Shown piece by piece: positions 1 to 64,000 of a stretch of DNA of 64,000 nt. A program made the position numbers and the translations under genes. The notes beneath the pieces are model-generated. The model did no database searches. It had not been told where the DNA came from and saw only the letters and a list, made by a program, of their open reading frames with translations. The DNA comes from Bryobacteraceae bacterium (GTDB taxonomy: Bacteria; Acidobacteriota; Terriglobia; Bryobacterales; Bryobacteraceae), in NCBI GenBank assembly GCA_049520275.1, contig JBEKPY010000032.1, forward strand, positions 26,277 to 90,276, in the 5' to 3' direction. Within the stretch, counting starts at the first letter, position 1, and each line of letters starts with the position of its first letter.

Positions 1-3000
1 GTGATAAGTGGTCAATTCGGCGCGCTGGTCAGCCGCGACATCCTGGGCCCAAACCCCATCCGTTTGGCGAAAGCGCAACCGCAGGGCTTCATGCCGCTGT
101 ACCGCGCCATCGATGGCCAGTTGCAGCCGTTCTTCGTCGATGCTCGATGGAACCTCCAGCAGAACCGATTGGTTGTAGTGATGCGGATCTACCTTCATTT
201 GGGCAAAAAAGCGGCGCTGGACCGGCGTCAACGGCGAGGGGCCGGCCGCCGGCGTCATTGCCGGACGCGAGCTATCCAGGCGCTGCGCGGCAACAGCGAG
301 CTCCGCAATGGTGGGGTGCTGAAAGATCTGCTTCGGAACCAGCCGAAGTCCTTCTCTCGACGCTCGCGCCACAATCTGCATGGCGATGATGGAGTCGCCG
401 CCCAGGGTGAAGAAACTGTCGTGAATCCCGGGGTTCTGGATGTTAAGAGCCTCACTCCAGATACGGCAAAGAGTCGCCTCTGTCGCGTTGCGCGGCGGAG
501 CGTATCCCGCGCTTCGGGCCTGTGTCAAACGGTCCGGCGCGGGCAGCGCTTTGCGGTCGAGCTTCCCGTTGGCTGTGAGCGGCAGACGGGCCATGCTGAC
601 GAAGAATGCCGGAATCATGTACTCCGGCAGCTTGCGCGACAGCCGATTCGCCAGATGTACGGGGTCCCACTTCCGGCCGTGTTTCAGAGCCACGTACGCG
701 CACAGATATGTTTCCCTGCCGTCGTCGCGGCGATCCATGACGGCGGCGTTTTCCACGCCTTCGATCGCGCTCAGAGCGGCCTCGATCTCGCCCAGCTCGA
801 TGCGATGGCCGCGAATCTTGACCTGATGGTCCTTGCGGCCGAACAGAAGTACATTCCCGTCCGCCGACCAGCATCCCAGGTCCCCCGTACGATACATGCG
901 AACGCCGCGTTCGGTCCGGAATGGATCTTCGCAAAACGCCAGGCTCGTTTTCAGGGAATCGTTCAGATAGCCCCTTCCGACGCCGGTTCCGGAGACACAG
1001 ATTTCTCCTTTGATGCCGGCCGGGCAGAGGTTGCCCTGCTCGTCGACGATATAGATGTGCGTGTTCCGTATCGGTTTGCCGAGAGGAATGCTCGCTGTCT
1101 CCGGCAAACGGCACATCTTGCAATGGGCAATATCGTCGGAAGCCTCGGTCGGCCCGAAGGCATTGACCACCGGAATCGAAGGGAAAAGGCGGAACCACGC
1201 CTCGATCAATTGCGGCTTCACGATCTCGCCGGTCACGCACAGATACGTCAGGGCGGGAAAGGCGTCGCTCCGTTCCAGGCGGGGCAACAGAGCCGCCAGG
1301 TAGGACGGGACCAGTTGCAGAACGGTGACCTGGTCCGATTCGATGCCATCGCGCAAGGCGCCCGGATCCAGCACGACAGCGTCGCTATAAATGACGGTGG
1401 TTCCACCCGCCAGCAGCGCCGCGAAAAACTGCCAGACCGAGATATCGAAGCAGTGTGACGCATTCTGGGCAATCACGCTCTTCGAAGTGATCTCGAAGTC
1501 CTCGACCTTCGCGAGGAAATGATTGAGCATGCCCGCGTGCTCGATCATGACCCCTTTGGGCTTCCCGGTTGAACCGGAGGTAAAAATCACGTACGCCAGA
1601 TCGCCGGGCTGGACGGGAATCCCCAGGTCCGACGCCTCGTAACCGGACGACTCGGCTTCCGTGCGGTCCCAGTCGGCCTGCGTAAGGATCAACTTCGGCC
1701 GAGCCTCGTCCAGAATGGTCCGGATGCGCTCCTCGGGATAACGCGGCTCGATCGGAATGTATGCCGCGCCGCATTTCCAGATGGCGAGGATACACTGCGC
1801 CATCCGTTCGGAGCGCTCCATCACTATGGCGGCAAGGTCCCCCGAGCCCAGTCCTGTCGAACTCCGGAAGAAGCGCGCCAGGCGATTGGCGCGTTCGTTC
1901 AACTCACCGTAGGAAACTGGACGGCCCTCGCAGCGGAGCGCAACGCGTTCGGGATGAGCGCCAGCGCCCTCCTCAAATCGCGCGATGAACGTACGGTCGG
2001 CGTCGAACTCGGCTTTTGTGTTGTTGAAAACTTCGAAAAGCTGTTGTGTTTCGGCGGCAGTAACAATTCGATATTCGCCCAGTCTGCATTCCGGGTGTGC
2101 CGCGAACTCCTCCAAAAGCTGCACATAATGCCCGCCCATGCGGCTGATGGTGGCGCGGCCGAAACGCCGGTCGTCATAGAGCAATTCAATTTGCCACGGA
2201 TCGACGGGAGTAACCTGCAACGTCAGCGGAATGTCCGTGCGGTCGTACACCTCGACATCGCTCACCTCCCATCCACCGGCGCTGCGCTGCAGCGACTGGT
2301 CGAGAGGGTAGTTCATGAAAACGATATTGCTCTCGAAGAGCGGAAGATTGCCCGCAATGCCACTCCACTGCCGAATGTCCGAAAGAGCCGCGTATTCGTA
2401 CGGCGATCGCAGCGCCTGCAACCCCTGCAGGCTCTTCAACCAGGGCACCAGGGCTGCCTGCGGGTCCACCTGCGCGCGAATCGGAACCGTGTTGATGAAA
2501 ACGCCGAGCATCGATTCGATGCCGGCCAGTTCAGGAGGCCGGCCGGCCACGGTAGCACCGAAGACAACGTCCTTCTCGGAACAATATCGAGACAACAGCA
2601 GAGCCCACGCACCCTGCATGATCGCGTTGAGCGTGAGTTGATGCCGGGTGGCGAGCGCGCGCATGCGGTTCGCAAGGCCGGCAGGCGGGGCCATGATCGC
2701 TCGCGCCTCAGCCACGCTCCCCGTGATCGGTCCCGCGCGGTCGGGCAAAGGCGTAGGTCCCTGAAAGCCTTCCAGATGCTGTTGCCAGAACTCGCGTGCC
2801 CGGCCCGAGTTCTGGCGCTGCAGCCACAGGATGAATTCGCGATAGGCAGGCGCCGGCGGCAGCGTGGAACCGTCGCGCTCGCTGAGCTGACGGCACAGAT
2901 GAAACAGCTCCCCAAGTACGATCTGCAAACACCAGCCATCCATGAGCAGGTGATGATGGGTCCAGTAAAACCGGAATTCCGCGTCGCCGGTCTGGACCAG

Positions 3001-3369
3001 ACGGCACCGCATCAACGGCGCCTGGTCGAGACGAAACGGAGTCCTCCGGTCCGCCGCAAGACACTCGCTCCAGCGTTGTCGTTGCGCTTCCCGCTGGGTG
3101 CCCCGCCAGTCTTCGAAGGTCCAGGGAAGAGTGGCCTCCCGCCGGACTACCTGTATCGGCTTGTCGAGACTGTGAGCATGGAAGGACGTGCGCAAAACCG
3201 GCTGGCGATCCACCAGGGCCTGCCAAGCCTGGCGGAATATCGCGGCCCGCAGATCGCCCGAAAAGGTACAGCTCAACTGGCTCAGGTAGGCGGACGACTG
3301 CGGTTCCGAAAGCGCATGGAACAGCATGCCCTTCTGAATCGGAGACAGTTCGTAGATATCCTCGATCAT
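1..3369 (-). CDS. Non-ribosomal peptide synthetase, partial (C-A-T-C..., continues beyond left edge)
   Basis: Manual translation of the minus strand gives an ATG at 3369 with N-terminus MIEDIYELSPIQKGMLFHAL. C domain with HHHLLMDGW; A-domain motifs LSYGELNERANRLA, FTSGSTGKPKGV, NAFGPTEA, GELCVSGTGVGRGY; PCP FFTLGGDSIIAMQ; then start of a further C domain (LTPVQRRFF) running off position 1. Not in the ORF track because no stop lies in the window. Confidence 0.85.
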   Translation of the reverse strand, partial: MIEDIYELSPIQKGMLFHALSEPQSSAYLSQLSCTFSGDLRAAIFRQAWQALVDRQPVLRTSFHAHSLDKPIQVVRREATLPWTFEDWRGTQREAQRQRWSECLAADRRTPFRLDQAPLMRCRLVQTGDAEFRFYWTHHHLLMDGWCLQIVLGELFHLCRQLSERDGSTLPPAPAYREFILWLQRQNSGRAREFWQQHLEGFQGPTPLPDRAGPITGSVAEARAIMAPPAGLANRMRALATRHQLTLNAIMQGAWALLLSRYCSEKDVVFGATVAGRPPELAGIESMLGVFINTVPIRAQVDPQAALVPWLKSLQGLQALRSPYEYAALSDIRQWSGIAGNLPLFESNIVFMNYPLDQSLQRSAGGWEVSDVEVYDRTDIPLTLQVTPVDPWQIELLYDDRRFGRATISRMGGHYVQLLEEFAAHPECRLGEYRIVTAAETQQLFEVFNNTKAEFDADRTFIARFEEGAGAHPERVALRCEGRPVSYGELNERANRLARFFRSSTGLGSGDLAAIVMERSERMAQCILAIWKCGAAYIPIEPRYPEERIRTILDEARPKLILTQADWDRTEAESSGYEASDLGIPVQPGDLAYVIFTSGSTGKPKGVMIEHAGMLNHFLAKVEDFEITSKSVIAQNASHCFDISVWQFFAALLAGGTTVIYSDAVVLDPGALRDGIESDQVTVLQLVPSYLAALLPRLERSDAFPALTYLCVTGEIVKPQLIEAWFRLFPSIPVVNAFGPTEASDDIAHCKMCRLPETASIPLGKPIRNTHIYIVDEQGNLCPAGIKGEICVSGTGVGRGYLNDSLKTSLAFCEDPFRTERGVRMYRTGDLGCWSADGNVLLFGRKDHQVKIRGHRIELGEIEAALSAIEGVENAAVMDRRDDGRETYLCAYVALKHGRKWDPVHLANRLSRKLPEYMIPAFFVSMARLPLTANGKLDRKALPAPDRLTQARSAGYAPPRNATEATLCRIWSEALNIQNPGIHDSFFTLGGDSIIAMQIVARASREGLRLVPKQIFQHPTIAELAVAAQRLDSSRPAMTPAAGPSPLTPVQRRFFAQMKVDPHHYNQSVLLEVPSSIDEERLQLAIDGAVQRHEALRLRFRQTDGVWAQDVAADQRAELTTYH

Positions 3370-3414
3370 CGTGAGATTAGAGGACCCGCCGGGTGTCCTT
3401 GCATCGTGCAAGCA

Positions 3415-6400
3415 TCAGGAGTTGCCCATGCCGGCGATCAACGCGTCCAGTTCCGTTTGATCGAGCCGCGCGCCCGGAAAGTCGGACGGCGTATAGGCCG
3501 GCGAATCCGCTGTCCGGCAGCTATCCACGAGTGCGCCGAGGATGACGGTGTACCGTTGCGCCAGCCGCTCGATGGTGGCGCGATCGTGCATGTTCTTACT
3601 GAACGTCCACGTCATCGCGAGTTGTCCGGCAGTCACGATCCCGTTGATTTCGAGAACGTGCGACCGCCGGTTAGCGGAAGCTACCTCGGGACTGCTCAAT
3701 CCGAGGACGGGTTTCCATGCATCGCCGGCCGTTAGCACACGATCGGTCTGGCCCAGATAGTTAAAAAGCACCTCCGCGGCGGGTTGCGCCAGGACCTCGG
3801 CGTCGCGCCTGAGGTAGCGAGCCAGGCCATAGCCAAAACCTCGCAAAGGTATCGCGCGAAGCTGTTCCTTGACCGCCTTCAAAGCCTGCACCGGTGAAGC
3901 CCCGGATTCGCCGCGCAAAAGCACCGGATACAACGCCGTGAACCAACCGGCCGTTCTCGAGCAATCGAGATCGGGAAACAGGTCTTCGCGCCCGTGCCCT
4001 TCCATGTCCACCAGCAGCCCGGACGAGCCAGTCCATTCCATGAAGGTCAGCAAAAGGGCGGTCAGAAGAATATCGTCGATTCGTGTATTGAAGGCGCGGG
4101 GCGCTTCATGAAGCAGATCGTGCGTGCGGGACCGATCCAGAGAGCACTGCACGTCCGCAGCGGAGGCAAACGTGCCGCTGTCGGACGAGCCTGCGCGATC
4201 CTTCGGGATGGACGTTACCGGAGCCGCACACACATGCCTCCAGTAAGACAGCCCTTCGAAATCGGTCCGGCTGAATTCGTGCAGGCGCGACGACCATTCC
4301 ATGAAGGAGCTGGTCTTCGCCGGAAGCTCCGCGCCGCGGCACAGGGCGTACAGATCCTCCAGCAGGATTCGCCAGGAGACGCCGTCAATGGCCAGATGAT
4401 GCACCGCGACGAGCAGAAGCGATGGACCGCTTCCCGGTCGCCGGAATAGATGAACCCGGATCAGCGGCCCGTGGGCCAGATCCATGCCGCTCTGAATCTG
4501 GGCGGCGCGGCGCTCCACTTCCGAATCCGTGGCCACGTTCGACCAGGTGAAGGGGATCTCCGCGCCCGGCACATCGTATCGTTGTTCCCACTTCTCGCCG
4601 ATCTTGGCAAACCGCAGGCGAAGCGCGTCGTGGTGCTTCAACAACCCCTCCACGGCGAACTGCACCGCCTCCGGCGCCAGGTCCGGAGGGACTTCCAGCA
4701 TCACCGACTGGTTGAAGTGGTGCGGAGCCGCGAAGCTCTGCGAGAAGAACCACTCCTGCATGGGCGCAAGCGGCACGGCGCCCGTGACTGCACCTTGCTC
4801 CGCCACTACTGCCCGCGCGTCGACGGCCACGGCCGCCAGCTCCGCGATCGTCTGATGCTCGAAGAACTGCTGCGCGGACAACTTGATCCCCGCGTGGTTG
4901 GCACGAGCTACCGCCTGGATGATGAGAATCGAGTCGCCTCCGAGCTCGAAGAAGTTGTCGCGAATGCCGACCCGGTCGAGCCCCAACACTTCGGCCCAGA
5001 TGCGCGCCACACGCTCCTGAATTTCCGATTCGGGAGCGTCCCCGCCGCCACCAGCCGCCGCGGCCTCTCTGGGAGCGGGCAGAGCCTTACGGTCGATCTT
5101 GCCGTTGGCCGTCAGCGGCATGTCGTCCAAAACGACGAATACGGGAGGCACCATGAACTCGGGCAACCGGTTTTTCAGGTACTCGCGGAGATCCGCGGGC
5201 GTGACCGGCCCATCCACCGTCACATAGGCAGCCAGGCGTTTCTCCCCGGGCTGGTTCTCATGAACCACAACCACCGCATCGCGGATTCGGCGATGCTGCG
5301 CGAGCACCGACTCGATCTCACCCAGTTCGACGCGGTACCCGCGGATCTTTACCTGAGTGTCCTTGCGGCCAATCAACTCCAACTCTCCGTCCGGCAACCA
5401 CACACCCAGATCGCCGGTGCGGTAGAGCCGCTCCCCATCCTGGAATGGGTTTGGAACGAACGCCGTCTCCGTCTGGTCGGGACGATTCAGATATCCTCGC
5501 GCCAGGCCCACGCCTGCAATACAGATTTCGCCGATGCACCCTTCGGGAACCAGCTCCAGGTTTGCATCCAGCAAATAGATGGCGATGTTATCGATCGCCT
5601 TCCCGATCGGAATCCTCGCCGCATAGGAAGCGAGCGGGTCCACACGATGATGCGTCACGCAGACCGTCGCTTCGGTCGGCCCATAGGAGTTGTAATAAGC
5701 GATGTTCCTGGCGAAATCGCGCGCGTCGTCGACTTTGGCGTTGTCCCCCGCACTGACGATTCGCTTCACCGAATGCAGCTTGCCGCGATCCAGTGCGGCC
5801 AGGTACACGGGAGGCGCGGTGATGGTGGTCACGCCGTGCTTCTGAACCAGCTCCGAAAACTGTGCCGGGTCCTTGATCGCGGCGCGCGGGATGGTGACCA
5901 CGGTTCCTCCCGCCATCAATGGCACCAGGACCTCGAACAGGGAGGAATCGAAGCCGGCGGAATAGAATTGGGAAAAACGATCGGAGGCGTCGATCCCGAA
6001 CGCGGCAATATGATGCAGCGCCATGTTGACGAAGCCGCGGTGCTCCAGAATCACACCCTTGGGTTTGCCGGTCGAACCGGAGGTATAGATAATGTAGGCG
6101 GCGTCGTGAGGCTGGGCTGCTGGCGATGGATCGTCTGTGGACGTTTCGAGCGCGTCCAACTGAAGATCGAGCGCGAACATAGGCGTGGCATAGAACGCGC
6201 TCAACTGCGACATTTGCTCCGAGTGAATCAGCAGGACCCGCACACCGGCATCGTCGATCAGGAACTGAAGCCGTTCTTCCGGGTACTCGGGGTCCAGAGG
6301 GAGATAGACGCAACCGGCTTTCAGAACCGCCAGGAGCGCCGTAATCCACGATTCGGAAGCGTCCGATACGACACCCACCACATCGCCGGTCTGCAACCCA

Positions 6401-7290
6401 TATTCGCTTTTGAGGAAGTGAGCGAGCCGGTTCGCGCGCTCATTCAACTCGGCGTAGGTCAGCCCCGCGCCGTCGTTGACAACCGCGAGCGCGCCGGGCT
6501 GGCTGGCCGCCCGTTGCTCGAACACCTCCGCGATGGAAACCGCGGGCAACACCCGTTGCGTCTCGTGGCGAGCGTACCGCGATCGCTCCGCGTCATCCAT
6601 TAGCGAAACTCCGCTCAACGGACGATCGATGTCTTCATAGCCGGCGAGAACATTTCCGAGGTGGCGTGCGAAATGACTGAGATACTCAGGGGAGAAGGCG
6701 GCGGCGGCCCCGCTCAGATGGATGCGCAAGCCGCGCCCGCGCCTGACTTCAATCGCGAGATCGAAGCGCTCCGGATTCTCCAGGCGGGCGTGCACACCCT
6801 CAAACTGAAGCGACACGTTGGTCGACAAACTGGCTGCGTTTCCCGACTGCTTAGCTGCATCCGCGATGGAAAAATCCCGATAGGTGTAGCTATCCGAGAC
6901 CGTGCGCCGGATGGCGTTCAGATACTCCCGGACGGCGCCATCCGCCGGAACCTCCGCAATCAAAGGCAGGGATCCGCTTTCGCCCGCCATCAAGGGAGAC
7001 TCCACCTGCACCACGGGCGATCCGCTGTAGGCGCTCAAAACGTGAAATATTCCGCCGGCAATGACCACGAACGCACCCAGGTCGTTACCGCCGGAGAGAT
7101 CGTCGATGAGCGCAAGGGCGGACGGAGGCAACTCCACTTCCTGCTCTATTCGCCCGCTCCGTGGAAGCGCGTACGCCCGCTGATGCTGTCGTAGCTGGAA
7201 GCCGCCACGAAGTTTCCGAATCGCGAGCTTCCAGAAGTTCGCGTGTTCGCAATACCCTTCGCTGGTTAGTGTCTGATTCATCGCATTCAT
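3415..7290 (-). CDS. Non-ribosomal peptide synthetase: truncated (C-terminal lobe only) C domain - A - T - E
   Basis: 1291-aa ORF. A motifs LTYAELNERANRLAHFL, YTSGSTGKPKGV, YGPTEATV, GELCIAGVGLARGY, KIRGYRVELGEIE; PCP FFELGGDSILIIQ. Final domain carries HHLAIDGVSWRIL, typical of epimerisation domains. The first ~200 aa resemble only the C-terminal half of a C domain; no HHxxxDG. Confidence 0.85.
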   Translation of the reverse strand: MNAMNQTLTSEGYCEHANFWKLAIRKLRGGFQLRQHQRAYALPRSGRIEQEVELPPSALALIDDLSGGNDLGAFVVIAGGIFHVLSAYSGSPVVQVESPLMAGESGSLPLIAEVPADGAVREYLNAIRRTVSDSYTYRDFSIADAAKQSGNAASLSTNVSLQFEGVHARLENPERFDLAIEVRRGRGLRIHLSGAAAAFSPEYLSHFARHLGNVLAGYEDIDRPLSGVSLMDDAERSRYARHETQRVLPAVSIAEVFEQRAASQPGALAVVNDGAGLTYAELNERANRLAHFLKSEYGLQTGDVVGVVSDASESWITALLAVLKAGCVYLPLDPEYPEERLQFLIDDAGVRVLLIHSEQMSQLSAFYATPMFALDLQLDALETSTDDPSPAAQPHDAAYIIYTSGSTGKPKGVILEHRGFVNMALHHIAAFGIDASDRFSQFYSAGFDSSLFEVLVPLMAGGTVVTIPRAAIKDPAQFSELVQKHGVTTITAPPVYLAALDRGKLHSVKRIVSAGDNAKVDDARDFARNIAYYNSYGPTEATVCVTHHRVDPLASYAARIPIGKAIDNIAIYLLDANLELVPEGCIGEICIAGVGLARGYLNRPDQTETAFVPNPFQDGERLYRTGDLGVWLPDGELELIGRKDTQVKIRGYRVELGEIESVLAQHRRIRDAVVVVHENQPGEKRLAAYVTVDGPVTPADLREYLKNRLPEFMVPPVFVVLDDMPLTANGKIDRKALPAPREAAAAGGGGDAPESEIQERVARIWAEVLGLDRVGIRDNFFELGGDSILIIQAVARANHAGIKLSAQQFFEHQTIAELAAVAVDARAVVAEQGAVTGAVPLAPMQEWFFSQSFAAPHHFNQSVMLEVPPDLAPEAVQFAVEGLLKHHDALRLRFAKIGEKWEQRYDVPGAEIPFTWSNVATDSEVERRAAQIQSGMDLAHGPLIRVHLFRRPGSGPSLLLVAVHHLAIDGVSWRILLEDLYALCRGAELPAKTSSFMEWSSRLHEFSRTDFEGLSYWRHVCAAPVTSIPKDRAGSSDSGTFASAADVQCSLDRSRTHDLLHEAPRAFNTRIDDILLTALLLTFMEWTGSSGLLVDMEGHGREDLFPDLDCSRTAGWFTALYPVLLRGESGASPVQALKAVKEQLRAIPLRGFGYGLARYLRRDAEVLAQPAAEVLFNYLGQTDRVLTAGDAWKPVLGLSSPEVASANRRSHVLEINGIVTAGQLAMTWTFSKNMHDRATIERLAQRYTVILGALVDSCRTADSPAYTPSDFPGARLDQTELDALIAGMGNS

Positions 7291-7296
7291 TTTGAT

Positions 7297-8895
7297 CTAG
7301 TGCGTCCAAATTTCCTTCTGCGCGTACAGGTTCTCGGACACAATTCCGCGGGCCCGACAGTGGGCCACCAGCTTGCGCGACTGGATGTACGATTCGGACT
7401 CTTCATTCAGTTCGTTATCGAGGATGTGCGACAGCCACGGCTCCTGGCCCATCGCGTAGACATACACCTGCTTGAAATGGAAGCGATCCACCAGCGCGGA
7501 CGCCTCGTCGAACGTGGACCCTCGCGAGCGCCGGGACCGGTCCACTTCGCGCGGCAGCGCCTGCGGGAAGAACACGCCGTAGAGCCAGGAAGGCGGCGCA
7601 CCTTCGCATTCCATCCCCAGGAACAGGATTTCGGGCTCACCGGCCTGCCGGAAGACATGCTCGAACAGCCGCGTCTCGGGATTACAGGAATCGGCCACGC
7701 ACAGCACTCTCCGTTCGCCAATGCGGACCAGATAAGCGTTCTTGCTCTGGATCAGAAGATCGTGGTGCTCGCCCAGGAAGGGGATCGCGGTAATGCTGCC
7801 GTTGGGAATGGGAATCTCGGTCATGTCGCGCACTTCCATGACATTCGGAAACCCGGTATTTTGCAGGGCAAGCTGCAATGACGGGTCCTGCAGGAAGCCG
7901 TCGAGATTGCGGCCCACCACCACGGTTTTCACCTTGTGGCGCAATTGCAGCAGCGTCTCCAGCAGGATGTGATCGTGATGGCTGTGCGTGATCAGAACGT
8001 AGTCGATCCGATCCGGCAGGTCGGCGTAGGTATAGCGCGGCAGGTCCGCCGAATAGGTGTAGCTTACGATGGGGTCCACCAGGATCGTGACGTTCTTCGT
8101 CTCGATCAGCAAACACGCATGCCCGAGGTAGCGGATGCGCATCTGGTCTCCGTCGTAAGCCGGGGCCGGCGGCGGGGCGGCCTCCGTGAAAAAGGACTGA
8201 AACCGAAATTCGGCCGCACCCGCGATGTCGAAGCAATCGCGAATCGCTCCGTACGATTGTGCTTCCCGCTTCATGCGAAACAGGCGATCGAGACCCGGAT
8301 TGCGAAACGGCGTCTCCAGGAACACCGTTTGATCGTCCTTGAGGCGGGGCGTGCTCATGATGAACGGGCGCTCCTTGTCGCGAACGATCTCGGAAAGCGC
8401 GATGCTCTGGGCGCTTTCGGCATACATCTCGCTGCGATACAGAAGCGGCTCAAACACGCGCACGGTCGGACTGTGATTCACGTCGTAGCACAGCTCGACA
8501 TAGCCTTTGAGGACATCGGGCATCTCTTTGTAGATGGGGTCCAAAGCCATGCCCTTCGCCTTTTGCACCAGGGCGGAAGAGAATTGCTTCAGAGCGCGGC
8601 CGAACTCCAGAACGCGCTGGCAGCGGCTGGTGGTCTGCTCCAGCAGAGCTTTCACCTCGTCGACCCGCTTGCCCCCAAGGTCGATAAACGGGCCGCCCTT
8701 CATCGCAGGGTTCTTCAGCGCCGCCACGTGCAGTTGAGGCGAGGCCACGTAGGACTTCATGATGGGCAGGTAGCGCTCCAGGAGATTCAGGGCGGCCGAT
8801 GCCGGGGGAATCAGGAGAACCCAGGCGTACCAGTTGTTCCACAACGGCTCCACCTGGATGTTTGGCTTGAGATAGACTTTGCATTCGCCGGTCAT
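7297..8895 (-). CDS. CmlA-like non-heme diiron beta-hydroxylase (N-terminal domain + MBL-fold domain)
   Basis: 532 aa. C-terminal metallo-beta-lactamase fold (LITHSHHDHIL, multiple H/D/E ligand motifs); ~250-aa N-terminal domain. Size and two-domain layout match CmlA-type PCP-substrate beta-hydroxylases. Embedded between NRPS genes and translationally coupled to both. Confidence 0.55.
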   Translation of the reverse strand: MTGECKVYLKPNIQVEPLWNNWYAWVLLIPPASAALNLLERYLPIMKSYVASPQLHVAALKNPAMKGGPFIDLGGKRVDEVKALLEQTTSRCQRVLEFGRALKQFSSALVQKAKGMALDPIYKEMPDVLKGYVELCYDVNHSPTVRVFEPLLYRSEMYAESAQSIALSEIVRDKERPFIMSTPRLKDDQTVFLETPFRNPGLDRLFRMKREAQSYGAIRDCFDIAGAAEFRFQSFFTEAAPPPAPAYDGDQMRIRYLGHACLLIETKNVTILVDPIVSYTYSADLPRYTYADLPDRIDYVLITHSHHDHILLETLLQLRHKVKTVVVGRNLDGFLQDPSLQLALQNTGFPNVMEVRDMTEIPIPNGSITAIPFLGEHHDLLIQSKNAYLVRIGERRVLCVADSCNPETRLFEHVFRQAGEPEILFLGMECEGAPPSWLYGVFFPQALPREVDRSRRSRGSTFDEASALVDRFHFKQVYVYAMGQEPWLSHILDNELNEESESYIQSRKLVAHCRARGIVSENLYAQKEIWTH

Positions 8896-11800
8896 GGGGT
8901 CTTTCCTCTCGACTTTGTGTGAAATGCCAGATCGATTGCCACTTTGACCGTTTGTCGCGGCTGCACCGGATCGAGAGGAATGCTGTGCAGCCGGACGCCG
9001 CCGTCGTTCGCGGCGTAATTCAGAATCGTTTGGAATCCCTCGGCCAGCCGGCGCACGGTGGACTCCTGGAACAGCGAACCGTTGTACACCACATTCATGT
9101 CGATAACTTCGCCGGTGGGCTCGGCCAGAATCCAGAAGTCGGTCATTGCTTCCGCCGCGGTCGCTTCCAGTTCGGGATAGGCCTTCTCGGAAATGCGCAA
9201 GCGCCGGGAGCCGTTCTCGCGGCGAGCCAGACGTTGATTCTGAAGCGTGAATCCAACATCGAAGAGAGGATTCCGTTCGAAACTCCTCTTCACTCCCAGT
9301 TGCTCGACAATTCGATGCAGCGGATAAAGCTGGTTGGCGTGAGCTTCGAGTGTCGTCTCGCGAACTCGATCGAGCAGAATGTCGAACGGGTCGGACCCGG
9401 CAACCGTCGTCCGCAGCGCCACGACGTTCAGATACGGCCCAATCTGATTCTGCAACTCCGTGCGCACCCGTCCCGCTAAAGGCGATCCGACGACGATGTC
9501 GTCACTGCCGGTACTTCGATAGAGGAGCGTTTTGAGGACCGCCAGCATGACCATGAACTGCGACGCGCCATGGCGCCTGCCGATCACATCGACCTGCCGC
9601 GTCTGGTCCGCGCCCAATTGAAAGCGATAGGACTGGCGGCGGTATCCGCGCGCCTCCGAACGCGGTACGTCCGAAGGAAACTCGAGCGGCAGCAATTCCC
9701 CCGCCAGCTTGTGGAGCCAGTAGGTTCGCATGTCCGCTCCCCGCTCTCCGGCAAGAAGTTCGTTCAGCCATGCGGCGTAATCCTTGTAGTGAATTGGCAG
9801 CGGTTCCAGATTCGACGTCCGGCCATCGGCCAGGGCATCGTATGCCTGCTTGAACTCGTCGATCAGGATTTCGATCGATACGCCGTCGGTAACGATGTGG
9901 TGCATGGCGCAGGCGCATAGATGTCTCATCCCGCCCAGGCGGACGAGGGTCACGCGAAGGAGCGGCCCGGTCGCCAGATCCATGGCCGGGGAGGCCTCCC
10001 GTTGCAGGATGCGCACCGCTTCCGCTTCCGGATCGCCCGCGCCGCTCGCATCGAATCGGGCGGCGGCGAACCGGGATTCATCCGGGGCGAGCACCTTTTG
10101 TCTGGGACGATGCTCCAGCGCGGGAAAAACCGTTCGCAGAATCTCGTGCCGCCGGATGAGCGTCCGAAATGCTTCGTCGAAGAGCTCCTCGTCCAGATTC
10201 CCTTCGATGAGAAAGCACCCGGGGAGCATTGCGCCCTGTGCCTGGCCAGTCTGTTCCTGCACCCACAAGCGCATCTGGAACGGCGCCAGCTCATAGGTAT
10301 CCTGCCGCGCCGTGGGAAGGATCGGCTCGTAGCGGGCGCCCCCGCGGCGCGCGATTTCCCGCGCCAGACCCGCGATGGTCGGGTGAGAGAATATGCCGCG
10401 GATCTCCAGATCGCTGGTCATCTCTTCGTGAATCCGCGCCGCTACGCGAGTGGCGGATAGCGAATTGCCGCCGATCTCAAAGAAGTTGTCGAAGACTCCG
10501 ATTCTGGACTTGCCGATGGCTTCCCGCCAGATGACCGCCAGTTTTTCTTCCATGGCATCGCGAGGCGCCGCGTAAAGGGTGCGAACACCCGGATCGGGCA
10601 GCCTGGCGCGATCCACTTTTCCATTCGGAAGCAGAGGGAATTCCTTCAGGACCACAAACCGCGCCGGCGTCATGTACTGCGGCAGCCGGTCCTGCAAATG
10701 CCGGCCGAGGGGCGCCAGGACTTCTTCCTCCGAATGGTCCGACGCGACATAAGCGATCAACAGGGCGGATTCGCCTTCCTCGCGCAGCACGACAATGGCG
10801 TCGCGCACAAACGGATGCAGGGTCAGTGCGGCTTCAATCTCTCCCAGTTCAATACGGAACCCTCGCAACTTGATCTGCGTGTCGGCGCGGCCAAGGAACT
10901 CGATATTGCCGTCTTCGCGAAAGCGGGCGAGGTCGCCGGTCCTGTACAGCCGTTCGCCTTCCTGATAGGGATCTGCGATAAAGCGCTCGCGGGTCAACTC
11001 GGGGCGATTCAGATACTCGCGCGCCAGGCCGGAACCGCCGATATACAGCTCGCCGGCGATGCCCGGAGGAACCGGTTGCAGGTGACGGTCCAGGATGCGG
11101 GCTTTCTTGTTGAGCAAGGGCCGGCCGATCGAGGGCGCCAATTCGTCATCCCGCTCCACGATCGCGCCCGTCGAATAGACGGTGTCCTCGGTCGGCCCGT
11201 AGATATTGAGCACCTGGCGGACCGCCGTCTGCCGGTAGATTCGCTGCACGATGCTGCGAAGCAGGCGTTCGCCGGCGAGCTGGAAAGTGTTGACCGACTC
11301 GGGCAAAGGTCCGGACCTCAGTAGTTCCGGCACAACCGACGGCACCGTACTGACCAGCGTTACTTCGTTGGCCGAGGGCAGTCGTGGCAGATCGAGCGCG
11401 TTCTCCGCAATGACCACCGTACCCCCGCATGCAAGGGGGACGAAGATTTCGAAGACGGATACGTCGAAGCAGACGGAAGTGGAGAACAGCACGCCTCGAA
11501 GCTGCTCGGGCGCATAGAACGAGCAGGCCCAATCCACCAGTCCGCTGAGGCCCGCCTGAGTGATGGCGACACCCTTCGGTTTCCCGGTGGAGCCGGAAGT
11601 GTAGATGACGTACGCCAGATCCTGCGGCTGCACTGTGGCTGGGGACGCCTCCGCCGGCGGGTGCTCGCCATCGACAAACACAAGCCGGGCTGCGTGCTTC
11701 GAAAGCACAAGGGCGCAGGCCCGATCCGTGAGCAGGACATCGATGCCCGCGTCGTCGAGCATCGACTCCAGCCTGGCTTTGGGGTACTCGGGATCGAGCG

Positions 11801-14800
11801 GAACATAAGCGCCACCCGCCTTCCACACCGCCAGCAATCCCGCGATCAGGTCTGCTGTCCGGCCGGCACAAATCCCCACCCTTGTCTCCCGCCGGACTCC
11901 GAGCTTTGCCAACTCGCCCGCGATGCGCATGGCTCGGTCATTGAGCTGGCCGTACGAAACCCTGCGTTCGCGATCGACGACCGCCGTGCGCTGAGGATCG
12001 CGCGCCACCTGTTCCTCGAACAGCGACAGGGCGGAAGCGGCCGACGCTGGAAGAACCGGGCCGTTCCACATTGCGGCAAGCGCCGTCATTGCCGGCTCGG
12101 ATAGCAGCGGCATGCGGGAGATGGCGGCGTCCGGATCGGCAACGGCGGCGCGAAGAAGCGTCTCGTAGATCTCAAGAAATCGCCGGACCGTCTTCGGTTC
12201 CAGGACATCGCTGCTGTAATCGCAATCGATGTGAAGTTCCGAACCCGCATCGGTGACGTTGACGCTCAGATCGAAGGCGACAAATCGAACCTCGGGCTCG
12301 GCCGGTTGCAGGGTCAGTCCTGGAATCTCCGGAAACCGGGAGACCGGCTCCAGGTTAAAGACGACGGAAATCAACGGCGACGCGCCAGCTCCCCGGCGCG
12401 GTCCCAGCTCGCGCAACAACTCCGCGAAGGGATAATCCTGATGTTCCATTCCATCGAGCAAGGTCTGCCGGCTCTGCAGCAGGAACTGACGGAACGAAGC
12501 GTCCGCATCGAAGCGGCTGCGCACCGGCAACAGGTGCGTGCAGTAGCCCGCGACACTCTGGCCCTCACGGGAGAATCTGCCAGTCACCGGAAGACCTACG
12601 ATGAGGTCGTCCTGTCCAGTAATCCGGTGCAGAAGGACGTTGAACACCGCGGTCAGCGTCGCGTATAACGTGCAGCCATGGGAGCGCGCGAGCAGGCGAA
12701 GCCCATCCGCGAGGGCGGAGTCGATACGCTGGGTGAGACGTCCGCCCCGGTACGTGTTGAGCGCGGGTCGCGCGCGATCTAATGGAAGCTGCACGGACGG
12801 ACTATCGGGCCCGGTCTGTGCCAACCAGTAATCGCGATGCGCCTGCATTTCGCGCGATTCCATCCGGTTCGCGGCCGCCGCAAGGTACTCGCGGAACTGC
12901 GTCGGCCTGGCAGGAACGTTCCTGCCCGAATAGAAGTCCGCAATCTCGCCCACTAACAGCGCCATGGAAGCGCCATCGGAAATGATGTGGTGCGCAGTGA
13001 GACTGAGGATGTGCCGGCTATTCTCACGCTGGACCAGATTCGCACGGAACAACGGACCTTCCAGCAGGTTCATCGCTTCCCCGGAATCGGGCTTGTCCTC
13101 GAGCGCAACCTTGAATTTCGACGCCGGCCAGACGATTTGTTCCCGATCTGACGCGATGGTGGTGCGCAGGGCCTCGTGCCGTTCGATGACCCGTTGAATC
13201 GCCTGCCGGAGACGATCGCGATCCAGTTCACCCACCAGCTCGACGCTCGTGTTCACGTGATACGCCAGGTTCCCGCCGCGTTCGATCTGGCTCAGCAGCC
13301 AGAGTTGACGCTGCGCCTCGCTCAAGGGGACGCGAACCGCCGCATCCACCCTGGCATCCGGAAGCCATCCGCCGCAGCGCAGCTCGGCGATGGTTTCGTC
13401 GATGGCGGCCGCGAACCTCCGGAGATCCTCCTCAGTGTGCGCGGTCGACAGGAAGCACGTGCGCCACTCCCAGATGTAGATTCCCTTCTCCAGAAGGTGA
13501 TAGAAGAACAAGTCCAGATTCGAAGAAAACTCGAACCGGAACATCGACCCGAAGTGCGCGACCCGGATCGGCACATTGCCCTCCTCGAAGGACCCGTTCA
13601 ATTGCTCCGCGAACTCAGCCGTCCGTTTGTTCAGGCGATCCTGTGTGGCGCCCTTGTCATCCAGCAGGTAGCGCAAAACGGCCCGCGCGGCCGCCATCGA
13701 AAGAGGATGCTGGCAGAATGTACCGCCGAATGCGGTGCGCTCCGCGGCGGGGAACGATCCGTCGCCGTACTGCCACATTCCGCCGTCGATGCCATCCATG
13801 AACCGTGCCTTGCCGGCCACGACGCCTATGGGCAGTCCGCCGCCGGCGACTTTGCCGTACGTGGCAAGGTCCGCTTCAATGCCGAACCAACCCTGCGCCC
13901 CCTTCGGATGAACGCGGAGGCCGGTGATCATTTCGTCGAAGATCAGGGCCGCGCCACACTCGGTGGTGATCCTGCGGAGTTCCCGCAGGAAGTCTCCAGG
14001 CTGCAGGGAGGGGTTCCGCGATTGCACGGGCTCCACCATGACGGCCGCCAACTCGCCGCCGAGCGCACGGACCTCTTCGAGCGCCTCCTCGGCGCCGTAT
14101 TCCAGCACGGCGATGTCCTCGACGGCGCCGGCAGGCACTCCCGGCGCAACCGCGACCGTTTCCGTCTTCCCGCCCTGAACGCGCGCTGCCGCCAGCGTTC
14201 CGTCGGAATGGCCGTGATAGGAATGCGTAAAGATGACGATCTTCGTGCGGCCCGTGGCCGCGCGTGCAAGCCGCATCGCGGCCATCACCGCCTCAGTTCC
14301 GCTGTTGGAGAACGCAACGCGCTGGTGTCCCGTCAACCGGGTGAAGAGGGTGGCCACTTCGCCAACCAGATCCGAACGCGCTCCGAGCTCCACGCCACGA
14401 CGGAACTCCTCTTCAATGGCTCGGTTAATAAACTCCGGCTGGTGGCCGAACAAGTGGACGCCAAAGCCCATCGTGAAGTCGACGTAATCGTTCCCGTCAA
14501 CGTCCCACAGCTTCGATCCCTGCGCGCGTACACCCACGATGGGATAGAGCATTTCCTTCGTGGAGAATCGAAAACCCACCGTTGCGCGGCTGTCCGCCAG
14601 CACCCCACGCGACTCCTGGACCATTTCCCTGGATCGCCGGGTGCGTCCGTTGTAGCGGGCCACCAGGTCCTCCAGATGCTCCCGCTGTGTCCGGCTGAGT
14701 CCCTGCGTTGCAGGCGAAACGGGCGCCCCCCAAGGCAGCAGAGGCGCGGCACGCTCCGGTGCAACAGGCGCGGCGGAAGGGGAAGGCCTGTGAGGTTCCA

Positions 14801-17800
14801 GCGCCGGAACATTGTGTGGCGGAACTTTCATCTGCCGCAGCATCTCCATCTGCTGGGCGATGATCTGTTGCACCATCCTGTTCTGCTCCGCGATTACCCG
14901 TTCGATCACCGTCGGCGCGTCCGCCGACGACGGTTCGGAAATGGGCGGCGGCGCCGTGGCGGGAAGAACCCGATCGATATGATCGGCCAGGGCTTTCAGT
15001 GTGGACAGATCCTCGAAGAAGTTGCGGATGGCGAGTTTCACGCCATACTCGCGTTCGATGGACTGCAGGACGTCCATCAGCACGAGTGAGTCTGCGCCCA
15101 TTTCAAGGAATGGTGTTGTCTCGCCGACGTCCGCGGCATCGGCGTGAAGGAACGTCGCGACGACGGCTTTCAGCCGGAGAAGAATGCTCTCACGGCGCGG
15201 CCCGACGATCGCATCTTCGTGTTTGGCTGGAGCCTGCACGGTCCTCGGCGATTCCTTGAACCAGATCCGAACGCGGTGGAATGGACGATGTGGCAACGGC
15301 GGCCGGCGGCCTGGCTGGCCAGCAAGAGCTGGCTGCGGCGCTTCCTCGAGCAGCACATGCGCGTTGGTCCCGCTCGCTCCGAACGCACTGACACCCGCGA
15401 TGCGCTTTCGCTCGCCGCGCTTCCAGGGAGTCTGTTCGCGACAGATTTCCAGCGGCAGCTCACTCCAGGAGATCAGGGGGTTGGGATTGCGCACGTGCAG
15501 ACTCGCAGGCAGTTGCTCATGCTGGAGCGCCAGCAGAACCTTGATCACCCCCGCAACGCCCGCGGCCGATTCGGCATGGCCAATGTTCGACTTCACCGAG
15601 CCGATCCGTAGCTTCCCGGGCCGCTCCCCGCCGTCACCGAACACCGCCGCGAGAGCGCGTACCTCGATGGGGTCTCCGAGTTGCGTGCCGCTCCCATGAG
15701 CCTCGACATAGTCCACCTGGGAGGGCGCGACGACGTCTGCCAGGGCCTTCCGGAGCACCGCTTCCTGTGCCCGCCCGTTCGGAACAGTGAAGCCGCTGGA
15801 GGCGCCGTCATGGTTGACGGCCGAGCCACGAATCAGGGCGAGGATGGAATCGCCATCCGCGAGCGCTCTGGATTCCGTCTTCAGGACCACAACTCCGCAG
15901 CCCTCGCTCCGCACGAATCCATTGGCCGATTCATCGAAGCTCCGGCAACGCCCATCGGGAGAGAGCGCGTGGGTCCGGCAGACCGCCACGGTTGTTTCGG
16001 GCGCAAGGATCAGGTTCACGCCGCCGGCAAGCGCCATGCCGCATTCGCCGTTACGCAGGGCCTGGCATGCCTGGTGAATCGCGACCAGCGACGACGAGCA
16101 GGCGGTATCCAGAGCCATCGCCGGGCCGGTGAGCCCCAGAGTGTAGGATACGCGCCCGGCAGCGGTGTTCAGAGGATTGCCGGTGAAGAAGTAGCTGTCG
16201 ACGCCGTTGTTCCCGCCATTCTGCATCAGCAGATGCGCGTAGTCGTGGGTGGTGATGCCCACGAAGACTCCGGTCTGGCTGCCTTTCAGGTCCGCCGCCG
16301 GAATTCCGGCGTTCTCCAGCGCTTCCCAACTCACTTCGAGCAGCAGGCGATGTTGCGGGTCCATGCTCTCCGCTTCGCGTGGTGAAATGCGGAAAAAAGC
16401 CGGATCGAACAGGTCGACGTCGCGCAGGAAGCCGCCATGACGCGTATACATCTTGCCTGGGTCGTCCGGATTGGAACTATAGTGCTGGTCCAGACTCCAG
16501 CGCTCGCGCGGGACCTCCGAGATCGCGTCGATGCCGTCTCGCAGGACGCGCCAGTAGCTCTCACCGTCAATCGCGTCGCCGGGAAATCGGCACCCGAAGC
16601 CGACGATGGCGATGGCTTCGCTCTTTTCCGCCGGCGCCACGGGCGCTTCCACTGGCGCGTCGCCCAGAAGGTAATCCGCAACCGCCTCGATGGTTGGATT
16701 GTCGAATATCAAAGTGGCGGGGAGCGCGCGGCCCGCACAGGCTTCCAGGCGCGTGCGAAATTCGAGCGCGAGCAGGGAATCCATGCCCATGTCGAAGAAG
16801 CCCCGGTCCCGCTCCGGAAGCGTGTCTCGTAACTGCAGGACCTCCGCCGTCTCGCGCTGAAGGAAGCGAATCAGTTCGTCGCGCGACCGGGGCAGCGACG
16901 GGGTTCCCGCGGCATGGGCCGCTTTCCCCTGGTCCATTCGAGCCAGCAGGAGCCGATGTCCGCGGGCTTCATAGGAGCCTCGGAACAAAGGCCAGTTGAC
17001 ATCCGCCACGATTGTCTGAGTCTCCCCGCTGCCGAGAAGCTTTCCCAGGGCCGCGAGGGCCTTGTCGGTGGCGAGCGGATTGACGCCGGCACGCCGCAGC
17101 AGCGCGTCCGATTCCGCGGTATTCATGCCTCCTTCGGCCCAAGGACCCCAGTTGATCGTCAATGCCGGCAAGCCACGTGCGCGTCGATGATGTGCCAGAG
17201 CGTCGAGGTACCGGTTTGCCGCGGCGTAATGAGCCTGGCCGCGAGAGCCCCATACCGATGCGATCGAGGAGAAACAGACGAAGAAGTCCAGCTCCAGGCC
17301 TCGCGTCAGCTCGTGCAGTACCTGGGCGCCTTGCACCTTGGGCCGCAACACCGCGTCCCATTCGCCCGGGCCGATTTCGTCGAATGCCCGATACCCCGCA
17401 ACGCCGGCGGCATGAATGACGCCACGCAGGGCCGGCCCGCAGGAGGCGAGCAGGATATCCATCTGCTCCCGCTCGGCCACGTCGGCGCGCTCGCAACGCA
17501 CCGCGATTCCCCGCGCTTCGAGGGCAGCAATAGCGGCGCGCGCCTGGTCGGTCCGCGGCCCTGCTCTTCCCACCAGAATCAGTTGCCGCGCTCCCCGATC
17601 GGCGAGCCAGCACGCGACTCGCAACCCCAGGGCTCCGAAGCCACCCGTGACCAGGTAAGCGTGGCCGGGCGCGATCTTCAGTTCAGCGGCGCTTCTCGGC
17701 TCCGCTTTCGCCAGTCTGGGAACCAGGCGTTTGCCGCCTCGGAAGGCAACCAGGTCCTCAGGACCGCCGGAGGCGATCTCATGGATCAGACTTTCGACCT

Positions 17801-19697
17801 CACCGGGAGCCGAAGCCGCATCCAGATCGATCGCCGCGCCCGCGAGTTCGGGATGCTCCAGAAACAACACCTTCGCCAATCCCGTCAGGGGCGCCTGTGC
17901 GACACCATCCAGTTCGGGCGCGCCGGCGGCTTCCGTCGCGCCGCGGGTGATCAGCCAGATCCTCGATGGTTTTTCTGTTCGTCGCGCTGCCGCTTGCGCC
18001 ATGTCCAGCAACAGATGTGCGCACCCGGGATCGTCCAGCCCTTTCATGAAGACGATCCGGTCGAAAGATCCCGCATGGAGCGACTCGACGTCCTCCCCCA
18101 GAACGCAGCGGATTGCTCGCGCCTCCGCAAGCTTCGCCAGATTCTCCGCCAGGTCCCCGCGATCGCGAACGATGAGCCACGATTCTTCCCCGGCCGCAAT
18201 GGAGGGCGCTGGCGGCGCCTGCTCCCAATCGACCCGATAGAACCAGTCCGGCGCCGATGCCTTCGCATTGCGCTTGCCGGCCAGTGGATAGTGCTGCCGC
18301 TGGAAGGACAGCCCTGGATTCTCTTTCGCAGGCGCCGCTTCGTTGGTTTCGGGCGGCTCCTCGACGATCGCGTGAGCGTTGGTGCCGCTGAACCCGAAAG
18401 CGCTCAGTCCGGCGATGCGCCGGACGCCCCCCCGTTTCCATTCCACCGGCGCAGCGGCCACGCGAACGCGGATCTCATTCCAGGAAATGTGCGGATTGGG
18501 CTCGCGAAAATGCAGGCTCGCGGGAATACGGCCATTCTGAAACGCCAGCAGAATCTTGATCAGCCCGGCGATGCCGGATGCCGGTTCGAGGTGCCCGATG
18601 TTCGTTTTCACCGAACCGGTCCACAGGGCGGCTTCGCTATCGCGACCCTGGCCGTAAGCGCTCGCCATGGCTTCGATCTCGATCGGGTCTCCCAGGGATG
18701 TGCCGGTACCATGCGCCTCCACGTATCCGACCTGGCGCGGCTCCAGCCCCGCATCCGCCAGGGCGCGTTGAATGACCGAGCGCTGCGCCGCCACGCTGGG
18801 AACGGTCAGCCCGCCGCTCGGTCCGCTGTGGCCAACGGCGGTGCCGCGAACGATTCCGAGAATATTGTCCCGGTTGCGAACCGCATCCGCCAGGCGCTTC
18901 AATACCACCACGCCACAACCCTCGCCACGGCTGTACCCGTCGGCCGACGCATCGAAGGATTTCGACAGTCCATCCGCGGACAACATGTGCGCCCGTGAAA
19001 ACGTGGCCATGACGGCGGCAGACAACATCAGATGAACGCCACCCACGAGCGCGACTTCGCTCTCACCGGACCGAAGACTCTGGCACGCGAGATGGAGGCA
19101 CACCAGCGACGAGGAACACGCCGTGTCGACGGCCATGCACGGACCGGTCAGTCCCAATAGATAGGACAACCGTCCTGCCGCGGCATTGAGGGCGCTGCCC
19201 GTGCCGGCGTAGGCCCCGGCTTGCTCGAGCTCCGCACCCAGCAACACGGCATGATCGAAACAAGTGATTCCGAGAAAGGTGCCGACCGGGCGTTCGTAAA
19301 GGCTGCCGGGCGCAAGCTTCGCGTTTTCGAGCGCCTGCCAGGCCACTTCCAGCAGTATCCGTTGCTGCGGGTCCATGCTGGCGGCTTCCCGAGGCGAGAT
19401 TCCGAAAAACGGAGCATCAAAATCCTCGATGCCTTCAATAAAACCACCCCTCCGGACCGGCATCGAAGTGGCATCCCAACGCTCGGCCGGAACATCCCGG
19501 ATCGCACAGATACCCTTGTCCAGAAGCTGCCAGAAGGACTCGGGACTATTGCACCCTCCCGGAAACCGGCAGCTCATTCCAATGATGGCGATCGGCCCGT
19601 TTCTCGAGGCACGCAGCGCCTCGATTTCCGCGCGCCTCTGCCGCAGCTCTTCGAGAGCCGTCTTCAGCGTTGCGGCGTGATTTGGATTGGAACTCAT
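8892..19697 (-). CDS. Hybrid PKS/NRPS megasynthase: KS-KR-ACP-KS-ACP-aminotransferase(AMT)-C-A-T-C
   Basis: Track ORF 8892..20183; the first 162 codons look like junk, and the likely start is the ATG at 19697 (MSSNPNHAATLKTALEELRQRRAEIEALRAS docking helix). Two KS domains with Cys/His/His intact (TACSSSL, VEAHGTGT / VEAHGSGT, NIGH), no AT. KR (Rossmann VTGGFGALG... YAAAN). Two ACPs (GMDSLLALEF, GADSLVLMDV). Class-III PLP aminotransferase / GSA-aminomutase-like domain (FSNSGTEAVMAAMRLARA, YGKVAGGGLPIGVVAG). Then C (HHIISDGAS), A (YTSGSTGKPKGV), PCP (FFEIGGNSL), C (HHIVTDGVS). Confidence 0.9.
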   Translation of the reverse strand: MSSNPNHAATLKTALEELRQRRAEIEALRASRNGPIAIIGMSCRFPGGCNSPESFWQLLDKGICAIRDVPAERWDATSMPVRRGGFIEGIEDFDAPFFGISPREAASMDPQQRILLEVAWQALENAKLAPGSLYERPVGTFLGITCFDHAVLLGAELEQAGAYAGTGSALNAAAGRLSYLLGLTGPCMAVDTACSSSLVCLHLACQSLRSGESEVALVGGVHLMLSAAVMATFSRAHMLSADGLSKSFDASADGYSRGEGCGVVVLKRLADAVRNRDNILGIVRGTAVGHSGPSGGLTVPSVAAQRSVIQRALADAGLEPRQVGYVEAHGTGTSLGDPIEIEAMASAYGQGRDSEAALWTGSVKTNIGHLEPASGIAGLIKILLAFQNGRIPASLHFREPNPHISWNEIRVRVAAAPVEWKRGGVRRIAGLSAFGFSGTNAHAIVEEPPETNEAAPAKENPGLSFQRQHYPLAGKRNAKASAPDWFYRVDWEQAPPAPSIAAGEESWLIVRDRGDLAENLAKLAEARAIRCVLGEDVESLHAGSFDRIVFMKGLDDPGCAHLLLDMAQAAARRTEKPSRIWLITRGATEAAGAPELDGVAQAPLTGLAKVLFLEHPELAGAAIDLDAASAPGEVESLIHEIASGGPEDLVAFRGGKRLVPRLAKAEPRSAAELKIAPGHAYLVTGGFGALGLRVACWLADRGARQLILVGRAGPRTDQARAAIAALEARGIAVRCERADVAEREQMDILLASCGPALRGVIHAAGVAGYRAFDEIGPGEWDAVLRPKVQGAQVLHELTRGLELDFFVCFSSIASVWGSRGQAHYAAANRYLDALAHHRRARGLPALTINWGPWAEGGMNTAESDALLRRAGVNPLATDKALAALGKLLGSGETQTIVADVNWPLFRGSYEARGHRLLLARMDQGKAAHAAGTPSLPRSRDELIRFLQRETAEVLQLRDTLPERDRGFFDMGMDSLLALEFRTRLEACAGRALPATLIFDNPTIEAVADYLLGDAPVEAPVAPAEKSEAIAIVGFGCRFPGDAIDGESYWRVLRDGIDAISEVPRERWSLDQHYSSNPDDPGKMYTRHGGFLRDVDLFDPAFFRISPREAESMDPQHRLLLEVSWEALENAGIPAADLKGSQTGVFVGITTHDYAHLLMQNGGNNGVDSYFFTGNPLNTAAGRVSYTLGLTGPAMALDTACSSSLVAIHQACQALRNGECGMALAGGVNLILAPETTVAVCRTHALSPDGRCRSFDESANGFVRSEGCGVVVLKTESRALADGDSILALIRGSAVNHDGASSGFTVPNGRAQEAVLRKALADVVAPSQVDYVEAHGSGTQLGDPIEVRALAAVFGDGGERPGKLRIGSVKSNIGHAESAAGVAGVIKVLLALQHEQLPASLHVRNPNPLISWSELPLEICREQTPWKRGERKRIAGVSAFGASGTNAHVLLEEAPQPALAGQPGRRPPLPHRPFHRVRIWFKESPRTVQAPAKHEDAIVGPRRESILLRLKAVVATFLHADAADVGETTPFLEMGADSLVLMDVLQSIEREYGVKLAIRNFFEDLSTLKALADHIDRVLPATAPPPISEPSSADAPTVIERVIAEQNRMVQQIIAQQMEMLRQMKVPPHNVPALEPHRPSPSAAPVAPERAAPLLPWGAPVSPATQGLSRTQREHLEDLVARYNGRTRRSREMVQESRGVLADSRATVGFRFSTKEMLYPIVGVRAQGSKLWDVDGNDYVDFTMGFGVHLFGHQPEFINRAIEEEFRRGVELGARSDLVGEVATLFTRLTGHQRVAFSNSGTEAVMAAMRLARAATGRTKIVIFTHSYHGHSDGTLAAARVQGGKTETVAVAPGVPAGAVEDIAVLEYGAEEALEEVRALGGELAAVMVEPVQSRNPSLQPGDFLRELRRITTECGAALIFDEMITGLRVHPKGAQGWFGIEADLATYGKVAGGGLPIGVVAGKARFMDGIDGGMWQYGDGSFPAAERTAFGGTFCQHPLSMAAARAVLRYLLDDKGATQDRLNKRTAEFAEQLNGSFEEGNVPIRVAHFGSMFRFEFSSNLDLFFYHLLEKGIYIWEWRTCFLSTAHTEEDLRRFAAAIDETIAELRCGGWLPDARVDAAVRVPLSEAQRQLWLLSQIERGGNLAYHVNTSVELVGELDRDRLRQAIQRVIERHEALRTTIASDREQIVWPASKFKVALEDKPDSGEAMNLLEGPLFRANLVQRENSRHILSLTAHHIISDGASMALLVGEIADFYSGRNVPARPTQFREYLAAAANRMESREMQAHRDYWLAQTGPDSPSVQLPLDRARPALNTYRGGRLTQRIDSALADGLRLLARSHGCTLYATLTAVFNVLLHRITGQDDLIVGLPVTGRFSREGQSVAGYCTHLLPVRSRFDADASFRQFLLQSRQTLLDGMEHQDYPFAELLRELGPRRGAGASPLISVVFNLEPVSRFPEIPGLTLQPAEPEVRFVAFDLSVNVTDAGSELHIDCDYSSDVLEPKTVRRFLEIYETLLRAAVADPDAAISRMPLLSEPAMTALAAMWNGPVLPASAASALSLFEEQVARDPQRTAVVDRERRVSYGQLNDRAMRIAGELAKLGVRRETRVGICAGRTADLIAGLLAVWKAGGAYVPLDPEYPKARLESMLDDAGIDVLLTDRACALVLSKHAARLVFVDGEHPPAEASPATVQPQDLAYVIYTSGSTGKPKGVAITQAGLSGLVDWACSFYAPEQLRGVLFSTSVCFDVSVFEIFVPLACGGTVVIAENALDLPRLPSANEVTLVSTVPSVVPELLRSGPLPESVNTFQLAGERLLRSIVQRIYRQTAVRQVLNIYGPTEDTVYSTGAIVERDDELAPSIGRPLLNKKARILDRHLQPVPPGIAGELYIGGSGLAREYLNRPELTRERFIADPYQEGERLYRTGDLARFREDGNIEFLGRADTQIKLRGFRIELGEIEAALTLHPFVRDAIVVLREEGESALLIAYVASDHSEEEVLAPLGRHLQDRLPQYMTPARFVVLKEFPLLPNGKVDRARLPDPGVRTLYAAPRDAMEEKLAVIWREAIGKSRIGVFDNFFEIGGNSLSATRVAARIHEEMTSDLEIRGIFSHPTIAGLAREIARRGGARYEPILPTARQDTYELAPFQMRLWVQEQTGQAQGAMLPGCFLIEGNLDEELFDEAFRTLIRRHEILRTVFPALEHRPRQKVLAPDESRFAAARFDASGAGDPEAEAVRILQREASPAMDLATGPLLRVTLVRLGGMRHLCACAMHHIVTDGVSIEILIDEFKQAYDALADGRTSNLEPLPIHYKDYAAWLNELLAGERGADMRTYWLHKLAGELLPLEFPSDVPRSEARGYRRQSYRFQLGADQTRQVDVIGRRHGASQFMVMLAVLKTLLYRSTGSDDIVVGSPLAGRVRTELQNQIGPYLNVVALRTTVAGSDPFDILLDRVRETTLEAHANQLYPLHRIVEQLGVKRSFERNPLFDVGFTLQNQRLARRENGSRRLRISEKAYPELEATAAEAMTDFWILAEPTGEVIDMNVVYNGSLFQESTVRRLAEGFQTILNYAANDGGVRLHSIPLDPVQPRQTVKVAIDLAFHTKSRGKTP

Positions 19698-19705
19698 GGC
19701 GCGAT

Positions 19706-22700
19706 CTACGGACGTCGTGCGATCTCCTCTTCGACGAGAGCCGCCAGTTCGTCGTCGGTGAGCGACGCCCCTTCCCCGGCTGCGGCGGCCATGGCGCGCG
19801 GAGATTCCAATGTCAGAACTTCCGACAAGAGATATCCCGCCAGCGCGTCGAGCGTCGGATAGGCAAATAGTAAAGTCGCCCGCAGCGGACGGCCCAGGGA
19901 CGCTTCCAGCCGCGTCTTCAATTCCAGAGCCAGGATGGAGTCGAGACCCAGGTCGAACAAACCCTGGCGTGGAGGAATCGCCTGGGAGTCCTTCAGCTTC
20001 AGCGCGTCTCGAACCAGGTTCGCAAGCTGTAAAAGCAGGAACTGGCGACGCTCGCCGGCGGGCATCTCCGTCAAACGGAGCATCAGTTCGCTCGGCCCGG
20101 CGGGACGATCCGTGACGGGCATCATCTGGGAAAGGAACATGGAATTGCGCGCGGCGGGATCGAAACGGAAGAAGCGCTCCCAATCGATGTTGGCGACCCC
20201 GACCTGAGTCCGGCCGCTGCGCATAAGAATCTCAAGGATCCCGAAGCCGGTTTCCGGGGGCAGGGCCTCAACTCCAAGGTGCGCGAGCTTTGCGTGCGCG
20301 AGACGGCCGTACTCCGTGGCAGCGTGGCCGATCTCCTTCCACGGTCCCCAGTTGATGCTGAGCGCGGGGCGGCCCTCGGCGCGGCGCTTCCATGCCAGCG
20401 AATCCAGGGCGCTGTTCGCGGCGGCGTAGTTTCCCTGACCGGGCATGGGCACCAGCGAAGCCATGGACGAAAACATCACGAAGTAGTCGAGGGGATCATC
20501 GCGCGTGGCGTTGTGGAGGTTCCATGCGCCGTTCATTTTCCCCGAGGCGCTACGCTCGAAGCGCGTCCAGTCCTGCGCGCGGAGCAGGGCGTCGTCGAGT
20601 GTCCCCGCCAGATGGAAAACACCGCGAATAGATGGCATCGTGCGCCGTATCGCGGCAAGAGCGGCTGAAGTTTCCCGCTCGCTGCCGAGGTCGGCCTGGA
20701 AGACAGGGGCGCTTCGCGAGATCGATACGACATTCCCCGCCCCACGCTCGCGCAACCACGCCGCGAGCCGGGTGCCGATTCCGCCGGTTCCGCCGGCGAT
20801 CACATAGGTCCCGTCGGCCGCCAACGCGAGGGGAGCATCCTGGGAAACCGATCCCTCCGCCTGCAACCTGGCCACATGAAGCCCACCGCGCCGGACGCCA
20901 AGCAGGTCTTCGCTTCCGCAATCGCGAATCGCCGCGAGAAGTTCCCGCGCCGCCTCCTGCGGACTCGATAGAGGATCGAGGTCTACCAGCCCTCCCCAGA
21001 ACTCGGAGTGCTCCACCTTGATCGTGCATCCGAGTCCCCAGAGCTGAGCCTCCGTCACGCTCCCAGCGTCTCCATCGAGCACCGGCATGGCGCCTGTCGT
21101 CGCGATCCACAGGCGAGCGTCCTCTCTCAGCTCATGCCGGGCCAGAGACTGCGCCGCCTGAAGCAGGCCCTCCAATCCGTTGCCGCCGAGATAAACAACT
21201 CGCTCCGCCAGCGATTCATCGGGGATTTGGCCGGCACGCCGGCAGGTTCCCCCCGAGCCGCGAATGAGCGCTTCCAGTTGCGCCGCGATGTCGCGGCTGT
21301 CTTCGAGAATCAGCCAGTCTCCCGCATCGGCGCCCCGCGCCGCGGTCCTGGATACCGGGATCCACGCACGCCGGTAGAATTGATAATCCCGCTGCGACTG
21401 CAACGGAGCCGCGGAACTGCGCATGCGCTGAAGGCGAAGCCCGCGGATTTCAAAGAGCAGCGAACCGTCCAGACCGTAGACGGAAACATCCCCTTCCCGA
21501 ACTTCGGATGAACCGCCCGCACCCAGCACGGCGTGACTCCACGCTGGCTGGGGCGTCGCTGTTACCACGCGCAACTCCCGAACGCCGGCAGGAATGTAAA
21601 TCGAATCCTCCAACAGATTCGCTGGCAGCGCGGCCAGCGCCACCCGGCTGCAAGCGTCCAGAAATCCGGGATGAACGGTGTAGACCCCGGAACCAGTGTC
21701 TGTCGCCTGAATCCTGCCCAGAGCCTCCCCGTCACGCCGCCAGATTCTTCCAATGCATTGGAGTTGTTCGTCTATCTGAAGCCCGTAGCTCCGCAGCTTC
21801 TCGTGAAACGCGGTTCCCGGCCATTCCTCAGTGCAGCGGCTCTGTATCGTGGCCGGATCGAATCGCTGCGTGGCGGGAGGTGGCGCGGGAAGCGCCGAAG
21901 TGTCGTGCAAATCCTTGAGGCGCGCCAGGTGCTGGAGATTGCTCAGGATGAGATTCGCATCGGGGCCGAAATCCAGCAGGCACGCAATCTCCGTCGCGCC
22001 AATCGATTCCAGGCGCTGCACCAGCGGGAGGCACGTTTCCGGTGTGCCGATCAGTCCGCGCGACTCCGCAAAGCGATCATAGAGGAACTCCACGAACTCG
22101 CTCAAATCGCTCGGACTCAGCGTCCGTACATCCACGTTCTGGCCACGGCTGCGCGCGAGGCCATTCAGCAGGCCGATATTGTTCTGAATGTAGGAGCAGA
22201 ACGGTTTCCTGGCCAGTTGGCGCACCTCCGGCGCGTCGGCGCCCACGAAGGTGTGAAGCATCACGGTCACGACGCCCGATTCGGCATCGTACCCCGCCTG
22301 CGTACGCGCTTCCCGGTATAAGCGGATCTTGCGAGCCAGTTCCTCCTCGCCCTGGTCGAGCAAATGCGTCAGGACATGCGCGCCAAGCTCGCCGGCCCGC
22401 ACATACGATTCGGCTTTGGAGGCCGCTGTTATCCAGACGGGCAGTTCGCGCTGAACCGGGGTCGGGTAGGCTCTGACAGTTGTTTCCCGCCCGAGGCCGT
22501 CCTGTGCGACGACACTCTCACCTCTCCACAAACGCCGGAGGGTGGCGATGGTGGAAGCGAGATGTTCGTAACGGTTGGAATATCGCTCGGGAAAAAACGC
22601 GAAGTCCTCCGGATTCCAACCGGGCGCAAAGGAGATTCCCACTCGGCCGCCCGACAGATTGTCCACCATGGACCACTCCTCGGCGATTCGCAGCGGATGA

Positions 22701-22999
22701 TGCAGCGGAGCCACCACACTTCCCGCCCGAAGCGAGATCCGCTCGGTGACCATCGCGAGGCTGGCATGCAGGACCGCGGGATTCGGATAGAGCGAGCCAT
22801 ACTGCGTAAAGTGCCTCTCGGGAACCCACACGCTGGAAAAGCCGTGCCGGTCGCCGAAGCGCGCACTCTCCACCACGAGACGGTACTTGTCCCCCGCCAG
22901 GGCGTCTTCACTGGCGGCAAAGAACATCAACCCGAACTTCACGAGGATGCCTCCCATTCGTCGCCTGAAGGCGCGCGCTTGCGCACAGGGACCATTCAC
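19706..22999 (-). CDS. PKS subunit: luciferase-like monooxygenase (LLM) domain - DH C-terminal hot-dog - KR - ACP
   Basis: 1097 aa, GTG start. N-terminal ~360 aa is an LLM/FMN-dependent oxidoreductase fold (KFGLMFFAAS... SVWVPERHF). It is followed by the second hot-dog half of a DH (YGLQIDEQLQ, VHPGFLDACSRVA), a KR (IAGGTGGIGTRLA, YAAAN), an ACP (LGLDSILALEL) and a C-terminal docking tail. Overlaps the upstream gene by ~90 nt in another frame. Confidence 0.85.
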   Translation of the reverse strand: MNGPCAQARAFRRRMGGILVKFGLMFFAASEDALAGDKYRLVVESARFGDRHGFSSVWVPERHFTQYGSLYPNPAVLHASLAMVTERISLRAGSVVAPLHHPLRIAEEWSMVDNLSGGRVGISFAPGWNPEDFAFFPERYSNRYEHLASTIATLRRLWRGESVVAQDGLGRETTVRAYPTPVQRELPVWITAASKAESYVRAGELGAHVLTHLLDQGEEELARKIRLYREARTQAGYDAESGVVTVMLHTFVGADAPEVRQLARKPFCSYIQNNIGLLNGLARSRGQNVDVRTLSPSDLSEFVEFLYDRFAESRGLIGTPETCLPLVQRLESIGATEIACLLDFGPDANLILSNLQHLARLKDLHDTSALPAPPPATQRFDPATIQSRCTEEWPGTAFHEKLRSYGLQIDEQLQCIGRIWRRDGEALGRIQATDTGSGVYTVHPGFLDACSRVALAALPANLLEDSIYIPAGVRELRVVTATPQPAWSHAVLGAGGSSEVREGDVSVYGLDGSLLFEIRGLRLQRMRSSAAPLQSQRDYQFYRRAWIPVSRTAARGADAGDWLILEDSRDIAAQLEALIRGSGGTCRRAGQIPDESLAERVVYLGGNGLEGLLQAAQSLARHELREDARLWIATTGAMPVLDGDAGSVTEAQLWGLGCTIKVEHSEFWGGLVDLDPLSSPQEAARELLAAIRDCGSEDLLGVRRGGLHVARLQAEGSVSQDAPLALAADGTYVIAGGTGGIGTRLAAWLRERGAGNVVSISRSAPVFQADLGSERETSAALAAIRRTMPSIRGVFHLAGTLDDALLRAQDWTRFERSASGKMNGAWNLHNATRDDPLDYFVMFSSMASLVPMPGQGNYAAANSALDSLAWKRRAEGRPALSINWGPWKEIGHAATEYGRLAHAKLAHLGVEALPPETGFGILEILMRSGRTQVGVANIDWERFFRFDPAARNSMFLSQMMPVTDRPAGPSELMLRLTEMPAGERRQFLLLQLANLVRDALKLKDSQAIPPRQGLFDLGLDSILALELKTRLEASLGRPLRATLLFAYPTLDALAGYLLSEVLTLESPRAMAAAAGEGASLTDDELAALVEEEIARRP

Positions 23000-25900
23000 G
23001 GTCCGCCAAATCCGTTCGCCGGAACACCTGGAACGAAAACGATCCGCCCGGCTGACGGTTCAGGACGGTCTGCATTTCAGCCTGGGAGCCGGCCTCGAAG
23101 AACACCGGCTGGTGAAGCTGTAAGTCGGAAACTTGGTAGTGTGAGCCCGGCGTTGTTTCGGACGCCGCCCGCAAGGCTATTTCGACGTAGGCGGAATACG
23201 GCAGTACCGCCGCACCCATCAGGCAATGGCCCTGTATGTAGTCCGTGCTCCCCGGTATTCGCGATCGCCAGACGTACGTCTCCGGCAGATGCGCGAGCCC
23301 TTCCATGCGCTCCCCAAGGAGAGGGTGCGGCTTCTCCGCGGCTTTCGACACGAACCCCGGAGCGGCGTCGATCCAATAGCGCTCGCGTTGGAACGGATAG
23401 GTGGGGAGGCCCGCAAGCCGCTGGCGGGAAGACCCGCAATCCACCGCGCGCCAATTCACCTCGCTGCCTCGCATGTACAGCTCGCCGAGGCTCTCCAGCA
23501 ACGTGCTCCAGTTCCCGCGGTGCTGATCGAGGCTGGCCAGCCAGGCGTGCTTTTCCGGTGCAATGCACCTCTTCCCCATGGTCAGCAACATTGGTTTCAC
23601 ACCGATTTCCAGAAAGGCATCGACCCCTGCGCCAGCCAGGAATTGCATTGCCGCCATGAATTGCACAGGCTCCATGGCGTTGCGGCTCCAGTACCCGGCA
23701 GTCGCAAGCTCGGCTCCGGCTGGGCCGCCGGACACGGTGGATACCACCGGCACCGAGGGGGCCCGGAACCTCACCATACGAGCCGCAGCTTCGAACTCGG
23801 TCAACATAGGCCTCATCAGCGGCGAGTGAAACGCATGGGAAACGGAAAGAGGCGCGGTGTGTGCACCGGAGCGCTCCAGCGCCGCTGCAATCTCCTGCAC
23901 GGCCCGCGATTCGCCGGAAATCACCACCTGCCGGGGACCGTTGATCGCCGCGATCGACACCGCGTCCGCATGGCGCGCCACCAGGTCGGCGACCCGGTCC
24001 TGTCCCGCCAAAACAGACAGCATCGCTCCGTTGCGGCACAGTGCCTTCGTCAAAGCCGCGCGTCGAGCGACTAATATGAGGCCATCCTCGAGGCTGAACA
24101 CGCCAGCCGCACAGGCCGCCGCGTATTCTCCAATGCTGTGGCCCATGACGATGGAGGGTTCGATTCCCCAGCTTTTCCACATCTCGGTAAGAGCGGCTTC
24201 CATCGCGAACAGAATCGGCTGGGTCCAGACCGTTTCGTCGATTCGCGACGGTTGGCCGGGTGGCGCAAACAAAACCTCCAGCAGCGAGCCTTCCGAGTGA
24301 GGCCGCAGGATTTCGGAGCAGCGGTCGAGCGTTTGCCGGAAAACCGGCTGGGTGTCGTACAACTCGCGGCCCATCCCGGCGTATTGCGACCCCTGACCCG
24401 TGTAGACGAACGCGATCCGCGGCGGTCGCGACGGCGTCCGCGCATCGAAGCCCGCCCGCAGTTTCTCGAGCAGCTCTCCAGCCGACTTCGCGATCAAAGC
24501 TCTCCGCACGGGGAAGTGTTCTCTGCCGGAACAGACCGTGAAAGCAAAGTCGCCTAATGAAACTCGTGGATTGGCCGCCAGAAAGCCGACGTACTGTTTG
24601 CAGACCTCGTCGAGAGCCCGCGGAGTCCTGGCTGAAAGTGCGACCGGATGGATTCCACCTTCCGCACCGTTCGCTTTCGGCCGATTGGGCCCTTCCTCAA
24701 TCACCACGTGAGCATTGGTTCCGCCGAATCCGAAAGAACTGACGCCCGCCAGGCGCTTCCTCTCACCGCGCGGCCACGGTGTCAGCGCCAGGGGGATGCG
24801 CACGCGCGTGCCGTCTTTCGCGGCGCTCCGGTTGAGCCGCTGGAAATGCAAATGCGGGGGAATCTCCTCGTACCGCAAAGACAGCACTGTCTTGATCAAA
24901 CCGGCGATTCCGGCCGCGGCTTCCAGATGTCCGATGTTCGTCTTGACGGAACCGGCGAAAATGGAGCCAGTGCGCTCGGCCCCGAAAACGGCTTTGAGAG
25001 ATGCCAATTCCATCGCGTCACCCAGGGGGGTGCCGGTGCCGTGCGCCTCCACATAGCCGGCTTCGGAAGGATCCACGCCGCTGCGGCGCCAGGCGTCCCG
25101 CATTACGGCTTGCTGGGCCGGACCGTTGGGCGCGGTGAGTCCGTTGGTCATTCCGTCCTGGTTTACCGCCGAGCCGCGAATCACGGCCAGCACCGGATCG
25201 CCATCGCGGAGCGCATCGCTCAGGCGTTTCAGGACGACAAGTCCCGCGCCCTCGCCCCGCACGTAGCCGCTCGCGCTCTCGTCAAAAGTCCGGCAACGTC
25301 CGTCCGCGGAAAGCATCCCCGCGCGAGCGAACATCACGCTCAGGTGCGGCGCGAGGATGAGATTCACTCCGCCCGCCAGGGCCATGTCGCAGGCGCCGCT
25401 CAGAAGGCTCTCCGCCGCCTGGTGCACCGCGACCAGCGACGAGGAACACGCCGTGTCCACGGCCCAACTGGGGCCGCGAAGATCCAGCAGATAAGAGATC
25501 CTGTTGGCGGCGATGCTGAGGGCGTTGCCCGTTGCCGCATATGGCTCCGTGGCGGAAGCGTGGTTGCTCTGCAGCCTCGCGTAATCGGAGTTGCTGATTC
25601 CAATGAAAACGCCGGTTCTTGTGCCGCCCAGACTGTTCGGAGGAATCCCCGCGTCTTCCAGCGCTTCGCGGGCGATCTCCAGAAGCAGGCGCTGCTGAGG
25701 GTCCATGGCTTCCGCTTCACGCCTCGTGATTTCGAAGAACTCCGCATCGAAGTTTTCGACTTCATCCAGCAGCCCGGCCCATTCCGGAGCTGTCGAATCA
25801 GGCCAGCCGAATCTTCTGAACCGGGCTCCCAGAGCGGGAGCGATCGCGCTCCGTCCCTCCCGCAGCATGCGCCAGAACGCTTCGGGATTGCGCGCTCCCG

Positions 25901-27992
25901 GAAAGCGGCAGCCCATGCCAACGATCGCCACGGCATCTTTCCCGCCCGCTGCCGAGGGGGCCGTCGGAGCCTGGTCCATTTGCGGGGAAAGATGGCGCGC
26001 CAGCGCTTCGATGGTGGGATAGTCGTACAGCAGCGTGGCCGCCAGCGGACGGCCTAGCCACTCCTGGAGCTCTCCCGACAGCGCCACCGCGTCTTTGGAA
26101 TCGATGCCGAAGTGGCTGAACGGATCGCTTGCGCGAACGGTGTGGACCGGCACGCGCAGCTTGTCCGCCACCTTCTCCATCAGCCACGCGCGGATGGAGC
26201 CGGTATCGACGGCGCGTGGGTTGGCCTTCATGACTTTCGCCGGCGCCGGATTCTCCGGGCGGCGCCATTCCCCTGCAATCTGCAACCCTTCATCCGCGAG
26301 GAAACTCGCGCGGCAGAGGTGCCGTTGAATCTTCCCGCTGGAAGTCCTCGGGATGGTCACGGGCTGGACGAGCAACGCCGCGTATAGTTCAATGTCATGC
26401 TGCTCGGCCACCGCCCGGCGAATTGCCGCGACAGTTTCTTCGACATCCAGCTTGCGCAGATGTTCGCGTTTCACCTCGCAGACCACCACCAGCCGTTCTT
26501 CCCCGTCGATATCCACGCTCACGGCAGCGGCTGCGTTCAAAGCGAGGGCGGCGTGGCTGGCTTCCACCGTACGTTCGATATCCTGCGGGTGATGATTCCG
26601 GCCGCGGATGATGATCAGGTCCTTGATGCGCCCGGAAACGAAAAGCTCGCCGCCGAGCAGGAATCCAAGATCGCCGGTCCGCAGGAACGGACCGTCGCCG
26701 CCGGACAGCCGTGCCTGGAAGACGCGCGCAGTGTCTGCGTCGCGGCCCCAGTACCCGGCCGCGATGTGCGGTCCAGCCGCCCAGATTTCGCCAATCTGTC
26801 CGCTTTCCACGGGTGCGCAGGTATCCGGGTTCACGATCGCGAGCCGCGTACCGGCGGCTGCTTGTCCGGAACTCACCAGTCGCCGCGCGTTGGTCTCCTG
26901 CGTGGAAGCCACTGCCGCACCGGCCTCCAATGACCGGCCGTCGAACGAAGCCTCGACGTGCGGCTGATCCGGCTTGCTTCCCGTGACCAGCAGCGTGGCC
27001 TCCGCCAGGCCGTAACAGGGGTAGGGAGCCTCCGGGCGAAGCCCGCACGCGCGAAACGCCTCCACGAACCGGTGCAAGGTCTCGGCACGAACCGGCTCCG
27101 AACCGTTGTACGCAATCCGCAGGCTGCTGAGATCCAAACCCGCCTTTTGTTCCTCCGTCACCTTCCTGGCACACAAATCGTAAGCGGAGTTCGGCCCGCC
27201 CGTCGTGGTAGCCCGGTATTTCGAGATGGCCTGCAACCAGCGGACTGGCTTCTGAATGAACGAAGCCGGTTCCATCAACACCGACAGAATGCCCAGATGC
27301 AAAGGGTGCAGTGTGTTCCCGATCAAGCCCATATCGTGAAACAGAGGCAGCCAGGATGCGAAGATCGTGGTTTGATCGTGGCCAAAACAATGCCCGATCA
27401 TCTCCGAGTTGTGGAGAAGGTTTCCATGGCTCACCATCACACCCTTCGGCGAGCCCGTGGACCCGGACGTGTATTGCAGAAACGCCAGGGCATCCGGATC
27501 GAGGGAACCGTCCACCCAGAAATCGGCGTGGGGATCCTGGCCGTCGTCGGTGGCAATCCAACGCGATGTCCGGAGCCCGTCGATAACCGCCGCTTGCCGT
27601 TCCAGTCCCTCAAGCTTTGCGGCGGTGGTCAAGGCGAAAACCGCGCCGCAATCCGCAACAATCGACTGTAAGCGTGCGGCGTAACGGTTCTGCCGCGGCG
27701 GATACGCGGGCACGGCGACCGCACCGGCGTATAGGCAGCCCATGAACGCGCTGATGAACTCGAGGCTCGGTGGATAAAGAAGAAGCACCCGGTCGCCCGG
27801 GTCGACAGCCGCCTGCAGCCTCGCTCCAATTTGACGAGCCCGTGAATCCAGCGCCTGGAACGTGAGACTGCCCGATTCCACCTCGCCGTTTTCGAGAAAA
27901 ACATACGCCGTCCGATCGGGCCGGGTTCGCGCGTGATGTCGCAGCACTTCCACGAAGCTTCGAAACTCGGGATTTATAGAGAGGACCTTCAT
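22908..27992 (-). CDS. Fatty acyl-AMP ligase (FAAL)-ACP-KS-AT-DH(N-terminal hot-dog) loading/extension subunit
   Basis: 1694 aa. FAAL N-terminus MKVLSINPEFRSFVEVLRHHA... YTSGSTGSPKGVMVSHGNLLHN; ACP (GIDSKDAVAL); KS (DTACSSSL, EAHGTGT, NIGH); cis-AT (GHSIGEYAA, YTGQGSQ); then a DH first hot-dog with HxxxGxxxxP (IQGHCLMGAAVLP). The ORF ends right after this half-DH. Confidence 0.9.
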   Translation of the reverse strand: MKVLSINPEFRSFVEVLRHHARTRPDRTAYVFLENGEVESGSLTFQALDSRARQIGARLQAAVDPGDRVLLLYPPSLEFISAFMGCLYAGAVAVPAYPPRQNRYAARLQSIVADCGAVFALTTAAKLEGLERQAAVIDGLRTSRWIATDDGQDPHADFWVDGSLDPDALAFLQYTSGSTGSPKGVMVSHGNLLHNSEMIGHCFGHDQTTIFASWLPLFHDMGLIGNTLHPLHLGILSVLMEPASFIQKPVRWLQAISKYRATTTGGPNSAYDLCARKVTEEQKAGLDLSSLRIAYNGSEPVRAETLHRFVEAFRACGLRPEAPYPCYGLAEATLLVTGSKPDQPHVEASFDGRSLEAGAAVASTQETNARRLVSSGQAAAGTRLAIVNPDTCAPVESGQIGEIWAAGPHIAAGYWGRDADTARVFQARLSGGDGPFLRTGDLGFLLGGELFVSGRIKDLIIIRGRNHHPQDIERTVEASHAALALNAAAAVSVDIDGEERLVVVCEVKREHLRKLDVEETVAAIRRAVAEQHDIELYAALLVQPVTIPRTSSGKIQRHLCRASFLADEGLQIAGEWRRPENPAPAKVMKANPRAVDTGSIRAWLMEKVADKLRVPVHTVRASDPFSHFGIDSKDAVALSGELQEWLGRPLAATLLYDYPTIEALARHLSPQMDQAPTAPSAAGGKDAVAIVGMGCRFPGARNPEAFWRMLREGRSAIAPALGARFRRFGWPDSTAPEWAGLLDEVENFDAEFFEITRREAEAMDPQQRLLLEIAREALEDAGIPPNSLGGTRTGVFIGISNSDYARLQSNHASATEPYAATGNALSIAANRISYLLDLRGPSWAVDTACSSSLVAVHQAAESLLSGACDMALAGGVNLILAPHLSVMFARAGMLSADGRCRTFDESASGYVRGEGAGLVVLKRLSDALRDGDPVLAVIRGSAVNQDGMTNGLTAPNGPAQQAVMRDAWRRSGVDPSEAGYVEAHGTGTPLGDAMELASLKAVFGAERTGSIFAGSVKTNIGHLEAAAGIAGLIKTVLSLRYEEIPPHLHFQRLNRSAAKDGTRVRIPLALTPWPRGERKRLAGVSSFGFGGTNAHVVIEEGPNRPKANGAEGGIHPVALSARTPRALDEVCKQYVGFLAANPRVSLGDFAFTVCSGREHFPVRRALIAKSAGELLEKLRAGFDARTPSRPPRIAFVYTGQGSQYAGMGRELYDTQPVFRQTLDRCSEILRPHSEGSLLEVLFAPPGQPSRIDETVWTQPILFAMEAALTEMWKSWGIEPSIVMGHSIGEYAAACAAGVFSLEDGLILVARRAALTKALCRNGAMLSVLAGQDRVADLVARHADAVSIAAINGPRQVVISGESRAVQEIAAALERSGAHTAPLSVSHAFHSPLMRPMLTEFEAAARMVRFRAPSVPVVSTVSGGPAGAELATAGYWSRNAMEPVQFMAAMQFLAGAGVDAFLEIGVKPMLLTMGKRCIAPEKHAWLASLDQHRGNWSTLLESLGELYMRGSEVNWRAVDCGSSRQRLAGLPTYPFQRERYWIDAAPGFVSKAAEKPHPLLGERMEGLAHLPETYVWRSRIPGSTDYIQGHCLMGAAVLPYSAYVEIALRAASETTPGSHYQVSDLQLHQPVFFEAGSQAEMQTVLNRQPGGSFSFQVFRRTDLADREWSLCASARLQATNGRHPREVRVDVLCRQ

Positions 27993-28010
27993 GAGACCAG
28001 CCGGCCGTTT

Positions 28011-29108
28011 CTACGCGTGAGTGCTCGCGGCATTCCCGATCTCCAGCGGCGCATACCTTCGTTCCGGCCAGGGCGTGGGAACGAAGCCGTCGATAATCGT
28101 GCCAATGCCCTCGGCTCGGGCGAGGTCCACCGCCAGGCGCGCCACCGCGAGATCCAGAATGCCCAGCCCAAACGGGCTGAAGATCACCGGCTCGCCGCCA
28201 CGGCGGGCTTTTTGCCCCGATAGAATCGCGCCCAGAGTGGCGCGGATACAATCGCGGTTCCCCGCCTTCTGCACCGCCAGATCAAGCGAAGTCCGATTGG
28301 AACAAACATGCTCGACGTCGTCGACAACGTTGTCGCCCGCGAGGATTACTTCCGGCGCGAGATCGCGCAACGAGATATGTAAGATGACCGAATTCTCGCG
28401 GCAGCCGTCCAGGTTGTCCAGATGCGGAATCGTTGCGTTGGTCGCCAGGCTGACGACATCCGCTTCGCGGAACAGGGTAGTGGCCGAAGGCGCCAATGCG
28501 ATGTGTCGAGTCCCGCAGAGATCGGGGCATTTCTCCAAAAACCTGCGAGCCTGGGCCGGGTCTGTATCGAAGAGCAGGAACTCCGCAATTTCGGGATGCG
28601 TCGCCAGCAGGAACCGGACAGTCTCGAAATTGATCGGACCGCAACCCAGAATGCCAACCGAATGAATCGAGCGGCCCTCGCGAAGGACCGATGCCGCCAG
28701 CGCCGCGCTTGCCGCGGTGCGGCACGCGTTGATTACGGACCCTTCCAGGATCGCTTCAGGTTGTCCCGTTCGCGTCGAGTTCAGAATCAATGTGGCGGAG
28801 GCCCGGTCCATGCCCGATCGGATGTTGTCGGGGAAAGATGCTACCCATTTCATTCCCGCGACCTGGAACGACCCGCCCAAGAACGCGGGTTTGGGAATGA
28901 TCCGATCCCTTGTATTGCCGGGGAACCGCAGGAAAGGGCAATTGGGAGCGCTGTAGTCACCCTGCTCCTTCAGCAGGTAAGCTTGCCTGACGCTCTCCAT
29001 GATCGCCGCCTCGCGCCCCTCGAAGAGTCGGATGATCTCGTTCCCGCGCAGCAGAGTCACCCCGCCGGTACTTTCCAGTGAGCGCTTCACGTTAATTTCC
29101 CGATTCAT
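28011..29108 (-). CDS. sbnB: SbnB-like NAD-dependent ornithine cyclodeaminase/mu-crystallin family enzyme (2,3-diaminopropionate biosynthesis)
   Basis: Track ORF 28011..29213. Alignment to SbnB suggests the start MNREINVKRSLESTGG at 29108. OCD/mu-crystallin family Rossmann motif GILGCGPI. Immediately downstream of sbnA, with a 16-nt overlap. Confidence 0.7.
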   Translation of the reverse strand: MNREINVKRSLESTGGVTLLRGNEIIRLFEGREAAIMESVRQAYLLKEQGDYSAPNCPFLRFPGNTRDRIIPKPAFLGGSFQVAGMKWVASFPDNIRSGMDRASATLILNSTRTGQPEAILEGSVINACRTAASAALAASVLREGRSIHSVGILGCGPINFETVRFLLATHPEIAEFLLFDTDPAQARRFLEKCPDLCGTRHIALAPSATTLFREADVVSLATNATIPHLDNLDGCRENSVILHISLRDLAPEVILAGDNVVDDVEHVCSNRTSLDLAVQKAGNRDCIRATLGAILSGQKARRGGEPVIFSPFGLGILDLAVARLAVDLARAEGIGTIIDGFVPTPWPERRYAPLEIGNAASTHA

Positions 29109-30111
29109 GAAGCCATGGCCTGAAAGTGCCGCCGAAATGCGTGGAAATCCATTCCCGTGAGTACACCGTTTCGAAATATCGGTCCCCCCGGTCGCAGAGA
29201 ATCGCCACGACAATTGCCCCCGCCGGAATCCGGGTTCTCATCCTGCCAATCGCGGAAATCACCGCTCCCGAGGAGCCACCGGCCAGGATAGCCTCGCTCT
29301 GGAGCAGACGGAAGCAACCCTCCACGCATTCGCGGTCGGACACATGTACACAGTCGTCTTCGAGGCCGCTCTCGTACAGCGCCGGTCTTCTCGATGCGCC
29401 GTGCCCCGGGATGAGCCGCCGCTGTGGCTCGTTCCCAAAGATCACGCTGCCCACGGCGTCCACCGCGATGATCTTAGTGCTCAAAGCGTGATCGCGCACG
29501 TAGTCCCGGCAGCCGCGCAGCGTGCCACAGGTGCTGGTCGCAACAAACAGATAATCCACCTGGCGCCCCAGATCCCGATCGAGCTCCCCACACATGTCGT
29601 ATTGTGCCCGAGGGTTGCTGGGATTGGCGTATTGATCGATCCAGAAGCTGTCGGCAATGCGCGCCTGCAGTTGTTTCACGCGGTTCAGGCGAGCCGTCAA
29701 AAGCTCTCCGCTAACTGGATCGGCCTGGTCCACGACTTCAACCTCAGCCCCGTATGCCTTCAGGATTGCGATGTGGCTTACTGTCGTCCGGCTGTCGACC
29801 ACGCACACGAAACGAAGCTTCAACAATGCGCACGCTTGCGCCAGTCCGACGCCGAGATTGCCCGAGCTCGACTCGATGATGGTTGTGCGCGGCCCTACAT
29901 CTCCGCGGTCACAGGCGTCCAGCAGCATTCCCCGAGCAGATCGGTCCTTACCACTGCCTCCGGGATTCATCATTTCGAGCTTGGCGTACAGCGCGAAATC
30001 GATCGGTGCGAACACCCGCGTGAGCTGCACCAGGGGAGTATTCCCCACCGCAGCAAGAACGCCGCTCGCCTCCGTGGAAGTGTCTAACCGGGCTTTTGCT
30101 TCAGCGGCCAC
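29092..30111 (-). CDS. sbnA: SbnA-like PLP-dependent cysteine-synthase-family enzyme (N-(2-amino-2-carboxyethyl)-glutamate synthase)
   Basis: 339 aa; GNTPLV, PGGSGKDRSA lysine-PLP motif, GTGGT-like glycine loop. Pairs with the sbnB homologue as in staphyloferrin B Dap supply. Confidence 0.7.
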   Translation of the reverse strand: MAAEAKARLDTSTEASGVLAAVGNTPLVQLTRVFAPIDFALYAKLEMMNPGGSGKDRSARGMLLDACDRGDVGPRTTIIESSSGNLGVGLAQACALLKLRFVCVVDSRTTVSHIAILKAYGAEVEVVDQADPVSGELLTARLNRVKQLQARIADSFWIDQYANPSNPRAQYDMCGELDRDLGRQVDYLFVATSTCGTLRGCRDYVRDHALSTKIIAVDAVGSVIFGNEPQRRLIPGHGASRRPALYESGLEDDCVHVSDRECVEGCFRLLQSEAILAGGSSGAVISAIGRMRTRIPAGAIVVAILCDRGDRYFETVYSREWISTHFGGTFRPWLHESGN

Positions 30112-30716
30112 TCTCAGTTCTCCTCACCGCCCATGGAGATGTTCCGGCTGGAGACGGTAACCCCTGGCATTCCAAGGACGGCAGTACGCAGCGGTTCCAA
30201 AGGGGTCGGCAATCTCCACGCAGGACGAGTAGGCTCCCATTCCCAGCCATAGTGATACGGCCTGGGACAAAGCTGCTGAGATGCCTGGCGCCAAAGAACC
30301 GGGCTGTTCTCGCAGACAGAAACGGGACAGTGACGTCGATATACAATTCCTCCAACGGTCTCGATCAGCCACGAAATCCTCATAGCGCCGCTCTAAGACG
30401 ACCGCAGAATCGTCGCGCGGCGCAGGAATTATTGTCATCATCGCGAAGTCCCCGGCGCGAGTCAAGGAAAATCTTTTTTGTTTTTCAAAGTCGCCGCTCA
30501 CCGCCACCGTGCGTTCTCGCCAAGAGTAACCCTGTCGGCCGACGCCGGACATTCGGCATCGGCAAGGGCGAACAACGGACGAAATTAGCGGTGTTTCCCG
30601 ACCGAGTCGTGTACCGGGGGAAACACTGGTTGTGAGATCGCGAGGTCTGTGGTACCCATAGTAGATCTTGGGGATTTCGACCTGGGTTTGAAATCCTGTT
30701 CGCCAGAGGACGCCAC

Positions 30717-33284
30717 GTGCAGGTAGTTCAGATTTTGCTGCTCGAGTCTCCGGAAGCGTGGAAGCGTGTGTTGATCGTCGCGGGCATAGCTGGCGCTGGC
30801 AACGCGGCTATCCTGGGGATCATCAACCGCAGCGCCTTGCTGGCCCCAACCGACAGCAACCTGCTCATTCTCGGCCTCTTGCTGCTGTTCGGGATGTGCA
30901 TGCTGGCGCTCTTCATGGGGAAGCGCTACGCGTTCATCCAGGCCTCCGTGATCGTGGAGAACATGATCAGCGACCGGCTGATCCGCGTCTCCAACAAGAT
31001 CCGCCACACGGAGCTGGAACTGGTGGAGAGCCTGGGGCACGGCGAGCTGTTCACCCGGCTCTGCCAGGACACGGCCCTGATTTCGCAGTCCGGACTGATG
31101 CTGGTGGACGCGGCGCAGCAGTCGCTGGTGCTGCTGTTTTGTTTGTGTTACATCGCGGTGCTCTCGCTCCCGGCGTTCGTCGTCACCGTGGGCACCATCG
31201 CGGCTGGCGTGGCCGTCTATTTCCGGCATGCCGGGAAGTTGCAGGCGCTGCTGCACCGGCTCAAGGGAAAGGAATCGCGTCTGGTGGACGCGCTGGGTCA
31301 CATGGTCGACGGATTCAAGGAAATCCGGATGAATCGAAAGAAAAGCGACGCGGTATTCGTTGAGTTCACGGAGTTATCCGAAGGCGTGCGCGCGCTGAAG
31401 ATCGACACCCAGGCCATGTTTCTGGTCGACATCATGTTGTCGGACCTGGTGTTCTATTCGCTGCTGGCTGTCGTCGTTTTCCTGCTGCCGCGCTTCCACC
31501 ACACCACGGGCGCCGCCGTGCTCATGACCACGGCGGCGATCCTGTTCATCATGGGCCCGTTGCAACTGGTGGTGCAGGCGGCTCCGGTGCTGCAGCGGGC
31601 CCAGGCGGCCATCGCCGACCTGGCGGTCCTCGAAGAGAAGCTCGACCGCGCCGGCGCCAGCGGCGAGGGGCCTGCCGACGGCCGCTGGCGGGGTTTCCAA
31701 ACGATCTCCATCGATTCCGTGGTTTTCGCCTACGCCGAGCGCGATGGCGTCAATGGCGCCTTCTCGGTGGGGCCGCTGAGCACGCAGATCCGCCGCGGCG
31801 AGACTATTTTCATTGTGGGCGGCAACGGCAGCGGCAAGACCACCGCGCTCAAGCTGCTGACCGGGCTGTACTTCCCCCACAGCGGGGCCATTCTGGTGGA
31901 TCGCGAGTTGCTGACGCGCGGCAACGTGCAGAACTACCGCGAGCTTTTTTCCACCGTTTTCGCGCAGTTTCATCTGTTCGACCGGTTGTACGGGGCGGAG
32001 GACGTCGATCCCCGCTCGGTGCAGGCGATTCTGGAGGAAATGGAGCTGGCGGGGAAAACGCGCTTCGAAGGGGGACGTTTCAGCAACCTCAATCTGTCCA
32101 CGGGCCAGCGCAAACGTCTGGCCCTGGCGGTGACTCTGCTGGAAAACAAGGAGATTCTGGTGTTCGACGAGTGGGCCGCCGACCAGGATCAGCACTTTCG
32201 CAGGTACTTTTATGAAGTGGTGCTGAAGCGGCTCAAACAGGAAGGCCGGACGGTGATCGCGGTCACCCACGACGAACGCTTCTGGAAGCACGCCGACCGC
32301 ATCATCAAAATGGACTACGGCGCCATCGTGGAAGATGCCGCGTCGGAGGCGCCGGACACCGATGGTGCGCCGGCCTTCGGGCCACGCCGGGGGAGTGTCG
32401 ATGCCGGGGAGCGGCGCCGAATGAAACGAATTTACGACTGGTTGTCCGGGGTGCCCGGAAGATTGAAGGCTTTCCTGAAACGGCAGATCCCGTACCTGCT
32501 GGTTCTCGGGTTCATCCTGGTGTTCCTGCTGGTCTACTTTTACAACAGCATGTTTGTGGCCATCCACCCGGGAGAACTCGGGGTGCTGTGGAGCATGCTG
32601 GGCGGCGGCACCGTGGTGCACACGGTGTACCGGGAAGGCCTCCACTTTGTCCTGCCCTTCAACCACATGTATGTCTACAACGCCCGCAAGCAGCGCTTCG
32701 CCGACTCCATCGATGTGCTGACCGTCGACGGGCTGACCGTGCACGTGGAGTACTCGGTGCGCTACTATCCGAATCCGGACCTGCTGCCGCTGCTGCATCA
32801 GCGGGTGGGCCCCGACTACCTCAACGTGGTGGTGCGGCCGGAAGTGCGCTCGGTGATCCGAACCGTGTTCGGACAGTACAAGCCGGAGGAGATCTACACC
32901 ACCCAGAAGGCCATCCAGGAACGCGTTTCCGTGGATTCCAAGATTCAGATGGAAGCGCGCTTTGTCTCGGTGGACGACGTGCCGCTGGAGCGCATCTCGC
33001 TGCCGCCGACCTTGGCCCAGGCCATCGAATCCAAGCTGGCGCAGCAGCAACTGGACGAGGAGTACGTCTACCGGCTCGCCGTGGCCGGCAAGGAAGCGCA
33101 GCGGAAACTGATCGAGGCCGGGGGGCAGAAGGCCTACAACGACGTGGTGAACCAGAGCCTGACCCCGTCGTTGCTGGAGTGGCAGGGCATTCTGGCCACC
33201 CTGGAGCTGGCCAAATCTCCCAACGCCAAGGTGGTCATTGTGGGCGGCAAGAACGGCCTCCCCATCATTCTCGGGAAGGAGTGA
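30717..33284 (+). CDS. SyrD/PvdE-type cyclic-peptide ABC exporter (TMD+NBD) fused to a C-terminal SPFH/band-7 (HflK/C-stomatin-like) domain
   Basis: 855 aa, GTG start. Six-TM N-terminus, Walker A GGNGSGKTT, signature LSTGQRKRLAL, Walker B ILVFDEWAADQD, H-loop AVTHDE; then an extra TM (IPYLLVLGFILVFLLVYFY) and an SPFH domain (GELGVLWSMLGGG...HFVLPF...VDGLTVHVEYSVRYY). Confidence 0.8.
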   Translation: MQVVQILLLESPEAWKRVLIVAGIAGAGNAAILGIINRSALLAPTDSNLLILGLLLLFGMCMLALFMGKRYAFIQASVIVENMISDRLIRVSNKIRHTELELVESLGHGELFTRLCQDTALISQSGLMLVDAAQQSLVLLFCLCYIAVLSLPAFVVTVGTIAAGVAVYFRHAGKLQALLHRLKGKESRLVDALGHMVDGFKEIRMNRKKSDAVFVEFTELSEGVRALKIDTQAMFLVDIMLSDLVFYSLLAVVVFLLPRFHHTTGAAVLMTTAAILFIMGPLQLVVQAAPVLQRAQAAIADLAVLEEKLDRAGASGEGPADGRWRGFQTISIDSVVFAYAERDGVNGAFSVGPLSTQIRRGETIFIVGGNGSGKTTALKLLTGLYFPHSGAILVDRELLTRGNVQNYRELFSTVFAQFHLFDRLYGAEDVDPRSVQAILEEMELAGKTRFEGGRFSNLNLSTGQRKRLALAVTLLENKEILVFDEWAADQDQHFRRYFYEVVLKRLKQEGRTVIAVTHDERFWKHADRIIKMDYGAIVEDAASEAPDTDGAPAFGPRRGSVDAGERRRMKRIYDWLSGVPGRLKAFLKRQIPYLLVLGFILVFLLVYFYNSMFVAIHPGELGVLWSMLGGGTVVHTVYREGLHFVLPFNHMYVYNARKQRFADSIDVLTVDGLTVHVEYSVRYYPNPDLLPLLHQRVGPDYLNVVVRPEVRSVIRTVFGQYKPEEIYTTQKAIQERVSVDSKIQMEARFVSVDDVPLERISLPPTLAQAIESKLAQQQLDEEYVYRLAVAGKEAQRKLIEAGGQKAYNDVVNQSLTPSLLEWQGILATLELAKSPNAKVVIVGGKNGLPIILGKE

Positions 33285-33288
33285 AGGG

Positions 33289-34470
33289 GTGAAGAAGACA
33301 CTGGCCGTCGTTCTGCTATTGGCGCTTGGAATCGCCCTGTACCTCCTGCTGCGGCCCTCCGGGGCCCCGATGGCCCGCGGTTCGCCGGACGAAATCCTGA
33401 TCGGTGTGGCCTGGCCGTTCGCCGTGAATCAGGACGGCATGGACAAAGGGCTGATTCTGGCCCAGGAGGAGATCAATGTCCGGGGGCTGCTGGGGAAGCG
33501 CATCCGGCTGTTGATGCGCGACGATCGCATGAACCGCGAGCAGTCGAGAAGGCTCGCGATCGAGTTCTCGCGCAACCCGTCGATGGTGGCCGCCATCGGC
33601 TACTACGACGACAAGTTCGCCGTGCGAGCTTCGGCCATCTTCGAACAGAGCAGCCTGCTGCACATCGTAGCGGGCGCTAACAACACCTATATGACCACGC
33701 ATGGTTTCCGGTATCTGATCCGCTCGGTGCTGCCGAACAACCTGATCGCGCGCAGTCTGGCCCGCCTGTGCACCGACCGCGGCTACCGCAACTTCGCCAT
33801 GGTCGCCGAGGATGGTCCGTTCGGAGAGGACCTGATGTTCCAGATCGGAACGGCGCTGGGCGCCCTGAACGCCAGCACGGTCTACGAGTCGACATACGTA
33901 CCAGGGGAGGTCGATTTCCGCGAGACCGTCGACCAACTGAGAGAAGCCGGAGGAGATGCCATCCTCTTTCTGGGGTTAGAACACGAAGGCGCCGCGTTCA
34001 TCAAGGCGGCTCGCGGCATGGGGCTGAAAACCCCGATTGTGGGGGCCTTCAGCGACACGCCCGAAATGCACGAAATCGCGGGTCCGTTATTGGAAGGCGT
34101 GATGTTCTACGAAATCTACGACGTGAATTCTCCAACGCCGGAGAACCGCGCCTTCGTGGCCAGGTACCGCCATCGCTTCGGCGAAGATCCGGAACCCTAC
34201 GCCGCGCAAGGATACGACGCATTACGAATTCTGGCGAAGGCAATCGGAACCACGGGGTCCACCAACGGTCTCGACCTGGCATACGCGATCCGCTACATGG
34301 ATCCGTGGGAGGGAGCCAATGGTTCTTACAAGTTCGATTCCACCGGGGAACTGGACGACAAGGACCTCTACCTGAAGATGTTCCGTGGAGGCAAACCGGT
34401 CGTGATTGCGACCAGCCATCCGGTTGCTCCGGCCCCCCCCGTGCACGACCAACTGCTTGTTCCTTATTGA
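33289..34470 (+). CDS. Periplasmic substrate-binding protein, type-1 PBP (branched-chain amino acid/Liv-type family)
   Basis: Track ORF starts at 33238; likely start is GTG 33289 (VKKTLAVVLLLALGIALYLL signal/TM), preceded by GGAAGGAG. PBP type-1 fold similarity (IGVAWPF..., GYYDDKFAV...). Confidence 0.65.
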   Translation: MKKTLAVVLLLALGIALYLLLRPSGAPMARGSPDEILIGVAWPFAVNQDGMDKGLILAQEEINVRGLLGKRIRLLMRDDRMNREQSRRLAIEFSRNPSMVAAIGYYDDKFAVRASAIFEQSSLLHIVAGANNTYMTTHGFRYLIRSVLPNNLIARSLARLCTDRGYRNFAMVAEDGPFGEDLMFQIGTALGALNASTVYESTYVPGEVDFRETVDQLREAGGDAILFLGLEHEGAAFIKAARGMGLKTPIVGAFSDTPEMHEIAGPLLEGVMFYEIYDVNSPTPENRAFVARYRHRFGEDPEPYAAQGYDALRILAKAIGTTGSTNGLDLAYAIRYMDPWEGANGSYKFDSTGELDDKDLYLKMFRGGKPVVIATSHPVAPAPPVHDQLLVPY

Positions 34471-34483
34471 CAATGGACAGAAT

Positions 34484-34666
34484 ATGACCCAATATCTTGT
34501 TATTGCGTGGATCCTCGGCAGTTTAATTATTGCCCTGTGCGGCTCCAGGTTTCGGTTCGGATTCTGGGGGTACTTCTTTGGGTCGTTGCTGTTGACGCCC
34601 ATCATCGGCCTGCTTCTATTACTGGCGGCCGTTCCACCCCGTCCCCGGAAATCCGAACGTGTGTAA
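34484..34666 (+). CDS. Small two-TM membrane protein (60 aa)
   Basis: MTQYLVIAWILGSLIIALCGSRFRFGFWGYFFGSLLLTPIIGLLLLLAAV; ATG at 34484 14 nt after the SBP stop. Confidence 0.4.
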   Translation: MTQYLVIAWILGSLIIALCGSRFRFGFWGYFFGSLLLTPIIGLLLLLAAVPPRPRKSERV

Positions 34667-34874
34667 ACGCGGGTCGGCTGATCGTGAACTCGGCGTACCA
34701 GGGATTCCCTTGGGCGTGAATCGTAGAGTACTAAAGTTTTCACCTTACCCGACCGATCACAGAGTTGTTGATCAAATGCATGAGGCAGCCAACAGGAGGT
34801 CCGCGCTGGCTGAGTTCGATCCAGATCGCAAACGGAAGTCCTTCCACCACTAAGCCCGGACAGAACGAGAGAGT

Positions 34875-35621
34875 ATGCCTGCACCGAAAAAGCCCCGATT
34901 GACAAAACAGAATTCGCGGAAGCCGGCAGATGAGCCACCGGCCCCTACTCAGGAAGACGCGCCCATCCCTCCTGCCGGATTTGTGGAGACGAACCGAGAG
35001 ACAGTAGCACGATATCAAGGAGAGAACACTGTGCCCGAAACACAAACTCAACAGCCGACGGGTCCCGACGCGGCAATCGACGCCGCCGCGGCCCCGGCCA
35101 CCCCGGCGGACCCCACCAGTGAGATCAATCGATTGAAGGCGGATATTGTCATAACGAGGCACGTAGCCGTGGCGGCGAGCGCTGGATTGATTCCCCTGCC
35201 AATCGTCGATTTCGCCGCCGTGACCGGCGTGCAATTGACCATGCTCGCTCTGATCTGCAACATCTACAAGCAGCCATTTTCGAAGGAAGCGGTCAGGAGC
35301 ATCATCGCTTCCCTCGTGGGCGGAGCGGTCACCGGCGGCGAAGCCAGTTCCCTCGCCATCAGCAGCAGGCTGAAGTTCATTCCGGTGGTGGGCACGGCGG
35401 TCTCCTGGCTGGTGACTCCGGCCCTGGCGGGCGCCACCACCTACGCCATCGGCAAGGTATTCGTTCGCCACCTGGAGAGCGGCGGCAGCCTGCTTACCTT
35501 CGACGGGAAGAAGATGAAGGGATACATGGAGAAGGCAATGGAGGAAGGCAAGAAGCGGATGCCGCATTGGGGCAAGCGGGCTCCCGCCGCGGCTTCTTTC
35601 GACCCGGCCCCGGCAGTCTAA
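34875..35621 (+). CDS. DUF697-like (YcjF family) membrane-associated protein with Pro/Ala-rich N-terminus
   Basis: 248 aa; conserved block IPLPIVDFAAVTGVQLTMLALICNIYKQPF...KFIPVVGTAVS...ATTYAIGKVF. Confidence 0.4.
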   Translation: MPAPKKPRLTKQNSRKPADEPPAPTQEDAPIPPAGFVETNRETVARYQGENTVPETQTQQPTGPDAAIDAAAAPATPADPTSEINRLKADIVITRHVAVAASAGLIPLPIVDFAAVTGVQLTMLALICNIYKQPFSKEAVRSIIASLVGGAVTGGEASSLAISSRLKFIPVVGTAVSWLVTPALAGATTYAIGKVFVRHLESGGSLLTFDGKKMKGYMEKAMEEGKKRMPHWGKRAPAAASFDPAPAV

Positions 35622-35636
35622 GAAACAGGTGAACCA

Positions 35637-36614
35637 ATGATAAGAACAACGGCCATGGCGCCGGCGCTCGCGGTGTGTCTGGCCATTTCGCTTTACGCCG
35701 CGGAATCCGACACTCAGAGTGCTCCCAGCGGGCAGCAGCCCCCAGCGGCGAGCCAGCCACCCCCACAGACAGCAAACGCACAGCAGGCGCCCGCAGCAGG
35801 CACGCCGCCGGCGACCGCGGCCAGCGCGCCGGCCGCGCCCAAAAAACAGGAAATCGGCAGATGGTGGGAGAAGAGTTCGCGGGAGTACAGTCCGCTGCTG
35901 CCCCAGTGGCTGTTTCACGCCGAAGGCACGCTGTCATATATGAACGCGTCGGGAAACGCCAGCGGGAGCACATTCGACACCACCGACAGGGTAGACGTCC
36001 GGAAGGCTCGCTGCACGGCCCATTCGGTTGTCCGGTGGAGCCGCCAGGATATGGTGTACGGATTCGGTCAGGGGGCGGTGAATTACACCGAGCGAACCCT
36101 GCGCGAACAGGTGGATTGCGACGCCACGAAGACCCTCTACTTCGTTGTGGGTATCGAAGACTACCAGAACACCCTGTGGTACATGGATAAGCGGCTGAAA
36201 GCGTACGTCGGCGGGGCCGCGACCCTGTTCGAGAATGAGAAACAGCAGCTCACTTTTACGGGCGGTGTCGGACACGCGAACTTCACCTTCGACCGCGCCC
36301 GAATCATGGAACTGCCGTTCCCAACCAACATAAACTACAATCCGAGTTCGGGCGGCGCGCTGGGTATCCAAACCTGGCGCTGGAAGGCATGCTCCCGCTT
36401 GACCTTCAACGAAGTTGCCTCTTACATGAAATATTTCGACTCCTATCTCGGCTATAACTGGGAGATCGATTTGAGCGGGGATGTCCCTATCGACAAGCGG
36501 TTTTCCTTCCACGTGACGTATCGCATACAGGACCAGGCCAACAGCATCGTCACGGCGCTGCATGTGTTTGAGCAGGACCGCGCTTTCCTGTTGGGCGTCA
36601 AGGCATCGATGTGA
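35637..36614 (+). CDS. Secreted/outer-membrane protein of unknown function (DUF481-like beta-rich), signal peptide, Pro/Ala/Gln-rich linker
   Basis: 325 aa; signal peptide MIRTTAMAPALAVCLAISLYAAE; low-complexity PQTANAQQAPAAGTPPATAASAPAAP; alternating hydrophobic C-terminal strands. Confidence 0.4.
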   Translation: MIRTTAMAPALAVCLAISLYAAESDTQSAPSGQQPPAASQPPPQTANAQQAPAAGTPPATAASAPAAPKKQEIGRWWEKSSREYSPLLPQWLFHAEGTLSYMNASGNASGSTFDTTDRVDVRKARCTAHSVVRWSRQDMVYGFGQGAVNYTERTLREQVDCDATKTLYFVVGIEDYQNTLWYMDKRLKAYVGGAATLFENEKQQLTFTGGVGHANFTFDRARIMELPFPTNINYNPSSGGALGIQTWRWKACSRLTFNEVASYMKYFDSYLGYNWEIDLSGDVPIDKRFSFHVTYRIQDQANSIVTALHVFEQDRAFLLGVKASM

Positions 36615-36744
36615 CTGGGGGGTGACACGGTGAGAGCGGTCGGCCGCGGCGCCCTTGCCGCCCGAGCTCGAAACTCGCTGGCAGACGAAGTTCGGCCGGC
36701 CGATTCAACCGGGGCTACGGATTAACGGAGACCTCGCGCCGTCT

Positions 36745-37290
36745 CCGCGATTTCCCGTTTCATCGGCTCGATGGCCGTCCCCTCGTCTACGTGTCACTCG
36801 GCGCCACCTTCCACGGCGTGCCCGCCTTCTATCAAGCGTGTTTCGAAACGCTTTGGCGCCCGACCGTGGCCGGTGATTCTCTCCACCGGTGGGGCGAAGC
36901 TCGATTTCAGGGCGCCGCCGGATAACCTTCTGGTGCGCCAGTTTGTTCCGCAACCTGGGCTGCTCGAGCGGGCCGGCGCGTTCGTCACCCACGGCGTCAT
37001 GAACAGCCCGAACCAGGCTCGACTTTGGCGTTCCGTTGGTGATACCGCAGCGCGGAGATCAGCACCTGGTCGGCGCGCGCAACGCGGAACTCGGCGCCAG
37101 ACCCGCGATTTCGGCGCATGAATCGGAATGAACTGGATGCCGCGCGCCTGCGGGGTGCCGTGGAGGCCGCGCTCTCCAATGCGGCTTTCCGCGAAAGGGC
37201 GCAGGCGCTCGGCGCATTGCTGCGTGCTTCGGGCGCTTATCGGCACGCCGCGGACGCGATGCCGGCCGTCGTCCGCTCTCGCGCCAGAAG
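36745..37290 (+). pseudogene. Decayed C-terminal half of a macrolide-type (MGT/GT1 family) UDP-glycosyltransferase, at least 3 frameshifts, N-terminal half absent
   Basis: Three frames each carry consecutive GT1 C-terminal motifs. Frame a: RPLVYVSLGATFHG. Frame b: WPVILSTGG...NLLVRQFVPQPGLLERAGAFVTHGVMNS. Frame c: GVPLVIPQRGDQHLVGARNAELGA. Frame a again: ELDAARLRGAVEAALSNAAFRERAQALGALLRASGAYRHAADAM. Confidence 0.6.
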
Positions 37291-37452
37291 CCCGCGCGCC
37301 ATGACCGTGGTTGCCGCCTCACGGACGCGTGACGACAGCCGTATTCTCGCGCGTCGAACTCGCGTCTTTCGGTGTTGCCATAGACACTCGACGCCGAAAA
37401 GGTTCGGCCTGGTGACGCGGCCGCCGCGCAGGCAGCGCCCGCATCGCCACGT

Positions 37453-40400
37453 TCAGTCGGTGCCAGCCTTCGGCGCCGGCGGCGCTTTTTGCCTGGGCTC
37501 GGCCGCCGTTTTTCGTTTCTGAGACAGCCGGTAACGCGCGAGGAGCTCCTCGCGATTCTGGCGAAGGTCCATTCCGGACGGCGCGGCGGGATAAGGCTTG
37601 TCGCCCATCATCCCTTTCCACAGAATGCTGTTAAAGAGCGCGGGATCGACGCGATCCGCGTCCGAGAAGTCCATTCCCCTGGTGACTCGCGCCCAGTACT
37701 TCGCGTCGTGCGCCGGCTTCGGCGCCACCATGCCGGTGGGAGCGGGGGGCAGCGGCAGGGACGTATTGTAGAGAATCGGCGCGGGAGCGGGAGTAAAGCT
37801 CCACGGGCTTGGCGTGGTGTTAAAGATGTCGGCCATGGGCGCGGCGAGCGCGTCGTTCAGATTCATCGGCGGGAGGCCCAGAACCTCTTCGATGGTGCGC
37901 AGGAAGTTGATCGTATTGTACGGAGTGGAGACCAGTGCGCCTTGTTTCACCCAGGCGCCCGCCACGAATGCGATGCTGCGGTGCGAATCGACGTGGTCGC
38001 CGCCATCCTGCGCGTCGTCTTCAACTATGAAGATCAGCGTGCTGTTCGCGTACACGCTGCTGGCGATCTTTTGAACCAGCAGGCCCACCGCATAATCGTT
38101 GTCGGCCACCTCCAGATCCGGCGTATTCACGCCGTCAATCGCCCCCGGGCCTCCGGACCCGGTGGTGTAGTTTCCGGTGTGATCGTGCATCAGGCGAACC
38201 AGGGTCAGCGCCGGCAGATCCTCCGTGCTGCGTCCGGCGTGGTGGCCGTTGACATATCGGGCGTCGAAATCCCGCACCCATTCGGTGTAGCGCCAGTAAT
38301 CCGGAAGCGCGTTGTCGAAGCCGCGGAAGTACGGGTCGGTGAACGGGGCGAGGTCGGCATTCGCGGGAAAAGCCACCTGCGTGCGGGTTGCGAACGGATC
38401 GCGCAACACGGGTATGGCGTACCTGGACAGTGTGGGAGGCAGTTGATAGCGGGTTCCGTCCACAAAGAAGCCATAGTTGCGGACCCTGAGCCCCGCCCGC
38501 AGCGCGGCGTTCCATAAATAGCCGGTATTGATTTCGTTCTCCGGCCCATCCGGCGCGGACACATTGGTCTGGCCCGCCAGCGCATCCGGATCCTGTGGGG
38601 TCAGAGGATTGGCGGCCAGCCGCCCGGCAAGGGTGGGAATGGCCACGTTCACGTTGCGGTTCAGACCATCGGAATCCAGACTGGTGCCGCGGAGCGCGTA
38701 CGCCACCGGGTACTGGCGTTCCACCACGTCGGGGGCCTGCGCGGAGGTGCTCCACAGCCAGCCGTCATAGCTGACTTCGGCGGTGTCCAGGAAGTTGTCG
38801 AGGGTGACGAAGCTTCGCGCCAGGTTATGGAGATTCGGAGTGATGGCCTCTCCAAACTCGGTCAGATCGGGATCGCCATTGCCGATTCCGAGATCTCCCA
38901 AAACCTGGTCGTACGTCCGGTTTTCCTTGATGATGAAGATGACGTGTTTGACGCCTGCGCGCACGGCCGCCATCACCGCGGCGTCGCTGGCGCTCTCGGT
39001 GCCGGCGAAGTGGTTGTTCGCGGCCACCTGCTGGGTCAGCGTCGCCAGTTGCGCCGGTTCGGGGAGCGGGAAGCTCTGCAGACCGGCTTTGGTCAACTGA
39101 GGATTGTATTGATTCGATTCCATGCAGGTTTTCGACAACGGCGGCCCGTAGCCGCCATAGCAGAAGCCGGGATTCGGTCCCGTCGGCGACTTCCCATTGG
39201 CCGCGTACACGGATGCCGGGCTGAGCGGGCTGGCGCCGCCGGCGTGCACCACGCTCACTGAGTTCGGGTACCAGCCGGTGGGAATAAGACCAACTACATG
39301 GTCGCCGCTGTTGGTTCCGCCCAGCGCCACCACCGCGATACAGTTCAGGTTGCCATTGGTCACGTAGAGTTGCTTCTCGTCCGGCTCCGAGAGCGTTACG
39401 CTGTTGGGGTTCGCGCCCTTGTACTGCGCCACCGGCGAGGGCACTACCGACGCGACTACCGGGATCGTCTCGACGACCGCGTTCTTCACGGTGTCGATGA
39501 CGTCAACGGTATCCGATTGGTCTTCGGCGACATACAGGAAAGTCTGGGCGGCGTTCAGCGTCATCCTGTTCGGTTGTCCGGTCACGTGGATCCGGGCCGC
39601 CACCGCTGGCGTGCCACCCAGATTAACGACGTCGATCTCGCGGTCGCGAATGCTGGATACGTACGCTGTCGCGCTCTGTCCTTTACCCTTCACAGCCACC
39701 CAGAACGGGTATTCGCCGCCCGGAACTCCTTGCTGCGGGTTGCTCGCGCTCTTGCCGGGGCGCAGGTCGAGTTCCGCCTGCTTCAACCAGGCGCCGTAGC
39801 CTCCGGTGAATACCGTGATCGAGTCGTTGTAGTAATTCACGACTACCAGCGTCTGGCCATCGCTCGAAATAGCCACGCCGGCGGCGCAGGCCGACACGCT
39901 AAGTCCCACGCCCCCCGCGCTGTGGCCCAGAGGAAGCGGAGAACTCGGGTCCTCCGCCCAGGTTGCCGGGGCGCTCGGGGTGGCGGGGCTCAGCGAATAA
40001 ATGTGAAGGTTGTCGTTGGGGCCGCCGGCCACATAAAAATGTGTGCCGGACGGATCGAAGACAATCCCGTTGTAAGTATTTGGAACCTGCAACACCTGCG
40101 TCTGGGTTGGAGTCAGATTCGAGATGTCGTAGATGAACACGTACTCATTCGAGTCCGGGGGATGCCATGGCGGCGTTGCTGCCGATGTCACCGCCGGCAC
40201 GGTGTCGGTGTTATAAACGCGATTGAACCCGCTGGTCAGGACCAGCAGGGTCTTGCCGTTTGGACTCACCACGGTGCTGACCGCCTGTCCGGCCAGCCAG
40301 TCGGGCTTGTCGGCCAGGCCGGGGTTCAACGGTTGGAACGCCGACCCTGTGGGCGCCAGCGGCGTGATCTGCTGGCCCATATTGGGCAGGAACTGGGGGC

Positions 40401-40494
40401 TGGGCTGGGCCTGGGCCAGCACGCCCGAGATGACCAGCGCAAGCGTCGGACCGGCCGCTCGAAACGAGAAACGCCGATAAGCTTCCTTTGTCAT
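37453..40494 (-). CDS. Secreted bifunctional-architecture protein: N-terminal YVTN-type beta-propeller + C-terminal phosphoesterase family (phospholipase C/AcpA acid-phosphatase-like)
   Basis: 1013 aa; signal peptide; repeated propeller blades (LYVTNGNLN, FLYVAEDQSDTVDVID); phosphoesterase signature VKHVIFIIKENRTYDQVLG and DDAQDGGDHVDSHRS. RBS AAGGAG before the ATG at 40494. Confidence 0.75.
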   Translation of the reverse strand: MTKEAYRRFSFRAAGPTLALVISGVLAQAQPSPQFLPNMGQQITPLAPTGSAFQPLNPGLADKPDWLAGQAVSTVVSPNGKTLLVLTSGFNRVYNTDTVPAVTSAATPPWHPPDSNEYVFIYDISNLTPTQTQVLQVPNTYNGIVFDPSGTHFYVAGGPNDNLHIYSLSPATPSAPATWAEDPSSPLPLGHSAGGVGLSVSACAAGVAISSDGQTLVVVNYYNDSITVFTGGYGAWLKQAELDLRPGKSASNPQQGVPGGEYPFWVAVKGKGQSATAYVSSIRDREIDVVNLGGTPAVAARIHVTGQPNRMTLNAAQTFLYVAEDQSDTVDVIDTVKNAVVETIPVVASVVPSPVAQYKGANPNSVTLSEPDEKQLYVTNGNLNCIAVVALGGTNSGDHVVGLIPTGWYPNSVSVVHAGGASPLSPASVYAANGKSPTGPNPGFCYGGYGPPLSKTCMESNQYNPQLTKAGLQSFPLPEPAQLATLTQQVAANNHFAGTESASDAAVMAAVRAGVKHVIFIIKENRTYDQVLGDLGIGNGDPDLTEFGEAITPNLHNLARSFVTLDNFLDTAEVSYDGWLWSTSAQAPDVVERQYPVAYALRGTSLDSDGLNRNVNVAIPTLAGRLAANPLTPQDPDALAGQTNVSAPDGPENEINTGYLWNAALRAGLRVRNYGFFVDGTRYQLPPTLSRYAIPVLRDPFATRTQVAFPANADLAPFTDPYFRGFDNALPDYWRYTEWVRDFDARYVNGHHAGRSTEDLPALTLVRLMHDHTGNYTTGSGGPGAIDGVNTPDLEVADNDYAVGLLVQKIASSVYANSTLIFIVEDDAQDGGDHVDSHRSIAFVAGAWVKQGALVSTPYNTINFLRTIEEVLGLPPMNLNDALAAPMADIFNTTPSPWSFTPAPAPILYNTSLPLPPAPTGMVAPKPAHDAKYWARVTRGMDFSDADRVDPALFNSILWKGMMGDKPYPAAPSGMDLRQNREELLARYRLSQKRKTAAEPRQKAPPAPKAGTD

Positions 40495-40584
40495 TGCTGA
40501 GGCTCCTTATGGGTGGCGGAGTTCTGTGCAGCGGTTACACTGGCTGATCCCGCCCTGGTGGGTTGGACCTGGCTGGGCCGGAGA

Positions 40585-40628
40585 CCCAGCACGGTGTCTG
40601 GGGACCGCTTCAAGTAGAGTTATCGGCC
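40585..40628. promoter_or_regulatory. Conserved ~40-nt upstream motif, copy 1 (~100 nt upstream of the YVTN/phosphoesterase gene)
   Basis: cagcacggtgtctggggaccgcttcaagtagagttatcggc. Copy 2 matches at 43596..43636 with 34/41 identities, including an invariant CTTCAAGTAGAG-TATCGGC core. Confidence 0.45.
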
Positions 40629-40759
40629 TGGTCCTCTGGTACCAGTACCTCGGCCCCGTAGAATTCTCAAAGAACAAGAACGACGTTGCCGGAGGGCGTC
40701 ACATTAGCGTTGCCGAGGTCCAGGAATGGCAGCGCGGAGAAAGCCCGGAAAGACAAAAG

Positions 40760-42073
40760 TCAGTTCATCAGGTCGGCGGAGTGCGGGTCAATCGCCTGGT
40801 TCGCCAGCTTTACGAAAGTCCCAAGGGGGCAGTCGAAAGTCGCATTGCCGGCGCTGCAACCGGGGATGAAGACCGGGGCGCTGGGCGGCGGCGCAGCGAG
40901 GGTCAGGGGCGTGAGATTGCGCAACTGGTCCAGAGTCTGCCCGACGTAAGAGGCCCGGACGATGTACTCGCCAGTGTTTTGGGACTGACGGAGTTGGAGC
41001 ACGAGAGCGCCGCCCGGAGAGCAGAAGTCTTTCTGATATCCCGGCAGAAGCCAGTCGAGGTGGAACAGGCCGGCTAATCCGGTGATGTCGGTGTCCGAAG
41101 CGATCAGCACGATCACTTTCGTCGACGGATTCCCCAGCGAGCCCGTCAGCGTATTCCCGGTGGCTGACTGGACCATGGATCGAACGATGTGCGAAGCCAG
41201 ATTGGAACTCTGCACTCTATCCAGATAGGGCGTGCGGAACTCCAGATCGAGGACCAGGTTAGGAACGCGAGAGGTCTGGCTAACGCCGTCGGCAGTCAAC
41301 TGGCCCCACCCGGCCGGCAGCCCATCGGCGTACTCCATAAGGAAAGGATCGATGGCCAGGGCAACGTCGGTCAGCCCTCCGAGGTCGACCGGTGCGCCGC
41401 CCGTCCCGGCTGTGACGGCAAATGGAATCGCGGTGACGTCGAACTGATTTGCCGGGGCTGCGGGCGCCGGAGTCTCGCTCGCGGGATAATTCAACAGGAC
41501 CGAGCGCGTGAGGGCGATTTCCGGGGCCCAGGCGGAGGCCAGCAGTTGCAGATTGCCGCCGACACGACCGTTCACGGCCGCAATCGCCATCCGCGAATCC
41601 AGCAGCGCGACGCCGGCGCCCACCGGATTGAACAACGGATCGATGGCCGTCGTCGGGGTCAGGGATTGGACGTTGGCCGGGGCCGCCGGGAGAAAGCCCG
41701 CCCAGAAGTGTTGCGCGGAGTCAACGGTCCGCTGGATCGCGTTGGCATGAAAGAAAACGAAGCTGGCGTCGGCGGAGTCGTTGCCGGTCAGCAGTCCTTC
41801 ATCAGTGAGCCAGAGACGGTAGTAGCCGCCGAGGATGGTCTCCAGTTTCTCACCGTTGGGGGTCAGAATGCCCGGTAGAGGGCCGACGCCGAAATCCGGG
41901 TAGTCTTGCACGGAGAAGGTGTTGAGGACGCCGGATGGCGCGACCGGAGACCGCACGTTATGACGGCCGAAAACGATCACCTGCTTGAGCTGGGTGTCAT
42001 CGACGGGCTGAGCTGCCAGCCCGAAGACGCAGACAAGAACGGGAAGGAAGAGCCGAAGGGAATGGATTGTCAT
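40760..42073 (-). CDS. Histidine acid phosphatase (branch 2, phytase/AppA-Agp-like), secreted
   Basis: 437 aa; signal peptide; RHG motif VIVFGRHNVRSP; C-terminal Cys pattern PGCSAGNATFDCPLG. Translationally coupled to the upstream paralogue. Confidence 0.75.
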   Translation of the reverse strand: MTIHSLRLFLPVLVCVFGLAAQPVDDTQLKQVIVFGRHNVRSPVAPSGVLNTFSVQDYPDFGVGPLPGILTPNGEKLETILGGYYRLWLTDEGLLTGNDSADASFVFFHANAIQRTVDSAQHFWAGFLPAAPANVQSLTPTTAIDPLFNPVGAGVALLDSRMAIAAVNGRVGGNLQLLASAWAPEIALTRSVLLNYPASETPAPAAPANQFDVTAIPFAVTAGTGGAPVDLGGLTDVALAIDPFLMEYADGLPAGWGQLTADGVSQTSRVPNLVLDLEFRTPYLDRVQSSNLASHIVRSMVQSATGNTLTGSLGNPSTKVIVLIASDTDITGLAGLFHLDWLLPGYQKDFCSPGGALVLQLRQSQNTGEYIVRASYVGQTLDQLRNLTPLTLAAPPPSAPVFIPGCSAGNATFDCPLGTFVKLANQAIDPHSADLMN

Positions 42074-42075
42074 AC

Positions 42076-43500
42076 TTAGTTCACCAGGTCGGCGGATTGC
42101 GGGTCGATTACGTGGTTCGCTATCGTCACGAAGGTCCCGAGGGGACAGTCGAAGTTGGCATTATCGACGCTGCAACCGGGGATGAACACCGGGGCGCTGG
42201 GCGGCGGCGCAGCGAGCGTCAGGGCGGTCTGATTGCGTAGCTGGTCGAGCGTCTGAGAGACGTAGGAGGCGCGGACGATATACTCCCCGGTGCTCTGCGA
42301 CTGGCGGAGCTCGAACACCAACGCGCCGCCCGGACCGCAGACGTCGGCTTCGTAACCCGGCAGAAGCCAGTCGAGATGGAACAGGCCGGCGAGTCCGGTG
42401 ATATTGGTGTTCGAACCCGTTAGTACGATCGCTTTGGTCGCCGGACTTCCCAGCGCGCCTTTCATCGCATTCCCGGTGGCCGCCTGAACCATGGAGCGCA
42501 CTATGTGGGAGGCCACATTCGAACTCTGCACTCGGGCCAGATAGGGGGTGCGGTATTCCAGATCGAGGATGACGTTGTACAAGCGGAAGGTCTGGTTGAT
42601 ACTGCCAACGGTCAACTGGCCCCAACCGGCCTCCGCAGCCGGCAGTCCATCCGCGTACTCCATGACGAAAGGATCGATAGCGCCGCCAACATCGGCCAGC
42701 CCTCCAAGGTCCACCGGCAAAGTGGTGCTTCCGGCCGCAACGCCGATGGGAATGGAGGTGACGTCGATCCTGCCTGTCGGGGTCGCCGGGACCGGAGTCT
42801 GGCTGACGGGATAGTTGAACAAAATGGAGCGCGTGAGGGCGAGTTCGGGCGCCCAGGCGGAGGCCAGGGACTGTGGATTAGCGCCGAGGCGTCCGTTCAC
42901 GGCCGCGACCGCCCTGCGGTAATCGAGCAGCGCGACTCCCGCGTCCACCGGATCGAACAGCGGGTCGATGGCCGGTGGGCTGTAGGAATTGACGTTTACA
43001 GTGGCCGCCGGGAGCATGCCGGCCGCGAAGGCTTGCGCGGTGCCAACAATGAGCGGAGTCCCATTGGCCCGGAGGTATACGAAGGCGGCATCGGCTGCGT
43101 CATTACCGGTCAGCAGTCCCTCCTGGGTGAGCCACAGTCGGAAATACCCGCCGAGGATAGTCTCATCCGTGCCACCGTTGTGGGTGAGGACGCTGATACC
43201 CGGCTCGAGGAACGCCGGGTAGGGCAGCGCGGAGAAGGCGTCGAGGGCGGTGTTCGGCAAAATAGGAGTCCGCACACCATGACGGCCGAAGATAATAACC
43301 TGCTTGAGCTGGGTATCGTCTGCGGGCCGCGCCGTGGGGTTGGACAAGCGTGGCTCGCCGGTGAGCGTGGGGCTCAGCGGCGTAGTCGCTGGGCCCATAT
43401 TGAGCGCGGGTTGTGCGTAGGCCGCCGCGCCGGCGATAATTAACGCAAGCGTCAGGCCCGCCGATGAGAGCGGAAAACGCTCGCAAACTTTTTCTGCCAT
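42076..43500 (-). CDS. Histidine acid phosphatase paralogue, secreted
   Basis: Track ORF 42076..43641. Likely start ATG 43500 (MAEKVCERFPLSSAGLTLALIIAGAAAYA), preceded by AGGAGA. RHG motif VIIFGRHGVRTP. About 55 % identical to the downstream paralogue, including the C-terminal Cys motif. Confidence 0.75.
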   Translation of the reverse strand: MAEKVCERFPLSSAGLTLALIIAGAAAYAQPALNMGPATTPLSPTLTGEPRLSNPTARPADDTQLKQVIIFGRHGVRTPILPNTALDAFSALPYPAFLEPGISVLTHNGGTDETILGGYFRLWLTQEGLLTGNDAADAAFVYLRANGTPLIVGTAQAFAAGMLPAATVNVNSYSPPAIDPLFDPVDAGVALLDYRRAVAAVNGRLGANPQSLASAWAPELALTRSILFNYPVSQTPVPATPTGRIDVTSIPIGVAAGSTTLPVDLGGLADVGGAIDPFVMEYADGLPAAEAGWGQLTVGSINQTFRLYNVILDLEYRTPYLARVQSSNVASHIVRSMVQAATGNAMKGALGSPATKAIVLTGSNTNITGLAGLFHLDWLLPGYEADVCGPGGALVFELRQSQSTGEYIVRASYVSQTLDQLRNQTALTLAAPPPSAPVFIPGCSVDNANFDCPLGTFVTIANHVIDPQSADLVN

Positions 43501-43595
43501 TTGCGGGAGTCTCCTTAGTCTGTGAAGTCCTGCGTGCGGCGGTTGCCCGGGGTCAATCTGAAGCGAAGCGATCGGCTTTCGACAGATGACGGAAG

Positions 43596-43636
43596 CCAGA
43601 GCGGTCCCAGGGGCCGCCTCAAGTAGAGCTATCGGC
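43596..43636. promoter_or_regulatory. Conserved upstream motif, copy 2 (~100 nt upstream of the tandem acid-phosphatase operon)
   Basis: ccagagcggtcccaggggccgcctcaagtagagctatcggc; see copy 1. Confidence 0.45.
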
Positions 43637-43861
43637 TTCATGCATTCGCACCATTACACCGGGGCGCCAGCCGAAGGCGGCATGATCGGGAAGCACCGGT
43701 GGCGCTATTGGCGGCCACACCCAATCAAACGGGGTCAACCTGCCGCGCGTGCCGGTGAAGATGCCGGATGGCGCCATCGAGCGGCGGATCAGGTCCTCGA
43801 TCGATCCTCGCTGAGATGCTTGATTAGCGATCTTCGACGAATGGCTCGCACGACGCCACCC

Positions 43862-44004
43862 TCGCTAGAGCCAATACTGTTCAGTTTGCGCGGGAGGGAC
43901 ACGCGGCGCAAGCCGCGTTCGTTCGGTGCTGTGCAAAAACGCGGCTTGCGCCGCGTGTCCGATTGGCGGACGAAGGCCAAAGTGAACAGTATTGGTCGCT
44001 AGAG
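43862..44004. mobile_element. MITE-like nested palindromic element: 9-bp direct repeats (TCGCTAGAG) flanking 13-bp terminal inverted repeats (CCAATACTGTTCA / TGAACAGTATTGG) around a perfect 23-bp-arm inner palindrome; the inner hairpin is an intrinsic terminator
   Basis: DR 43862-43870 and 43996-44004; TIR 43871-43883 and 43983-43995; inner arms 43897-43919 and 43938-43960 (GGACACGCGGCGCAAGCCGCGTT). On the minus strand this reads CGCGGC-GCAA-GCCGCG followed by TTTTT, right after the secretin stop (TAG at 43999-44001, inside the right DR). Confidence 0.5.
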
Positions 44005-45678
44005 CAGCGAGATCGGCTTTGTTTCCGTGCCCGTCAGGAGCGCGGGCGTGGGGAGATCGGTGGGCGGAAGGTTCAACAGCCGCGGCTTGATCACCAGCAG
44101 CGCGCCGGCGCGGTCGGTGTTGCGCGTGTTGTTCCCGAGCAGCCGGCCCAGCACCGGCACGTTCGCGAGGCCGGCGATGCCGCTGAAACTGGCCGCGTCG
44201 GTCCTGCTTATCAGCCCCGTGAGCACCGCCCATTCGCCCTCGTGAAGACGGACGGTGGATTGGAATTTCCGGTTGTTGATTGCCGGTATGCCGCTGGGCT
44301 GCACCGCCCCGAGCAGTGTGTAGGAGGCCTCCACCTCCAGGGTCACCTCTTCTGTTCCGTGAATATGCGGGGTGATTTTCAGCTCGAAGCCGAGATCCTG
44401 GAACTGAATGGTGGGCGGAGGCACATAGGACGCGGCCGCCGTACCGGTGCCGGACGCCGAGGTGGTGAAGGTACTGCTGATCAGCGGATACTTGCTGCCC
44501 ACGTGCAACAACGCAGGCTGGCCCTGGGACGCCGTCAGATGCGCCCGGTACACGGTGCTGGTAATGGCCTTTGTCACGGTGGCAAACAGGTTCGCCTGGG
44601 CAATGCCGATCCCGAGGATGGTGGCGCCGCCGCCAAACGTGAGGAAACTGGAGAAGCCGGACGGAATCGCGGTCGTGGCCACGTAATTCGCGATCGTCCC
44701 GAAGTCGATCAGGGGGAACGAAGACGGCAGCCCCGCGCCCCACTGGAGCGAATCCGAGTCGTCAATGTCCAGCAATTCCACTTCGAGGTCCACCTGCGGG
44801 TGAGCCCGCAGCAGGCTTTCCAGCAGGGCCTGGGCCGGGCGAACCTTGGAGATCTGATCGCGCAGCAGCACCATGCGGTTCGTGGTGTCCACCATCACGC
44901 GCTGGATGTCCATGGTGGAGCGCACGGCGTTGACCATTTCCTGAAGTTCCTGGGTGTTGACCGTCTCCGGGATGGGAATAGTCACCGAGACGGTTCGTTC
45001 GAACTCCTTGCGCTTGGCGGGAGTGTCGGCGGCGACAAAGACCAGCCGGTCGCCCACGGGGATGACAAACGTCCCGGTGGCGTCTTCCAGAGCGCGCAGC
45101 GCAGTCCGGTAGTCCACCTGTTGCATCTGGAACCGGGTAGGGGGAGACGGAGAGTACTCCGAGTCGAACACCACGAGCAGGCCAAAGGCCTTCGCCACCT
45201 GCTCAAACAGAGACTTGCCGTCGCCCCGGACATCGAAGTCCCGTAGGGCCGGTGTGGCTTTTAGTTCGGTGGGAGGCAGGGGTTTGCGGGCTTCGGCGGC
45301 GTCACTGGCGGTGAGTTCGCCAAACAGGCTGTCATCGAGACCGGCATCCGGTTTGGCCTCCTTCCCGATAGCGTCGGCTTTGTCTTTCAGGCCGGGGTCC
45401 AGTTTGGCGACGGATTCGAAATCGCGTATTCGCAGAGCGTACGCCGGATTGGCTGGGTCCAGTGCATATGCATGTGAATAAAGGACATAGGCGCGAGCTA
45501 CATCGCCTTTTCGCTCGGCCTTCGCGGCTGCCCGGGCCAGTTGGGAGGCGGCCTCGCTGGCGTCGCTGGCGGCCGCGAAACATCCCGCAAAACAGGCCGC
45601 AAACACGACCAGGGCAATGCAAGGGCGAAACCCCACAACAGGCATGACGGCGCCCGGAGCCGGAACGTGGACAAGCAA
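43999..45678 (-). CDS. Secretin-family outer-membrane protein (GspD/PilQ/CpaC-like) with N-terminal TPR-like region
   Basis: 559 aa; C-terminal secretin block (GEWAVLTGLISRTDAASFSGIAGLANVPVLGRLLGNNTRNTDRAGALLVIKPRLL); hydrophobic N-terminus with Cys (possible lipobox). An internal start at 45645 (MPVVGF...) is also possible. Confidence 0.7.
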   Translation of the reverse strand: MLVHVPAPGAVMPVVGFRPCIALVVFAACFAGCFAAASDASEAASQLARAAAKAERKGDVARAYVLYSHAYALDPANPAYALRIRDFESVAKLDPGLKDKADAIGKEAKPDAGLDDSLFGELTASDAAEARKPLPPTELKATPALRDFDVRGDGKSLFEQVAKAFGLLVVFDSEYSPSPPTRFQMQQVDYRTALRALEDATGTFVIPVGDRLVFVAADTPAKRKEFERTVSVTIPIPETVNTQELQEMVNAVRSTMDIQRVMVDTTNRMVLLRDQISKVRPAQALLESLLRAHPQVDLEVELLDIDDSDSLQWGAGLPSSFPLIDFGTIANYVATTAIPSGFSSFLTFGGGATILGIGIAQANLFATVTKAITSTVYRAHLTASQGQPALLHVGSKYPLISSTFTTSASGTGTAAASYVPPPTIQFQDLGFELKITPHIHGTEEVTLEVEASYTLLGAVQPSGIPAINNRKFQSTVRLHEGEWAVLTGLISRTDAASFSGIAGLANVPVLGRLLGNNTRNTDRAGALLVIKPRLLNLPPTDLPTPALLTGTETKPISLL

Positions 45679-45735
45679 GTGACCGCGGGATGTGTATAAA
45701 CAATCTGTCGCAAGGAGCCGATGTAAAGCTCAGGC

Positions 45736-46995
45736 ATGCCCGTGACACTTGCTCCGACTCGTCCTGCATTCTCGCCCCCGATACCGCAGAACATTGAGGA
45801 ACTGGGCATTCCGCACTCCCTGCTGGTTGACCTGGTAATGCGGCGGTCGCTGCTGGAAGGTGGCAGCACCCTGCAATCGCTGAGTAACGCCCTGCGGGTC
45901 CCCGTGCCACTGATCAACCTCATTTTCCAGCATCTGCGCTCGCAACACCTTGTGGAGGTGAAGGGCATGCAGGGCAACGACTACAACTTCACCCTCTCGG
46001 CCTCCGGCAAGAGCCTTGCCGCAGAACGTTTTCAGTTGAGCCAGTATGCCGGCGCGGCGCCGGTTTCGCTGCGCGATTACAGTATCGCCACCAAGGCCCA
46101 GACCGCCCGCGTGCAGATTGACCGCCGCTCCCTGCGGCAGGCGTTTTCGGACCTGGTGGTTCCCGACGGCCTGCTGGACCAGCTCGGTCCCGCCCTCATT
46201 TCGCAGAACTCCATCTTTGTGTATGGACCGACCGGAAACGGCAAGACCAGCCTGGCGGAACGCATGCTGCGCGTCTACTCCGACACGGTTTACCTCCCGT
46301 TTGCGGTGGAAGTGGACGGACAGGTCATCAGCCTGTACGACCCGGTAGTCCACCAGCAGGTGGAAACGGAAGAGGCCCTGGTGGATGCACGCTGGACTCT
46401 GTGCCGCCGGCCGTGCATCGTAGTGGGCGGCGAGTTGATTCCGAGCATGCTGGAGTTGCGTTTGGACGAAAGCTCGGGCATCTACGCCGCGCCTCTGCAG
46501 ATGAAGGCCAACAACGGCATCTTCATCATCGACGACTTCGGCCGTCAGCTCATGTCGCCGCGCGATCTGCTGAACCGCTGGATTGTTCCGCTGGACCGGC
46601 GCGTCGATTACCTCATGCTGCGTTACGGCGTCAAATTCCAGATCCCGTTCGAGCTGATGGTAGTGTTCTCCACCAACCTCGATCCCGGCGATCTGGCCGA
46701 CGAAGCGTTCCTGCGCCGCATTCACAACAAGATTTTCGTCGACGCCGTGGACGCCCGCTCCTTCGACCTGATCTTCCAGCGCGTGGTGGGGGCCAAAGGG
46801 ATCGTGGTGGAGCCCGACAGCGCCGAGTACCTGCGCGAGCTATGCCTGCGGGATGGCCGCACCGAGCTGCGCGCCTGCTATCCCGCGGACATCTGCAGCA
46901 TCCTGACCTCGATCGGGAAATACGAGAGCCGGCCGCCCATTATGACCAAAGGCGAGCTGGAACGCGCCGCGGCCCTTTACTTTGCGCGGAGCTGA
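45736..46995 (+). CDS. AAA+ ATPase of uncharacterised family, divergent from the secretin gene
   Basis: 419 aa; Walker A IFVYGPTGNGKTSLAE, Walker B IFIIDDFGRQ, sensor VVFSTNLDP. Confidence 0.6.
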   Translation: MPVTLAPTRPAFSPPIPQNIEELGIPHSLLVDLVMRRSLLEGGSTLQSLSNALRVPVPLINLIFQHLRSQHLVEVKGMQGNDYNFTLSASGKSLAAERFQLSQYAGAAPVSLRDYSIATKAQTARVQIDRRSLRQAFSDLVVPDGLLDQLGPALISQNSIFVYGPTGNGKTSLAERMLRVYSDTVYLPFAVEVDGQVISLYDPVVHQQVETEEALVDARWTLCRRPCIVVGGELIPSMLELRLDESSGIYAAPLQMKANNGIFIIDDFGRQLMSPRDLLNRWIVPLDRRVDYLMLRYGVKFQIPFELMVVFSTNLDPGDLADEAFLRRIHNKIFVDAVDARSFDLIFQRVVGAKGIVVEPDSAEYLRELCLRDGRTELRACYPADICSILTSIGKYESRPPIMTKGELERAAALYFARS

Positions 46996-47102
46996 CGGCG
47001 GCCTGCCGGGCCCGGACCCTCTCATTGCGTGCTGCCGCACCGCGCTTCGCCGGAGGTCCGTGCAGCGCCTGAGCGGCATCGGCGAAACCCCGGACGGAGT
47101 CC

Positions 47103-47375
47103 TCAGTGGCCGTGGCTGGGCGGGACGTAGCCGGGGGGGAAGGCCGAGCCTTCGCCGAAAAAATACTCTTCCATCTGTTTGATCAGGAACTCCTGCGCTT
47201 CCTGGGTACCCAGGTTGAGGCGGTATTCGTTCATGATCATCTTCATCTGCTCCACCCACAAACGCCAGGCCTCCTTCGACACGTTGTCGTAGATTCGCTG
47301 GCCGAGGGGGTGACCTTCGAAGGGAACCTCATCGAGTCCCGGCATCTCGCGCTGAAACTTCGCGCAAAACACCAT
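47103..47375 (-). CDS. yggX: Fe(II)-trafficking / oxidative-damage protection protein YggX
   Basis: Internal start at 47375 (MVFCAKFQREMPGLDEVPFEGHPLGQRIYDNVSKEAWRLW...), collinear with E. coli YggX ([36 protein letters not shown]). Confidence 0.75.
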   Translation of the reverse strand: MVFCAKFQREMPGLDEVPFEGHPLGQRIYDNVSKEAWRLWVEQMKMIMNEYRLNLGTQEAQEFLIKQMEEYFFGEGSAFPPGYVPPSHGH

Positions 47376-47572
47376 GCGCTTAGCCGGCTCGCTCTGGATT
47401 CGCGGACCTGACGCGCCGCTTCCGCAGCCCATTGTATTGGTTTTCTCCTTCGTTCAGGATAGCGCAGCGGGCAGCGGCGGCTCGGCGGAAGAACGGCCCA
47501 ATGTCGATTGTCTAACGGCCCCCGTTGGCCGCGTGTCGGAGCGACCCGGAACATAATGGTTACATCCGCCGC

Positions 47573-48619
47573 ATGCGAGTTGGACTCATAGGTACGGGCG
47601 CCATCGCCCACAAGCACGCCGAGGCGTATCGCAACATCGGTTATCGGTTGACCGCGTGCACGGACCTCCGCGAAGAAACCGGCCGGCGCTTTGCCGCGCA
47701 GTACGATTGCCAGTTCGTGCCCGCGTACGAGGAGGTGTGCCGCGATCCGCGCCTCGATTTCGTGGATGTGTGCACGTTTCCCGATTTCCGCTTGCAGCCG
47801 CTGCGGATCTGCGCCGAGGCAGGCCGGCATATCCAGGTGCAGAAGCCCATGGCCACAGATCTGGCCACGGCGCGGGTGATAGTGGAGACGGCGCGGCGCG
47901 CGGACATCCTGCTCAACGTGGTCAGCCAGCACCGCTTCGACGATTCCGTACAGTTTCTGAAACGCGCCATCGCGGCCGGCCGGCTGGGGCGGATTCTGCA
48001 AGCCGACGCGTACGTGAAGTGGTATCGCCCGGCCGCCTATTATTCGCGCCCCGGCAAGGGGAGTTGGCAGACCGAAGGCGGCGGTGCGCTCATCAACCAG
48101 GCGATCCACCAGGTGGACATTCTGCTGTTCCTCGCCGGAGCGGTGGTCGAAGTGTTCGGGACGTGGCAGATTGGCGCGCTGCACGCGATTGAGTCGGAGG
48201 ATGTTGTCTCGGCCGTGCTTCGCTATGCTTCGGGGGCGACCGGCGTGATTCAGGCGTCCACCGCCTTCTGGCCCGGCTACAGCGAGCGCGTGGAGATCCA
48301 CGGCGCCAACGGCACGGCGATCATCACCGGCGACAAGCTGACAACATGGGATGTGCGGGGTGATGTGCAGAACGATGCTGGCGAACCGGCGCCGCTCGCG
48401 CGCGAGGTCAGCTCCGGGGCCTCCGATCCGATGGCCATTTCGCTCGTGCCATTCGAACGCCAGTTCCTCGATTTCGGCGAAGCGATTCGTACCGGCGGCC
48501 GGCCATGTTCGTCGGGCGAGGAGGGCTTGCGCGCGCTGGAGCTGGTGATGTCCGTGTATCAGTCCTGCCGCGAAGGGCGCAGGATCACGCTCAATGAAGG
48601 ACCACGAAAGAATGACTGA
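47573..48619 (+). CDS. Gfo/Idh/MocA-family NAD(P)-dependent oxidoreductase
   Basis: Start MRVGLIGTGAIAHKHAEA (ATG 47573); Rossmann fold plus a C-terminal alpha/beta domain typical of the family. Confidence 0.75.
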   Translation: MRVGLIGTGAIAHKHAEAYRNIGYRLTACTDLREETGRRFAAQYDCQFVPAYEEVCRDPRLDFVDVCTFPDFRLQPLRICAEAGRHIQVQKPMATDLATARVIVETARRADILLNVVSQHRFDDSVQFLKRAIAAGRLGRILQADAYVKWYRPAAYYSRPGKGSWQTEGGGALINQAIHQVDILLFLAGAVVEVFGTWQIGALHAIESEDVVSAVLRYASGATGVIQASTAFWPGYSERVEIHGANGTAIITGDKLTTWDVRGDVQNDAGEPAPLAREVSSGASDPMAISLVPFERQFLDFGEAIRTGGRPCSSGEEGLRALELVMSVYQSCREGRRITLNEGPRKND

Positions 48620-49538
48620 GAACCCCTGGTGGGAGGTGCGGGTCCCGGCGTCCAGCGCGAATCTGGGGCCGGGATTCGACGCGCTTGGACTGGCCCTCGA
48701 GATCTACCTGACGTGCCGGTTTCGCCGCGCCGAGCGACTGCTCATTCGGGCGCTCGGCCGCGACGCGGAATCGATCCCCACCACTGCGGAGAATCTCATC
48801 TGGCAGACCGCGCTGGCCGTGGCTGCGGATACGGGGAGCGAACTGCCGCCGGTGGAGCTGGAGATCGACAACGACATCCCGCTGGGCAAAGGTCTGGGAT
48901 CGAGCGCGGCCGCGCTGACGGCGGGCGTGGTGATGGCCGATCAGTTGCTCGGTTTGCGTTGGAAGCCGCTACGGATATTGGACGAGGCGGCGCGCATCGA
49001 GGGACATCCGGACAACGTGGCGGCGTGCGTGCTGGGCTCCATCGTGGCCAGCGCAATCGACGGTGGCGGCGTAGCGCGCGCGGTGCGGCTGGAGTTGCCC
49101 AGGCGGTACGGCATCGCCATCGTCGTGCCCGATTTCATTCTGCCCACAGTGCAGGCTCGCGCCGTGCTGCCGGCTTCCTACAGCCGCCAGGATGCCGTGT
49201 TCAACGTGCAGCGCTCGGCGCTGCTGATTGCGGCTCTGGCCACCGGAACCACCAGCGCCTTTCCCGCCGCGCTGCAGGATCGCTTTCATCAGCCCTATCG
49301 CGCGCCGCTGGTGCCGGGCCTTGAGGAGATCCTGCGGCTGCGTGCCCCGGGTCTGCTGGGCTCGGTACTCAGCGGGGCGGGGCCGTCGATCCTGGTCTTC
49401 TACGAGCGCGGATACGAGAGCGTGACGGATCTCGTCCGGCAGATCTTCGCCCATCACGGGCATGCGGCCGAAGTGCTGATGGCGGCCATCGCCGACCACG
49501 GGTATGAGCTGAAGCGGATGGGAGACGCGGCGGAGTGA
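48612..49538 (+). CDS. thrB: Homoserine kinase
   Basis: VPASSANLGPGFDALGLAL and PLGKGLGSSAAA GHMP-kinase motifs; start either 48594 or 48612. Confidence 0.85.
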   Translation: MTENPWWEVRVPASSANLGPGFDALGLALEIYLTCRFRRAERLLIRALGRDAESIPTTAENLIWQTALAVAADTGSELPPVELEIDNDIPLGKGLGSSAAALTAGVVMADQLLGLRWKPLRILDEAARIEGHPDNVAACVLGSIVASAIDGGGVARAVRLELPRRYGIAIVVPDFILPTVQARAVLPASYSRQDAVFNVQRSALLIAALATGTTSAFPAALQDRFHQPYRAPLVPGLEEILRLRAPGLLGSVLSGAGPSILVFYERGYESVTDLVRQIFAHHGHAAEVLMAAIADHGYELKRMGDAAE

Positions 49539-49977
49539 TGCGCGCTCGCCGTCGTAAAGCGACCGCAGGGGCGCTCGGCGGGACCGGTCCTTCCAGATTG
49601 AACTCCTCGATTGGAATGGTGGTGCCAGGCCGAAAAGCCTCGAATAGCTCGTCGGCGCGATCGCGTTGGACGCGACATGGCGCCCCCTCCCAGTGGTGGA
49701 CCGGTGTACTCGGGTGTGCGACACAGAAGTGGGGGTGCGGGCGAAATCCCCAGAAAACGCAGAAATCCTTGCGTACTGCTACTTCAGCCTGCCCTGCCGC
49801 CACACCGACGAGGAAGGGTACCACACGACCGCGCTTTGCAGCCCAAAAGTGCCTGTATTTGCAGGGCGTCCGCATCGGCTAAGTTCGGTTGCGGCGATTC
49901 TTCCATTTCTATGTCGTGCACCCGGTGTACCATCCCGACGAGCCTGAAAGTGGGATAGGATAGACTGCCGGGGAACG

Positions 49978-50525
49978 ATGTCGTCCATCTTCATCTGTCA
50001 TAGCTCAATCGACAAACCATTCGTCCGAATACTGAAGAGCCGTCTTGAGCGGTTTGAGATTCGTGTGTGGGTGGACGAGGACGAAACCAGGCCGGGTGCT
50101 GATCGGAAGTATATCGGCCGCTATCGAAGAAATGGCCTTTCTGGGAATCGTCCTCTCCCCGAACTCAGTCGCGTCAAGATGGGTGAAGGAAGAGCTTGAA
50201 CTTGCGTTGAACAATCAGATTCAACAGGCACAAGTCCGCGTCATCTCTATTCTCTTTCGCGAGTGCGCGCTGCCCGGCTTCTTGAAAGGCAAGGAATATG
50301 TGGATTTTTCCGCTTGGAGCCGAAGCAGAAAAAACGACCATCAGAGTTGACTCGCCGGGATTTTGTGACCCGACAAGCAGAGTCATCAATCGCGACCTCT
50401 TCTCGGACCGCCTCAAGGCCGCATTCGAGGCGTACCTTGCTGAACTCCGTGCGAGCCCCAGCGATAGTGGTGTCTGGAAGAAGGCCAGGCGCAGAATCTG
50501 GTGGCTGATCCGGATGAGTGCATGA
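49978..50525 (+). pseudogene. TIR-domain protein gene disrupted by frameshift(s); lies in a lower-GC segment
   Basis: Frame 1: MSSIFICHSSIDKPFVRILKSRLERFEIRVWVDEDE. It shifts near 50090 to a frame encoding LIGSISAAIEEMAFLGIVLSPNSVASRWVKEELELA...KGKEYVDFS. Together these form a canonical bacterial TIR (TIR_2-like) fold; a further frame continues to 50525. Local GC is about 50 % against >62 % in flanking DNA. Confidence 0.6.
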
Positions 50526-50603
50526 GCGATAAGGAGGAAGAATCTCTCCTCCCGGCCCGCCATCCACTCAACCTTCCCTCTTCGCCCCTCCGCTAACACC
50601 CGC

Positions 50604-50926
50604 CCCCTACCCCGCCACCCGCTCCTGAATCAGCTCCCAAAAGGCCCGCGCCGCGTGGCTCAGCACCCGCTTTTCCGGATACACCAGCCGGATGGGCCGC
50701 TCCACGTGCAGGTCCCGCACCCGCACCTCGCACAGGTTCCCGGCGGGCCACTCCCTCGTTGGGCGACACCAGCAGCCGGTTGGTCTCCACCGTGGCATCT
50801 CAACGTCCATGCTCAGCGCCGCCCTGGCGTGCTGAAAACTCGCGAATCACAATCGCGCGGTACGGCGAAAGCACGTTTGTGGGCGATGAAGGTTTCCATG
50901 CCCAGCTCGGTGATCGGAATCTCCTC
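50604..50926 (-). pseudogene. Decayed duplicate (copy A) of the 3' ~350 bp of the LysR gene at 54646..55530
   Basis: Near-identical to 54643-55000 (ccctaccccgccacccgctcctgaatcagctcc...gatcggaatctcctc) with point changes and a ~35-bp internal deletion; encodes ...CEVRVRDLHVERPIRLVYPEKRVLSHAARAFWELIQERVAG in broken frames. Confidence 0.8.
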
Positions 50927-50940
50927 GCTACGGCGAGCCG

Positions 50941-52199
50941 CTACTGGAAATGGACCTGCGACGAAGCCTCGAAGTGCCGGTGATTCCTATACTCCAGATC
51001 TACCTTCCAGGCGCCGCCCGCGGCGTACCGAACCACAATGCTGGCGGAGACCGGCAGCAGGTGTTCAACGTCTCCAATTCGCACCCGGTCCCAGGACGCT
51101 TCCTCCTCCCATCCGCTCATCTCGAACTCTCCCGGAAACCCCGTCGCTCTTGCCTCCAGGTGGACGACATCGCCGCCAGGGTCCTCGACAAAAACGCGTC
51201 CGCTCTCTCCTGGGTAGAAACGTCGGAACTTCCAGTAGAGATCGCCAAAGCATCCATCCGGTGGCGCCACGAATTCATACACCAGCACACTCCTTCCACG
51301 CATCTGCATGCGTCCACTGAACTGGAGCGTGGTCGGACATTCCGGGTCGAAAAGCGGCTTAAGCTCGGCGCCGAACCCACCTATCCATTTGAAACCCGGC
51401 AATGCCTCAAACGGTTTGCCCCAGGGACGGCCATTCCTGGTCACTCGCTGCCGGCTGGTGCTGCTTCCCCGAAAGGTCACTTCCGATCCGACCGTCTGCA
51501 CATATTTCCACTCCCGCCCAACATCGTTACCCGAGTAGTGTCTGCCGATTTCATCCGCGACAAAATTGGGCAGGTTCGCCGCGTAATCCAGGTTGACCCG
51601 GCGTGCCTGCTCCAACTCATTCTGGTAATCCACTGAAGGACCTCTGAGCGCATTACCCTCACCCTGCGCCGGCGCACTTGTCGCGGGAAGGTCCTTCAGC
51701 CGGTTTCCCGCCTGGCGCCACGCGCGGCAGCCGATCTCTCTCGAGCGCTCCTCATCGGAAAACGGCGTCAGCAAGCGGAGGTTCTTCACTTCGAGGAAGC
51801 GATACCGTTGCGATTCCGCATCGTAGATTTCATCGATGGGGCTGCAGGTAATCTCCACCCGGTCGCCGAATGTGTAATGCGCGACAATCTCCTCCACAGT
51901 CACGTGGCCACCCTTCGCCAGCGCGGCATCGATCAGCACGCCGTCGGCAAGCCGGATCGTAATCGATTCCTGCCCGATGTGCTGCAAGCCCCCGGAGAAT
52001 ACAACGCTCCGGCGCCCTTCATGTCTGGGGGTGAGCCGGTGGTTTCCCTGAGCCCGGTCGATCGCGTCCTGCAGTCTCCCACGCCAGCCCTGTTGCGGCG
52101 TGCCGGAACCCTCACCCGGCGTCTCCTGTGCCGGCGTGTAAGCCAGAATCAGGAAACACGCAACAAACAGCCTCGGCCGCGGCAGACATACAAACATGC
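50941..52199 (-). CDS. Hypothetical secreted protein (signal peptide), no recognisable domain
   Basis: Track ORF 50941..52386. The first 62 codons are an antisense read-through of LysR-fragment copy B. Likely start MFVCLPRPRLFVACFLILAYTPAQE at ~52199. Confidence 0.45.
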
Positions 52200-52257
52200 C
52201 TGCTCCCGATGCCCCAGTCACTCTTCCGGTTTCGAATCTTTCGATACCTCCCGTTCC

Positions 52258-52379
52258 CGCGCCGCCACCCGCTCCTGAATCAGCTCCAAAAAGGCCCGCG
52301 CCGCGTGGCTCAGCACCCGCTTCTCCGGATGCACCAGCCGGATGGGCCGCTCCACGTGCAGCTCCCGCACCCGCACCTC
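52258..52379 (-). pseudogene. Decayed duplicate (copy B) of the last ~120 bp of the LysR gene
   Basis: ccgccacccgctcctgaatcagctccaaaaaggcccgcgccgcgtggctcagcacccgcttctccggatgcaccagccggatgggccgctccacgtgcagctcccgcacccgcacctc matches 54651-54772 at ~95 %. Confidence 0.8.
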
Positions 52380-52428
52380 CTGCCACGCACAGCGGCAGAA
52401 GGCCGCAGAGCGCAGCCTGGTCCGTGGG

Positions 52429-52839
52429 CTAGATGAAAAGATCGGCCGTGACCTTGAACACTAACGCGAGTTTCTTAGCCTGCTCCTTGCTGATGGAACG
52501 CTTCCCACTCAGCACCTCCGAAACCCGGCCGCGCGTGCCCAGCACTGGCAGCAGGTCCCTGGCTGTTCGTCCGCTCGTCTCCATCAGGTAGGCCAGCATT
52601 TCGTTGGGCGCAACCGGGGGCAGAGGGCGCTGGCGATCGTCGTAAGCCTGCACCAAAATCGCCATAGTCTCCAGCAGCGCGGATTCCTCCGGGGACAAGC
52701 GGTCCTCGCCCTTGCCGATCAAATGCTCCACGGCGGCGACCATACGGTCGTACTCTTCCTCGGTCCCGATCACTTTGACGACAATGCGATTCGCGAGCCG
52801 GGCGTATTTCCTGGGGTCGACGGACAGTGTAGCGCTCAT
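52429..52839 (-). CDS. HigA-family (XRE-HTH) antitoxin-like protein
   Basis: Start MSATLSVDPRKYARLANRIV; C-terminal HTH ...RTARDLLPVLGTRGRVSEVLSGKRSISKEQAKKLALVF, typical of HigA/VapI-type antitoxins. Confidence 0.6.
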   Translation of the reverse strand: MSATLSVDPRKYARLANRIVVKVIGTEEEYDRMVAAVEHLIGKGEDRLSPEESALLETMAILVQAYDDRQRPLPPVAPNEMLAYLMETSGRTARDLLPVLGTRGRVSEVLSGKRSISKEQAKKLALVFKVTADLFI

Positions 52840-52882
52840 GATTTCCACGCGGCCCGAGGATCGGCTCGTTGCCATCTACAGT

Positions 52883-53350
52883 CTAACGTTGAATCAGCAG
52901 TTGCAGAAGGAAATCTTCCGCAATGGTCTCCTTCGCAATCATCTTCCGGCTATCGAACGCCGCCGCTGCCAATTCGATGTGGGCCAGCACTTCCGTTCTC
53001 GTCCACTTCTTCGAGTTGTCATCGTCCGCCGTGTGCCGATACTGCTGGAGCCGGACGAACGCGTCCGCGACAGCCCGCAGGTGGCGGACTGAGGAGTGAT
53101 TGGGATTGGGGAACGATTTGCTGCGCGTCCTGGTGCAGGCGTCGTTCATCTTCCGATGCTCGAAGGCGCGCGCGAGGGCCGCTCGCTGGCGAGGCCTCTT
53201 CCAGTTGGCAACGGCGGCGGTGGTGAGGAGATGGAAGACCGCGTAATACGCCGTCGAAACTGCTCTTCTCAGGCTCGCCTGTCGGGGACGCTTCTTGTCG
53301 AGGTTGGCGAGAAGCTGCGCCTGCTCGATCAGATGGTCCGCGAACGCCAT
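52883..53350 (-). CDS. Hypothetical alpha-helical protein immediately upstream of the HigA-like gene (possible toxin partner; has Rx5H RTEVLAH near the C-terminus, HEPN-like?)
   Basis: 155 aa; RRAVSTAYYAVFHLL... No confident family assignment. Confidence 0.35.
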   Translation of the reverse strand: MAFADHLIEQAQLLANLDKKRPRQASLRRAVSTAYYAVFHLLTTAAVANWKRPRQRAALARAFEHRKMNDACTRTRSKSFPNPNHSSVRHLRAVADAFVRLQQYRHTADDDNSKKWTRTEVLAHIELAAAAFDSRKMIAKETIAEDFLLQLLIQR

Positions 53351-53354
53351 CGCG

Positions 53355-54474
53355 CTAAGCCCAGGCGGGTTCTCTAAGCTTCGCCTGTTCTGATTGGCTG
53401 CGGAAACTGAAATAGGCCTGAAGGCCTGATTGATCGGTCCTGGTCTCAGTCATGATCCTGTGGGATACGCGCTGAGTCACTTCCCGCAGGTTTTCGGGCC
53501 GGCTGGCCTCGTCCGTCAGAATGATGGTGAAAAATATGGAGGTATTTCCGATCCAGTCGGTACCGATATCGTAGCCGATGCGCACAACCTCGGCAGCCAG
53601 GGCCCTCGCGGCCCTTTCGACACCGGCCGCGATGCTGCGCTGGTTCACAAGACCGCCAGGGACAATCGACACAAGTTCATTATCCCGCGTTTTCGCGCGG
53701 ACTGTCTCTCGGTCGGTTCTAGCTGGGGGGCAACCCGAGGTACTGGTGTATCCACCTTGTGGCTTCCGCCTTGGCGACCTCAATACCAATGCCCAGTCCT
53801 GCTTGGCCTAGCTTGCTGCCAAGCTGCCTTAGCCAGGTTGCGGTTCGGCGCCCCAGGGTTTTTGAGCCACCGTTTGCCGAATCTTCTTTAACCGCGGACT
53901 GCAAACTTGCTATCTCAGAGTCCAGTACACCCAGACCGCTGAGGGCGTTGGCGAGTGAGGCCCAACTCCCTCGTTCGATTGTAATACTGTGGACTTGCGC
54001 GAAATCCCGCGAGGCGATCACGTTGTTCCCCCCGAAGATATACGTAATCACGCTCTGATCGACCTTCTCTTTGGGTAGCTCGTCAAAACTGTCAGTCACC
54101 AGTCCGAGATCGTCCTTCAGTTCAAGAGCAAGACGTAAGACTCTGGTTCGGATGGTGTCGATCAGCCCCACGAAAGCCGAGCCGGCGATCTCCTGCCACG
54201 CTCTGCTCAGACCGTATTGTCCTCCGAAAAAGGACCACTCATACCTGAGGGTCAGATTTGGCGGCCAATCGACGATGAAGCACGAGTCCACACCAACACC
54301 TTCGTAGGAGGCTATAGGCTGAAAGAGGATCGCCGAATCTGCGAAGTGCCTGTGCTGCTGTTCCAACACTATTGATGGTAATGGCTGGTCACTTATCTTC
54401 GATCCAAATCGGCCCACGAAGCACCCCCTCGCTATTGCAACCGTTTCTTCACGGCGTATGCCAATACCAAGCAC
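53355..54474 (-). CDS. Hypothetical protein, apparently frameshifted (two overlapping ORFs 53355..53789 and 53719..54474); lower GC
   Basis: Two same-strand ORFs overlap by 70 nt with coding-like composition; no recognisable domain. Confidence 0.35.
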
Positions 54475-54645
54475 CTGCGCAGGAGTGTCGCAACCGAGCC
54501 ACTGTCTGCAGCGGCAAGAGCGATTATCTCGTCAAGCAATTCTCTCGGTGAGCCAAGCCTGTCTGTCATCTCCCGCCCGATCCGCCCTCCCATTTCCGAA
54601 AGGCTGGAAACGCACGCATCGATTGGTCCTATTCTCAGCCTACCC

Positions 54646-55530
54646 CTACCCCGCCACCCGCTCCTGAATCAGCTCCAAAAACGCCCGCGCCGCGTGGCTC
54701 AGCACCCGCTTTTCCGGATACACCAGCCGGATGGGCCGCTCCACGTGCAGCTCCCGCACCCGCACCTCGCACAGGTTGCCCGCGGCGATGTCCTGCTCCA
54801 CGCACATGCGCGGCAGAAAGGCCACCCCCTCGTTGCGCGACACCAGCAGCCGGATGGTCTCCACCGTGGGCATCTCCACGTCCATGTTCAGCGCCACCTT
54901 GGAACGTTGAAATTCGCGAATCACAATCGCGCGGTACGGCGAAAGCACATTGTGGGCAATGAAGGTCTCCATGCCCAGTTCTGTGATCGGAATCTCCTCC
55001 AGACTGGCAAAGCGATGGCGCGGTGAAACCACGAACGCCAGGTGATCGTGGTAGATCACCAGCGACCGCAGCCGGTCGTCCTCGGGATCGTAGCTGATCA
55101 CGCCCAGCTCCAGGTCGCCGTCGATAAGCTGCCCCGGAATCTTGCTCGACAGGCAGCGCCGCACCTGCACCTTCACCTTCGGGTACATCCTGCGGTACTG
55201 CTCGAGCGACGGCAGCATGTACAGCGTGGTCGATTCGTTCGCACCGATAATCAGCCGCCCGGCCGAGTGGTCCCTCAGCTCGGCAAGCGCGGTGTCCAGC
55301 TCGCTCTGCAGATTCTCGAACCGCCGCGCGTGCTCCAGCACGATTTGGCCGGCGTCGGTGACGATGAGATCCTTCCCCGAGCGGTCGATCAGCTTCTCGC
55401 CCAGGTCCGATTCCAGCTTCGCAATGGCCAGCGAGACCGCCGGCTGGGTCCGCAGAAGCTTTTCCGCCGCGCGCGAAAAGCTCTTCTCGCTCACTACAGT
55501 GCGGAATACCTTGAGTGGGTACAGTTCCAT
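54646..55530 (-). CDS. LysR-family transcriptional regulator (intact), divergent from leuA
   Basis: 294 aa; N-terminal HTH LKVFRTVVSEKSFSRAAEKLLRTQPAVSLAIAKLE; C-terminal substrate-binding domain. Its 3' end is the template of copies A and B. Confidence 0.85.
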   Translation of the reverse strand: MELYPLKVFRTVVSEKSFSRAAEKLLRTQPAVSLAIAKLESDLGEKLIDRSGKDLIVTDAGQIVLEHARRFENLQSELDTALAELRDHSAGRLIIGANESTTLYMLPSLEQYRRMYPKVKVQVRRCLSSKIPGQLIDGDLELGVISYDPEDDRLRSLVIYHDHLAFVVSPRHRFASLEEIPITELGMETFIAHNVLSPYRAIVIREFQRSKVALNMDVEMPTVETIRLLVSRNEGVAFLPRMCVEQDIAAGNLCEVRVRELHVERPIRLVYPEKRVLSHAARAFLELIQERVAG

Positions 55531-55635
55531 AAGTCCTGCTTATGCCATTACTATAGCTCATGTACGGAGCGGGAATTATAAATTTGCCAAATACGTGGCA
55601 CCCTCGCATACTGGAAGTCTCAGGAGGGAAACCCG

Positions 55636-56811
55636 TTGCCTGATCGCGTATACATCTTCGACACCACCCTGCGGGACGGCGAACAGTCGCCCGGTTGCAG
55701 CATGACCGTACCCGAGAAGCTGCGGATGGCGGCAAAACTGGTGGAGCTGGGCGTCGATATCCTCGAAGCCGGCTTTCCCATTGCGTCGCAGGGCGATTTC
55801 GAGGCTGTGGATGCCATCAGCCGCGAGTTCCCCTGGGTACAGGTGGCGGCGCTGGCGCGGGCGAACAAGCTCGACGTCGAACGCGCCGCCGCCTCGCTCC
55901 GTCACGCCCAGAGGCCGCGCATTCACACTTTCATCGCCACCAGCGACATCCATCTGAAATACAAGTTGCGCAAGACGCGCGAGCAGGTGCTCGCCGAAGC
56001 CGTCGCGGCGGTGGAGCTGGCGCGCCAGTACACCGATGACGTGGAGTTCTCGGCCGAAGACGCCACCCGAACCGACTACGACTACCTGGAGCAGGTGTCG
56101 CGCGCAGTGGTGGCGGCCGGCGCTCGAACCGTGAACCTGCCCGACACCACCGGCTATTCGGTGCCCGACGAATATGGCGAGCTCATTGGCCGGATGGCAC
56201 GCGCGCTGGGCGACAGCGCCATCGTGAGCGTGCACTGCCACGACGATCTCGGCCTGGCGGTGGCCAATTCCATTGCCGCCGTGCAGGCGGGCGCGCGCCA
56301 GATCGAGTGCACCATCAACGGCATCGGCGAGCGGGCCGGCAACGCGTCGCTGGAAGAAATCGTGATGGCGTTCAAGACACGGCCGGACCGGTTGCCCTTC
56401 GAGACCGCCATCGTCACCGAGTTCCTTTTCCCGGTGAGCTGCGTGCTCACCGACACAATTACGTTCGGGCCGCAGCCGAACAAGGCCATTGTGGGAGAGA
56501 ACGCGTTCGCGCACGAGGCGGGCATTCATCAGGACGGCTACCTGAAGGAGAAATCCACCTACGAGATCATTGACCCGAAGACGGTGGGCGTGCCCGAGAG
56601 CCGCCTGGTGCTGGGGAAGCACAGCGGGCGCCACGCGCTGAACCAGCGCGCGAAGGATCTCGGGTTCGATCTCACCGGCAGCGAGCTGGACGCCTTTTAC
56701 CACCGCTTCACCACCCTTGCCGACTGCAAGAAGGGCTTGCGCAACGACGAGATCTCGCACCTGCTGCGCGAGGTGTGCGGCATGGCGTCTCAGGCCGCCG
56801 CCAGCGATTAA
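55636..56811 (+). CDS. leuA: 2-isopropylmalate synthase-family enzyme (short form without LeuA C-terminal regulatory domain; could be a citramalate/homocitrate-synthase-like variant)
   Basis: LRDGEQ, HxH (VHCHDDLG) and DRE-TIM barrel motifs; 391 aa; heads the leuB-leuC-leuD run. Confidence 0.7.
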   Translation: MPDRVYIFDTTLRDGEQSPGCSMTVPEKLRMAAKLVELGVDILEAGFPIASQGDFEAVDAISREFPWVQVAALARANKLDVERAAASLRHAQRPRIHTFIATSDIHLKYKLRKTREQVLAEAVAAVELARQYTDDVEFSAEDATRTDYDYLEQVSRAVVAAGARTVNLPDTTGYSVPDEYGELIGRMARALGDSAIVSVHCHDDLGLAVANSIAAVQAGARQIECTINGIGERAGNASLEEIVMAFKTRPDRLPFETAIVTEFLFPVSCVLTDTITFGPQPNKAIVGENAFAHEAGIHQDGYLKEKSTYEIIDPKTVGVPESRLVLGKHSGRHALNQRAKDLGFDLTGSELDAFYHRFTTLADCKKGLRNDEISHLLREVCGMASQAAASD

Positions 56812-56948
56812 ATTGTGGGGCAGGCCCGTGGCCTGCGCGGGGCTCTCAGCCCCGCCTCTGCCACGAACCGAACAACCCAGTGGACGGCCTGAGAGGCCGC
56901 CGCAGGCTGAGAGCCTGCCCCACAGGGCCGGAGTTACATACTAGTCTC
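56812..56948. repeat. Cluster of GC-rich hairpins (REP-like) in the leuA-leuB spacer
   Basis: Outer inverted repeat TGTGGGGCAGGC (56815) / GCCTGCCCCACA (56905) enclosing hairpins GGGGCTCTCAGCCCC, GGCCTGAGAGGCC, GCAGGCTGAGAGCCTGC. Confidence 0.5.
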
Positions 56949-58031
56949 ATGAACCTTAACGTCCTCATACTGCCGGGCGACGGCATCGGTGTCGAAGTCA
57001 CCCACGAAGCGGTGAAAGTACTGCGGCGCGTTGCCGCGAAGTACAACCACACGCTGGAGCTGAGCGAAGGGTTGCTCGGAGGCGTCGCCATTCATCGTTG
57101 CGGCACGCCGCTGCCGCAGGAAACCGTCGATCTGGCGCAGAAGGCCGACGCCACGCTGATGGGCGCCGTCGGACTGCCCGAGTTCGACAACGCGCCGCCC
57201 GACCAGCGGCCCGAGCGCGGCCTGCTGGGCTTGCGCAAAGTGCTCGGCGTGTTCGCCAATCTGCGCCCGGTGCGCACCTACCCCTCGCTGCTCGATTCTT
57301 CGCCGCTGAAGAACGATCGCATCGCCGGCACGGACATGATCATCGTGCGCGAGCTGACCGGCGGAATCTACTACGGTACGCCACGCGGCATCTTCGGGGA
57401 AGGCGCTGAGGAGCGCGCCGTGAACACCATGTCCTACACGCGTCCGGAAATCGAGCGCGTCGCCCGAGTCGCCATGTCTTTGGCCCGCAACCGGCGCAGG
57501 AAGGTCACCAGCGTGGATAAATCGAACGTGCTTGAGAACTCGCAGCTCTGGCGAAAGGTGGTCGTCGAAATCGCCGCCGAGTACCCCGATATCGAGCTCG
57601 ATCACCTGCTGGTGGATAACTGCGCCATGCAACTGGTGCTGAACCCGCGCCGTTTCGACGTGCTGCTCACCGAGAATCTCTTCGGAGATATCCTTAGTGA
57701 TGAAGGGGCTGTGCTGGCTGGCTCCATCGGCATGCTACCATCAGCCTCGCTGGGGGACAAGCGCGCGTCCGGCGCGTGGACCGGTCTCTACGAACCGGTG
57801 CACGGATCGGCGCCCGATCTGGCAGGACGAAACGAAGCCAATCCGCTCGCCGCCATCGGCTCGGTCGCGGCCATGCTTGAGTACAGCTTTGGCCTTAAGA
57901 ATGAGTCGGCTTCGGTCAACCGGGCTATTGAAGCGGTCATTGAATCGGGCCGCGTAACCGGCGATCTGAAACCCGCTGGCAAGCCGGCTACTACATCTGA
58001 AGTAGGAGACGCTGTCGCGTTTCTCGTGTGA
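56949..58031 (+). CDS. leuB: 3-isopropylmalate dehydrogenase
   Basis: Start [17 protein letters not shown] (ATG 56949; the track ORF starts further upstream at 56775); typical isocitrate/isopropylmalate DH motifs ([12 protein letters not shown]). Confidence 0.9.
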
Positions 58032-59461
58032 ACATCATGCAACCTCGCACCATCGTTGAAAAAATCTGGGACAGCCACGTGGTCGCCGAAAACCCCGGCG
58101 CGCCGCCCCTTATCTACATCGACCTGCACCTGGTCCACGAAGTCACCTCGCCGCAGGCCTTCTCCGGCCTGCGCGAGCGCGGTCTGAAAGTGCGCCGGCC
58201 GGACCGCACCTTCGGCACGGTGGATCACAGCATTCCCACCACGCCGCGCGGGCTGCCCATCGTCGATCCGATCGCCGCTGCGCAGGTGAATCAATTCGAA
58301 ACCAACTGCCGAGATTTCGGCATCCCCTTCTTCGGGCTGCATAGCGAGCACCAGGGCATCGTGCACGTGATCGGCCCCGAGCAGGGCCTCACCCAGCCGG
58401 GCATGACGCTGGTCTGCGGCGACAGTCACACCGCCACGCACGGGGCGTTCGGCGCGCTGGCCTTCGGCATCGGCACCAGCCAGGTGGAGCACGTGCTGGC
58501 CTCCCAGTGCCTGCTGCAGCAGAAGTCGAAGACCTTCCAGGTGCAGGTGGACGGCACGCTTCACTCCGGCGTCGGCGCCAAGGATATCATCCTCGCGCTC
58601 ATTACGAAGATCGGCATCGGCGGCGGCACCGGCTGCGTGATCGAGTACACCGGCCCGGCCATTCGCGCGTTGTCCATGGAAGAGCGCATGACCGTGTGCA
58701 ACATGTCCATCGAGGGCGGCGCGCGGGCCGGTCTTATCGCCCCGGACGACACCACGTACAACTTCCTTCACGGCCGGCCGTTCGCCCCGAAGGGCGCAGC
58801 ATGGGAGGCTGCGTTGAAGCTCTGGAAACAGCTCCCCACCGACGACGGCGCCGTCTATGATCGCTCGGTGACCATCGACGCCTCCGCGCTCGAGCCGATG
58901 GTCACGTTCGGCACTAACCCGGGCATGGGCATGCCGATTTCGGGCTCGGTTCCCGATCCGGCGACGGTCGCCGATCCGCTGGAGCGCGAATCTCTCGCCA
59001 AAGCCCTGCGCTATATGGACCTCGAACCCGGTACGCCCATTGAGGGTCACGCCGTCAACGTGGTGTTCATCGGAAGCTGCACCAACTCGCGCATTTCCGA
59101 CCTGCGCAGCGCGGCCACCGTGCTGAAAGGCCGCAAGGTGGCGCCGGGCGTCCGCACCCTGGTGGTGCCCGGCTCGATGGAGATCAAACGCCAGGCCGAG
59201 GCCGAAGGGCTCGATCGGGTTTTCCGCGAGGCCGGCGCCGAGTGGAGGGAAGCGGGCTGCTCCATGTGCATCGCCATGAACGGCGATCAACTCCAGCCCG
59301 GCGAATACAGCGTCTCCACCAGCAACCGCAATTTTGAAGGCCGTCAGGGCAAGGGGGGCCGTACGTTTCTGGCCAGCCCGCTGACCGCCGCCGCCAGCGC
59401 CGTTGTCGGCGCGGTAACCGACGTAAGGAAACTGCTCAATGGAAAAATTCACGCCGTTTGA
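58028..59461 (+). CDS. leuC: 3-isopropylmalate dehydratase large subunit
   Basis: Aconitase-family motifs ([23 protein letters not shown]; Fe-S cysteines [15 protein letters not shown]). Confidence 0.9.
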
Positions 59462-60014
59462 AAGCCAGTTCGTGACGCTGCCGGTGGACAACATCGACAC
59501 CGATCAGATCATCCCGGCGCGGTTTCTGAAGACTATCTCGAAGGCCGGGCTCGGCGACCAGCTTTTCTACGACTGGCGCTACGACTCGACGGGCGCGCCC
59601 CGGCCCGACTTCGTGCTGAACAAGCCGGAGTCGAAGGAGCGCCGCATCCTGCTGGGCGGCGACAACTTCGGCTGCGGCAGCTCGCGCGAGCACGCGCCGT
59701 GGGCGCTGACCCAGTACGGCTTCCGCGCCGTGATCAGCACGTCGTTCGCGGACATCTTCCGCCAGAACGCGCTGAAGAATTCGCTGGTGCCGGTGGTGGT
59801 GCCGCGGGACGTGCATGCCTGGCTGTTCGCGAATCCCGAGGCCACGCTGGCGTTGGATCTTGCCGGCCAGGCGCTGATCCTGCCCGGCGGCCGCCGCGTC
59901 GAGTTTCCCGTGGAGGCCTTCGCGAAGCACTGCCTGCTGGATGGCGTGGACGAGCTCGGCTACATCCTGCAACACGAAAGCGCCATCGCCGCCCACGAAA
60001 TTAGGCGAAATTAG
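59439..60014 (+). CDS. leuD: 3-isopropylmalate dehydratase small subunit
   Basis: [30 protein letters not shown]; the last six codons (HEIRRN) and the stop lie inside a tandem CGAAATTAGG repeat abutting the RAYT element. Confidence 0.9.
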
Positions 60015-60023
60015 GTGACGAAA

Positions 60024-60752
60024 TTAGGTGACGTACACCTCATTTCCGAATTTCGGTTTGCGCCCTCGCTTCTGCGGTCGAACCGGCCGCCCGAGACATA
60101 CCTCCATCCGTTCCAGAAACTCGACGTCCCCAATGGGCCGGCCCGTCTCGTTCGCCTGCCGGAATCGCTCAACGAACCCGGCATCACGCACGCCGAGTTC
60201 CAGGACTTCGGCCCAGCTCCGCCTTGTGTAGTTGTCTCTCCAGCGCGCCATATCGAGCGTAACCGGCGTGTTGCGTCCCTCAACATGCGTCGCAGCGCTG
60301 GACCACGGCCAGGCGAGCGCACAACTCACCATACCCGCCCGAACCGGGTTCTGCTCCACATAACACAGCGCGTTCCACAAATGCCGATTGTCGAGTGGGC
60401 ACGACCGGTAACGCCCCTGCCAAAGCTGCCCGGTCTGTCCCCGTTGTACGTGAAGCCATCGTGAGCACCCATGATTGGTGAGGCGGAATGTCCACGCCAT
60501 CGAGGCGAGGCCGTCTGGCTCGCACACAACGTGGTAGTGGTTGCCCATGAGGCAGTAACCCAGGATTCTCAACCCGTACTGCTGGCTGTACTTCTCCAGA
60601 AGCTGCAGAAAGATGCGGCGATCCAGGTCGGAGAAAAATACGTCCTCGCAATGGTTTCCGCGCTGCACAACATGGACGGGCACGCCGGGAACCACAAGCC
60701 GGGAGATATGGGGCATAACCTCGATGTGCCCTCGCGCGGGCTTCCCTCTCAC
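60024..60752 (-). CDS. REP-associated tyrosine transposase (RAYT) / IS200-family Y1 HuH transposase
   Basis: 242 aa; HuH motif GNHYHVV, downstream QGRY catalytic Tyr region, VHVVQRGN N-terminal motif; ORF 3' end reads through the left TIR. Confidence 0.75.
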   Translation of the reverse strand: MRGKPARGHIEVMPHISRLVVPGVPVHVVQRGNHCEDVFFSDLDRRIFLQLLEKYSQQYGLRILGYCLMGNHYHVVCEPDGLASMAWTFRLTNHGCSRWLHVQRGQTGQLWQGRYRSCPLDNRHLWNALCYVEQNPVRAGMVSCALAWPWSSAATHVEGRNTPVTLDMARWRDNYTRRSWAEVLELGVRDAGFVERFRQANETGRPIGDVEFLERMEVCLGRPVRPQKRGRKPKFGNEVYVT

Positions 60753-60783
60753 GTTCGTAATTCGGAAATGAGGTGTACGTCAC
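60028..60783. mobile_element. RAYT/IS200-like element: HuH Y1-transposase gene bounded by perfect 24-bp terminal inverted repeats (GTGACGTACACCTCATTTCCGAAT)
   Basis: TIR-L 60028-60051, TIR-R 60760-60783 (24/24 match); each TIR contains a small CCGAA-T-TTCGG hairpin. Left flank carries 2.8 tandem copies of CGAAATTAGGTGA (59996-60031). Confidence 0.75.
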
Positions 60784-60833
60784 TGTTTTGGACTACAATC
60801 TCTACTAGACCCAGGAGATCCCAGGGTAAGCTC

Positions 60834-61262
60834 ATGCACATCTCTGTCAAAGGCGAGTACGCCTTGCACGCGCTCTTCGACCTGGCCATGCAGCGCACTC
60901 GCGAACCGGTCAAGATCGCCGGTATCGCCAAACGCCAGAAGATCCCGCAGAAGTTCCTGGAACTCATCCTCGCCGGTCTGAAACAGGGCGGCTTCGTGGA
61001 GTCGCGCCGCGGCGCCGAGGGCGGCTACTTGCTGGCGCGCCCGGCCGACGCCATCACGGTAGGAGAAGTGCTGAGGTTCATCGAGGGCAGCCGGAGTAAC
61101 AACTCGCCGAAACAAGGCCCCAACGACGACGATCCCTTCGCCGACATGTGGCGCCGCGTCGACCACTGCATCGCCAACATCGTCGACCGCACCACGTTTT
61201 CCGAACTCTGCCGCGCCTGGCAGGAAAACCGGGCGCGCTACATCCCCAACTGGGAGATCTAA
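60834..61262 (+). CDS. Rrf2-family transcriptional regulator (CymR/IscR-like), upstream of cysK
   Basis: Start [20 protein letters not shown] (Rrf2 HTH), 143 aa; stop overlaps the cysK ATG (TAATG). Confidence 0.8.
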
Positions 61263-62218
61263 TGTTCTTCGAAGATAATTCACTCAGTATCGGCAGGACC
61301 CCGCTGGTGCGGCTCAACCGCGTCATCGATGGCGCGCCCGTCACCATGCTGGTCAAGATTGAAGGCCGTGGACCGGCCTACTCGGTAAAGGACCGGATCG
61401 GCGCGGCCATGATCTGGGACGCCGAAAAGCGCGGCGTCCTCGGGCCCGGAAAGGAACTAATCGAGCCCACCAGCGGCAACACCGGGATCGCCCTCGCGTT
61501 CGTGGCGGCGGCCCGCGGCTATCCCATCACGCTGACCATGCCGGAAACCATGTCGCTGGAGCGGCGCAAGGTGCTGAAGGCTCTCGGAGCGAATCTAATC
61601 CTGACCGAAGGGGCGCTGGGCATGAAGGGCGCCATCGGCAAAGCCGAGGAGATCCTCGCCTCCGATCCCGATCGCTACGTGCTGCTGCAGCAGTTCAAGA
61701 ACCCGGCCAACCCGGAGATTCACTTCCGCACCACGGGCCCGGAAATCTGGGACGACACCGACGGTCAAATCGACGTGCTGGTCTCCGGAGTGGGCACCGG
61801 CGGAACCATCACCGGCGTATCGCGCTACATCAAGAACGAGAGGGGGAAGCCGATCCTTTCGGTGGCGGTGGAACCCTCCAACAGCCCGGTAATCACTCAG
61901 GCGAAGAAGGGCGAGCCGCTGAAGCCGGGCCCGCACAAGATTCAGGGTCTCGGCGCGGGGTTCATTCCGGACACGCTGGATCTGGCCATGGTGGATCGCG
62001 TGGTGCAGGTGACCAACGAAGAGTCCATCGAGATGGCCCGGCGGTTGTCGCGCGAGGAAGGGATCCTGTCCGGCATCTCCTGCGGCGCGGCGGTGGCCGG
62101 CGCGGTGAAAGTGGCCCAGGAGCCCGAGTCGAAAGGAAAGCTGATGGTGGTGGTGCTGCCCGATTCCGGCGAACGGTATCTCTCGAGCGTGCTGTTCGAG
62201 GGGCTTTTCAGCGAGTAA
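61262..62218 (+). CDS. cysK: Cysteine synthase A (O-acetylserine sulfhydrylase)
   Basis: [21 protein letters not shown] lysine [27 protein letters not shown]. Confidence 0.9.
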
Positions 62219-62618
62219 GGGCGCCCGGCCGCGCGGCGATATCCGGGAAGGCCTTCAGCAACGCTTTGTCGAACGTGGCCAGCGGACACCGCTCTTGCAC
62301 CGCCAGCTCGACGAAGAAGGTGTCGTAGACGGCAACGCCGGATGTCAGAGAGCGAAGCAGAGCGCCGTGGCAGAGCGAGCGCGTGGGAACGGACTCAATG
62401 CCAAGCTGGGCCGCCAGGCGCAGTCGAGTGGGCCCATCCTCGGGTGTCAGGACGCCGGTGCGAATGGCCATCCAAACCACGTTGACGAGTTCGGCTTCCC
62501 AGATCGCCGGAGCCATGCCGTTGCTGACGGTCGCCATGAACCGGCCGGCCTCGCCGGCAAAGCGTTCGGTTCCGAGGAGAAAGTACGCTGCGACGTTGGT
62601 GTCGATAACGGCCCTCAC
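62208..62618 (-). CDS. vapC: PIN-domain toxin VapC
   Basis: 136 aa; MRAVIDTNV... acidic PIN residues (D6, E, D...); overlaps vapB stop by 4 nt. Confidence 0.75.
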
Positions 62619-62842
62619 CCGCGGCCTGTTCCGATCCAGGCGTCGATCTCGCCGGCGGTCGGGCGGCGTGCCTGCTTCGCCCAGCCTGCTTCGATCTGTT
62701 CGACAACCGATCGCCGCTCGGCGACATGTTCTTCGAGGAGTTCCCGCACTTCCTGTTCCATCGAACGGTGGCGGCGGCGAGCCAGGGACTTCAGGGACTT
62801 CACGATTCGCGCGGGAACGTTGCGGATCGTCAGGGTAGACAT
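62615..62842 (-). CDS. vapB: VapB/FitA-type (ribbon-helix-helix) antitoxin
   Basis: Start MSTLTIRNVPARIVKSLKSLARRRHRSMEQEVRELL (ATG 62842), classical plasmid-stability-protein-type antitoxin N-terminus. Confidence 0.7.
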   Translation of the reverse strand: MSTLTIRNVPARIVKSLKSLARRRHRSMEQEVRELLEEHVAERRSVVEQIEAGWAKQARRPTAGEIDAWIGTGRG

Positions 62843-62854
62843 AATGCGCTCTAG

Positions 62855-62873
62855 TGCTAGCATCATGCTAGCA
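62855..62873. promoter_or_regulatory. Two copies of the palindromic octamer TGCTAGCA spaced by 3 nt, 13-31 nt upstream of the vapB start codon
   Basis: agTGCTAGCAtcaTGCTAGCAtag, in the 34-bp gap between vapB and the divergent hydrolase gene; candidate RHH-antitoxin operator. Confidence 0.4.
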
Positions 62874-62876
62874 TAG

Positions 62877-63803
62877 ATGATTATGCGAGCAATACTTCTC
62901 TCTCTTCTATGCGCCGCCGTGGCCATCGGTGAGATCCATCACAATCCGGGCAGCACAACGCCGGTGCCCCACGAGAAGTACATCCACGTTGTCAGCGAGG
63001 CCGATTCGCCGATCCAGCAGACTTACATCAAGGCCAGGGACGGCCTGTATATCGCCGCCGCGATTCGCAAGCCGAAAGGCGACGGCCGCTACCCCGCCAT
63101 CATCATGTTTCACGGCGCACCCGGCGGACGGGGCATGGAGCAACTGGTGGGATGGTCGAGGGGCGACTTCGGCGGGCCGGTGTGGGAACGGTTCCTGCAG
63201 GAAGGATATGTCGTCGTGGTGGCCGACTATCGGGGCGGCGACTGGAATCTCATGTCCGTGCCGTCGACGAACGGAATCGTTACTTCCATCGACGACGGGC
63301 TGGCGGCGATCGACTATGTCAGGTCGCTGCCGTACGTCGATCCGGGCCGTCTCAATCTCTACGGGGTCAGCCTGGGCGGCAACCTGGTGATGCAACTGGT
63401 CTCCCGCGTGACGGTGAACTCGGCCATCGTAGGCGCGCCCGCGGCGCTGTGGTTTCTGGGCATGACCTGGCCGGCCGGCGCGCCGTCCGGGCCGGATCGC
63501 GTCAAGGGCATGAAGCCCGACCCCGAGATTTCGCGCAGGAACATCGAGCCCATCCACACCCCGATTTTGATTCTGCAGGGGACCGCGGACGGCCTGATGC
63601 CCGTAGCCATCATGCTGCACGACGCGCTCGCCGCGGCCGGCAAGTCCGTACGCATGGAGGTCTACGAGAACGGCTACCACGACTTCTGCCTCGGGCCGCA
63701 GGGCCAGAAGCGCCCCGACCTGCCGCACGGCGAGATTCTGATGGACGCGGCTCTGGACGCGCTGGAGAAGTCCGTTCTCTTCGTGAAGGGCAAGCTGCAG
63801 TAA
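62877..63803 (+). CDS. Secreted alpha/beta-hydrolase (dienelactone hydrolase / S9 peptidase-like fold)
   Basis: Signal peptide MIMRAILLSLLCAAVAIG; nucleophile elbow GVSLGG; 308 aa. Confidence 0.7.
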   Translation: MIMRAILLSLLCAAVAIGEIHHNPGSTTPVPHEKYIHVVSEADSPIQQTYIKARDGLYIAAAIRKPKGDGRYPAIIMFHGAPGGRGMEQLVGWSRGDFGGPVWERFLQEGYVVVVADYRGGDWNLMSVPSTNGIVTSIDDGLAAIDYVRSLPYVDPGRLNLYGVSLGGNLVMQLVSRVTVNSAIVGAPAALWFLGMTWPAGAPSGPDRVKGMKPDPEISRRNIEPIHTPILILQGTADGLMPVAIMLHDALAAAGKSVRMEVYENGYHDFCLGPQGQKRPDLPHGEILMDAALDALEKSVLFVKGKLQ

Positions 63804-63828
63804 CCGGACACGCGGCGCCAGCCGCATT

Positions 63829-63889
63829 ATGCAACTTTCTGGTTGCATATTCGTCCGGTCTGGCGTATCATGCAACCTGGAGGTTGCAT
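63829..63889. promoter_or_regulatory. Two 20-bp palindromes ATGCAAC-N6-GTTGCAT, 41 bp centre-to-centre, immediately upstream of the SRPBCC gene (candidate operator pair)
   Basis: ATGCAACTTTCTGGTTGCAT (63829-63848) and ATGCAACCTGGAGGTTGCAT (63870-63889); the second abuts the GTG start. Confidence 0.5.
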
Positions 63890-64000
63890 GTGGTTGCTTC
63901 CCAACTGAACCGGATCGAACGAACCACTCTTATCCGCGCCCCGCGGTCCCGCGTCTGGAGCGCGCTCACCGGCGTACGCGAATTCTGCCAGTGGTTTCGC
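63890..64000 (+). CDS. SRPBCC-superfamily (AHSA1/activator-of-Hsp90-ATPase-like) protein, 5' partial
   Basis: VVASQLNRIERTTLIRAPRSRVWSALTGVREFCQWF matches the N-terminal signature of AHSA1/polyketide-cyclase-like SRPBCC proteins; runs off the right edge. Confidence 0.55.
   Translation, partial: MVASQLNRIERTTLIRAPRSRVWSALTGVREFCQWFR

Follow-up and report, generated by a model that had tools for sequence, protein, structure and literature searches.

A predicted occidiofungin/burkholdine-family PKS-NRPS cluster with genes for diaminopropionate supply in an uncultured acidobacterium

Analysis of a 64,000-nt stretch of Bryobacteraceae DNA (the window) revealed a 30-kb block that is very probably the upstream two thirds of an occidiofungin/burkholdine-family PKS-NRPS cluster in an uncultured acidobacterium. 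An earlier note on this DNA had found no described pathway to match; seven core genes are, on the contrary, colinear with ocfJ-I-H-G-F-E-D in the cluster of the Burkholderia cepacia complex (MIBiG BGC0001711, as cited in bioRxiv 10.1101/2025.10.02.680145). The encoded proteins share about 48 to 63% amino acid identity with their counterparts in the B. arboris ocf region, and gene sizes run parallel to the published ocf table; Pfam architectures were checked directly for OcfJ, OcfI, OcfH, and OcfD. A MIBiG entry with the same gene order was thus largely found, but the sequences are only ~50% identical and the L-2,3-diaminopropionate (Dap) module is new to the family.

Positions 1 to 30111 hold eight tightly packed, co-directional minus-strand genes, and ORF translation together with Pfam/NCBIfam scans bore out the order previously described: sbnA, sbnB, FAAL-ACP-KS-AT-DH (N-terminal half), LLM-DH (C-terminal part)-KR-ACP, KS-KR-ACP-KS-ACP-AMT-C-A-T-C, a CmlA-type diiron hydroxylase, (N-terminal region)-A-T-E, and C-A-T-E, the last gene reaching past the left end of the window. 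These genes and a divergently transcribed transporter gene are as follows.

29092-30111, minus strand: sbnA homologue (TIGR03945 equivalog, 400.5 bits versus a cutoff of 349.95; Pfam PALP)
28011-29108, minus strand: sbnB homologue (TIGR03944 equivalog, 396.3 bits versus a cutoff of 326.9; OCD_Mu_crystall)
22908-27992, minus strand: g6, OcfJ homologue (Pfam AMP-binding/DIP2-like [FAAL]-PP-KS-AT-DH_N)
26295-27944, minus strand: FAAL domain of g6 (Pfam; PDB FAAL matches)
24843-25937, minus strand: KS domain of g6 (Pfam)
23475-24410, minus strand: AT domain of g6 (Pfam; motifs GHSIG, HAFH)
23016-23327, minus strand: N-terminal half of the g6 DH domain (Pfam DH_N; HxxxGxxxxP intact)
19706-22942, minus strand: g5, OcfI homologue (Pfam/NCBIfam LLM-DH-KR-PP)
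21914-22936, minus strand: LLM monooxygenase domain of g5 (TIGR04020 MupA/Atu3671 family, 479 bits)
8892-19697, minus strand: g4, OcfH homologue (Pfam on ten overlapping pieces, KS-KR-PP-KS-PP-Aminotran_3-C-A-PP-C)
13467-14543, minus strand: AMT domain of g4 (Aminotran_3)
7297-8895, minus strand: g3, OcfG homologue (CmlA_N, 286 bits, plus metallo-beta-lactamase fold)
3415-7290, minus strand: g2, OcfF homologue (~250-aa N-terminal region, then A-PP-E by Pfam)
1-3369, minus strand: g1, 5' part of an OcfE homologue (C-A-PP plus the start of a Condensation-family domain by Pfam)
562-1977, minus strand: A domain of g1 (code DIWQCTADD, Dab/Dap type)
30717-33284, plus strand: OcfA-like cyclic-peptide export ABC transporter with a C-terminal SPFH/Band 7 domain (TIGR01194, ABC_tran plus Band_7)

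The spacing of at most 18 bp given in the earlier note was found at every junction except g2/g1, where 45 nt precede the ATG. The sbnA/sbnB junction is a 17-nt overlap or a 1-nt gap, depending on whether sbnB starts at ATG (29108) or GTG (29090); the others are an 18-nt gap (sbnB/g6), a 35-nt overlap (g6/g5), an 8-nt gap (g5/g4), an ATGA overlap (g4/g3), and a 6-nt gap (g3/g2). The true start of g4 is the ATG at 19697, versus 20183 in the ORF listing. It is quite unlikely that the block is a silent or decaying remnant from which no product is made. Such a reading could draw on the occidiofungin-like BGC already reported in Acidobacteriaceae strain FHG110511, whose extracts lacked anti-Candida activity (bioRxiv 10.1101/2025.10.02.680145), and on the fact that ambR-type regulators were not seen near the cluster; however, all eight reading frames are unbroken across 30 kb, the KS Cys/His, AT GHSIG/HAFH, KR, diiron-ligand, and HHxxxDG catalytic motifs are intact, and an orthologous cluster is kept at 85 to 89% amino acid identity in a second genome, the closest relative, a Bryobacterales (Acidobacteriota) MAG (L006).

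In the PKS part, g6 (51% identical to B. arboris OcfJ) is, by its domains, predicted to carry out loading and to begin PKS module 1, which g5 (LLM, C-terminal part of DH, KR, and ACP; 52% identical to OcfI, with identical Pfam architecture) is predicted to complete. The FAAL and LLM assignments of the earlier note were upheld, the top PDB matches being FAALs for the former (7r7g at 6e-172, with FadD32 also matched) and PuwE for the latter (6ket, 4.8e-112). Three colinear segments of g4 align with OcfH at 51 to 65% identity, and its domains make up module 2 (KS-KR-ACP), module 3 (KS-ACP-AMT), and the module for the first amino acid (C-A-T-C); no AT domain was found in g4 by Pfam on the ten overlapping pieces. 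The AMT call likewise stands, with the aminotransferase domain of mycosubtilin MycA as the top PDB match (6kfm, 1.6e-148). Since the DH whose parts lie on g6 and g5 keeps an intact His motif, dehydration may occur.

Downstream of the PKS part, g3 by its sequence encodes a putative CmlA-family non-heme diiron beta-hydroxylase, as had been proposed: it matches 8a90 at 1.5e-125 and CmlA (4jo0) at 6.5e-112, has a complete diiron ligand motif (H304-S-H-H-D-H X66 E X25 D X26 E), and is 63% identical to OcfG. Its substrate is likely the second amino acid, that of g2, which is 48% identical to OcfF from end to end and carries E-domain motifs (HHLAIDGVS, EGHGRE, FNYLG), a T motif (GGDSI), and an aromatic-like A-domain code (DSFTVASVC). 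The "half C" domain suggested at its N terminus has no Pfam match; compared with a profile built from C domains of the same cluster, the region aligns weakly to the C-terminal lobe. In g1, the first C domain is DCL-like (motif HHLLMDGWC), and the fourth domain, previously taken for another C domain, is an epimerization domain (HHLAIDAVS, EGHGRD). A full g1 orthologue of 3006 aa (C-A-T-E-C-A-T-C), found on a Logan contig (L001) of which 15.4 kb was examined, places the full-length form at 48% identity to OcfE over 2-3006. The gene after g1 lies outside the window and is inferred from an 81%-identical orthologue (L072) and the Logan contig; it is 40 to 46% identical to OcfD, with the same Asn and Ser codes, and in L072 the last NRPS module includes an A domain, whose code is Glu-like. 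The cluster thus does run off the left end, as the earlier note had it, and the TE missed there is present in L072.

Both sbnA and sbnB score above their NCBIfam equivalog cutoffs, in agreement with their original assignment; their products are the predicted PLP-dependent enzyme of the first step and NAD-dependent enzyme of the second step of L-Dap synthesis. No counterpart of sbnA was found in the Burkholderia ocf region, whereas in L006 it is 88% identical and in unchanged position, and the adjacency of sbnAB to g6 recurs in both L006 and L044. A Dap-like A-domain code had been expected in the cluster, and with an extraction procedure that returned DAWTIAAIC for GrsA, the A domain of g1 (A3) gave DIWQCTADD, of the Dab/Dap type, which alone does not separate Dap from 2,4-Dab; the orthologue has DIWEVTADD and OcfE-A1 (DABA5) DIWELTADD. 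An ocf-type pathway is also conceivable, though unlikely, in which Dap enters through the first A domain of g4 (A1), in place of the OcfH Ser module, and A3 takes 2,4-Dab whose synthesis is encoded elsewhere in the genome. A1 could be such a module: its code, DVFSQAIVY, differs fully from the OcfH Ser code (DVWHVSLVD) and matched no assignable code, Ser is isosteric with Dap, and the A3 code of the orthologue is one residue from the OcfE DABA code. Against this, an NMR-verified Dap residue in chitinopeptin has a DIWELTAD-type code (DiWeLtaDK; PMC9248904 Table S7), and no DABA transaminase homologue was found in the window, L001, L006, or L072, where an OcfL query matches the AMT domain only. 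Moreover, sbnA/sbnB replace the DABA transaminase gene ocfL, and the simplest match for this exchange is the module that formerly took DABA.

With A3 as the Dap module, the domains suggest the following route. The FAAL of g6 would adenylate a long-chain fatty acid and load the first ACP; module 1 (KS-AT-split DH-LLM-KR-ACP) would extend it with malonate and reduce the beta-keto group, its MupA/PuwE-type flavin monooxygenase domain presumably hydroxylating the alpha-carbon at this step. Module 2 would add a second beta-hydroxyl, and module 3 would extend once more and transaminate the beta-keto group, giving a 3-amino-5,6,7-trihydroxy fatty acyl thioester; we infer that the single AT of g6 serves all three modules. 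The PKS domain order thus predicts exactly the fatty acid of occidiofungin, whose NAA2 carries C3-N, C5-OH, C6-OH, and C7-O-xylose on a C18 chain (PMC10897925 Table 2). The C domain after AMT would begin a peptide of seven amino acids: a small residue (DVFSQAIVY); an aromatic residue, beta-hydroxylated on its carrier protein by g3 and then epimerized; L-Dap from SbnA/SbnB, activated by the DIW(E/Q)xTAD-type A domain and then epimerized; a residue whose code family is shared with the occidiofungin Gly6 module; and Asn, D-Ser, and a Glu-like residue, all encoded on the next gene. The terminal TE would release the product, probably as a macrolactam. As a prediction from domains, the product class first proposed holds: a lipopeptide that has a beta-amino, polyhydroxy fatty acyl chain and contains Dap, D-residues, and a beta-hydroxy amino acid.

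This cluster and ocf share an identical PKS tailoring set (FAAL, LLM, two KRs, and AMT), a CmlA-type hydroxylase gene before the A-T-E module, a terminal TE, an ABC exporter of the cyclic-peptide type (divergent or flanking), and E domains after residues 2, 3, and 6, positions at which BHY4, DABA5, and Ser8 are reported in occidiofungin. They differ in host (here an acidobacterium), in the first residue's code (not Ser here), and in AT placement: the window has a single complete AT in module 1, whereas OcfJ has no Pfam AT and OcfH has an AT fragment in module 2 and a full AT in module 3. OcfD, in addition, ends in C-T-TE without the A domain of the L072-type last module. No homologues of ocfC (xylosyltransferase), ocfK, ocfM, or ocfN occur in the sequence examined, so tailoring differs from that of ocf.

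It is very improbable that this is an independent iturin/mycosubtilin- or puwainaphycin-type beta-amino lipopeptide pathway whose likeness to ocf reflects reuse of common domains. The nearest solved structures for AMT and LLM are indeed those of mycosubtilin (6kfm) and puwainaphycin (6ket), but the PDB holds no ocf proteins and these matches therefore do not rank ocf. MycA likewise uses a KS-ACP-AMT-C arrangement to introduce the beta-amino group, but this Bacillus system lacks the LLM, the extra reducing modules, the CmlA-type enzyme, and Dap, and its gene order is not that of the window. Puwainaphycin/minutissamide pathways also start with a FAAL, have an LLM-type oxygenase domain in line within the PKS part, and include an AMT, and genes like g6/g5 occur in many cyanobacterial loci; these, however, are only 36 to 46% identical in g5 and have no colinear g4 PKS part downstream. 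Burkholderia ocf, by contrast, matches 7/7 genes in order, hydroxylase included, and also shares the unusual N-terminal regions found in g2 and in the last gene. Chitinopeptin (Chitinophaga) is likewise a lipopeptide NRPS system with an sbnA/sbnB Dap subcluster, a similar Dap-module code, and a CmlA-type beta-hydroxylase, but it has no AMT or beta-amino fatty acid, makes peptides of 14 to 16 residues, and belongs to another architecture and phylum.

By its description in the preprint (10.1101/2025.10.02.680145), the FHG110511 cluster is also an acidobacterial PKS/NRPS hybrid grouping with BGC0001711; its module arrangement is conserved and its A-domain predictions deviate, and the strain is from another order than L006. 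Beside the eight-gene block, the divergent ABC transporter, which scores 340 bits against TIGR01194 (cutoff, 286) and is 31 to 32% identical to the ocfA region, is the probable exporter of the predicted product; in L006 it is 83% identical and its position is unchanged.

The known occidiofungin/burkholdine pathway of Burkholderia (ocf; MIBiG BGC0001711) has, in the cluster at positions 1-30111, a diverged variant of the Dap type, Dap being L-2,3-diaminopropionate; the earlier note had regarded the combination as undescribed, a view that no longer holds. Precedents exist for every component and for the overall logic, and the cluster is no new kind of biochemistry. Its minus strand carries eight long ORFs, all uninterrupted, and ORF listing with Pfam and NCBIfam searches bears out the eight-gene block first described, with minor corrections. 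Neighboring genes overlap or are separated by gaps of 1 to 18 nt, in line with the reported limit of 18 bp, with the exception of the junction before g1, where the gap is 45 nt. A start of g4 at TTG 20183 was rejected because the 162 extra residues are of low complexity and overlap g5, and the KS starts just past ATG 19697. G+C is 60-66% across the whole window, and an Rfam scan of the window gave no matches.

Features of the cluster region
29092-30111, minus strand: sbnA, above the NCBI equivalog threshold
28011-29108, minus strand: sbnB, above the NCBI equivalog threshold
22908-27992, minus strand: g6, FAAL-ACP-KS-AT-DH (N-terminal half) (Pfam, NCBIfam)
19706-22942, minus strand: g5, LLM-DH (C part)-KR-ACP; LLM of the MupA/Atu3671 family, 479 bits
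8892-19697, minus strand: g4, KS-KR-ACP-KS-ACP-AMT-C-A-T-C, AT absent (Pfam)
7297-8895, minus strand: g3, CmlA_N and metallo-beta-lactamase fold (Pfam)
3415-7290, minus strand: g2, about 250 aa, then A-T-E (Pfam)
1-3369, minus strand: g1, C-A-T and the start of another Condensation-family domain (Pfam); runs off the left end
30717-33284, plus strand: cyclic-peptide export ABC transporter with fused SPFH domain, divergent from the cluster

Judged by domain families and matches to solved structures, the component calls made from the raw sequence were correct. SbnA and SbnB scored 400.5 bits against TIGR03945 (cutoff, 349.95) and 396.3 bits against TIGR03944 (cutoff, 326.9), respectively, and their genes are adjacent, overlapping or 1 nt apart. 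The N-terminal domain of g6 is clearly FAAL-like; in PDB searches it matched solved FAALs at 6e-172 to 1e-73, against about 1e-45 for NRPS A domains, and in Pfam a PP-binding domain comes next after PF23024. In g4, a class III aminotransferase domain follows a KS-ACP pair and precedes a C domain, the iturin-type arrangement, and it matched the aminotransferase domain of mycosubtilin MycA in the PDB at 1.6e-148, the next class being GSA aminomutases at 1e-56. The LLM domain of g5 scored 479 bits against TIGR04020 (cutoff, 244), sits inside a PKS module as in the MupA/PuwE type, and matched PuwE, a domain of puwainaphycin synthetase, at 4.8e-112; we infer that it performs alpha-hydroxylation. 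Protein g3 belongs to the CmlA family (6.5e-112 against CmlA in the PDB) and retains every diiron ligand, H304-S-H-H-D-H X66 E X25 D X26 E, at the spacing given in Table S5 of PMC9248904. The placement of g3 ahead of the A-T-E gene, together with its OcfG/OcfF counterparts, suggests that it would act on an amino acid bound to a carrier protein. The KS Cys/His, AT GHSIG/HAFH, KR, and HHxxxDG motifs are intact in the cluster, the AT motifs of g6 being of the malonyl type.

When g5 was searched by tblastn against plasmid and megaplasmid records, the leading matches were in Burkholderia arboris and Burkholderia sp. FXe9 (50-52% identity over 96-97% of the protein), and the FXe9 annotation has the ocf neighborhood in the same gene order. 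With B. arboris NZ_CP101526.1 as the tblastn target, the matches to all the window proteins formed one colinear series, ocfJ-I-H-G-F-E-D; the full-length g1 (3006 aa) was taken from a Logan contig bearing an identical g2.

Identity of window proteins to B. arboris counterparts (tblastn)
g6 and OcfJ: 51%
g5 and OcfI: 52%
g4 and OcfH: 51-65%, in three ordered segments
g3 and OcfG: 63%
g2 and OcfF: 48%
full-length g1 and OcfE: 48%, residues 2 to 3006
ABC transporter and OcfA: 31%

Gene sizes in the window parallel the published ocf table, which lists ocfD at 9495, ocfE at 9066, ocfF at 3921, ocfG (hydroxylase) at 1617, ocfH (hybrid NRPS-PKS) at 13410, ocfI (flavin monooxygenase) at 3324, and ocfJ at 4428 bp (PMC9494966). 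With OcfJ, OcfI, and OcfH included in the Pfam analysis, the FAAL start, KS..LLM..KR-ACP, KS-KR-ACP, and KS-ACP-AMT are common to both systems. The two differ in diamino acid supply: sbnA and sbnB, for which there are no counterparts in the B. arboris ocf region, replace ocfL, the transaminase gene for 2,4-diaminobutyrate (DABA); in the window as well as in related loci, the in-line AMT domain was all that an OcfL query matched, leaving no candidate for DABA supply there. Neither ocfC (xylosyltransferase), ocfK (TauD type), ocfM, nor ocfN (free thioesterase) had a significant tblastn or tblastx match in the window, the Logan contig with full g1, a Bryobacterales MAG, or the contig bearing an orthologue of the last NRPS gene (L072), a scope that stops short of about 6 kb past the TE. 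The ABC exporter, assigned to TIGR01194, carries its C-terminal SPFH/Band 7 domain at residues 616-784; because the OcfA region aligns to only the first ~590 residues, Burkholderia does not share this fusion.

The fatty amino acid of occidiofungin, NAA2, is a C18 chain with N at C3, hydroxyl groups at C5 and at C6, and xylose O-linked to C7 (PMC10897925). In the window cluster, a FAAL-loaded acid processed by KS-AT-[DH]-LLM-KR-ACP would acquire a beta- and an alpha-hydroxyl, KS-KR-ACP would then provide a further beta-hydroxyl, and KS-ACP-AMT would install a beta-amino group. The predicted acyl substitution is exactly the NAA2 pattern, 3-amino-5,6,7-trihydroxy, and the Pfam domains of the PKS part include all that such a fatty acid calls for, as regards substitution pattern and not chain length. 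The N-terminal half of the module 1 DH (23016-23327, HxxxGxxxxP intact) ends g6, and the rest, with HPGFLD, is found at 21413-21865 behind the LLM of g5. Both the oxygenase and the break between the proteins therefore fall within the DH, which is probably inactive. The DH of OcfJ/OcfI is split in the same arrangement. Placement of the AT domains differs, being complete in g6 and absent from g4 in the window, whereas the KS-AT linker is all that OcfJ has, OcfH module 2 has a 50-residue AT fragment, and OcfH module 3 has a full AT; the three modules must share one AT in either system.

The analysis also covered parts of three related contigs (Logan SRR13621567_18771 [31,369 bp], GenBank PLRS01000152.1, and JGI Ga0182013_10000500). 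The fourth domain of g1 had been read as a second C domain; because E signature motifs (HHLxIDxVS, EGHGRE/D, and FNYLG) follow the third amino acid module, it is an E domain. The same motifs, behind GGDSI carriers, occur after amino acid modules 2, 3, and 6, and the positions of occidiofungin reported with epimerase domains are BHY4, D-DABA5, and D-Ser8; the window cluster, taken together with L072, and occidiofungin thus have E domains at the same three positions. On the Logan contig, the gene after g1 encodes a protein of 3637 aa, the first 311 of which were examined, and a protein database search with its N-terminus returned no homologue. Its orthologue on the JGI contig, 81% identical, reads (N-terminal region)-A-T-C-A-T-E-C-A-T-TE, and the assembly line therefore takes in seven amino acids before its terminal thioesterase, modules 5 to 7 and the TE being seen in L072, outside the window. 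The alignment of this orthologue with OcfD spans residues 13-2756 and 3276-3635; the ~520 aa between are the A domain missing from OcfD, which ends in C-T-TE by Pfam. The last module thus has its own A domain in the acidobacterial version (C-A-T-TE) and none in OcfD, as seen at the B. arboris OcfD C-terminus (10743-13664 of ocf region L005). Homology links the N-terminal region of g2 with that of the last NRPS gene, and both with the N-termini of OcfF and OcfD. Pfam gave no Condensation match for the first 250 aa of g2 at an E value of ≤10, and a home-made C-domain profile produced weak colinear matches to both regions, in the C-terminal lobe; their identity as "half C" domains is plausible.

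A-domain codes were extracted by alignment to a GrsA fragment, the GrsA control returning the textbook DAWTIAAIC.

A-domain codes in assembly order and their ocf counterparts
A1: DVFSQAIVY; ocf, DVWHVSLVD (OcfH, Ser type)
A2: DSFTVASVC; ocf, DGMNIASVC (OcfF)
A3: DIWQCTADD (orthologue, DIWEVTADD); ocf, DIWELTADD (OcfE-A1, DABA5)
A4: DIWQVIADS; ocf, DIWQLIADS (OcfE-A2, Gly6 position)
A5 (orthologue): DFTKIGEVG; ocf, DFTKIGEVG (OcfD-A1, Asn position)
A6 (orthologue): DVWHISLVD; ocf, DVWHVSLVD (OcfD-A2, Ser position)
A7 (orthologue): DTKDLGVVD; ocf, none (A domain absent from OcfD)

The predicted first and last residues, aa1 and aa7, differ from those of occidiofungin; the A7 code resembles a presumed Glu code, DAKDLGVV. 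Dap could alternatively enter at A1, the code of which presumably bears a remote resemblance to an Ala code. A3, by comparison, occupies the DABA position of occidiofungin in a cluster from which an ocfL homologue is absent. It had been anticipated that one code would resemble Dap-activating codes, and A3 does so; it is credible as the Dap module because DiWeLtaDK is documented in chitinopeptins as the code of an NMR-verified Dap residue, from clusters that also bear sbnA and sbnB (PMC9248904, Table S7). A full-text literature search on the A-domain codes found no paper. We place Dap at aa3 with moderate confidence, and the product class proposed in the earlier note, a beta-amino, polyhydroxylated lipopeptide with Dap, was right.

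The comparison also bears on the Burkholderia pathway. OcfJ has been described in occidiofungin papers as the NRPS incorporating Asn1 (PMC9494966, PMC10897925), and a genome-mining paper predicted "Ile" for its adenylation domain. By Pfam, B. arboris OcfJ (37647-42056 of ocf region L004) is AMP-binding/DIP2-like-ACP-KS-linker-DH_N, an order that g6 shares from the AMP-binding domain through the KS. Because g6 is FAAL-like, OcfJ is 51% identical to it, and seven A domains cover seven residues in the acidobacterial version with g6/OcfJ left out of the count, the alignments suggest that OcfJ would load the fatty acid rather than act as the Asn1 module and that the A-less last module of OcfD would receive Asn in trans. 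The seven-A-domain version would in this way aid the reading of the Burkholderia pathway, supporting a FAAL-initiated model and exposing the A-less OcfD module. Tentatively, at a little under an even chance, uncultured bog Acidobacteriota (Bryobacterales) make a Dap-containing, probably nonglycosylated analogue of the actin-targeting antifungal occidiofungin on an assembly line that represents the family in its "complete" form, beginning with a FAAL, keeping the module 1 AT intact, and providing an A domain for each of the seven residues. The cluster is distinct in its diamino acid, first and last residues, and tailoring, and comes from a phylum with almost no characterized natural products. 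Its value is moderate: it offers, from a phylum not yet explored, a source of new congeners of an antifungal with clinical relevance, as well as exchangeable engineering parts from a diverged assembly line and a comparative key to the Burkholderia pathway.

Exact copies of g2 were found on metagenomic contigs only, and a search for g3 on other contigs found no exact record. Relatives were sought by scanning one genome per species with a g5/OcfI alignment. The Bryobacterales MAG bog_375 has an identical layout (ABC / sbnA-sbnB-g6-g5-g4) at 83-89% identity; judged by this nearest relative, the window most likely derives from a Bryobacterales member. Pyrinomonadaceae and Blastocatellia MAGs show 49-59% identity; immediately upstream of the g6 homologue, one of these loci has both sbnA and sbnB, and another has sbnA without sbnB. 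Burkholderia loci (n = 14) show 50-54% identity and are without sbnAB; cyanobacterial and other more distant loci show 36-46%. In three Blastocatellia/Pyrinomonadaceae MAGs (L044, L007, and L008), the AMT equivalent lies ~1000 residues further from the start of the g4 homologue than in the window, pointing to an additional PKS module or to AT domains that were kept. An uncultured Solibacteraceae MAG (L059) has a CmlA-type gene 58% identical to g3 behind a much shorter g4-like segment, with sbnA/sbnB homologues (40-42%) downstream on the opposite strand. In a 2025 preprint (10.1101/2025.10.02.680145), an Acidobacteriaceae isolate is already reported to have an occidiofungin-like cluster, one that falls into a group with MIBiG BGC0001711.

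The window genes to the right of the ABC transporter look to have no tie to secondary metabolism. Four minus-strand genes at 37453-45678 encode a protein of 1013 aa that weakly matches beta-propeller lactonase and phosphoesterase families, two histidine phosphatase (branch 2) proteins, and a secretin; this run may be a secreted phosphatase system unconnected with the cluster. Positions 50000-56000 have the lowest G+C of the window (about 0.60) and a strongly negative GC skew, and contain a 481-aa ORF (50941-52386) and a 155-aa ORF without a Pfam family as well as a small HTH protein. At 54646-60014, a LysR regulator is divergent from a homocitrate/isopropylmalate-synthase-like gene, next to which are an Iso_dh dehydrogenase, an aconitase-family large subunit, and an ORF of ~190 aa, possibly for the aconitase small subunit. 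ARAGORN called an 83-nt tRNA-Glu(CTC) at 56847-56929 (minus strand), overlapping the isopropylmalate/isocitrate dehydrogenase ORF (56775-58031; Pfam match from residue 63) in its 5' extension; the call is doubtful because Rfam at the gathering threshold shows no tRNA there. A second PALP enzyme is encoded at 61148-62218.

What the first reader, a model, noticed from the sequence alone, without database searches (positions are those of the whole stretch)
8892..19697. AT-less KS-KR-ACP and KS-ACP-AMT modules downstream of a cis-AT module
The FAAL subunit carries a canonical cis-AT (GHSIGE). Both KS domains of the megasynthase have intact Cys-His-His triads (so are probably elongating) but no AT follows either. 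No discrete trans-AT gene is present in the window. Either the single cis-AT acts in trans or iteratively, or a trans-AT is encoded elsewhere. Mixed cis/trans-AT logic in front of an AMT is unusual.
Basis: seen in the sequence. Interest (0 to 1): 0.55.

Follow-up and report, generated by a model that had tools for sequence, protein, structure and literature searches.

The report
Polyketide modules that lost their acyltransferases
In an occidiofungin-like antifungal lipopeptide gene cluster from an acidobacterium, two of three polyketide modules have had their malonyl-loading (AT) domain cleanly cut out. No separate AT gene lies nearby, so the one remaining built-in AT, or the cell's fatty-acid AT, must load all three modules.

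Summary
The 3601-aa megasynthase (8892-19697, minus strand) is KS-KR-ACP-KS-ACP-AMT-C-A-T-C. Both KSs have intact Cys-His-His triads, and no AT is detectable even as a remnant.

- **Origin of the modules.** These are not trans-AT-type modules. Both KSs are cis-AT-type and orthologous to AT-containing modules in related clusters. Alignment shows single in-frame excisions of 429 and 424 aa (KS-AT linker core plus AT) that keep the post-AT linker motif.
- **Selection.** The architecture recurs in three lineages and is under purifying selection (dN/dS 0.10-0.13).
- **Cluster identity.** The cluster is syntenic with the occidiofungin (ocf) cluster of Burkholderia. There the pattern is reciprocal: AT1 and AT2 are dead stubs and only AT3 is intact. 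Here only AT1 survives. Other Acidobacteriota keep all three.
- **No discrete AT.** None lies 34 kb upstream in the window, or 10 kb past the terminal thioesterase in close relatives.

Best reading (about 0.5): the single malonyl-specific AT on the FAAL subunit serves all three ACPs. Main rival (about 0.35): a housekeeping FabD or distal AT, as for FK228. I rate it a new variant of a known kind, of moderate interest.

The parts
22908..27992 (-). Subunit P3 (OcfJ-like): FAAL-ACP-KS-linker-AT-DH(N-terminal half). This is module 1 up to the first hotdog of the DH.
   Evidence: Pfam; domain HMMs; orthologue gene calls.
23466..24422 (-). The only AT domain of the assembly line. It is intact and malonyl-type (GQGSQ, GHSIGE, HAFH).
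   Evidence: Its nearest relatives are module-1 ATs of other lineages. dN/dS is 0.18-0.19.
19706..22942 (-). Subunit P2 (OcfI-like): luciferase-like monooxygenase, DH (C-terminal half), KR, ACP. This is the rest of module 1. Its ACP sits on a different polypeptide from the AT.
   Evidence: Pfam. Alignment A1 shows 85% identity to orthologues and 52% to the Burkholderia OcfI orthologue. The same 35-nt overlap with P3 is seen in L003 and L004.
8892..19697 (-). Subunit P1 (OcfH-like megasynthase, 3601 aa): KS-KR-ACP-KS-ACP-AMT-C-A-T-C, with no AT.
18495..19607 (-). KS of module 2, with an intact Cys-His-His triad.
   Evidence: It is cis-AT-like. Its nearest non-self relatives are module-2 KSs that carry a full AT. 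dN/dS is 0.11-0.13.
18282..18353 (-). Excision scar of module 2. The KS end (...AIVEEPP) is joined, via a short spacer, to the retained post-AT linker motif LSFQRQHYPL. A 429-aa gap separates it from AT-containing orthologues.
   Evidence: MAFFT alignments.
17091..18194 (-). KR of module 2, including its structural subdomain. The GGFGALG and YAAAN motifs are present.
16653..16883 (-). ACP of module 2 (GMDSL).
15480..16625 (-). KS of module 3, with an intact Cys-His-His triad.
   Evidence: dN/dS is 0.10-0.13.
15258..15341 (-). Excision scar of module 3. The KS end (...LLEEAPQPALAGQPGRRP) is joined directly to the retained post-AT linker motif PLPHRPFHRVRIWF. A 424-aa gap separates it from AT-containing orthologues.
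   Evidence: MAFFT alignment; motif coordinates.
14958..15197 (-). ACP of module 3 (GADSL), which precedes the aminotransferase.
13428..14597 (-). Class-III PLP aminotransferase (AMT) domain. It would convert the beta-keto group to a beta-amino group.
   Evidence: Pfam. dN/dS is 0.08-0.09. The function is inferred from the MycA/OcfH analogy.
8973..13334 (-). NRPS part of P1: C-A-T-C.
7297..8895 (-). CmlA-like diiron beta-hydroxylase (OcfG-like).
   Evidence: Pfam; synteny with the ocf gene table.
3415..7290 (-). NRPS subunit (OcfF-like), 1291 aa: truncated C, then A-T-C.
   Evidence: Pfam.
1..3414 (-). Start of the next NRPS subunit (OcfE-like). It runs off the left end of the window, so the cluster is truncated here.
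   Evidence: The full gene is 3006 aa in L001.
28011..30111 (-). SbnB-like (ornithine cyclodeaminase family) and SbnA-like (PLP, cysteine-synthase family) gene pair at the head of the cluster. It probably supplies 2,3-diaminopropionate.
   Evidence: Pfam; the same pair is in L003 and L060. The Dap assignment is inferred from the staphyloferrin SbnA/SbnB precedent, from my own knowledge.

Best explanation
The region is the PKS core of an occidiofungin-type lipopeptide synthetase from a Bryobacterales-like acidobacterium.

**Proposed pathway**
- A fatty acid is activated by the FAAL.
- It is extended three times with malonate by three colinear modules:
  - Module 1 is KS-AT-DH/LLM-KR-ACP, split over P3 and P2.
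  - Module 2 is KS-KR-ACP.
  - Module 3 is KS-ACP-AMT.
- The product is a 3-amino-5,6,7-trihydroxy-type fatty acyl thioester, which the NRPS modules then elongate.

**Origin of the AT-less modules**
Modules 2 and 3 descend from ordinary cis-AT modules. The KS-AT linker core and the AT were excised in frame. The KS, the first ~55 linker residues and the post-AT linker were kept.

**Proposed loading**
Their ACPs are malonylated by the single remaining malonyl-specific AT of module 1 on P3. That AT already has to load an ACP on another polypeptide (P2). So one embedded AT is shared by the whole three-module line.

**Shown versus inferred**
- Shown: the architecture, the intact active sites, the excision boundaries, orthology to AT-containing modules, purifying selection, the absence of any AT gene in and around the cluster, and reciprocal AT retention in Burkholderia.
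- Inferred: that the P3 AT, rather than an unlinked enzyme, does the loading; and the product structure.
For: 1. Both KSs, both ACPs, the KR and the AMT have intact catalytic motifs.
2. dN/dS against two other lineages is 0.10-0.13 for the AT-less KSs. That is as low as the AMT and lower than the NRPS domains. The modules are therefore in use.
3. The nearest non-self KS relatives are module-2 and module-3 KSs that carry full ATs (L008, L009, L045; 64-71% identity). Alignment shows single gaps of 429 and 424 aa with the YPFxRxRxW-type post-AT linker kept.
4. Family survey of 67 loci:
   - Pyrinomonadaceae, Blastocatellia and a proteobacterial MAG keep three intact malonyl ATs.
   - L021 has a dead AT2 (GQGVG).
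   - 14 Burkholderia loci (13 in the survey plus L005, which duplicates one species), and Granulicella, have a stub or no AT1, a stub AT2 (in Burkholderia GHGVG, with no GQGSQ or HAFH) and an intact AT3.
   - The window lineage has an intact AT1 and no AT2 or AT3.
   - Opitutaceae have KS-AT... followed by an AT-less KS module.
   - Every assembly line seen complete keeps at least one intact AT, but not the same one.
5. The ocf cluster makes occidiofungin. Its fatty amino acid has C3-N, C5-OH, C6-OH and C7-O, which requires three malonate extensions. Its published gene list has no AT gene.
6. No AT is found in window 30-64 kb, nor in the 5-10 kb after the terminal TE in L077 and L076, which are about 91% nt identical to the window.
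7. All ATs in the family are HAFH (malonyl) type, so sharing is chemically consistent.
8. Module 1 is itself split, so its AT already works on an ACP it is not fused to.
Against: - No direct evidence shows that the P3 AT reaches ACP2 or ACP3. From general knowledge of DEBS-type systems, embedded cis-ATs transacylate non-cognate ACPs poorly in vitro.
- ACP2 and ACP3 show no sequence convergence toward ACP1 compared with full-AT lineages.
- The genome outside about 100 kb could not be searched, so an unlinked AT or FabD is not excluded.
- One related locus (L060) shows two PKS modules with no AT anywhere in 23 kb. This hints that an external AT can suffice, or that the locus is defunct or incomplete.
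- 'At least one AT retained' could also reflect unfinished decay.
Confidence: 0.5

Rival explanations
1. An unlinked acyltransferase loads ACP2 and ACP3. It could be the fatty-acid synthase FabD or a discrete AT encoded elsewhere in the genome. The P3 AT would serve only module 1.
For: - Precedent: the FK228 (dep) cluster has AT-less modules and no functional AT gene, and is served by the FAS component FabD1 (PMC12994790).
- L060 has two AT-less modules and no AT within 23 kb.
- No ACP convergence toward ACP1 was seen.
- The rest of the genome could not be searched.
Against: - If an external AT could serve these ACPs, no embedded AT would need to be kept. Yet every lineage seen complete retains exactly or at least one intact AT, and the retained one is under purifying selection.
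- Which AT is kept differs between lineages (AT3 in Burkholderia, AT1 here). That is what AT sharing predicts.
Confidence: 0.35
2. A dedicated trans-AT gene belongs to the cluster but lies just outside the window. This would be the classic trans-AT or iturin/FenF arrangement.
For: - The window truncates the cluster at its left end.
- Iturin-type KS-ACP-AMT modules do have an adjacent malonyl-CoA transacylase gene.
Against: - Orthologous contigs cover the missing part. After the three NRPS genes and the TE come an A-T didomain and an FAD halogenase. Unrelated divergent genes follow: TPR, epimerase, DUF697 and ABC.
- There is no PF00698 in the gene tables, and only noise from an AT profile at E<=10.
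- Upstream, window 30-64 kb has none either.
- The Burkholderia ocf gene list has none.
Confidence: 0.03
3. Modules 2 and 3 are relics, are skipped or are non-elongating. Alternatively, module 1 iterates, so no extra AT is needed.
For: AT loss is often a step in pathway decay. L060 looks like a degraded cluster: PKS genes without NRPS genes.
Against: - Cys-His-His triads, ACP serines, the KR and the AMT are intact.
- dN/dS is 0.10-0.13 across three lineages.
- The excisions are clean and in frame, with the structural linker retained.
- The equivalent AT-deficient modules in Burkholderia demonstrably deliver a product needing three distinct extension and tailoring steps.
Confidence: 0.05

Closest known systems
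Occidiofungin/burkholdine (ocf/bks) hybrid PKS-NRPS cluster of the Burkholderia cepacia complex (OcfJ-I-H-G-F-E-D)
   Same: - The gene order and sizes match one for one: FAAL-ACP-KS... (OcfJ), LLM-DH-KR-ACP (OcfI), the KS-KR-ACP-KS-ACP-AMT-C-A-T-C core (OcfH), a CmlA-like hydroxylase (OcfG) and three NRPS subunits ending in a TE.
- Identity is 50-53% for P2 and P1, and 63-70% for the KS domains.
- Both work with a single intact, malonyl-type AT for three modules, and with no discrete AT gene.
   Different: - Burkholderia keeps AT3 and retains dead stubs of AT1 and AT2 plus full KS-AT linkers. Here AT1 is kept and AT2 and AT3 are excised without trace.
- Here SbnA/SbnB-like genes (Dap) replace the DABA transaminase.
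- The last NRPS is longer, at three modules.
- There is an extra A-T didomain and an FAD halogenase, in place of the TauD-type OcfK.
- No glycosyltransferase is seen.
- The host is an acidobacterium (Bryobacterales-like), not Burkholderia.
Iturin family synthetases (MycA/ItuA/BmyA with FenF/ItuD/BmyD)
   Same: - A fatty acid is activated by an acyl ligase.
- An AT-less KS-ACP-AMT-C-A-T unit makes a beta-amino fatty acid that starts a lipopeptide.
- The ACP before the AMT is malonylated in trans (PMC3039948).
   Different: - Iturins have a single PKS extension and a dedicated discrete malonyl-CoA transacylase gene at the head of the operon.
- Here there are three extensions, an embedded AT in the first module and no discrete AT gene.
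Canonical trans-AT PKSs (e.g. bacillaene, disorazole)
   Same: Several AT-less modules must share one AT (PMC11907408).
   Different: - The KSs here score with cis-AT KSs: CurL 535/549 bits and DEBS about 440-458 bits, against about 300-405 bits for single trans-AT KSs. They are also orthologous to AT-containing modules.
- The KS-flanking (AT-docking) subdomain is truncated to about 55 of 135 positions.
- There is no free-standing AT, AT-ER or AH gene.
FK228 (romidepsin) dep cluster
   Same: It has AT-less type I PKS modules inside a hybrid NRPS-PKS, with no AT gene in the cluster.
   Different: There the AT function comes from the primary-metabolism FabD1 (PMC12994790), and no embedded AT exists at all. 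Here one embedded AT is conserved.

Membership tests
trans-AT PKS | Elongating modules lack an integrated AT. | tested here: met
   Modules 2 and 3 of P1 give no AT signal with Pfam or with my own AT profile. The KS triads are intact.
trans-AT PKS | A free-standing AT (or AT-ER/AH) gene is encoded with the cluster. | tested here: not met
   None in the 64-kb window. None in 5-10 kb beyond the terminal TE in close relatives L076 and L077.
trans-AT PKS | KS domains belong to trans-AT KS lineages. | tested here: not met
   The best solved relatives are cis-AT KSs (CurL, DEBS). The nearest homologues are AT-containing orthologous modules. No formal phylogeny with curated trans-AT clades was run.
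trans-AT PKS | The KS is followed by a complete flanking (AT-docking) subdomain. | tested here: not met
   Only positions 2-55/58 of the 135-position KS-AT linker profile remain. There is no PF22336 or PF22621 hit in P1, whereas P3 has both.
cis-AT modular PKS | Each elongating module carries its own AT between the KS and the processing domains or ACP. | tested here: not met
   This holds for module 1 only. It fails for modules 2 and 3.
cis-AT modular PKS | KS sequence type, and a post-AT linker (YPFxRxRYW-like) packing back on the KS. | tested here: met
   The motifs LSFQRQHYPL and PFHRVRIWF are retained.
Occidiofungin-type (ocf) BGC | Syntenic core: FAAL-ACP-KS / LLM-DH-KR-ACP / KS-KR-ACP-KS-ACP-AMT-C-A-T-C / CmlA-like hydroxylase / NRPS subunits ending in a TE. 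| tested here: met
   Window genes plus L001, L074 and L077 for the missing end, compared with the ocf table and Burkholderia loci.
Occidiofungin-type (ocf) BGC | The product is a cyclic glycolipopeptide with a 3-amino-5,6,7-oxygenated C18 fatty acid, beta-hydroxytyrosine and DABA. | not testable with these tools
   Only the PKS logic can be mapped onto the NAA2 structure. The amino-acid complement probably differs: Dap genes, a longer NRPS and no glycosyltransferase seen.
Iturin-type lipopeptide synthetase | Acyl ligase-ACP-KS-ACP-AMT-C-A-T on one protein, plus an adjacent malonyl-CoA transacylase gene. | tested here: not met
   The KS-ACP-AMT-C-A-T unit is present, but it is preceded by two further PKS modules on other subunits, and there is no transacylase gene.

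The most novel reading that the evidence does not exclude
This BGC family may be a natural series caught between cis-AT and trans-AT logic. One embedded malonyl-AT, still part of a module, would service three ACPs spread over up to three polypeptides. Different lineages have kept a different AT: AT1 in Bryobacterales, AT3 in Burkholderia and Granulicella, and all three in Pyrinomonadaceae and Blastocatellia. The superfluous ATs would have been removed either by slow decay into stubs or by precise excision at a recurring boundary. That boundary runs from about residue 55 of the KS-AT linker to the post-AT linker.
Probability: 0.45. Interest if true: 0.7.

Novelty: new variant of a known kind. 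Interest (0 to 1): 0.55.

Why it matters
**An untested mechanism.** If one embedded AT really feeds three modules, this family is a ready-made natural experiment. It could show how trans-AT-style sharing arises from cis-AT assembly lines, and which linker boundaries tolerate AT removal. That is directly useful for PKS engineering (AT deletion or complementation designs).

**It can be tested now.** Occidiofungin producers are genetically tractable. An AT3 point mutant in OcfH would settle whether the embedded AT or FabD feeds the AT-deficient modules.

**A new source of related compounds.** It also flags an uncultured acidobacterial relative of a clinically pursued antifungal, with a probably different peptide (Dap, halogenase, extra module).

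**A caution for genome mining.** Tools that label AT-less modules as 'trans-AT' would misclassify this line.

Tried and rejected
- **Weak second AT in the window.** A phmmer hit at 48594-49538 (E 0.008) turned out to be a GHMP kinase.
- **First downstream walk failed.** A homologue search with the N-terminal 311 aa of the last NRPS returned nothing, although the protein exists. I have no explanation, and one search was wasted.
- **Second attempt.** A second search with its C-terminal 1200 aa returned only proteins of about 2100 aa or shorter, and one fragment, P0121.
- **The route that worked.** The walk succeeded only via the listing of cluster members, which gave P0241 and P0245.
- **ACP convergence test.** I asked whether ACP2 and ACP3 had become more ACP1-like in the AT-less lineage. 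The result was inconclusive: identities of 24-45% fall within the range of full-AT lineages.
- **Sequencing or assembly artefact.** Rejected. The same architecture, and the same 35-nt P3/P2 overlap, occur in independent assemblies.
- **KS0 or non-elongating KS.** Rejected on motifs.
- **Degenerate AT hidden in the linkers.** Rejected.
- **Literature.** Gu et al. 2011 (PMC3165383) is not held. In the held papers I found no statement about the AT complement of the ocf synthase.
- **Precedents for an embedded cis-AT serving neighbouring modules.** Searches found nothing specific.
- **Not attempted.** Structure prediction and fold search would not discriminate between the hypotheses.
Full report
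**What is in the window**

Positions 1-30111 on the minus strand hold one co-directional biosynthetic cluster. In transcription order it contains:
- SbnA-like and SbnB-like genes (30111-28011).
- P3 (27992-22908): FAAL-ACP-KS-AT-DH N-terminal half.
- P2 (22942-19706): luciferase-like monooxygenase, DH C-terminal half, KR, ACP.
- P1 (19697-8892, 3601 aa): KS-KR-ACP-KS-ACP-AMT-C-A-T-C.
- A CmlA-like diiron hydroxylase (8895-7297).
- A 1291-aa NRPS (7290-3415).
- A further NRPS that runs off the left end of the window.

**Checking the observation**

- Pfam finds two KS, one KR, three carrier domains, one class-III aminotransferase, two C and one A domain in P1. It finds no Acyl_transf_1 at E<=0.01.
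- Family-specific profiles built with jackhmmer give the same order.
- An AT profile run without filters on the two KS-downstream linkers scores below zero.
- Both KSs have DTACSSS, EAHG(T/S)GT and K(T/S)NIGH. Both ACPs have the DSL serine. The KR and AMT motifs are present.
- P3 carries a complete AT (23466-24422) with GQGSQ, GHSIGE and the malonyl-type HAFH motif.
- A six-frame search of the whole window finds no second AT. The single weak hit is a GHMP kinase.

**The architecture is real and maintained**

Only two close orthologues of P1 exist in the protein collection (89% identity), and both lack AT. Their contigs show the same gene order and the same 35-nt overlap between P3 and P2. A genome scan adds a Bryobacterales MAG (bog_375, L007) with the same layout, which places the window in Acidobacteriota. 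L004, L007 and L074 come from one population.

Nei-Gojobori dN/dS between the window and the other lineages:

| Domain | dN/dS |
|---|---|
| The two AT-less KSs | 0.10-0.13 |
| AMT | 0.08-0.09 |
| C and A domains | 0.14-0.21 |
| Retained AT | 0.18-0.19 |

These modules are under purifying selection.

**What kind of AT-less module this is**

Against solved structures, both KSs score best with cis-AT KSs: CurL at 535 and 549 bits, DEBS at about 440-458 bits. Single trans-AT KS domains score about 300-405 bits.

Within the related loci, the nearest non-self relatives of KS-module 2 are module-2 KSs followed by a full AT (L045 66%, L008 65%). Those of KS-module 3 are module-3 KSs followed by a full AT (L008, L045 and Burkholderia, about 70%).

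MAFFT alignment with those orthologues shows one clean gap per module. It is 429 aa after P1 residue ~452 and 424 aa after residue ~1466. Each gap removes the core of the KS-AT linker and the AT. Each resumes at the post-AT linker motif: LSFQRQHYPL, and PLPHRPFHRVRIWF. Only positions 2-55/58 of the 135-position linker profile remain.

These are therefore cis-AT modules with the AT excised. They are not members of the trans-AT lineage.

**Closest known system**

The next-best homologue of P1 is a Burkholderia ubonensis protein with the same domain order plus ATs. The window's gene order and gene sizes match the published occidiofungin cluster ocfJ-I-H-G-F-E-D one for one. That cluster lists no AT gene (PMC9494966).

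In Burkholderia, by Pfam and motif inspection:
- OcfJ is FAAL-ACP-KS-linker-DH(N), with only a 13-24% AT stub.
- OcfH has a module-2 AT stub with GHGVG (Ser to Gly), and without GQGSQ or HAFH.
- OcfH has one intact AT, in module 3.
- The AT-deficient Burkholderia KSs have intact triads.

The occidiofungin fatty amino acid is C18, with C3-N, C5-OH, C6-OH and C7-O (PMC10897925). This maps colinearly onto three malonate extensions:
- The module-1 KR gives the C7 oxygen.
- The LLM gives the C6 hydroxyl.
- The module-2 KR gives the C5 hydroxyl.
- The module-3 AMT gives the C3 amine.

That mapping is my inference. A characterised pathway therefore already runs three modules on one intact AT.

**Family survey**

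Sixty-seven genomic loci encoding the LLM-DH-KR-ACP subunit were domain-mapped.

| Lineage | AT1 | AT2 | AT3 |
|---|---|---|---|
| Pyrinomonadaceae (L008, L009), Blastocatellia (L045), a proteobacterial MAG (L042) | intact | intact | intact |
| Acanthopleuribacteraceae (L021) | intact | dead (GQGVG, internal deletion) | intact |
| 14 Burkholderia loci (13 in this survey, plus L005) | stub | stub | intact |
| Granulicella (L006) | none | stub | intact |
| Window, L003, L004/L007 | intact | absent | absent |

All intact ATs are of the GHSxG/HAFH type. Two further cases:
- Opitutaceae clusters have KS-AT-LLM-KR-ACP followed by an AT-less KS-linker-LLM-KR-ACP.
- One Solibacteraceae locus (L060) has two AT-less modules, a CmlA-like gene and SbnA/B, but no AT and no NRPS in 23 kb.

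The window's AT is most similar to module-1 ATs elsewhere, so it was retained in place rather than moved.

**Is there a discrete AT just outside the window?**

Upstream, window 30-64 kb has none. Downstream, I reconstructed the end of the cluster from orthologous contigs:
- L001, the same sequence as the window, adds NRPSs of 3006 aa and 3637 aa.
- L074 shows that the last NRPS ends in T-TE.
- L077 is about 91% nt identical to the window. After the TE gene it shows a 766-aa A-T didomain, an FAD-dependent halogenase and then a divergent gene.
- L076 continues 10 kb past the TE: A-T, halogenase, then minus-strand TPR, epimerase, DUF697 and ABC genes.

No gene table entry is PF00698. An unfiltered AT profile gives only noise. 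A cluster-encoded trans-AT is therefore essentially excluded.

**Mechanism**

The most economical reading is that the single malonyl-AT on P3 malonylates ACP1 (on P2), ACP2 and ACP3 (on P1). Four points support it:
- The retention pattern is reciprocal: a different AT is kept in different lineages.
- At least one AT is kept in every line seen complete.
- All ATs have uniform malonyl specificity.
- Module 1 is already split between polypeptides.

The main rival is servicing by FabD or an unlinked AT. FK228 is the precedent (PMC12994790). I cannot exclude it because the rest of the genome is not available, and L060 and the negative ACP-convergence test lean that way.

My probabilities are about 0.5 for AT sharing, 0.35 for an unlinked AT, 0.03 for a cluster-encoded trans-AT, and 0.05 for relic or iterative readings.

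**Novelty and score**

The cluster is a new, acidobacterial member of the occidiofungin-type family. Its PKS is a new variant: two complete AT excisions, with retention of the first rather than the last AT.

AT-less KS-ACP-AMT units are known from iturins (PMC3039948). AT loss from cis-type lines has been proposed in algae (PMC4661987). The phenomenon is therefore not categorically new.

In the held literature I found no mention that the ocf-type synthases run on a single AT. The reciprocal pattern makes AT sharing directly testable. Interest: 0.55.

Noticed in passing
window 22908-23339 (end of P3) and 21380-22942 (start of P2); also L003, L004, L005, L007 and most of L008-L054: The module-1 DH double hotdog is split. 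The N-terminal half (with the HxxxGxxxxP motif) ends P3. A luciferase-like monooxygenase then opens P2, followed by the C-terminal DH half. The two genes overlap by 35 nt. The split is conserved from Burkholderia to cyanobacteria. In L032, L034, L037 and L038 the same order is fused in one ORF. In Opitutaceae the DH halves are gone (KS-AT-LLM-KR-ACP). The LLM probably makes the C6 hydroxyl of the occidiofungin fatty acid; that is my inference.
   Followed up: partly
L005:1101-5525 (B. ubonensis OcfJ orthologue, 1474 aa): Papers on occidiofungin describe OcfJ as the NRPS that incorporates Asn1/BHN1. Pfam shows FAAL(DIP2-like)-ACP-KS-linker-DH(N), with no C domain and no amino-acid-type A domain. 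A 2025 review does list a FAAL for occidiofungins (PMC11837247). If OcfJ is the lipid starter, the ocf line has one A domain fewer than its eight residues would suggest.
   Followed up: partly
L076:9193-11647 versus window 30715-35635: In L076 the region about 8-10 kb downstream of the cluster's TE is 87-90% identical to the region immediately upstream of the cluster in the window. That region is the ABC gene next to the SbnA-like gene, and the orientation is consistent. This could mean tandem cluster copies, a circular element, a rearrangement or a chimeric metagenome contig.
   Followed up: no
L060:6364-20567 (Solibacteraceae MAG): A related locus has FAAL-ACP-KS-DH(N) | LLM-DH(C)-KR-ACP | KS-linker-KR-ACP | CmlA-like | SbnB/SbnA-like. 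It has no AT, no AMT module and no NRPS gene within 23 kb. The module-1 AT excision uses the same linker breakpoint (about position 54) as the two excisions in the window.
   Followed up: partly
L055-L058, L061, L062, L067, L071 (Opitutaceae): A sister family has FAAL-ACP-KS-AT-LLM-KR-ACP followed by an AT-less KS-(full linker)-LLM-KR-ACP and then NRPS modules. This is another, apparently independent, case of an AT-less module directly after a cis-AT module. No discrete AT lies within +/-10 kb.
   Followed up: no
L077:20917-24964, L076:1644-5700, L075:4155-5255: After the terminal TE, the cluster continues with a free-standing A-T didomain and a tryptophan-halogenase-like FAD enzyme. Together with the CmlA-like hydroxylase (window 7297-8895), this suggests a carrier-bound beta-hydroxylated and halogenated amino acid. 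That would parallel the chlorinated beta-hydroxytyrosine of occidiofungins, but with a different halogenase type from OcfK. In L076 the A-T gene appears frameshifted into two ORFs.
   Followed up: no
L005:5539-6591: In B. ubonensis (assembly GCA_001528265.1) an IS605-family OrfB/TnpB gene sits between the ocfJ and ocfI orthologues, on the opposite strand.
   Followed up: no
window 30717-33284 (+): The gene divergent from the cluster encodes an 855-aa protein that combines an ABC-transporter ATPase domain with a C-terminal SPFH/Band 7 domain. This is an uncommon fusion. The L076 and L007 sequences that match part of it by blastn suggest it is conserved next to the cluster.
   Followed up: no
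window 3415-7290, L001:14451-, L077:20917-23217: Several NRPS subunits of the cluster (the 1291-aa, 3637-aa and 766-aa proteins) begin with a truncated C-like region, about half a condensation domain or less, before their A domain. These may be docking or pseudo-C domains.
   Followed up: no

What the first reader, a model, noticed from the sequence alone, without database searches (positions are those of the whole stretch)
21440..23360. Dehydratase domain split between two ORFs with a luciferase-like monooxygenase domain inserted between its two hot-dog halves
The FAAL subunit ends immediately after the DH first hot-dog (HxxxGxxxxP: IQGHCLMGAAVLP). The next ORF starts, ~90 nt overlapped in another frame, with a complete LLM/FMN-oxidoreductase fold and only then supplies the DH second hot-dog (YGLQIDEQ..., HPGFLDACS) before KR-ACP. 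The 14 residues before the first ORF's stop look like out-of-frame junk. So this is either an authentic split module or a single FAAL-ACP-KS-AT-DH(N)-LLM-DH(C)-KR-ACP polypeptide carrying a frameshift, which may be a sequencing error or a real programmed shift. LLM-family enzymes can hydroxylate carrier-protein-tethered acyl groups (BtrO in butirosin), so an in-module LLM could oxidise the ACP-bound chain. I am not aware of an LLM insertion inside a DH double hot-dog.
Basis: seen in the sequence. Interest (0 to 1): 0.8.

Follow-up and report, generated by a model that had tools for sequence, protein, structure and literature searches.

The report
Split PKS dehydratase hosting a monooxygenase
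Two adjacent polyketide-synthase genes do share one dehydratase domain with a flavin monooxygenase domain inserted in its middle, but this is a conserved, widespread arrangement also present in the known occidiofungin antifungal gene cluster, not a sequencing error or a one-off.

Summary
ORF1 (22908-27992, minus strand) is FAAL-ACP-KS-AT and ends just after the first hot-dog half of a PKS dehydratase (DH). ORF2 starts with a complete MupA/Atu3671-type luciferase-like monooxygenase (LLM), then the second DH half, KR and ACP.

The frameshift reading is refuted. ORF2 has its own GTG start with a GGGAGG Shine-Dalgarno site. The same DH(N)|LLM gene boundary recurs in 21 of 25 such loci across about eight phyla, with different frame offsets, in-frame stops, or gaps up to 314 nt. 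Four loci are fused.

Among the top 150 family representatives, 65 are split here, 16 are fused, and 3 are split before DH(N). The Burkholderia counterpart is OcfJ/OcfI of the occidiofungin cluster. Occidiofungin's fatty amino acid carries an extra oxygen at C6, the position an alpha-hydroxylase in this module would hit.

The best reading is an alpha-hydroxylating cis-AT PKS module. The LLM would hydroxylate the ACP-bound beta-ketoacyl chain and the KR would then reduce it. The DH halves are under purifying selection but have lost the YGP motif, so they probably act as a non-dehydrating scaffold joining the two subunits. That scaffold role is inferred, not shown.

This is a new member of a known kind, of moderate interest.

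The parts
22908..27992 (-). ORF1: FAAL (aa 17-566, nt 26295-27944), ACP (25989-26186), KS (24843-25937), AT (23475-24410, GHSIGE/HAFH motifs), DH first hot-dog half, and a short tail
   Evidence: Pfam and NCBIfam hits; translation.
22959..23327 (-). DH(N): first hot-dog half of a PKS dehydratase (HPLLG ... GHCLMGAAVLP ... WSLCASARLQAT). The catalytic His is present.
   Evidence: PKS_DH_N at 72.9 bits. Aligns to residues 4 to about 128 of CurF DH. Family alignment.
22908..22958 (-). ORF1 C-terminal tail (NGRHPREVRVDVLCRQ) and TGA stop. It is the out-of-frame reading of the ORF2 ribosome-binding site and LLM N-terminus, and it overlaps ORF2 by 35 nt.
   Evidence: Sequence. The same tail occurs in relative L004. 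pLDDT is below 50 in the model.
22950..22955 (-). Shine-Dalgarno-like GGGAGG, 7 nt upstream of the ORF2 GTG start
   Evidence: Sequence. Comparable purine-rich motifs lie before the LLM start in L001, L002, L006, L011, L014 and L053.
19706..22942 (-). ORF2 (1078 aa from GTG 22942): LLM, DH second half, KR, ACP and a C-terminal docking-like tail
   Evidence: 100% identical to P0001, annotated from this start.
21914..22942 (-). LLM domain (MupA/Atu3671 family, FMN-dependent TIM barrel), the predicted alpha-hydroxylase
21413..21865 (-). DH(C): second hot-dog half (YGLQIDEQ in place of GYxYGPxF; HPGFLDACSR with Asp kept and Q/H replaced by R; IYIPAG in place of LPFxW)
   Evidence: PS-DH at 83.2 bits. 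Alignment to CurF and CurK DH. Family alignment.
20300..21379 (-). KR (structural plus catalytic subdomains; GGTGGIG, LDD and YAAAN motifs present)
   Evidence: PF08659 at 169.9 bits; NF045894 over aa 608-1062; sequence.
19829..20026 (-). ACP of the split module, the carrier on which hydroxylation and reduction would occur
   Evidence: PP-binding at aa 992-1057.
8892..20183 (-). ORF3 (longest ORF; the real start is probably near 19700): KS-KR-ACP-KS-ACP-aminotransferase-C-A-PCP-C. These are the next two PKS modules and the first NRPS module.
   Evidence: Pfam. In relative L004 the gene starts 9 nt after the ORF2 homologue.
7297..8895 (-). CmlA-like diiron beta-hydroxylase, the counterpart of OcfG
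   Evidence: CmlA_N at 285.9 bits. The ocf gene table is in PMC9494966.
3415..7290 (-). NRPS subunit (A-PCP-C)
   Evidence: Pfam.
28011..30111 (-). PALP enzyme (29092-30111) and ornithine-cyclodeaminase-like enzyme (28011-29213) upstream of ORF1. I infer an SbnA/SbnB-like pair for diaminopropionate supply.
   Evidence: Pfam. The same pair lies upstream in L004 and is fused in A. capsulatum L002.

Best explanation
This is an authentic two-subunit, alpha-hydroxylating cis-AT PKS module that starts a lipopeptide assembly line.

Shown:
- ORF1 and ORF2 are separate genes with translationally coupled, overlapping ends.
- Together they carry FAAL-ACP-KS-AT-DH(N) | LLM-DH(C)-KR-ACP.
- This exact break point is conserved across phyla.

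Inferred from characterised relatives:
- The FAAL loads a fatty acid, and the KS and AT extend it with malonate.
- The LLM uses FMNH2 from a reductase encoded elsewhere, plus O2, to hydroxylate the alpha-carbon of the ACP-bound beta-ketoacyl thioester.
- The KR then reduces the beta-ketone, giving a 2,3-dihydroxyacyl-ACP.
- ORF3 (KS-KR-ACP, then KS-ACP-aminotransferase) would convert this into a 3-amino-5,6,7-trihydroxy fatty acid. That is the pattern of the occidiofungin/burkholdine lipid residue. The residue is then passed to NRPS modules.

Inferred with less certainty:
- The DH does not dehydrate.
- Its two hot-dog halves reassemble non-covalently into a double hot-dog. This would hold the two subunits together, since there are no docking domains at this junction, and would place the LLM beside the KR and ACP.
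For: Split is real:
- ORF2 has its own SD and GTG, and the public annotation uses the same start.
- An upstream gene ending in PKS_DH_N and overlapping the LLM gene is found in Burkholderia ambifaria (ATGA), in the finished A. capsulatum genome (ATGA) and in an 89%-identical relative.
- 21 of 25 DH(N)-LLM-DH(C) loci are split at this point. Their geometries vary: overlaps of 1-35 nt in either other frame, in-frame stops, and gaps of 17-314 nt.
- Among 150 representatives at 50% identity, 65 are split here, 16 are fused, and 3 are split before DH(N).

One DH:
- The halves align end to end to CurF and CurK DH.

LLM function:
- The TIGR04020 match covers the whole model, and the fold matches the PuwE OX domain.
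- MupA, of the same family, alpha-hydroxylates only the ACP-bound beta-keto thioester, before ketoreduction, with an external flavin reductase (PMC10952193).
- No flavin reductase was found among the window ORFs scanned.

Product logic:
- The Burkholderia homologue (58% identity) is OcfI, listed as 'flavin-dependent monooxygenase', and the gene order and sizes match.
- Occidiofungin NAA2 is oxygenated at C5, C6 and C7 with nitrogen at C3 (PMC10897925).
- C6 is the alpha-carbon of the first extension, and the ORF3 domains fit C5-OH and C3-NH2.

DH is constrained but not a normal DH:
- dN/dS of both halves is 0.16-0.44, like AT, LLM and KR, while the LLM-DH(C) linker reaches about 1.
- HPLL is kept. 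The catalytic His is kept in 20/25 and the Asp in 18/23.
- YGP is present only in two Streptomyces loci, and LPFxW is degenerate.
- KS-AT-LLM-KR-ACP modules with no DH halves exist in the same LLM clade, so hydroxylation does not require the DH.
Against: - No biochemistry exists for any in-cis DH-embedded LLM. The role of OcfI in C6 hydroxylation is an assignment by logic.
- Retention of the His/Asp dyad in most members leaves room for residual DH chemistry.
- The window encodes only two A domains and no glycosyltransferase or thioesterase in the ORFs scanned. The final product is therefore not occidiofungin and is unknown.
Confidence: 0.65

Rival explanations
1. A sequencing or assembly indel, or a real inactivating frameshift, has broken a single FAAL-ACP-KS-AT-DH(N)-LLM-DH(C)-KR-ACP gene.
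For: The two ORFs overlap in different frames. Fused versions do exist in other organisms (L018, L019, L022; 16 representatives).
Against: - The break is at the same domain boundary in 21 of 25 loci from many phyla, including finished isolate genomes, with many different junction geometries.
- ORF2 begins exactly at the LLM N-terminus (MKFGLMFF), as do 109 of the 120 best homologues, and it has an SD site.
- Natural fusions carry a 20-33 aa Pro/Ala-rich linker that is absent here.
- Both genes are under purifying selection.
Confidence: 0.02
2. Programmed +1 ribosomal frameshifting in the 35-nt overlap produces a fused polypeptide.
For: The ORF2 frame is +1 relative to ORF1.
Against: - I saw no slippery motif in the overlap when reading it by eye.
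- Homologous junctions use other frame offsets, in-frame stop codons, or intergenic gaps up to 314 nt. Frameshifting therefore cannot be the conserved mechanism.
- An SD and start codon are present.
Confidence: 0.02
3. The DH is catalytically active and works with the LLM. One route would be KR, then DH giving a 2-enoyl thioester, then LLM epoxidation or hydroxylation and opening to the diol. Another would be dehydration of the 2,3-diol to a 2-keto product in some clades.
For: - The His of HxxxGxxxxP is kept in 20/25 and the Asp in 18/23.
- Canonical YGP and LDxxxQ-like motifs persist in some clades, for example Streptomyces and P0104.
- The halves are under purifying selection.
- It would explain why the LLM sits inside a DH.
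Against: - YGP is lost in nearly all members, and in this window DxxxQ/H is DACSR.
- Five loci have lost the His.
- Related modules lack DH halves altogether.
- MupA needs the beta-keto substrate and does not act on the beta-hydroxy form (PMC10952193).
- The occidiofungin lipid keeps both the C6 and C7 oxygens.
Confidence: 0.15
4. The DH halves are functionless relics of the gene into which an LLM gene was inserted.
For: Structural and catalytic motifs are degenerate (YGP, LPFxW). LLM modules without DH halves exist.
Against: - dN/dS is 0.16-0.44 in both halves in five independent pairs, similar to neighbouring catalytic domains, whereas the adjacent linker is relaxed.
- Both halves score well above Pfam thresholds.
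- The LLM-free model is confident.
- The halves are retained across about eight phyla.
Confidence: 0.05
5. The LLM performs a different oxidation, such as Baeyer-Villiger oxygen insertion or chain shortening, rather than alpha-hydroxylation.
For: [quoted passage not shown]
Against: - The module keeps a KR and an ACP and passes the chain to a normal KS.
- The occidiofungin lipid has an intact carbon chain with a C6 hydroxyl.
- The nearest structural relative is the PuwE OX domain of a 2-hydroxy-3-amino fatty acid pathway (PMC4219810).
Confidence: 0.08

Closest known systems
OcfJ/OcfI of the occidiofungin (burkholdine) cluster of Burkholderia contaminans and B. ambifaria
   Same: - The same two-gene module: FAAL-ACP-KS-...-DH(N) followed by LLM-DH(C)-KR-ACP, with overlapping stop and start.
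- About 58% identity over LLM-DH(C).
- It is followed by a PKS/NRPS with KS-KR-ACP, KS-ACP-aminotransferase and C-A-PCP.
- A CmlA-like hydroxylase lies nearby.
   Different: - The window comes from a Bryobacteraceae (Acidobacteriota) MAG.
- The overlap is 35 nt rather than ATGA.
- ORF3 has no AT domain.
- Only two A domains were seen.
- No glycosyltransferase, TauD, stand-alone transaminase, epimerase or thioesterase was seen in the ORFs scanned.
- SbnA/SbnB-like genes lie upstream.
- The product is therefore a different, probably smaller, lipopeptide.
MupA (mupirocin) and OocM (oocydin) alpha-hydroxylation bimodules of trans-AT PKSs
   Same: The same LLM family (TIGR04020). These enzymes are shown experimentally to alpha-hydroxylate the ACP-bound beta-ketoacyl thioester before ketoreduction. 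Both need FMNH2 from an external reductase (PMC10952193).
   Different: They are free-standing enzymes recruited in trans to a KS0-containing bimodule. Here the LLM is covalently in cis, inside a DH, in a cis-AT module without a KS0.
PuwE OX domain (puwainaphycin; PDB 6ket) and the related microginin and ralsolamycin aminotransferase-monooxygenase units
   Different: It is placed next to an aminotransferase domain between the PKS and NRPS parts, not inside a DH. It falls in the other major LLM clade in my rough tree.
MtaG/MelG MOX domain inserted in an NRPS adenylation domain
   Same: Precedent for a monooxygenase domain inserted in the middle of another assembly-line domain (C-A-MOX-A-T-TE, as described in PMC11411415).
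   Different: The host domain is an A domain on one polypeptide. The chemistry is hydroxylation of a glycine alpha-carbon leading to a terminal amide.
In-line LLM of palmerolide module 9 and KS-AT-LLM-KR-ACP modules (Opitutaceae, Vicinamibacterales)
   Same: An LLM in cis in a KR-containing module, predicted to alpha-hydroxylate (PMC8739492). These fall in the same LLM clade as the DH-embedded ones.
   Different: No DH halves flank the LLM, and the module is on a single polypeptide.
Split modules and docking in PKSs (trans-AT KS/DH, DH/KR and KS/KR junctions; the inactive DH of TerB)
   Same: Subunit boundaries occur inside a module (PMC9113145). An inactive DH is proposed to mediate protein-protein interaction (abstract of PMC8251887, seen).
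   Different: Those breaks lie between domains and use dedicated docking elements. Here the break lies inside a domain of a cis-AT module, and no docking element is visible.

Membership tests
MupA/Atu3671 family FMN-dependent LLM (TIGR04020) | Score above the curated cut-off over the whole model | tested here: met
   479.2 bits against a cut-off of 244.45; residues 22-362 match model positions 1-341/341.
MupA/Atu3671 family FMN-dependent LLM (TIGR04020) | Luciferase-like TIM-barrel fold | tested here: met
MupA/Atu3671 family FMN-dependent LLM (TIGR04020) | FMNH2/O2-dependent alpha-hydroxylation of an ACP-bound beta-ketoacyl thioester | not testable with these tools
   Inferred from MupA biochemistry (PMC10952193) and from the C6 oxygen of occidiofungin NAA2 (PMC10897925).
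Modular PKS dehydratase (double hot-dog) | Both hot-dog halves detectable and together covering one DH | tested here: met
Modular PKS dehydratase (double hot-dog) | A contiguous domain on one polypeptide | tested here: not met
   An LLM of about 345 aa is inserted and a gene boundary lies between the halves.
Modular PKS dehydratase (double hot-dog) | Catalytic His in HxxxGxxxxP and Asp in DxxxQ/H | tested here: inconclusive
   His, Gly and Pro are present (GHCLMGAAVLP). Asp is present but Q/H is replaced by Arg (LDACSR).
Modular PKS dehydratase (double hot-dog) | GYxYGPxF and LPFxW motifs | tested here: not met
   YGLQIDEQ and IYIPAG take their places. YGP is present only in two Streptomyces loci of the family.
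Modular PKS dehydratase (double hot-dog) | The two halves pack as a canonical double hot-dog in the native, LLM-containing context | tested here: inconclusive
Occidiofungin-type lipopeptide gene cluster | An OcfJ-like gene, an OcfI-like gene and an OcfH-like KS-KR-ACP-KS-ACP-AMT-NRPS in that order, plus an OcfG-like hydroxylase | tested here: met
Occidiofungin-type lipopeptide gene cluster | An eight-residue NRPS, a xylosyltransferase, and TauD/transaminase/epimerase/thioesterase genes | tested here: not met
   Only two A domains and none of these accessory families were found in the ORFs scanned. ORFs under 250 aa were not scanned.
trans-AT alpha-hydroxylation bimodule (MupA/OocM type) | A free-standing LLM acting in trans on a module followed by KS0-ACP | tested here: not met
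   The LLM is fused to DH(C)-KR-ACP, the AT is in cis, and the next KS sits in a normal KS-KR-ACP module. KS0 status was not examined residue by residue.
Frameshifted gene or programmed frameshift | A single ORF in relatives, or a conserved slippery site and frame offset | tested here: not met
   21 of 25 loci are split, with varied offsets, in-frame stops and gaps.

The most novel reading that the evidence does not exclude
The split dehydratase is a natural split-domain docking device. The two hot-dog halves, encoded on different subunits, would complement each other non-covalently. That would join the subunits within a cis-AT PKS module and position an LLM beside the KR and ACP. I found no description of this subunit-joining principle for PKSs in the searchable literature, and it could be portable for engineering alpha-hydroxylation into other modules.
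Probability: 0.5. Interest if true: 0.55.

Novelty: new member of a known kind. Interest (0 to 1): 0.35.

Why it matters
For annotation, gene callers and first-pass readers will keep flagging this junction as a frameshift, and it is not one. An ORF that ends in half a DH, followed by an ORF that starts with an LLM, is a recognisable signature. It marks a module that very probably installs a 2,3-diol (alpha-hydroxy, beta-hydroxy) on a fatty or polyketide chain, which helps structure prediction for many orphan clusters.

For enzymology, this family offers a natural series: split at DH(N)|LLM, split before DH(N), fused, and lacking DH halves. That series could be used to ask three questions. How is an oxygenase integrated into the reducing region of a PKS? 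Can a double hot-dog be reconstituted across subunits? Can alpha-hydroxylation be transplanted?

For this window specifically, it points to an occidiofungin-like polyhydroxy beta-amino lipopeptide in an uncultured Bryobacteraceae bacterium.

Tried and rejected
- Frameshift or sequencing error: rejected on comparative grounds.
- Second homologue search, using a profile of fused junctions to enumerate fusions: it was dominated by the conserved LLM N-terminus and gave only two fused fragments (P0121, P0123).
- Third homologue search, using the ORF1 C-terminus: only 11 short fragments.
- Replacement run with unpaired rows: it gave confident domains but an ambiguous arrangement of the two DH halves.
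- LLM-excised control: it folds as a canonical DH. It shows compatibility only, not native assembly.
- Literature: Gu et al. 2011, the primary ocf cluster paper, is not held. Searches for an explicit description of an LLM inside a DH, for a split DH, and for a paper on the PuwE OX structure found nothing relevant.
- Flavin reductase in the cluster: none was found among the large ORFs scanned.

Full report
**What is there**

All relevant genes are on the minus strand.

ORF1 (22908-27992, 1694 aa) matches AMP-binding/FAAL, PP-binding, KS and AT. It also matches PKS_DH_N at aa 1556-1659 (72.9 bits, E 2.3e-20). It terminates 16 residues after the last strand of that half.

The next ORF (longest form 19706-22999) contains the following:
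- a complete luciferase-like monooxygenase (Bac_luciferase; TIGR04020 MupA/Atu3671 family, 479.2 bits against a cut-off of 244.45, model positions 1-341 of 341);
- PS-DH, the second hot-dog half, at aa 379-529 (83.2 bits);
- KR and ACP.

With the LLM removed in silico, the two DH pieces align without a gap in coverage (query 1-279) to CurF DH 3kg6 residues 4-281 (E 1.2e-21), and likewise to CurK DH. The two halves therefore make up exactly one PKS DH. The LLM sits in the linker between the two hot-dog folds.

**The junction**

The 92-nt overlap belongs only to the longest possible ORF.
- A GTG lies at 22942-22940 and encodes the first residue of V/MKFGLMFF.
- It is preceded by GGGAGG at 22955-22950, with a 7-nt spacer.
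- The identical public protein (P0001, Bryobacteraceae MAG, 1078 aa) is annotated from this start.
- ORF1's TGA is at 22910-22908, so the true overlap is 35 nt, and ORF2 is in the +1 frame.
- The odd-looking last 16 residues of ORF1 are the out-of-frame reading of the ribosome-binding site and the conserved LLM N-terminus. An 89%-identical relative keeps the same tail with two substitutions (L004).

**Split or frameshift**

Of the 120 best homologues of a DH(N)+LLM+DH(C) query, nearly all are proteins of about 1050-1150 aa with the domain set LLM, PS-DH, KR, ACP. They cover only the LLM-DH(C) part of the query. 109 of them carry the LLM N-terminal motif (consensus MKFGLMFF) within their first 45 residues.

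In Burkholderia ambifaria, in the finished genome of Acidobacterium capsulatum and in the close relative L004, the upstream gene is FAAL-ACP-KS-...-PKS_DH_N. It overlaps the LLM gene by 4, 4 and 35 nt respectively.

A scan of one genome per species gave 80 loci. With the earlier loci and the window, I found 25 DH(N)-LLM-DH(C) arrangements.
- 21 are split exactly between DH(N) and the LLM.
- Their junctions vary: ATGA overlaps (Burkholderia, Acidobacterium, Streptomyces), overlaps of 11-35 nt, in-frame stop codons (Ktedonobacteria), and intergenic gaps of 17-314 nt (Myxococcota, Lewinella, Westiellopsis).
- Purine-rich SD-like motifs precede several of the LLM starts.
- 4 are fused through a 20-33 aa Pro/Ala/Arg-rich linker. 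These are Bradyrhizobium oligotrophicum, two Vicinamibacterales MAGs and one metagenome contig. The Bradyrhizobium protein is a single 2302-aa KS-AT-DH_N-LLM-PS-DH-KR-ACP.

An exhaustive HMMER search of 1.84 billion cluster representatives found 17,652 hits at E <= 0.001. Among the best 150:
- 65 have the LLM at the N-terminus followed by DH(C);
- 16 are fused;
- 3 start with DH(N), meaning the split lies between AT and DH;
- 62 carry the LLM internally without DH halves.

A break kept at the same domain boundary through so many different junction geometries cannot be a sequencing error. It also cannot depend on programmed frameshifting.

**Known relatives and the chemistry**

The Burkholderia locus has this gene order: thioesterase, epimerase, aminotransferase, TauD, a 1474-aa gene, a 1107-aa gene and a 4473-aa gene. 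This matches ocfN-M-L-K-J-I-H of the occidiofungin cluster, where ocfI (3324 bp) is listed as 'flavin-dependent monooxygenase' (PMC9494966).

Occidiofungin's lipid residue NAA2 is a C18 acid with nitrogen at C3 and oxygen at C5, C6 and C7, the xylose being on C7. Its configuration is 3R,5R,6S,7S (PMC10897925). Counting back through the assembly line (my inference):
- C7 and C6 are the beta- and alpha-carbons of the first extension, the split module.
- C5 comes from the next KS-KR-ACP module.
- C3 comes from the KS-ACP-aminotransferase module.

The window's ORF3 is KS-KR-ACP-KS-ACP-Aminotran_3-C-A-PCP-C, the same logic. An oxygen on an acetate C2-derived carbon needs an oxygenase.

The TIGR04020 enzyme MupA has been shown in vitro to alpha-hydroxylate only the ACP-bound beta-keto thioester. 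It does so before ketoreduction, and it needs an external FMN reductase. OocM behaves similarly (PMC10952193). In-line LLMs of this family are also assigned alpha-hydroxylation in palmerolide module 9 and in PuwE (PMC8739492, PMC4219810).

**What the DH halves are doing**

They are not decaying. In five independent pairs of related loci, dN/dS is 0.18-0.40 for DH(N) in the four pairs where dS could be estimated, and 0.16-0.44 for DH(C). That is like the neighbouring AT, LLM and KR-ACP regions (0.11-0.43). The LLM-DH(C) linker is relaxed, reaching 0.8-1.1.

They are also not a normal DH. Across the family:
- HPLL is kept.
- The catalytic His is kept in 20 of 25 sequences.
- The Asp is kept in 18 of 23, with Glu in three more.
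- The YGP motif survives only in two Streptomyces loci.
- LPFxW is degenerate.
- In this window the Q/H of DxxxQ/H is Arg.

The occidiofungin lipid keeps the beta-oxygen, so no dehydration takes place there. In the same LLM clade there are KS-AT-LLM-KR-ACP modules with no detectable DH halves (Opitutus, Vicinamibacterales). The LLM therefore does not need the DH for catalysis.

ORF1 ends, and ORF2 begins, without any sequence that could form a docking domain. By contrast, ORF2 has a helical-looking tail after its ACP, ahead of ORF3 (sequence). A review of docking domains states that cis-AT subunit junctions are predominantly intermodular. The intramodular junctions it lists lie between domains (PMC9113145).

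I therefore favour a structural role. The halves would complement each other across the two subunits and hold the LLM in the reducing region. This step is inference.

**Structure prediction**

- The covalently joined DH(N)-tail-LLM-DH(C) chimera gives confident domains (mean pLDDT 89.4). Only residues 126-136, within the ORF1 tail, fall below pLDDT 50.
- With pTM 0.70 and unpaired alignment rows for the two halves, this neither shows nor excludes native reassembly.

**Evolution (rough)**

In a neighbour-joining tree of 89 LLM domains, all DH-embedded LLMs fall in one of the two major clades. That clade holds both split and fused forms. It also holds the DH-less PKS modules and a few free-standing Flavobacterium LLMs. 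The NRPS- or aminotransferase-linked LLMs (puwainaphycin and microginin type) form the other clade. Fused forms are scattered among split ones. This fits a single origin of the PKS-embedded type, with several later changes between fused and split. The tree is distance-based and has no support values.

**Verdict**

The feature is real and is an authentic split module. It is a further member of a widespread module type already present in the occidiofungin cluster. The domain-level point is that a DH is divided by an LLM and usually by a gene boundary too. I could not find this stated in the papers I could search, and the primary ocf paper was not available to me. It is moderately interesting for PKS structural biology and useful for annotation and structure prediction.

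Noticed in passing
window 8892-20183 (-): ORF3 has two KS domains but no Acyl_transf_1 hit at E <= 1e-5 (KS-KR-ACP-KS-ACP-AMT-C-A-PCP-C). The only AT in the cluster is in ORF1 and may have to serve all three PKS modules. The Burkholderia OcfH counterpart does list an AT.
   Followed up: partly
window 28011-30111 (-): A PALP enzyme and an ornithine-cyclodeaminase-like enzyme lie directly upstream of ORF1. The same pair is upstream in L004 and is fused into one 691-aa protein in A. capsulatum (L002). I infer an SbnA/SbnB-like route to 2,3-diaminopropionate.
   Followed up: partly
window 30717-33284 (+): An 855-aa ORF combines an ABC-transporter ATPase with a C-terminal SPFH/Band 7 domain. It is divergent from the cluster. 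In relative L004 the two are separate neighbouring genes.
   Followed up: no
L017 6004 and 12595 (Myxococcota MAG JBMOMJ010000048): Two successive DH(N)|LLM split junctions lie in one locus, both with the catalytic His replaced (by Tyr and by Gln). This suggests two alpha-hydroxylating modules in a row.
   Followed up: no
P0285, P0300, P0304: A third break-point variant. These proteins begin with DH(N) and continue into LLM-DH(C), so the subunit boundary lies between AT and DH instead of inside the DH.
   Followed up: no
one search hit list (e.g. P0125, P0131, P0173 of Roseimaritima ulvae): There are many proteins of about 420 aa that combine a TIGR04020-type LLM with an MbtH-like domain (PF03621). 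I did not examine this fusion further.
   Followed up: no
P0247 (3611 aa) and P0248 (2610 aa): The two best-scoring representatives each carry two LLM domains in one polypeptide, neither flanked by DH halves.
   Followed up: no
L005 (metagenome contig ERZ25039469 contig_79377): The PKS genes on this contig are broken into many short ORFs (KS in three pieces, KR and ACP separate). This looks like indel-rich long-read assembly, so its 'fused' DH(N)-LLM-DH(C) protein P0066 should be trusted less than the isolate example L018.
   Followed up: partly
window 1954-3735 (+), 1-1458 (+), 34740-35918 (-), 45730-46725 (-), 47243-48301 (-): Several long ORFs have no Pfam match at E <= 1e-5. Some may be chance ORFs in 62% G+C DNA.
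   Followed up: no
window 37453-45678 (-): Outside the cluster there is a 1013-aa protein with weak lactonase and phosphoesterase matches, two histidine-phosphatase (branch 2) genes and a secretin. These are unrelated to the finding.
   Followed up: no
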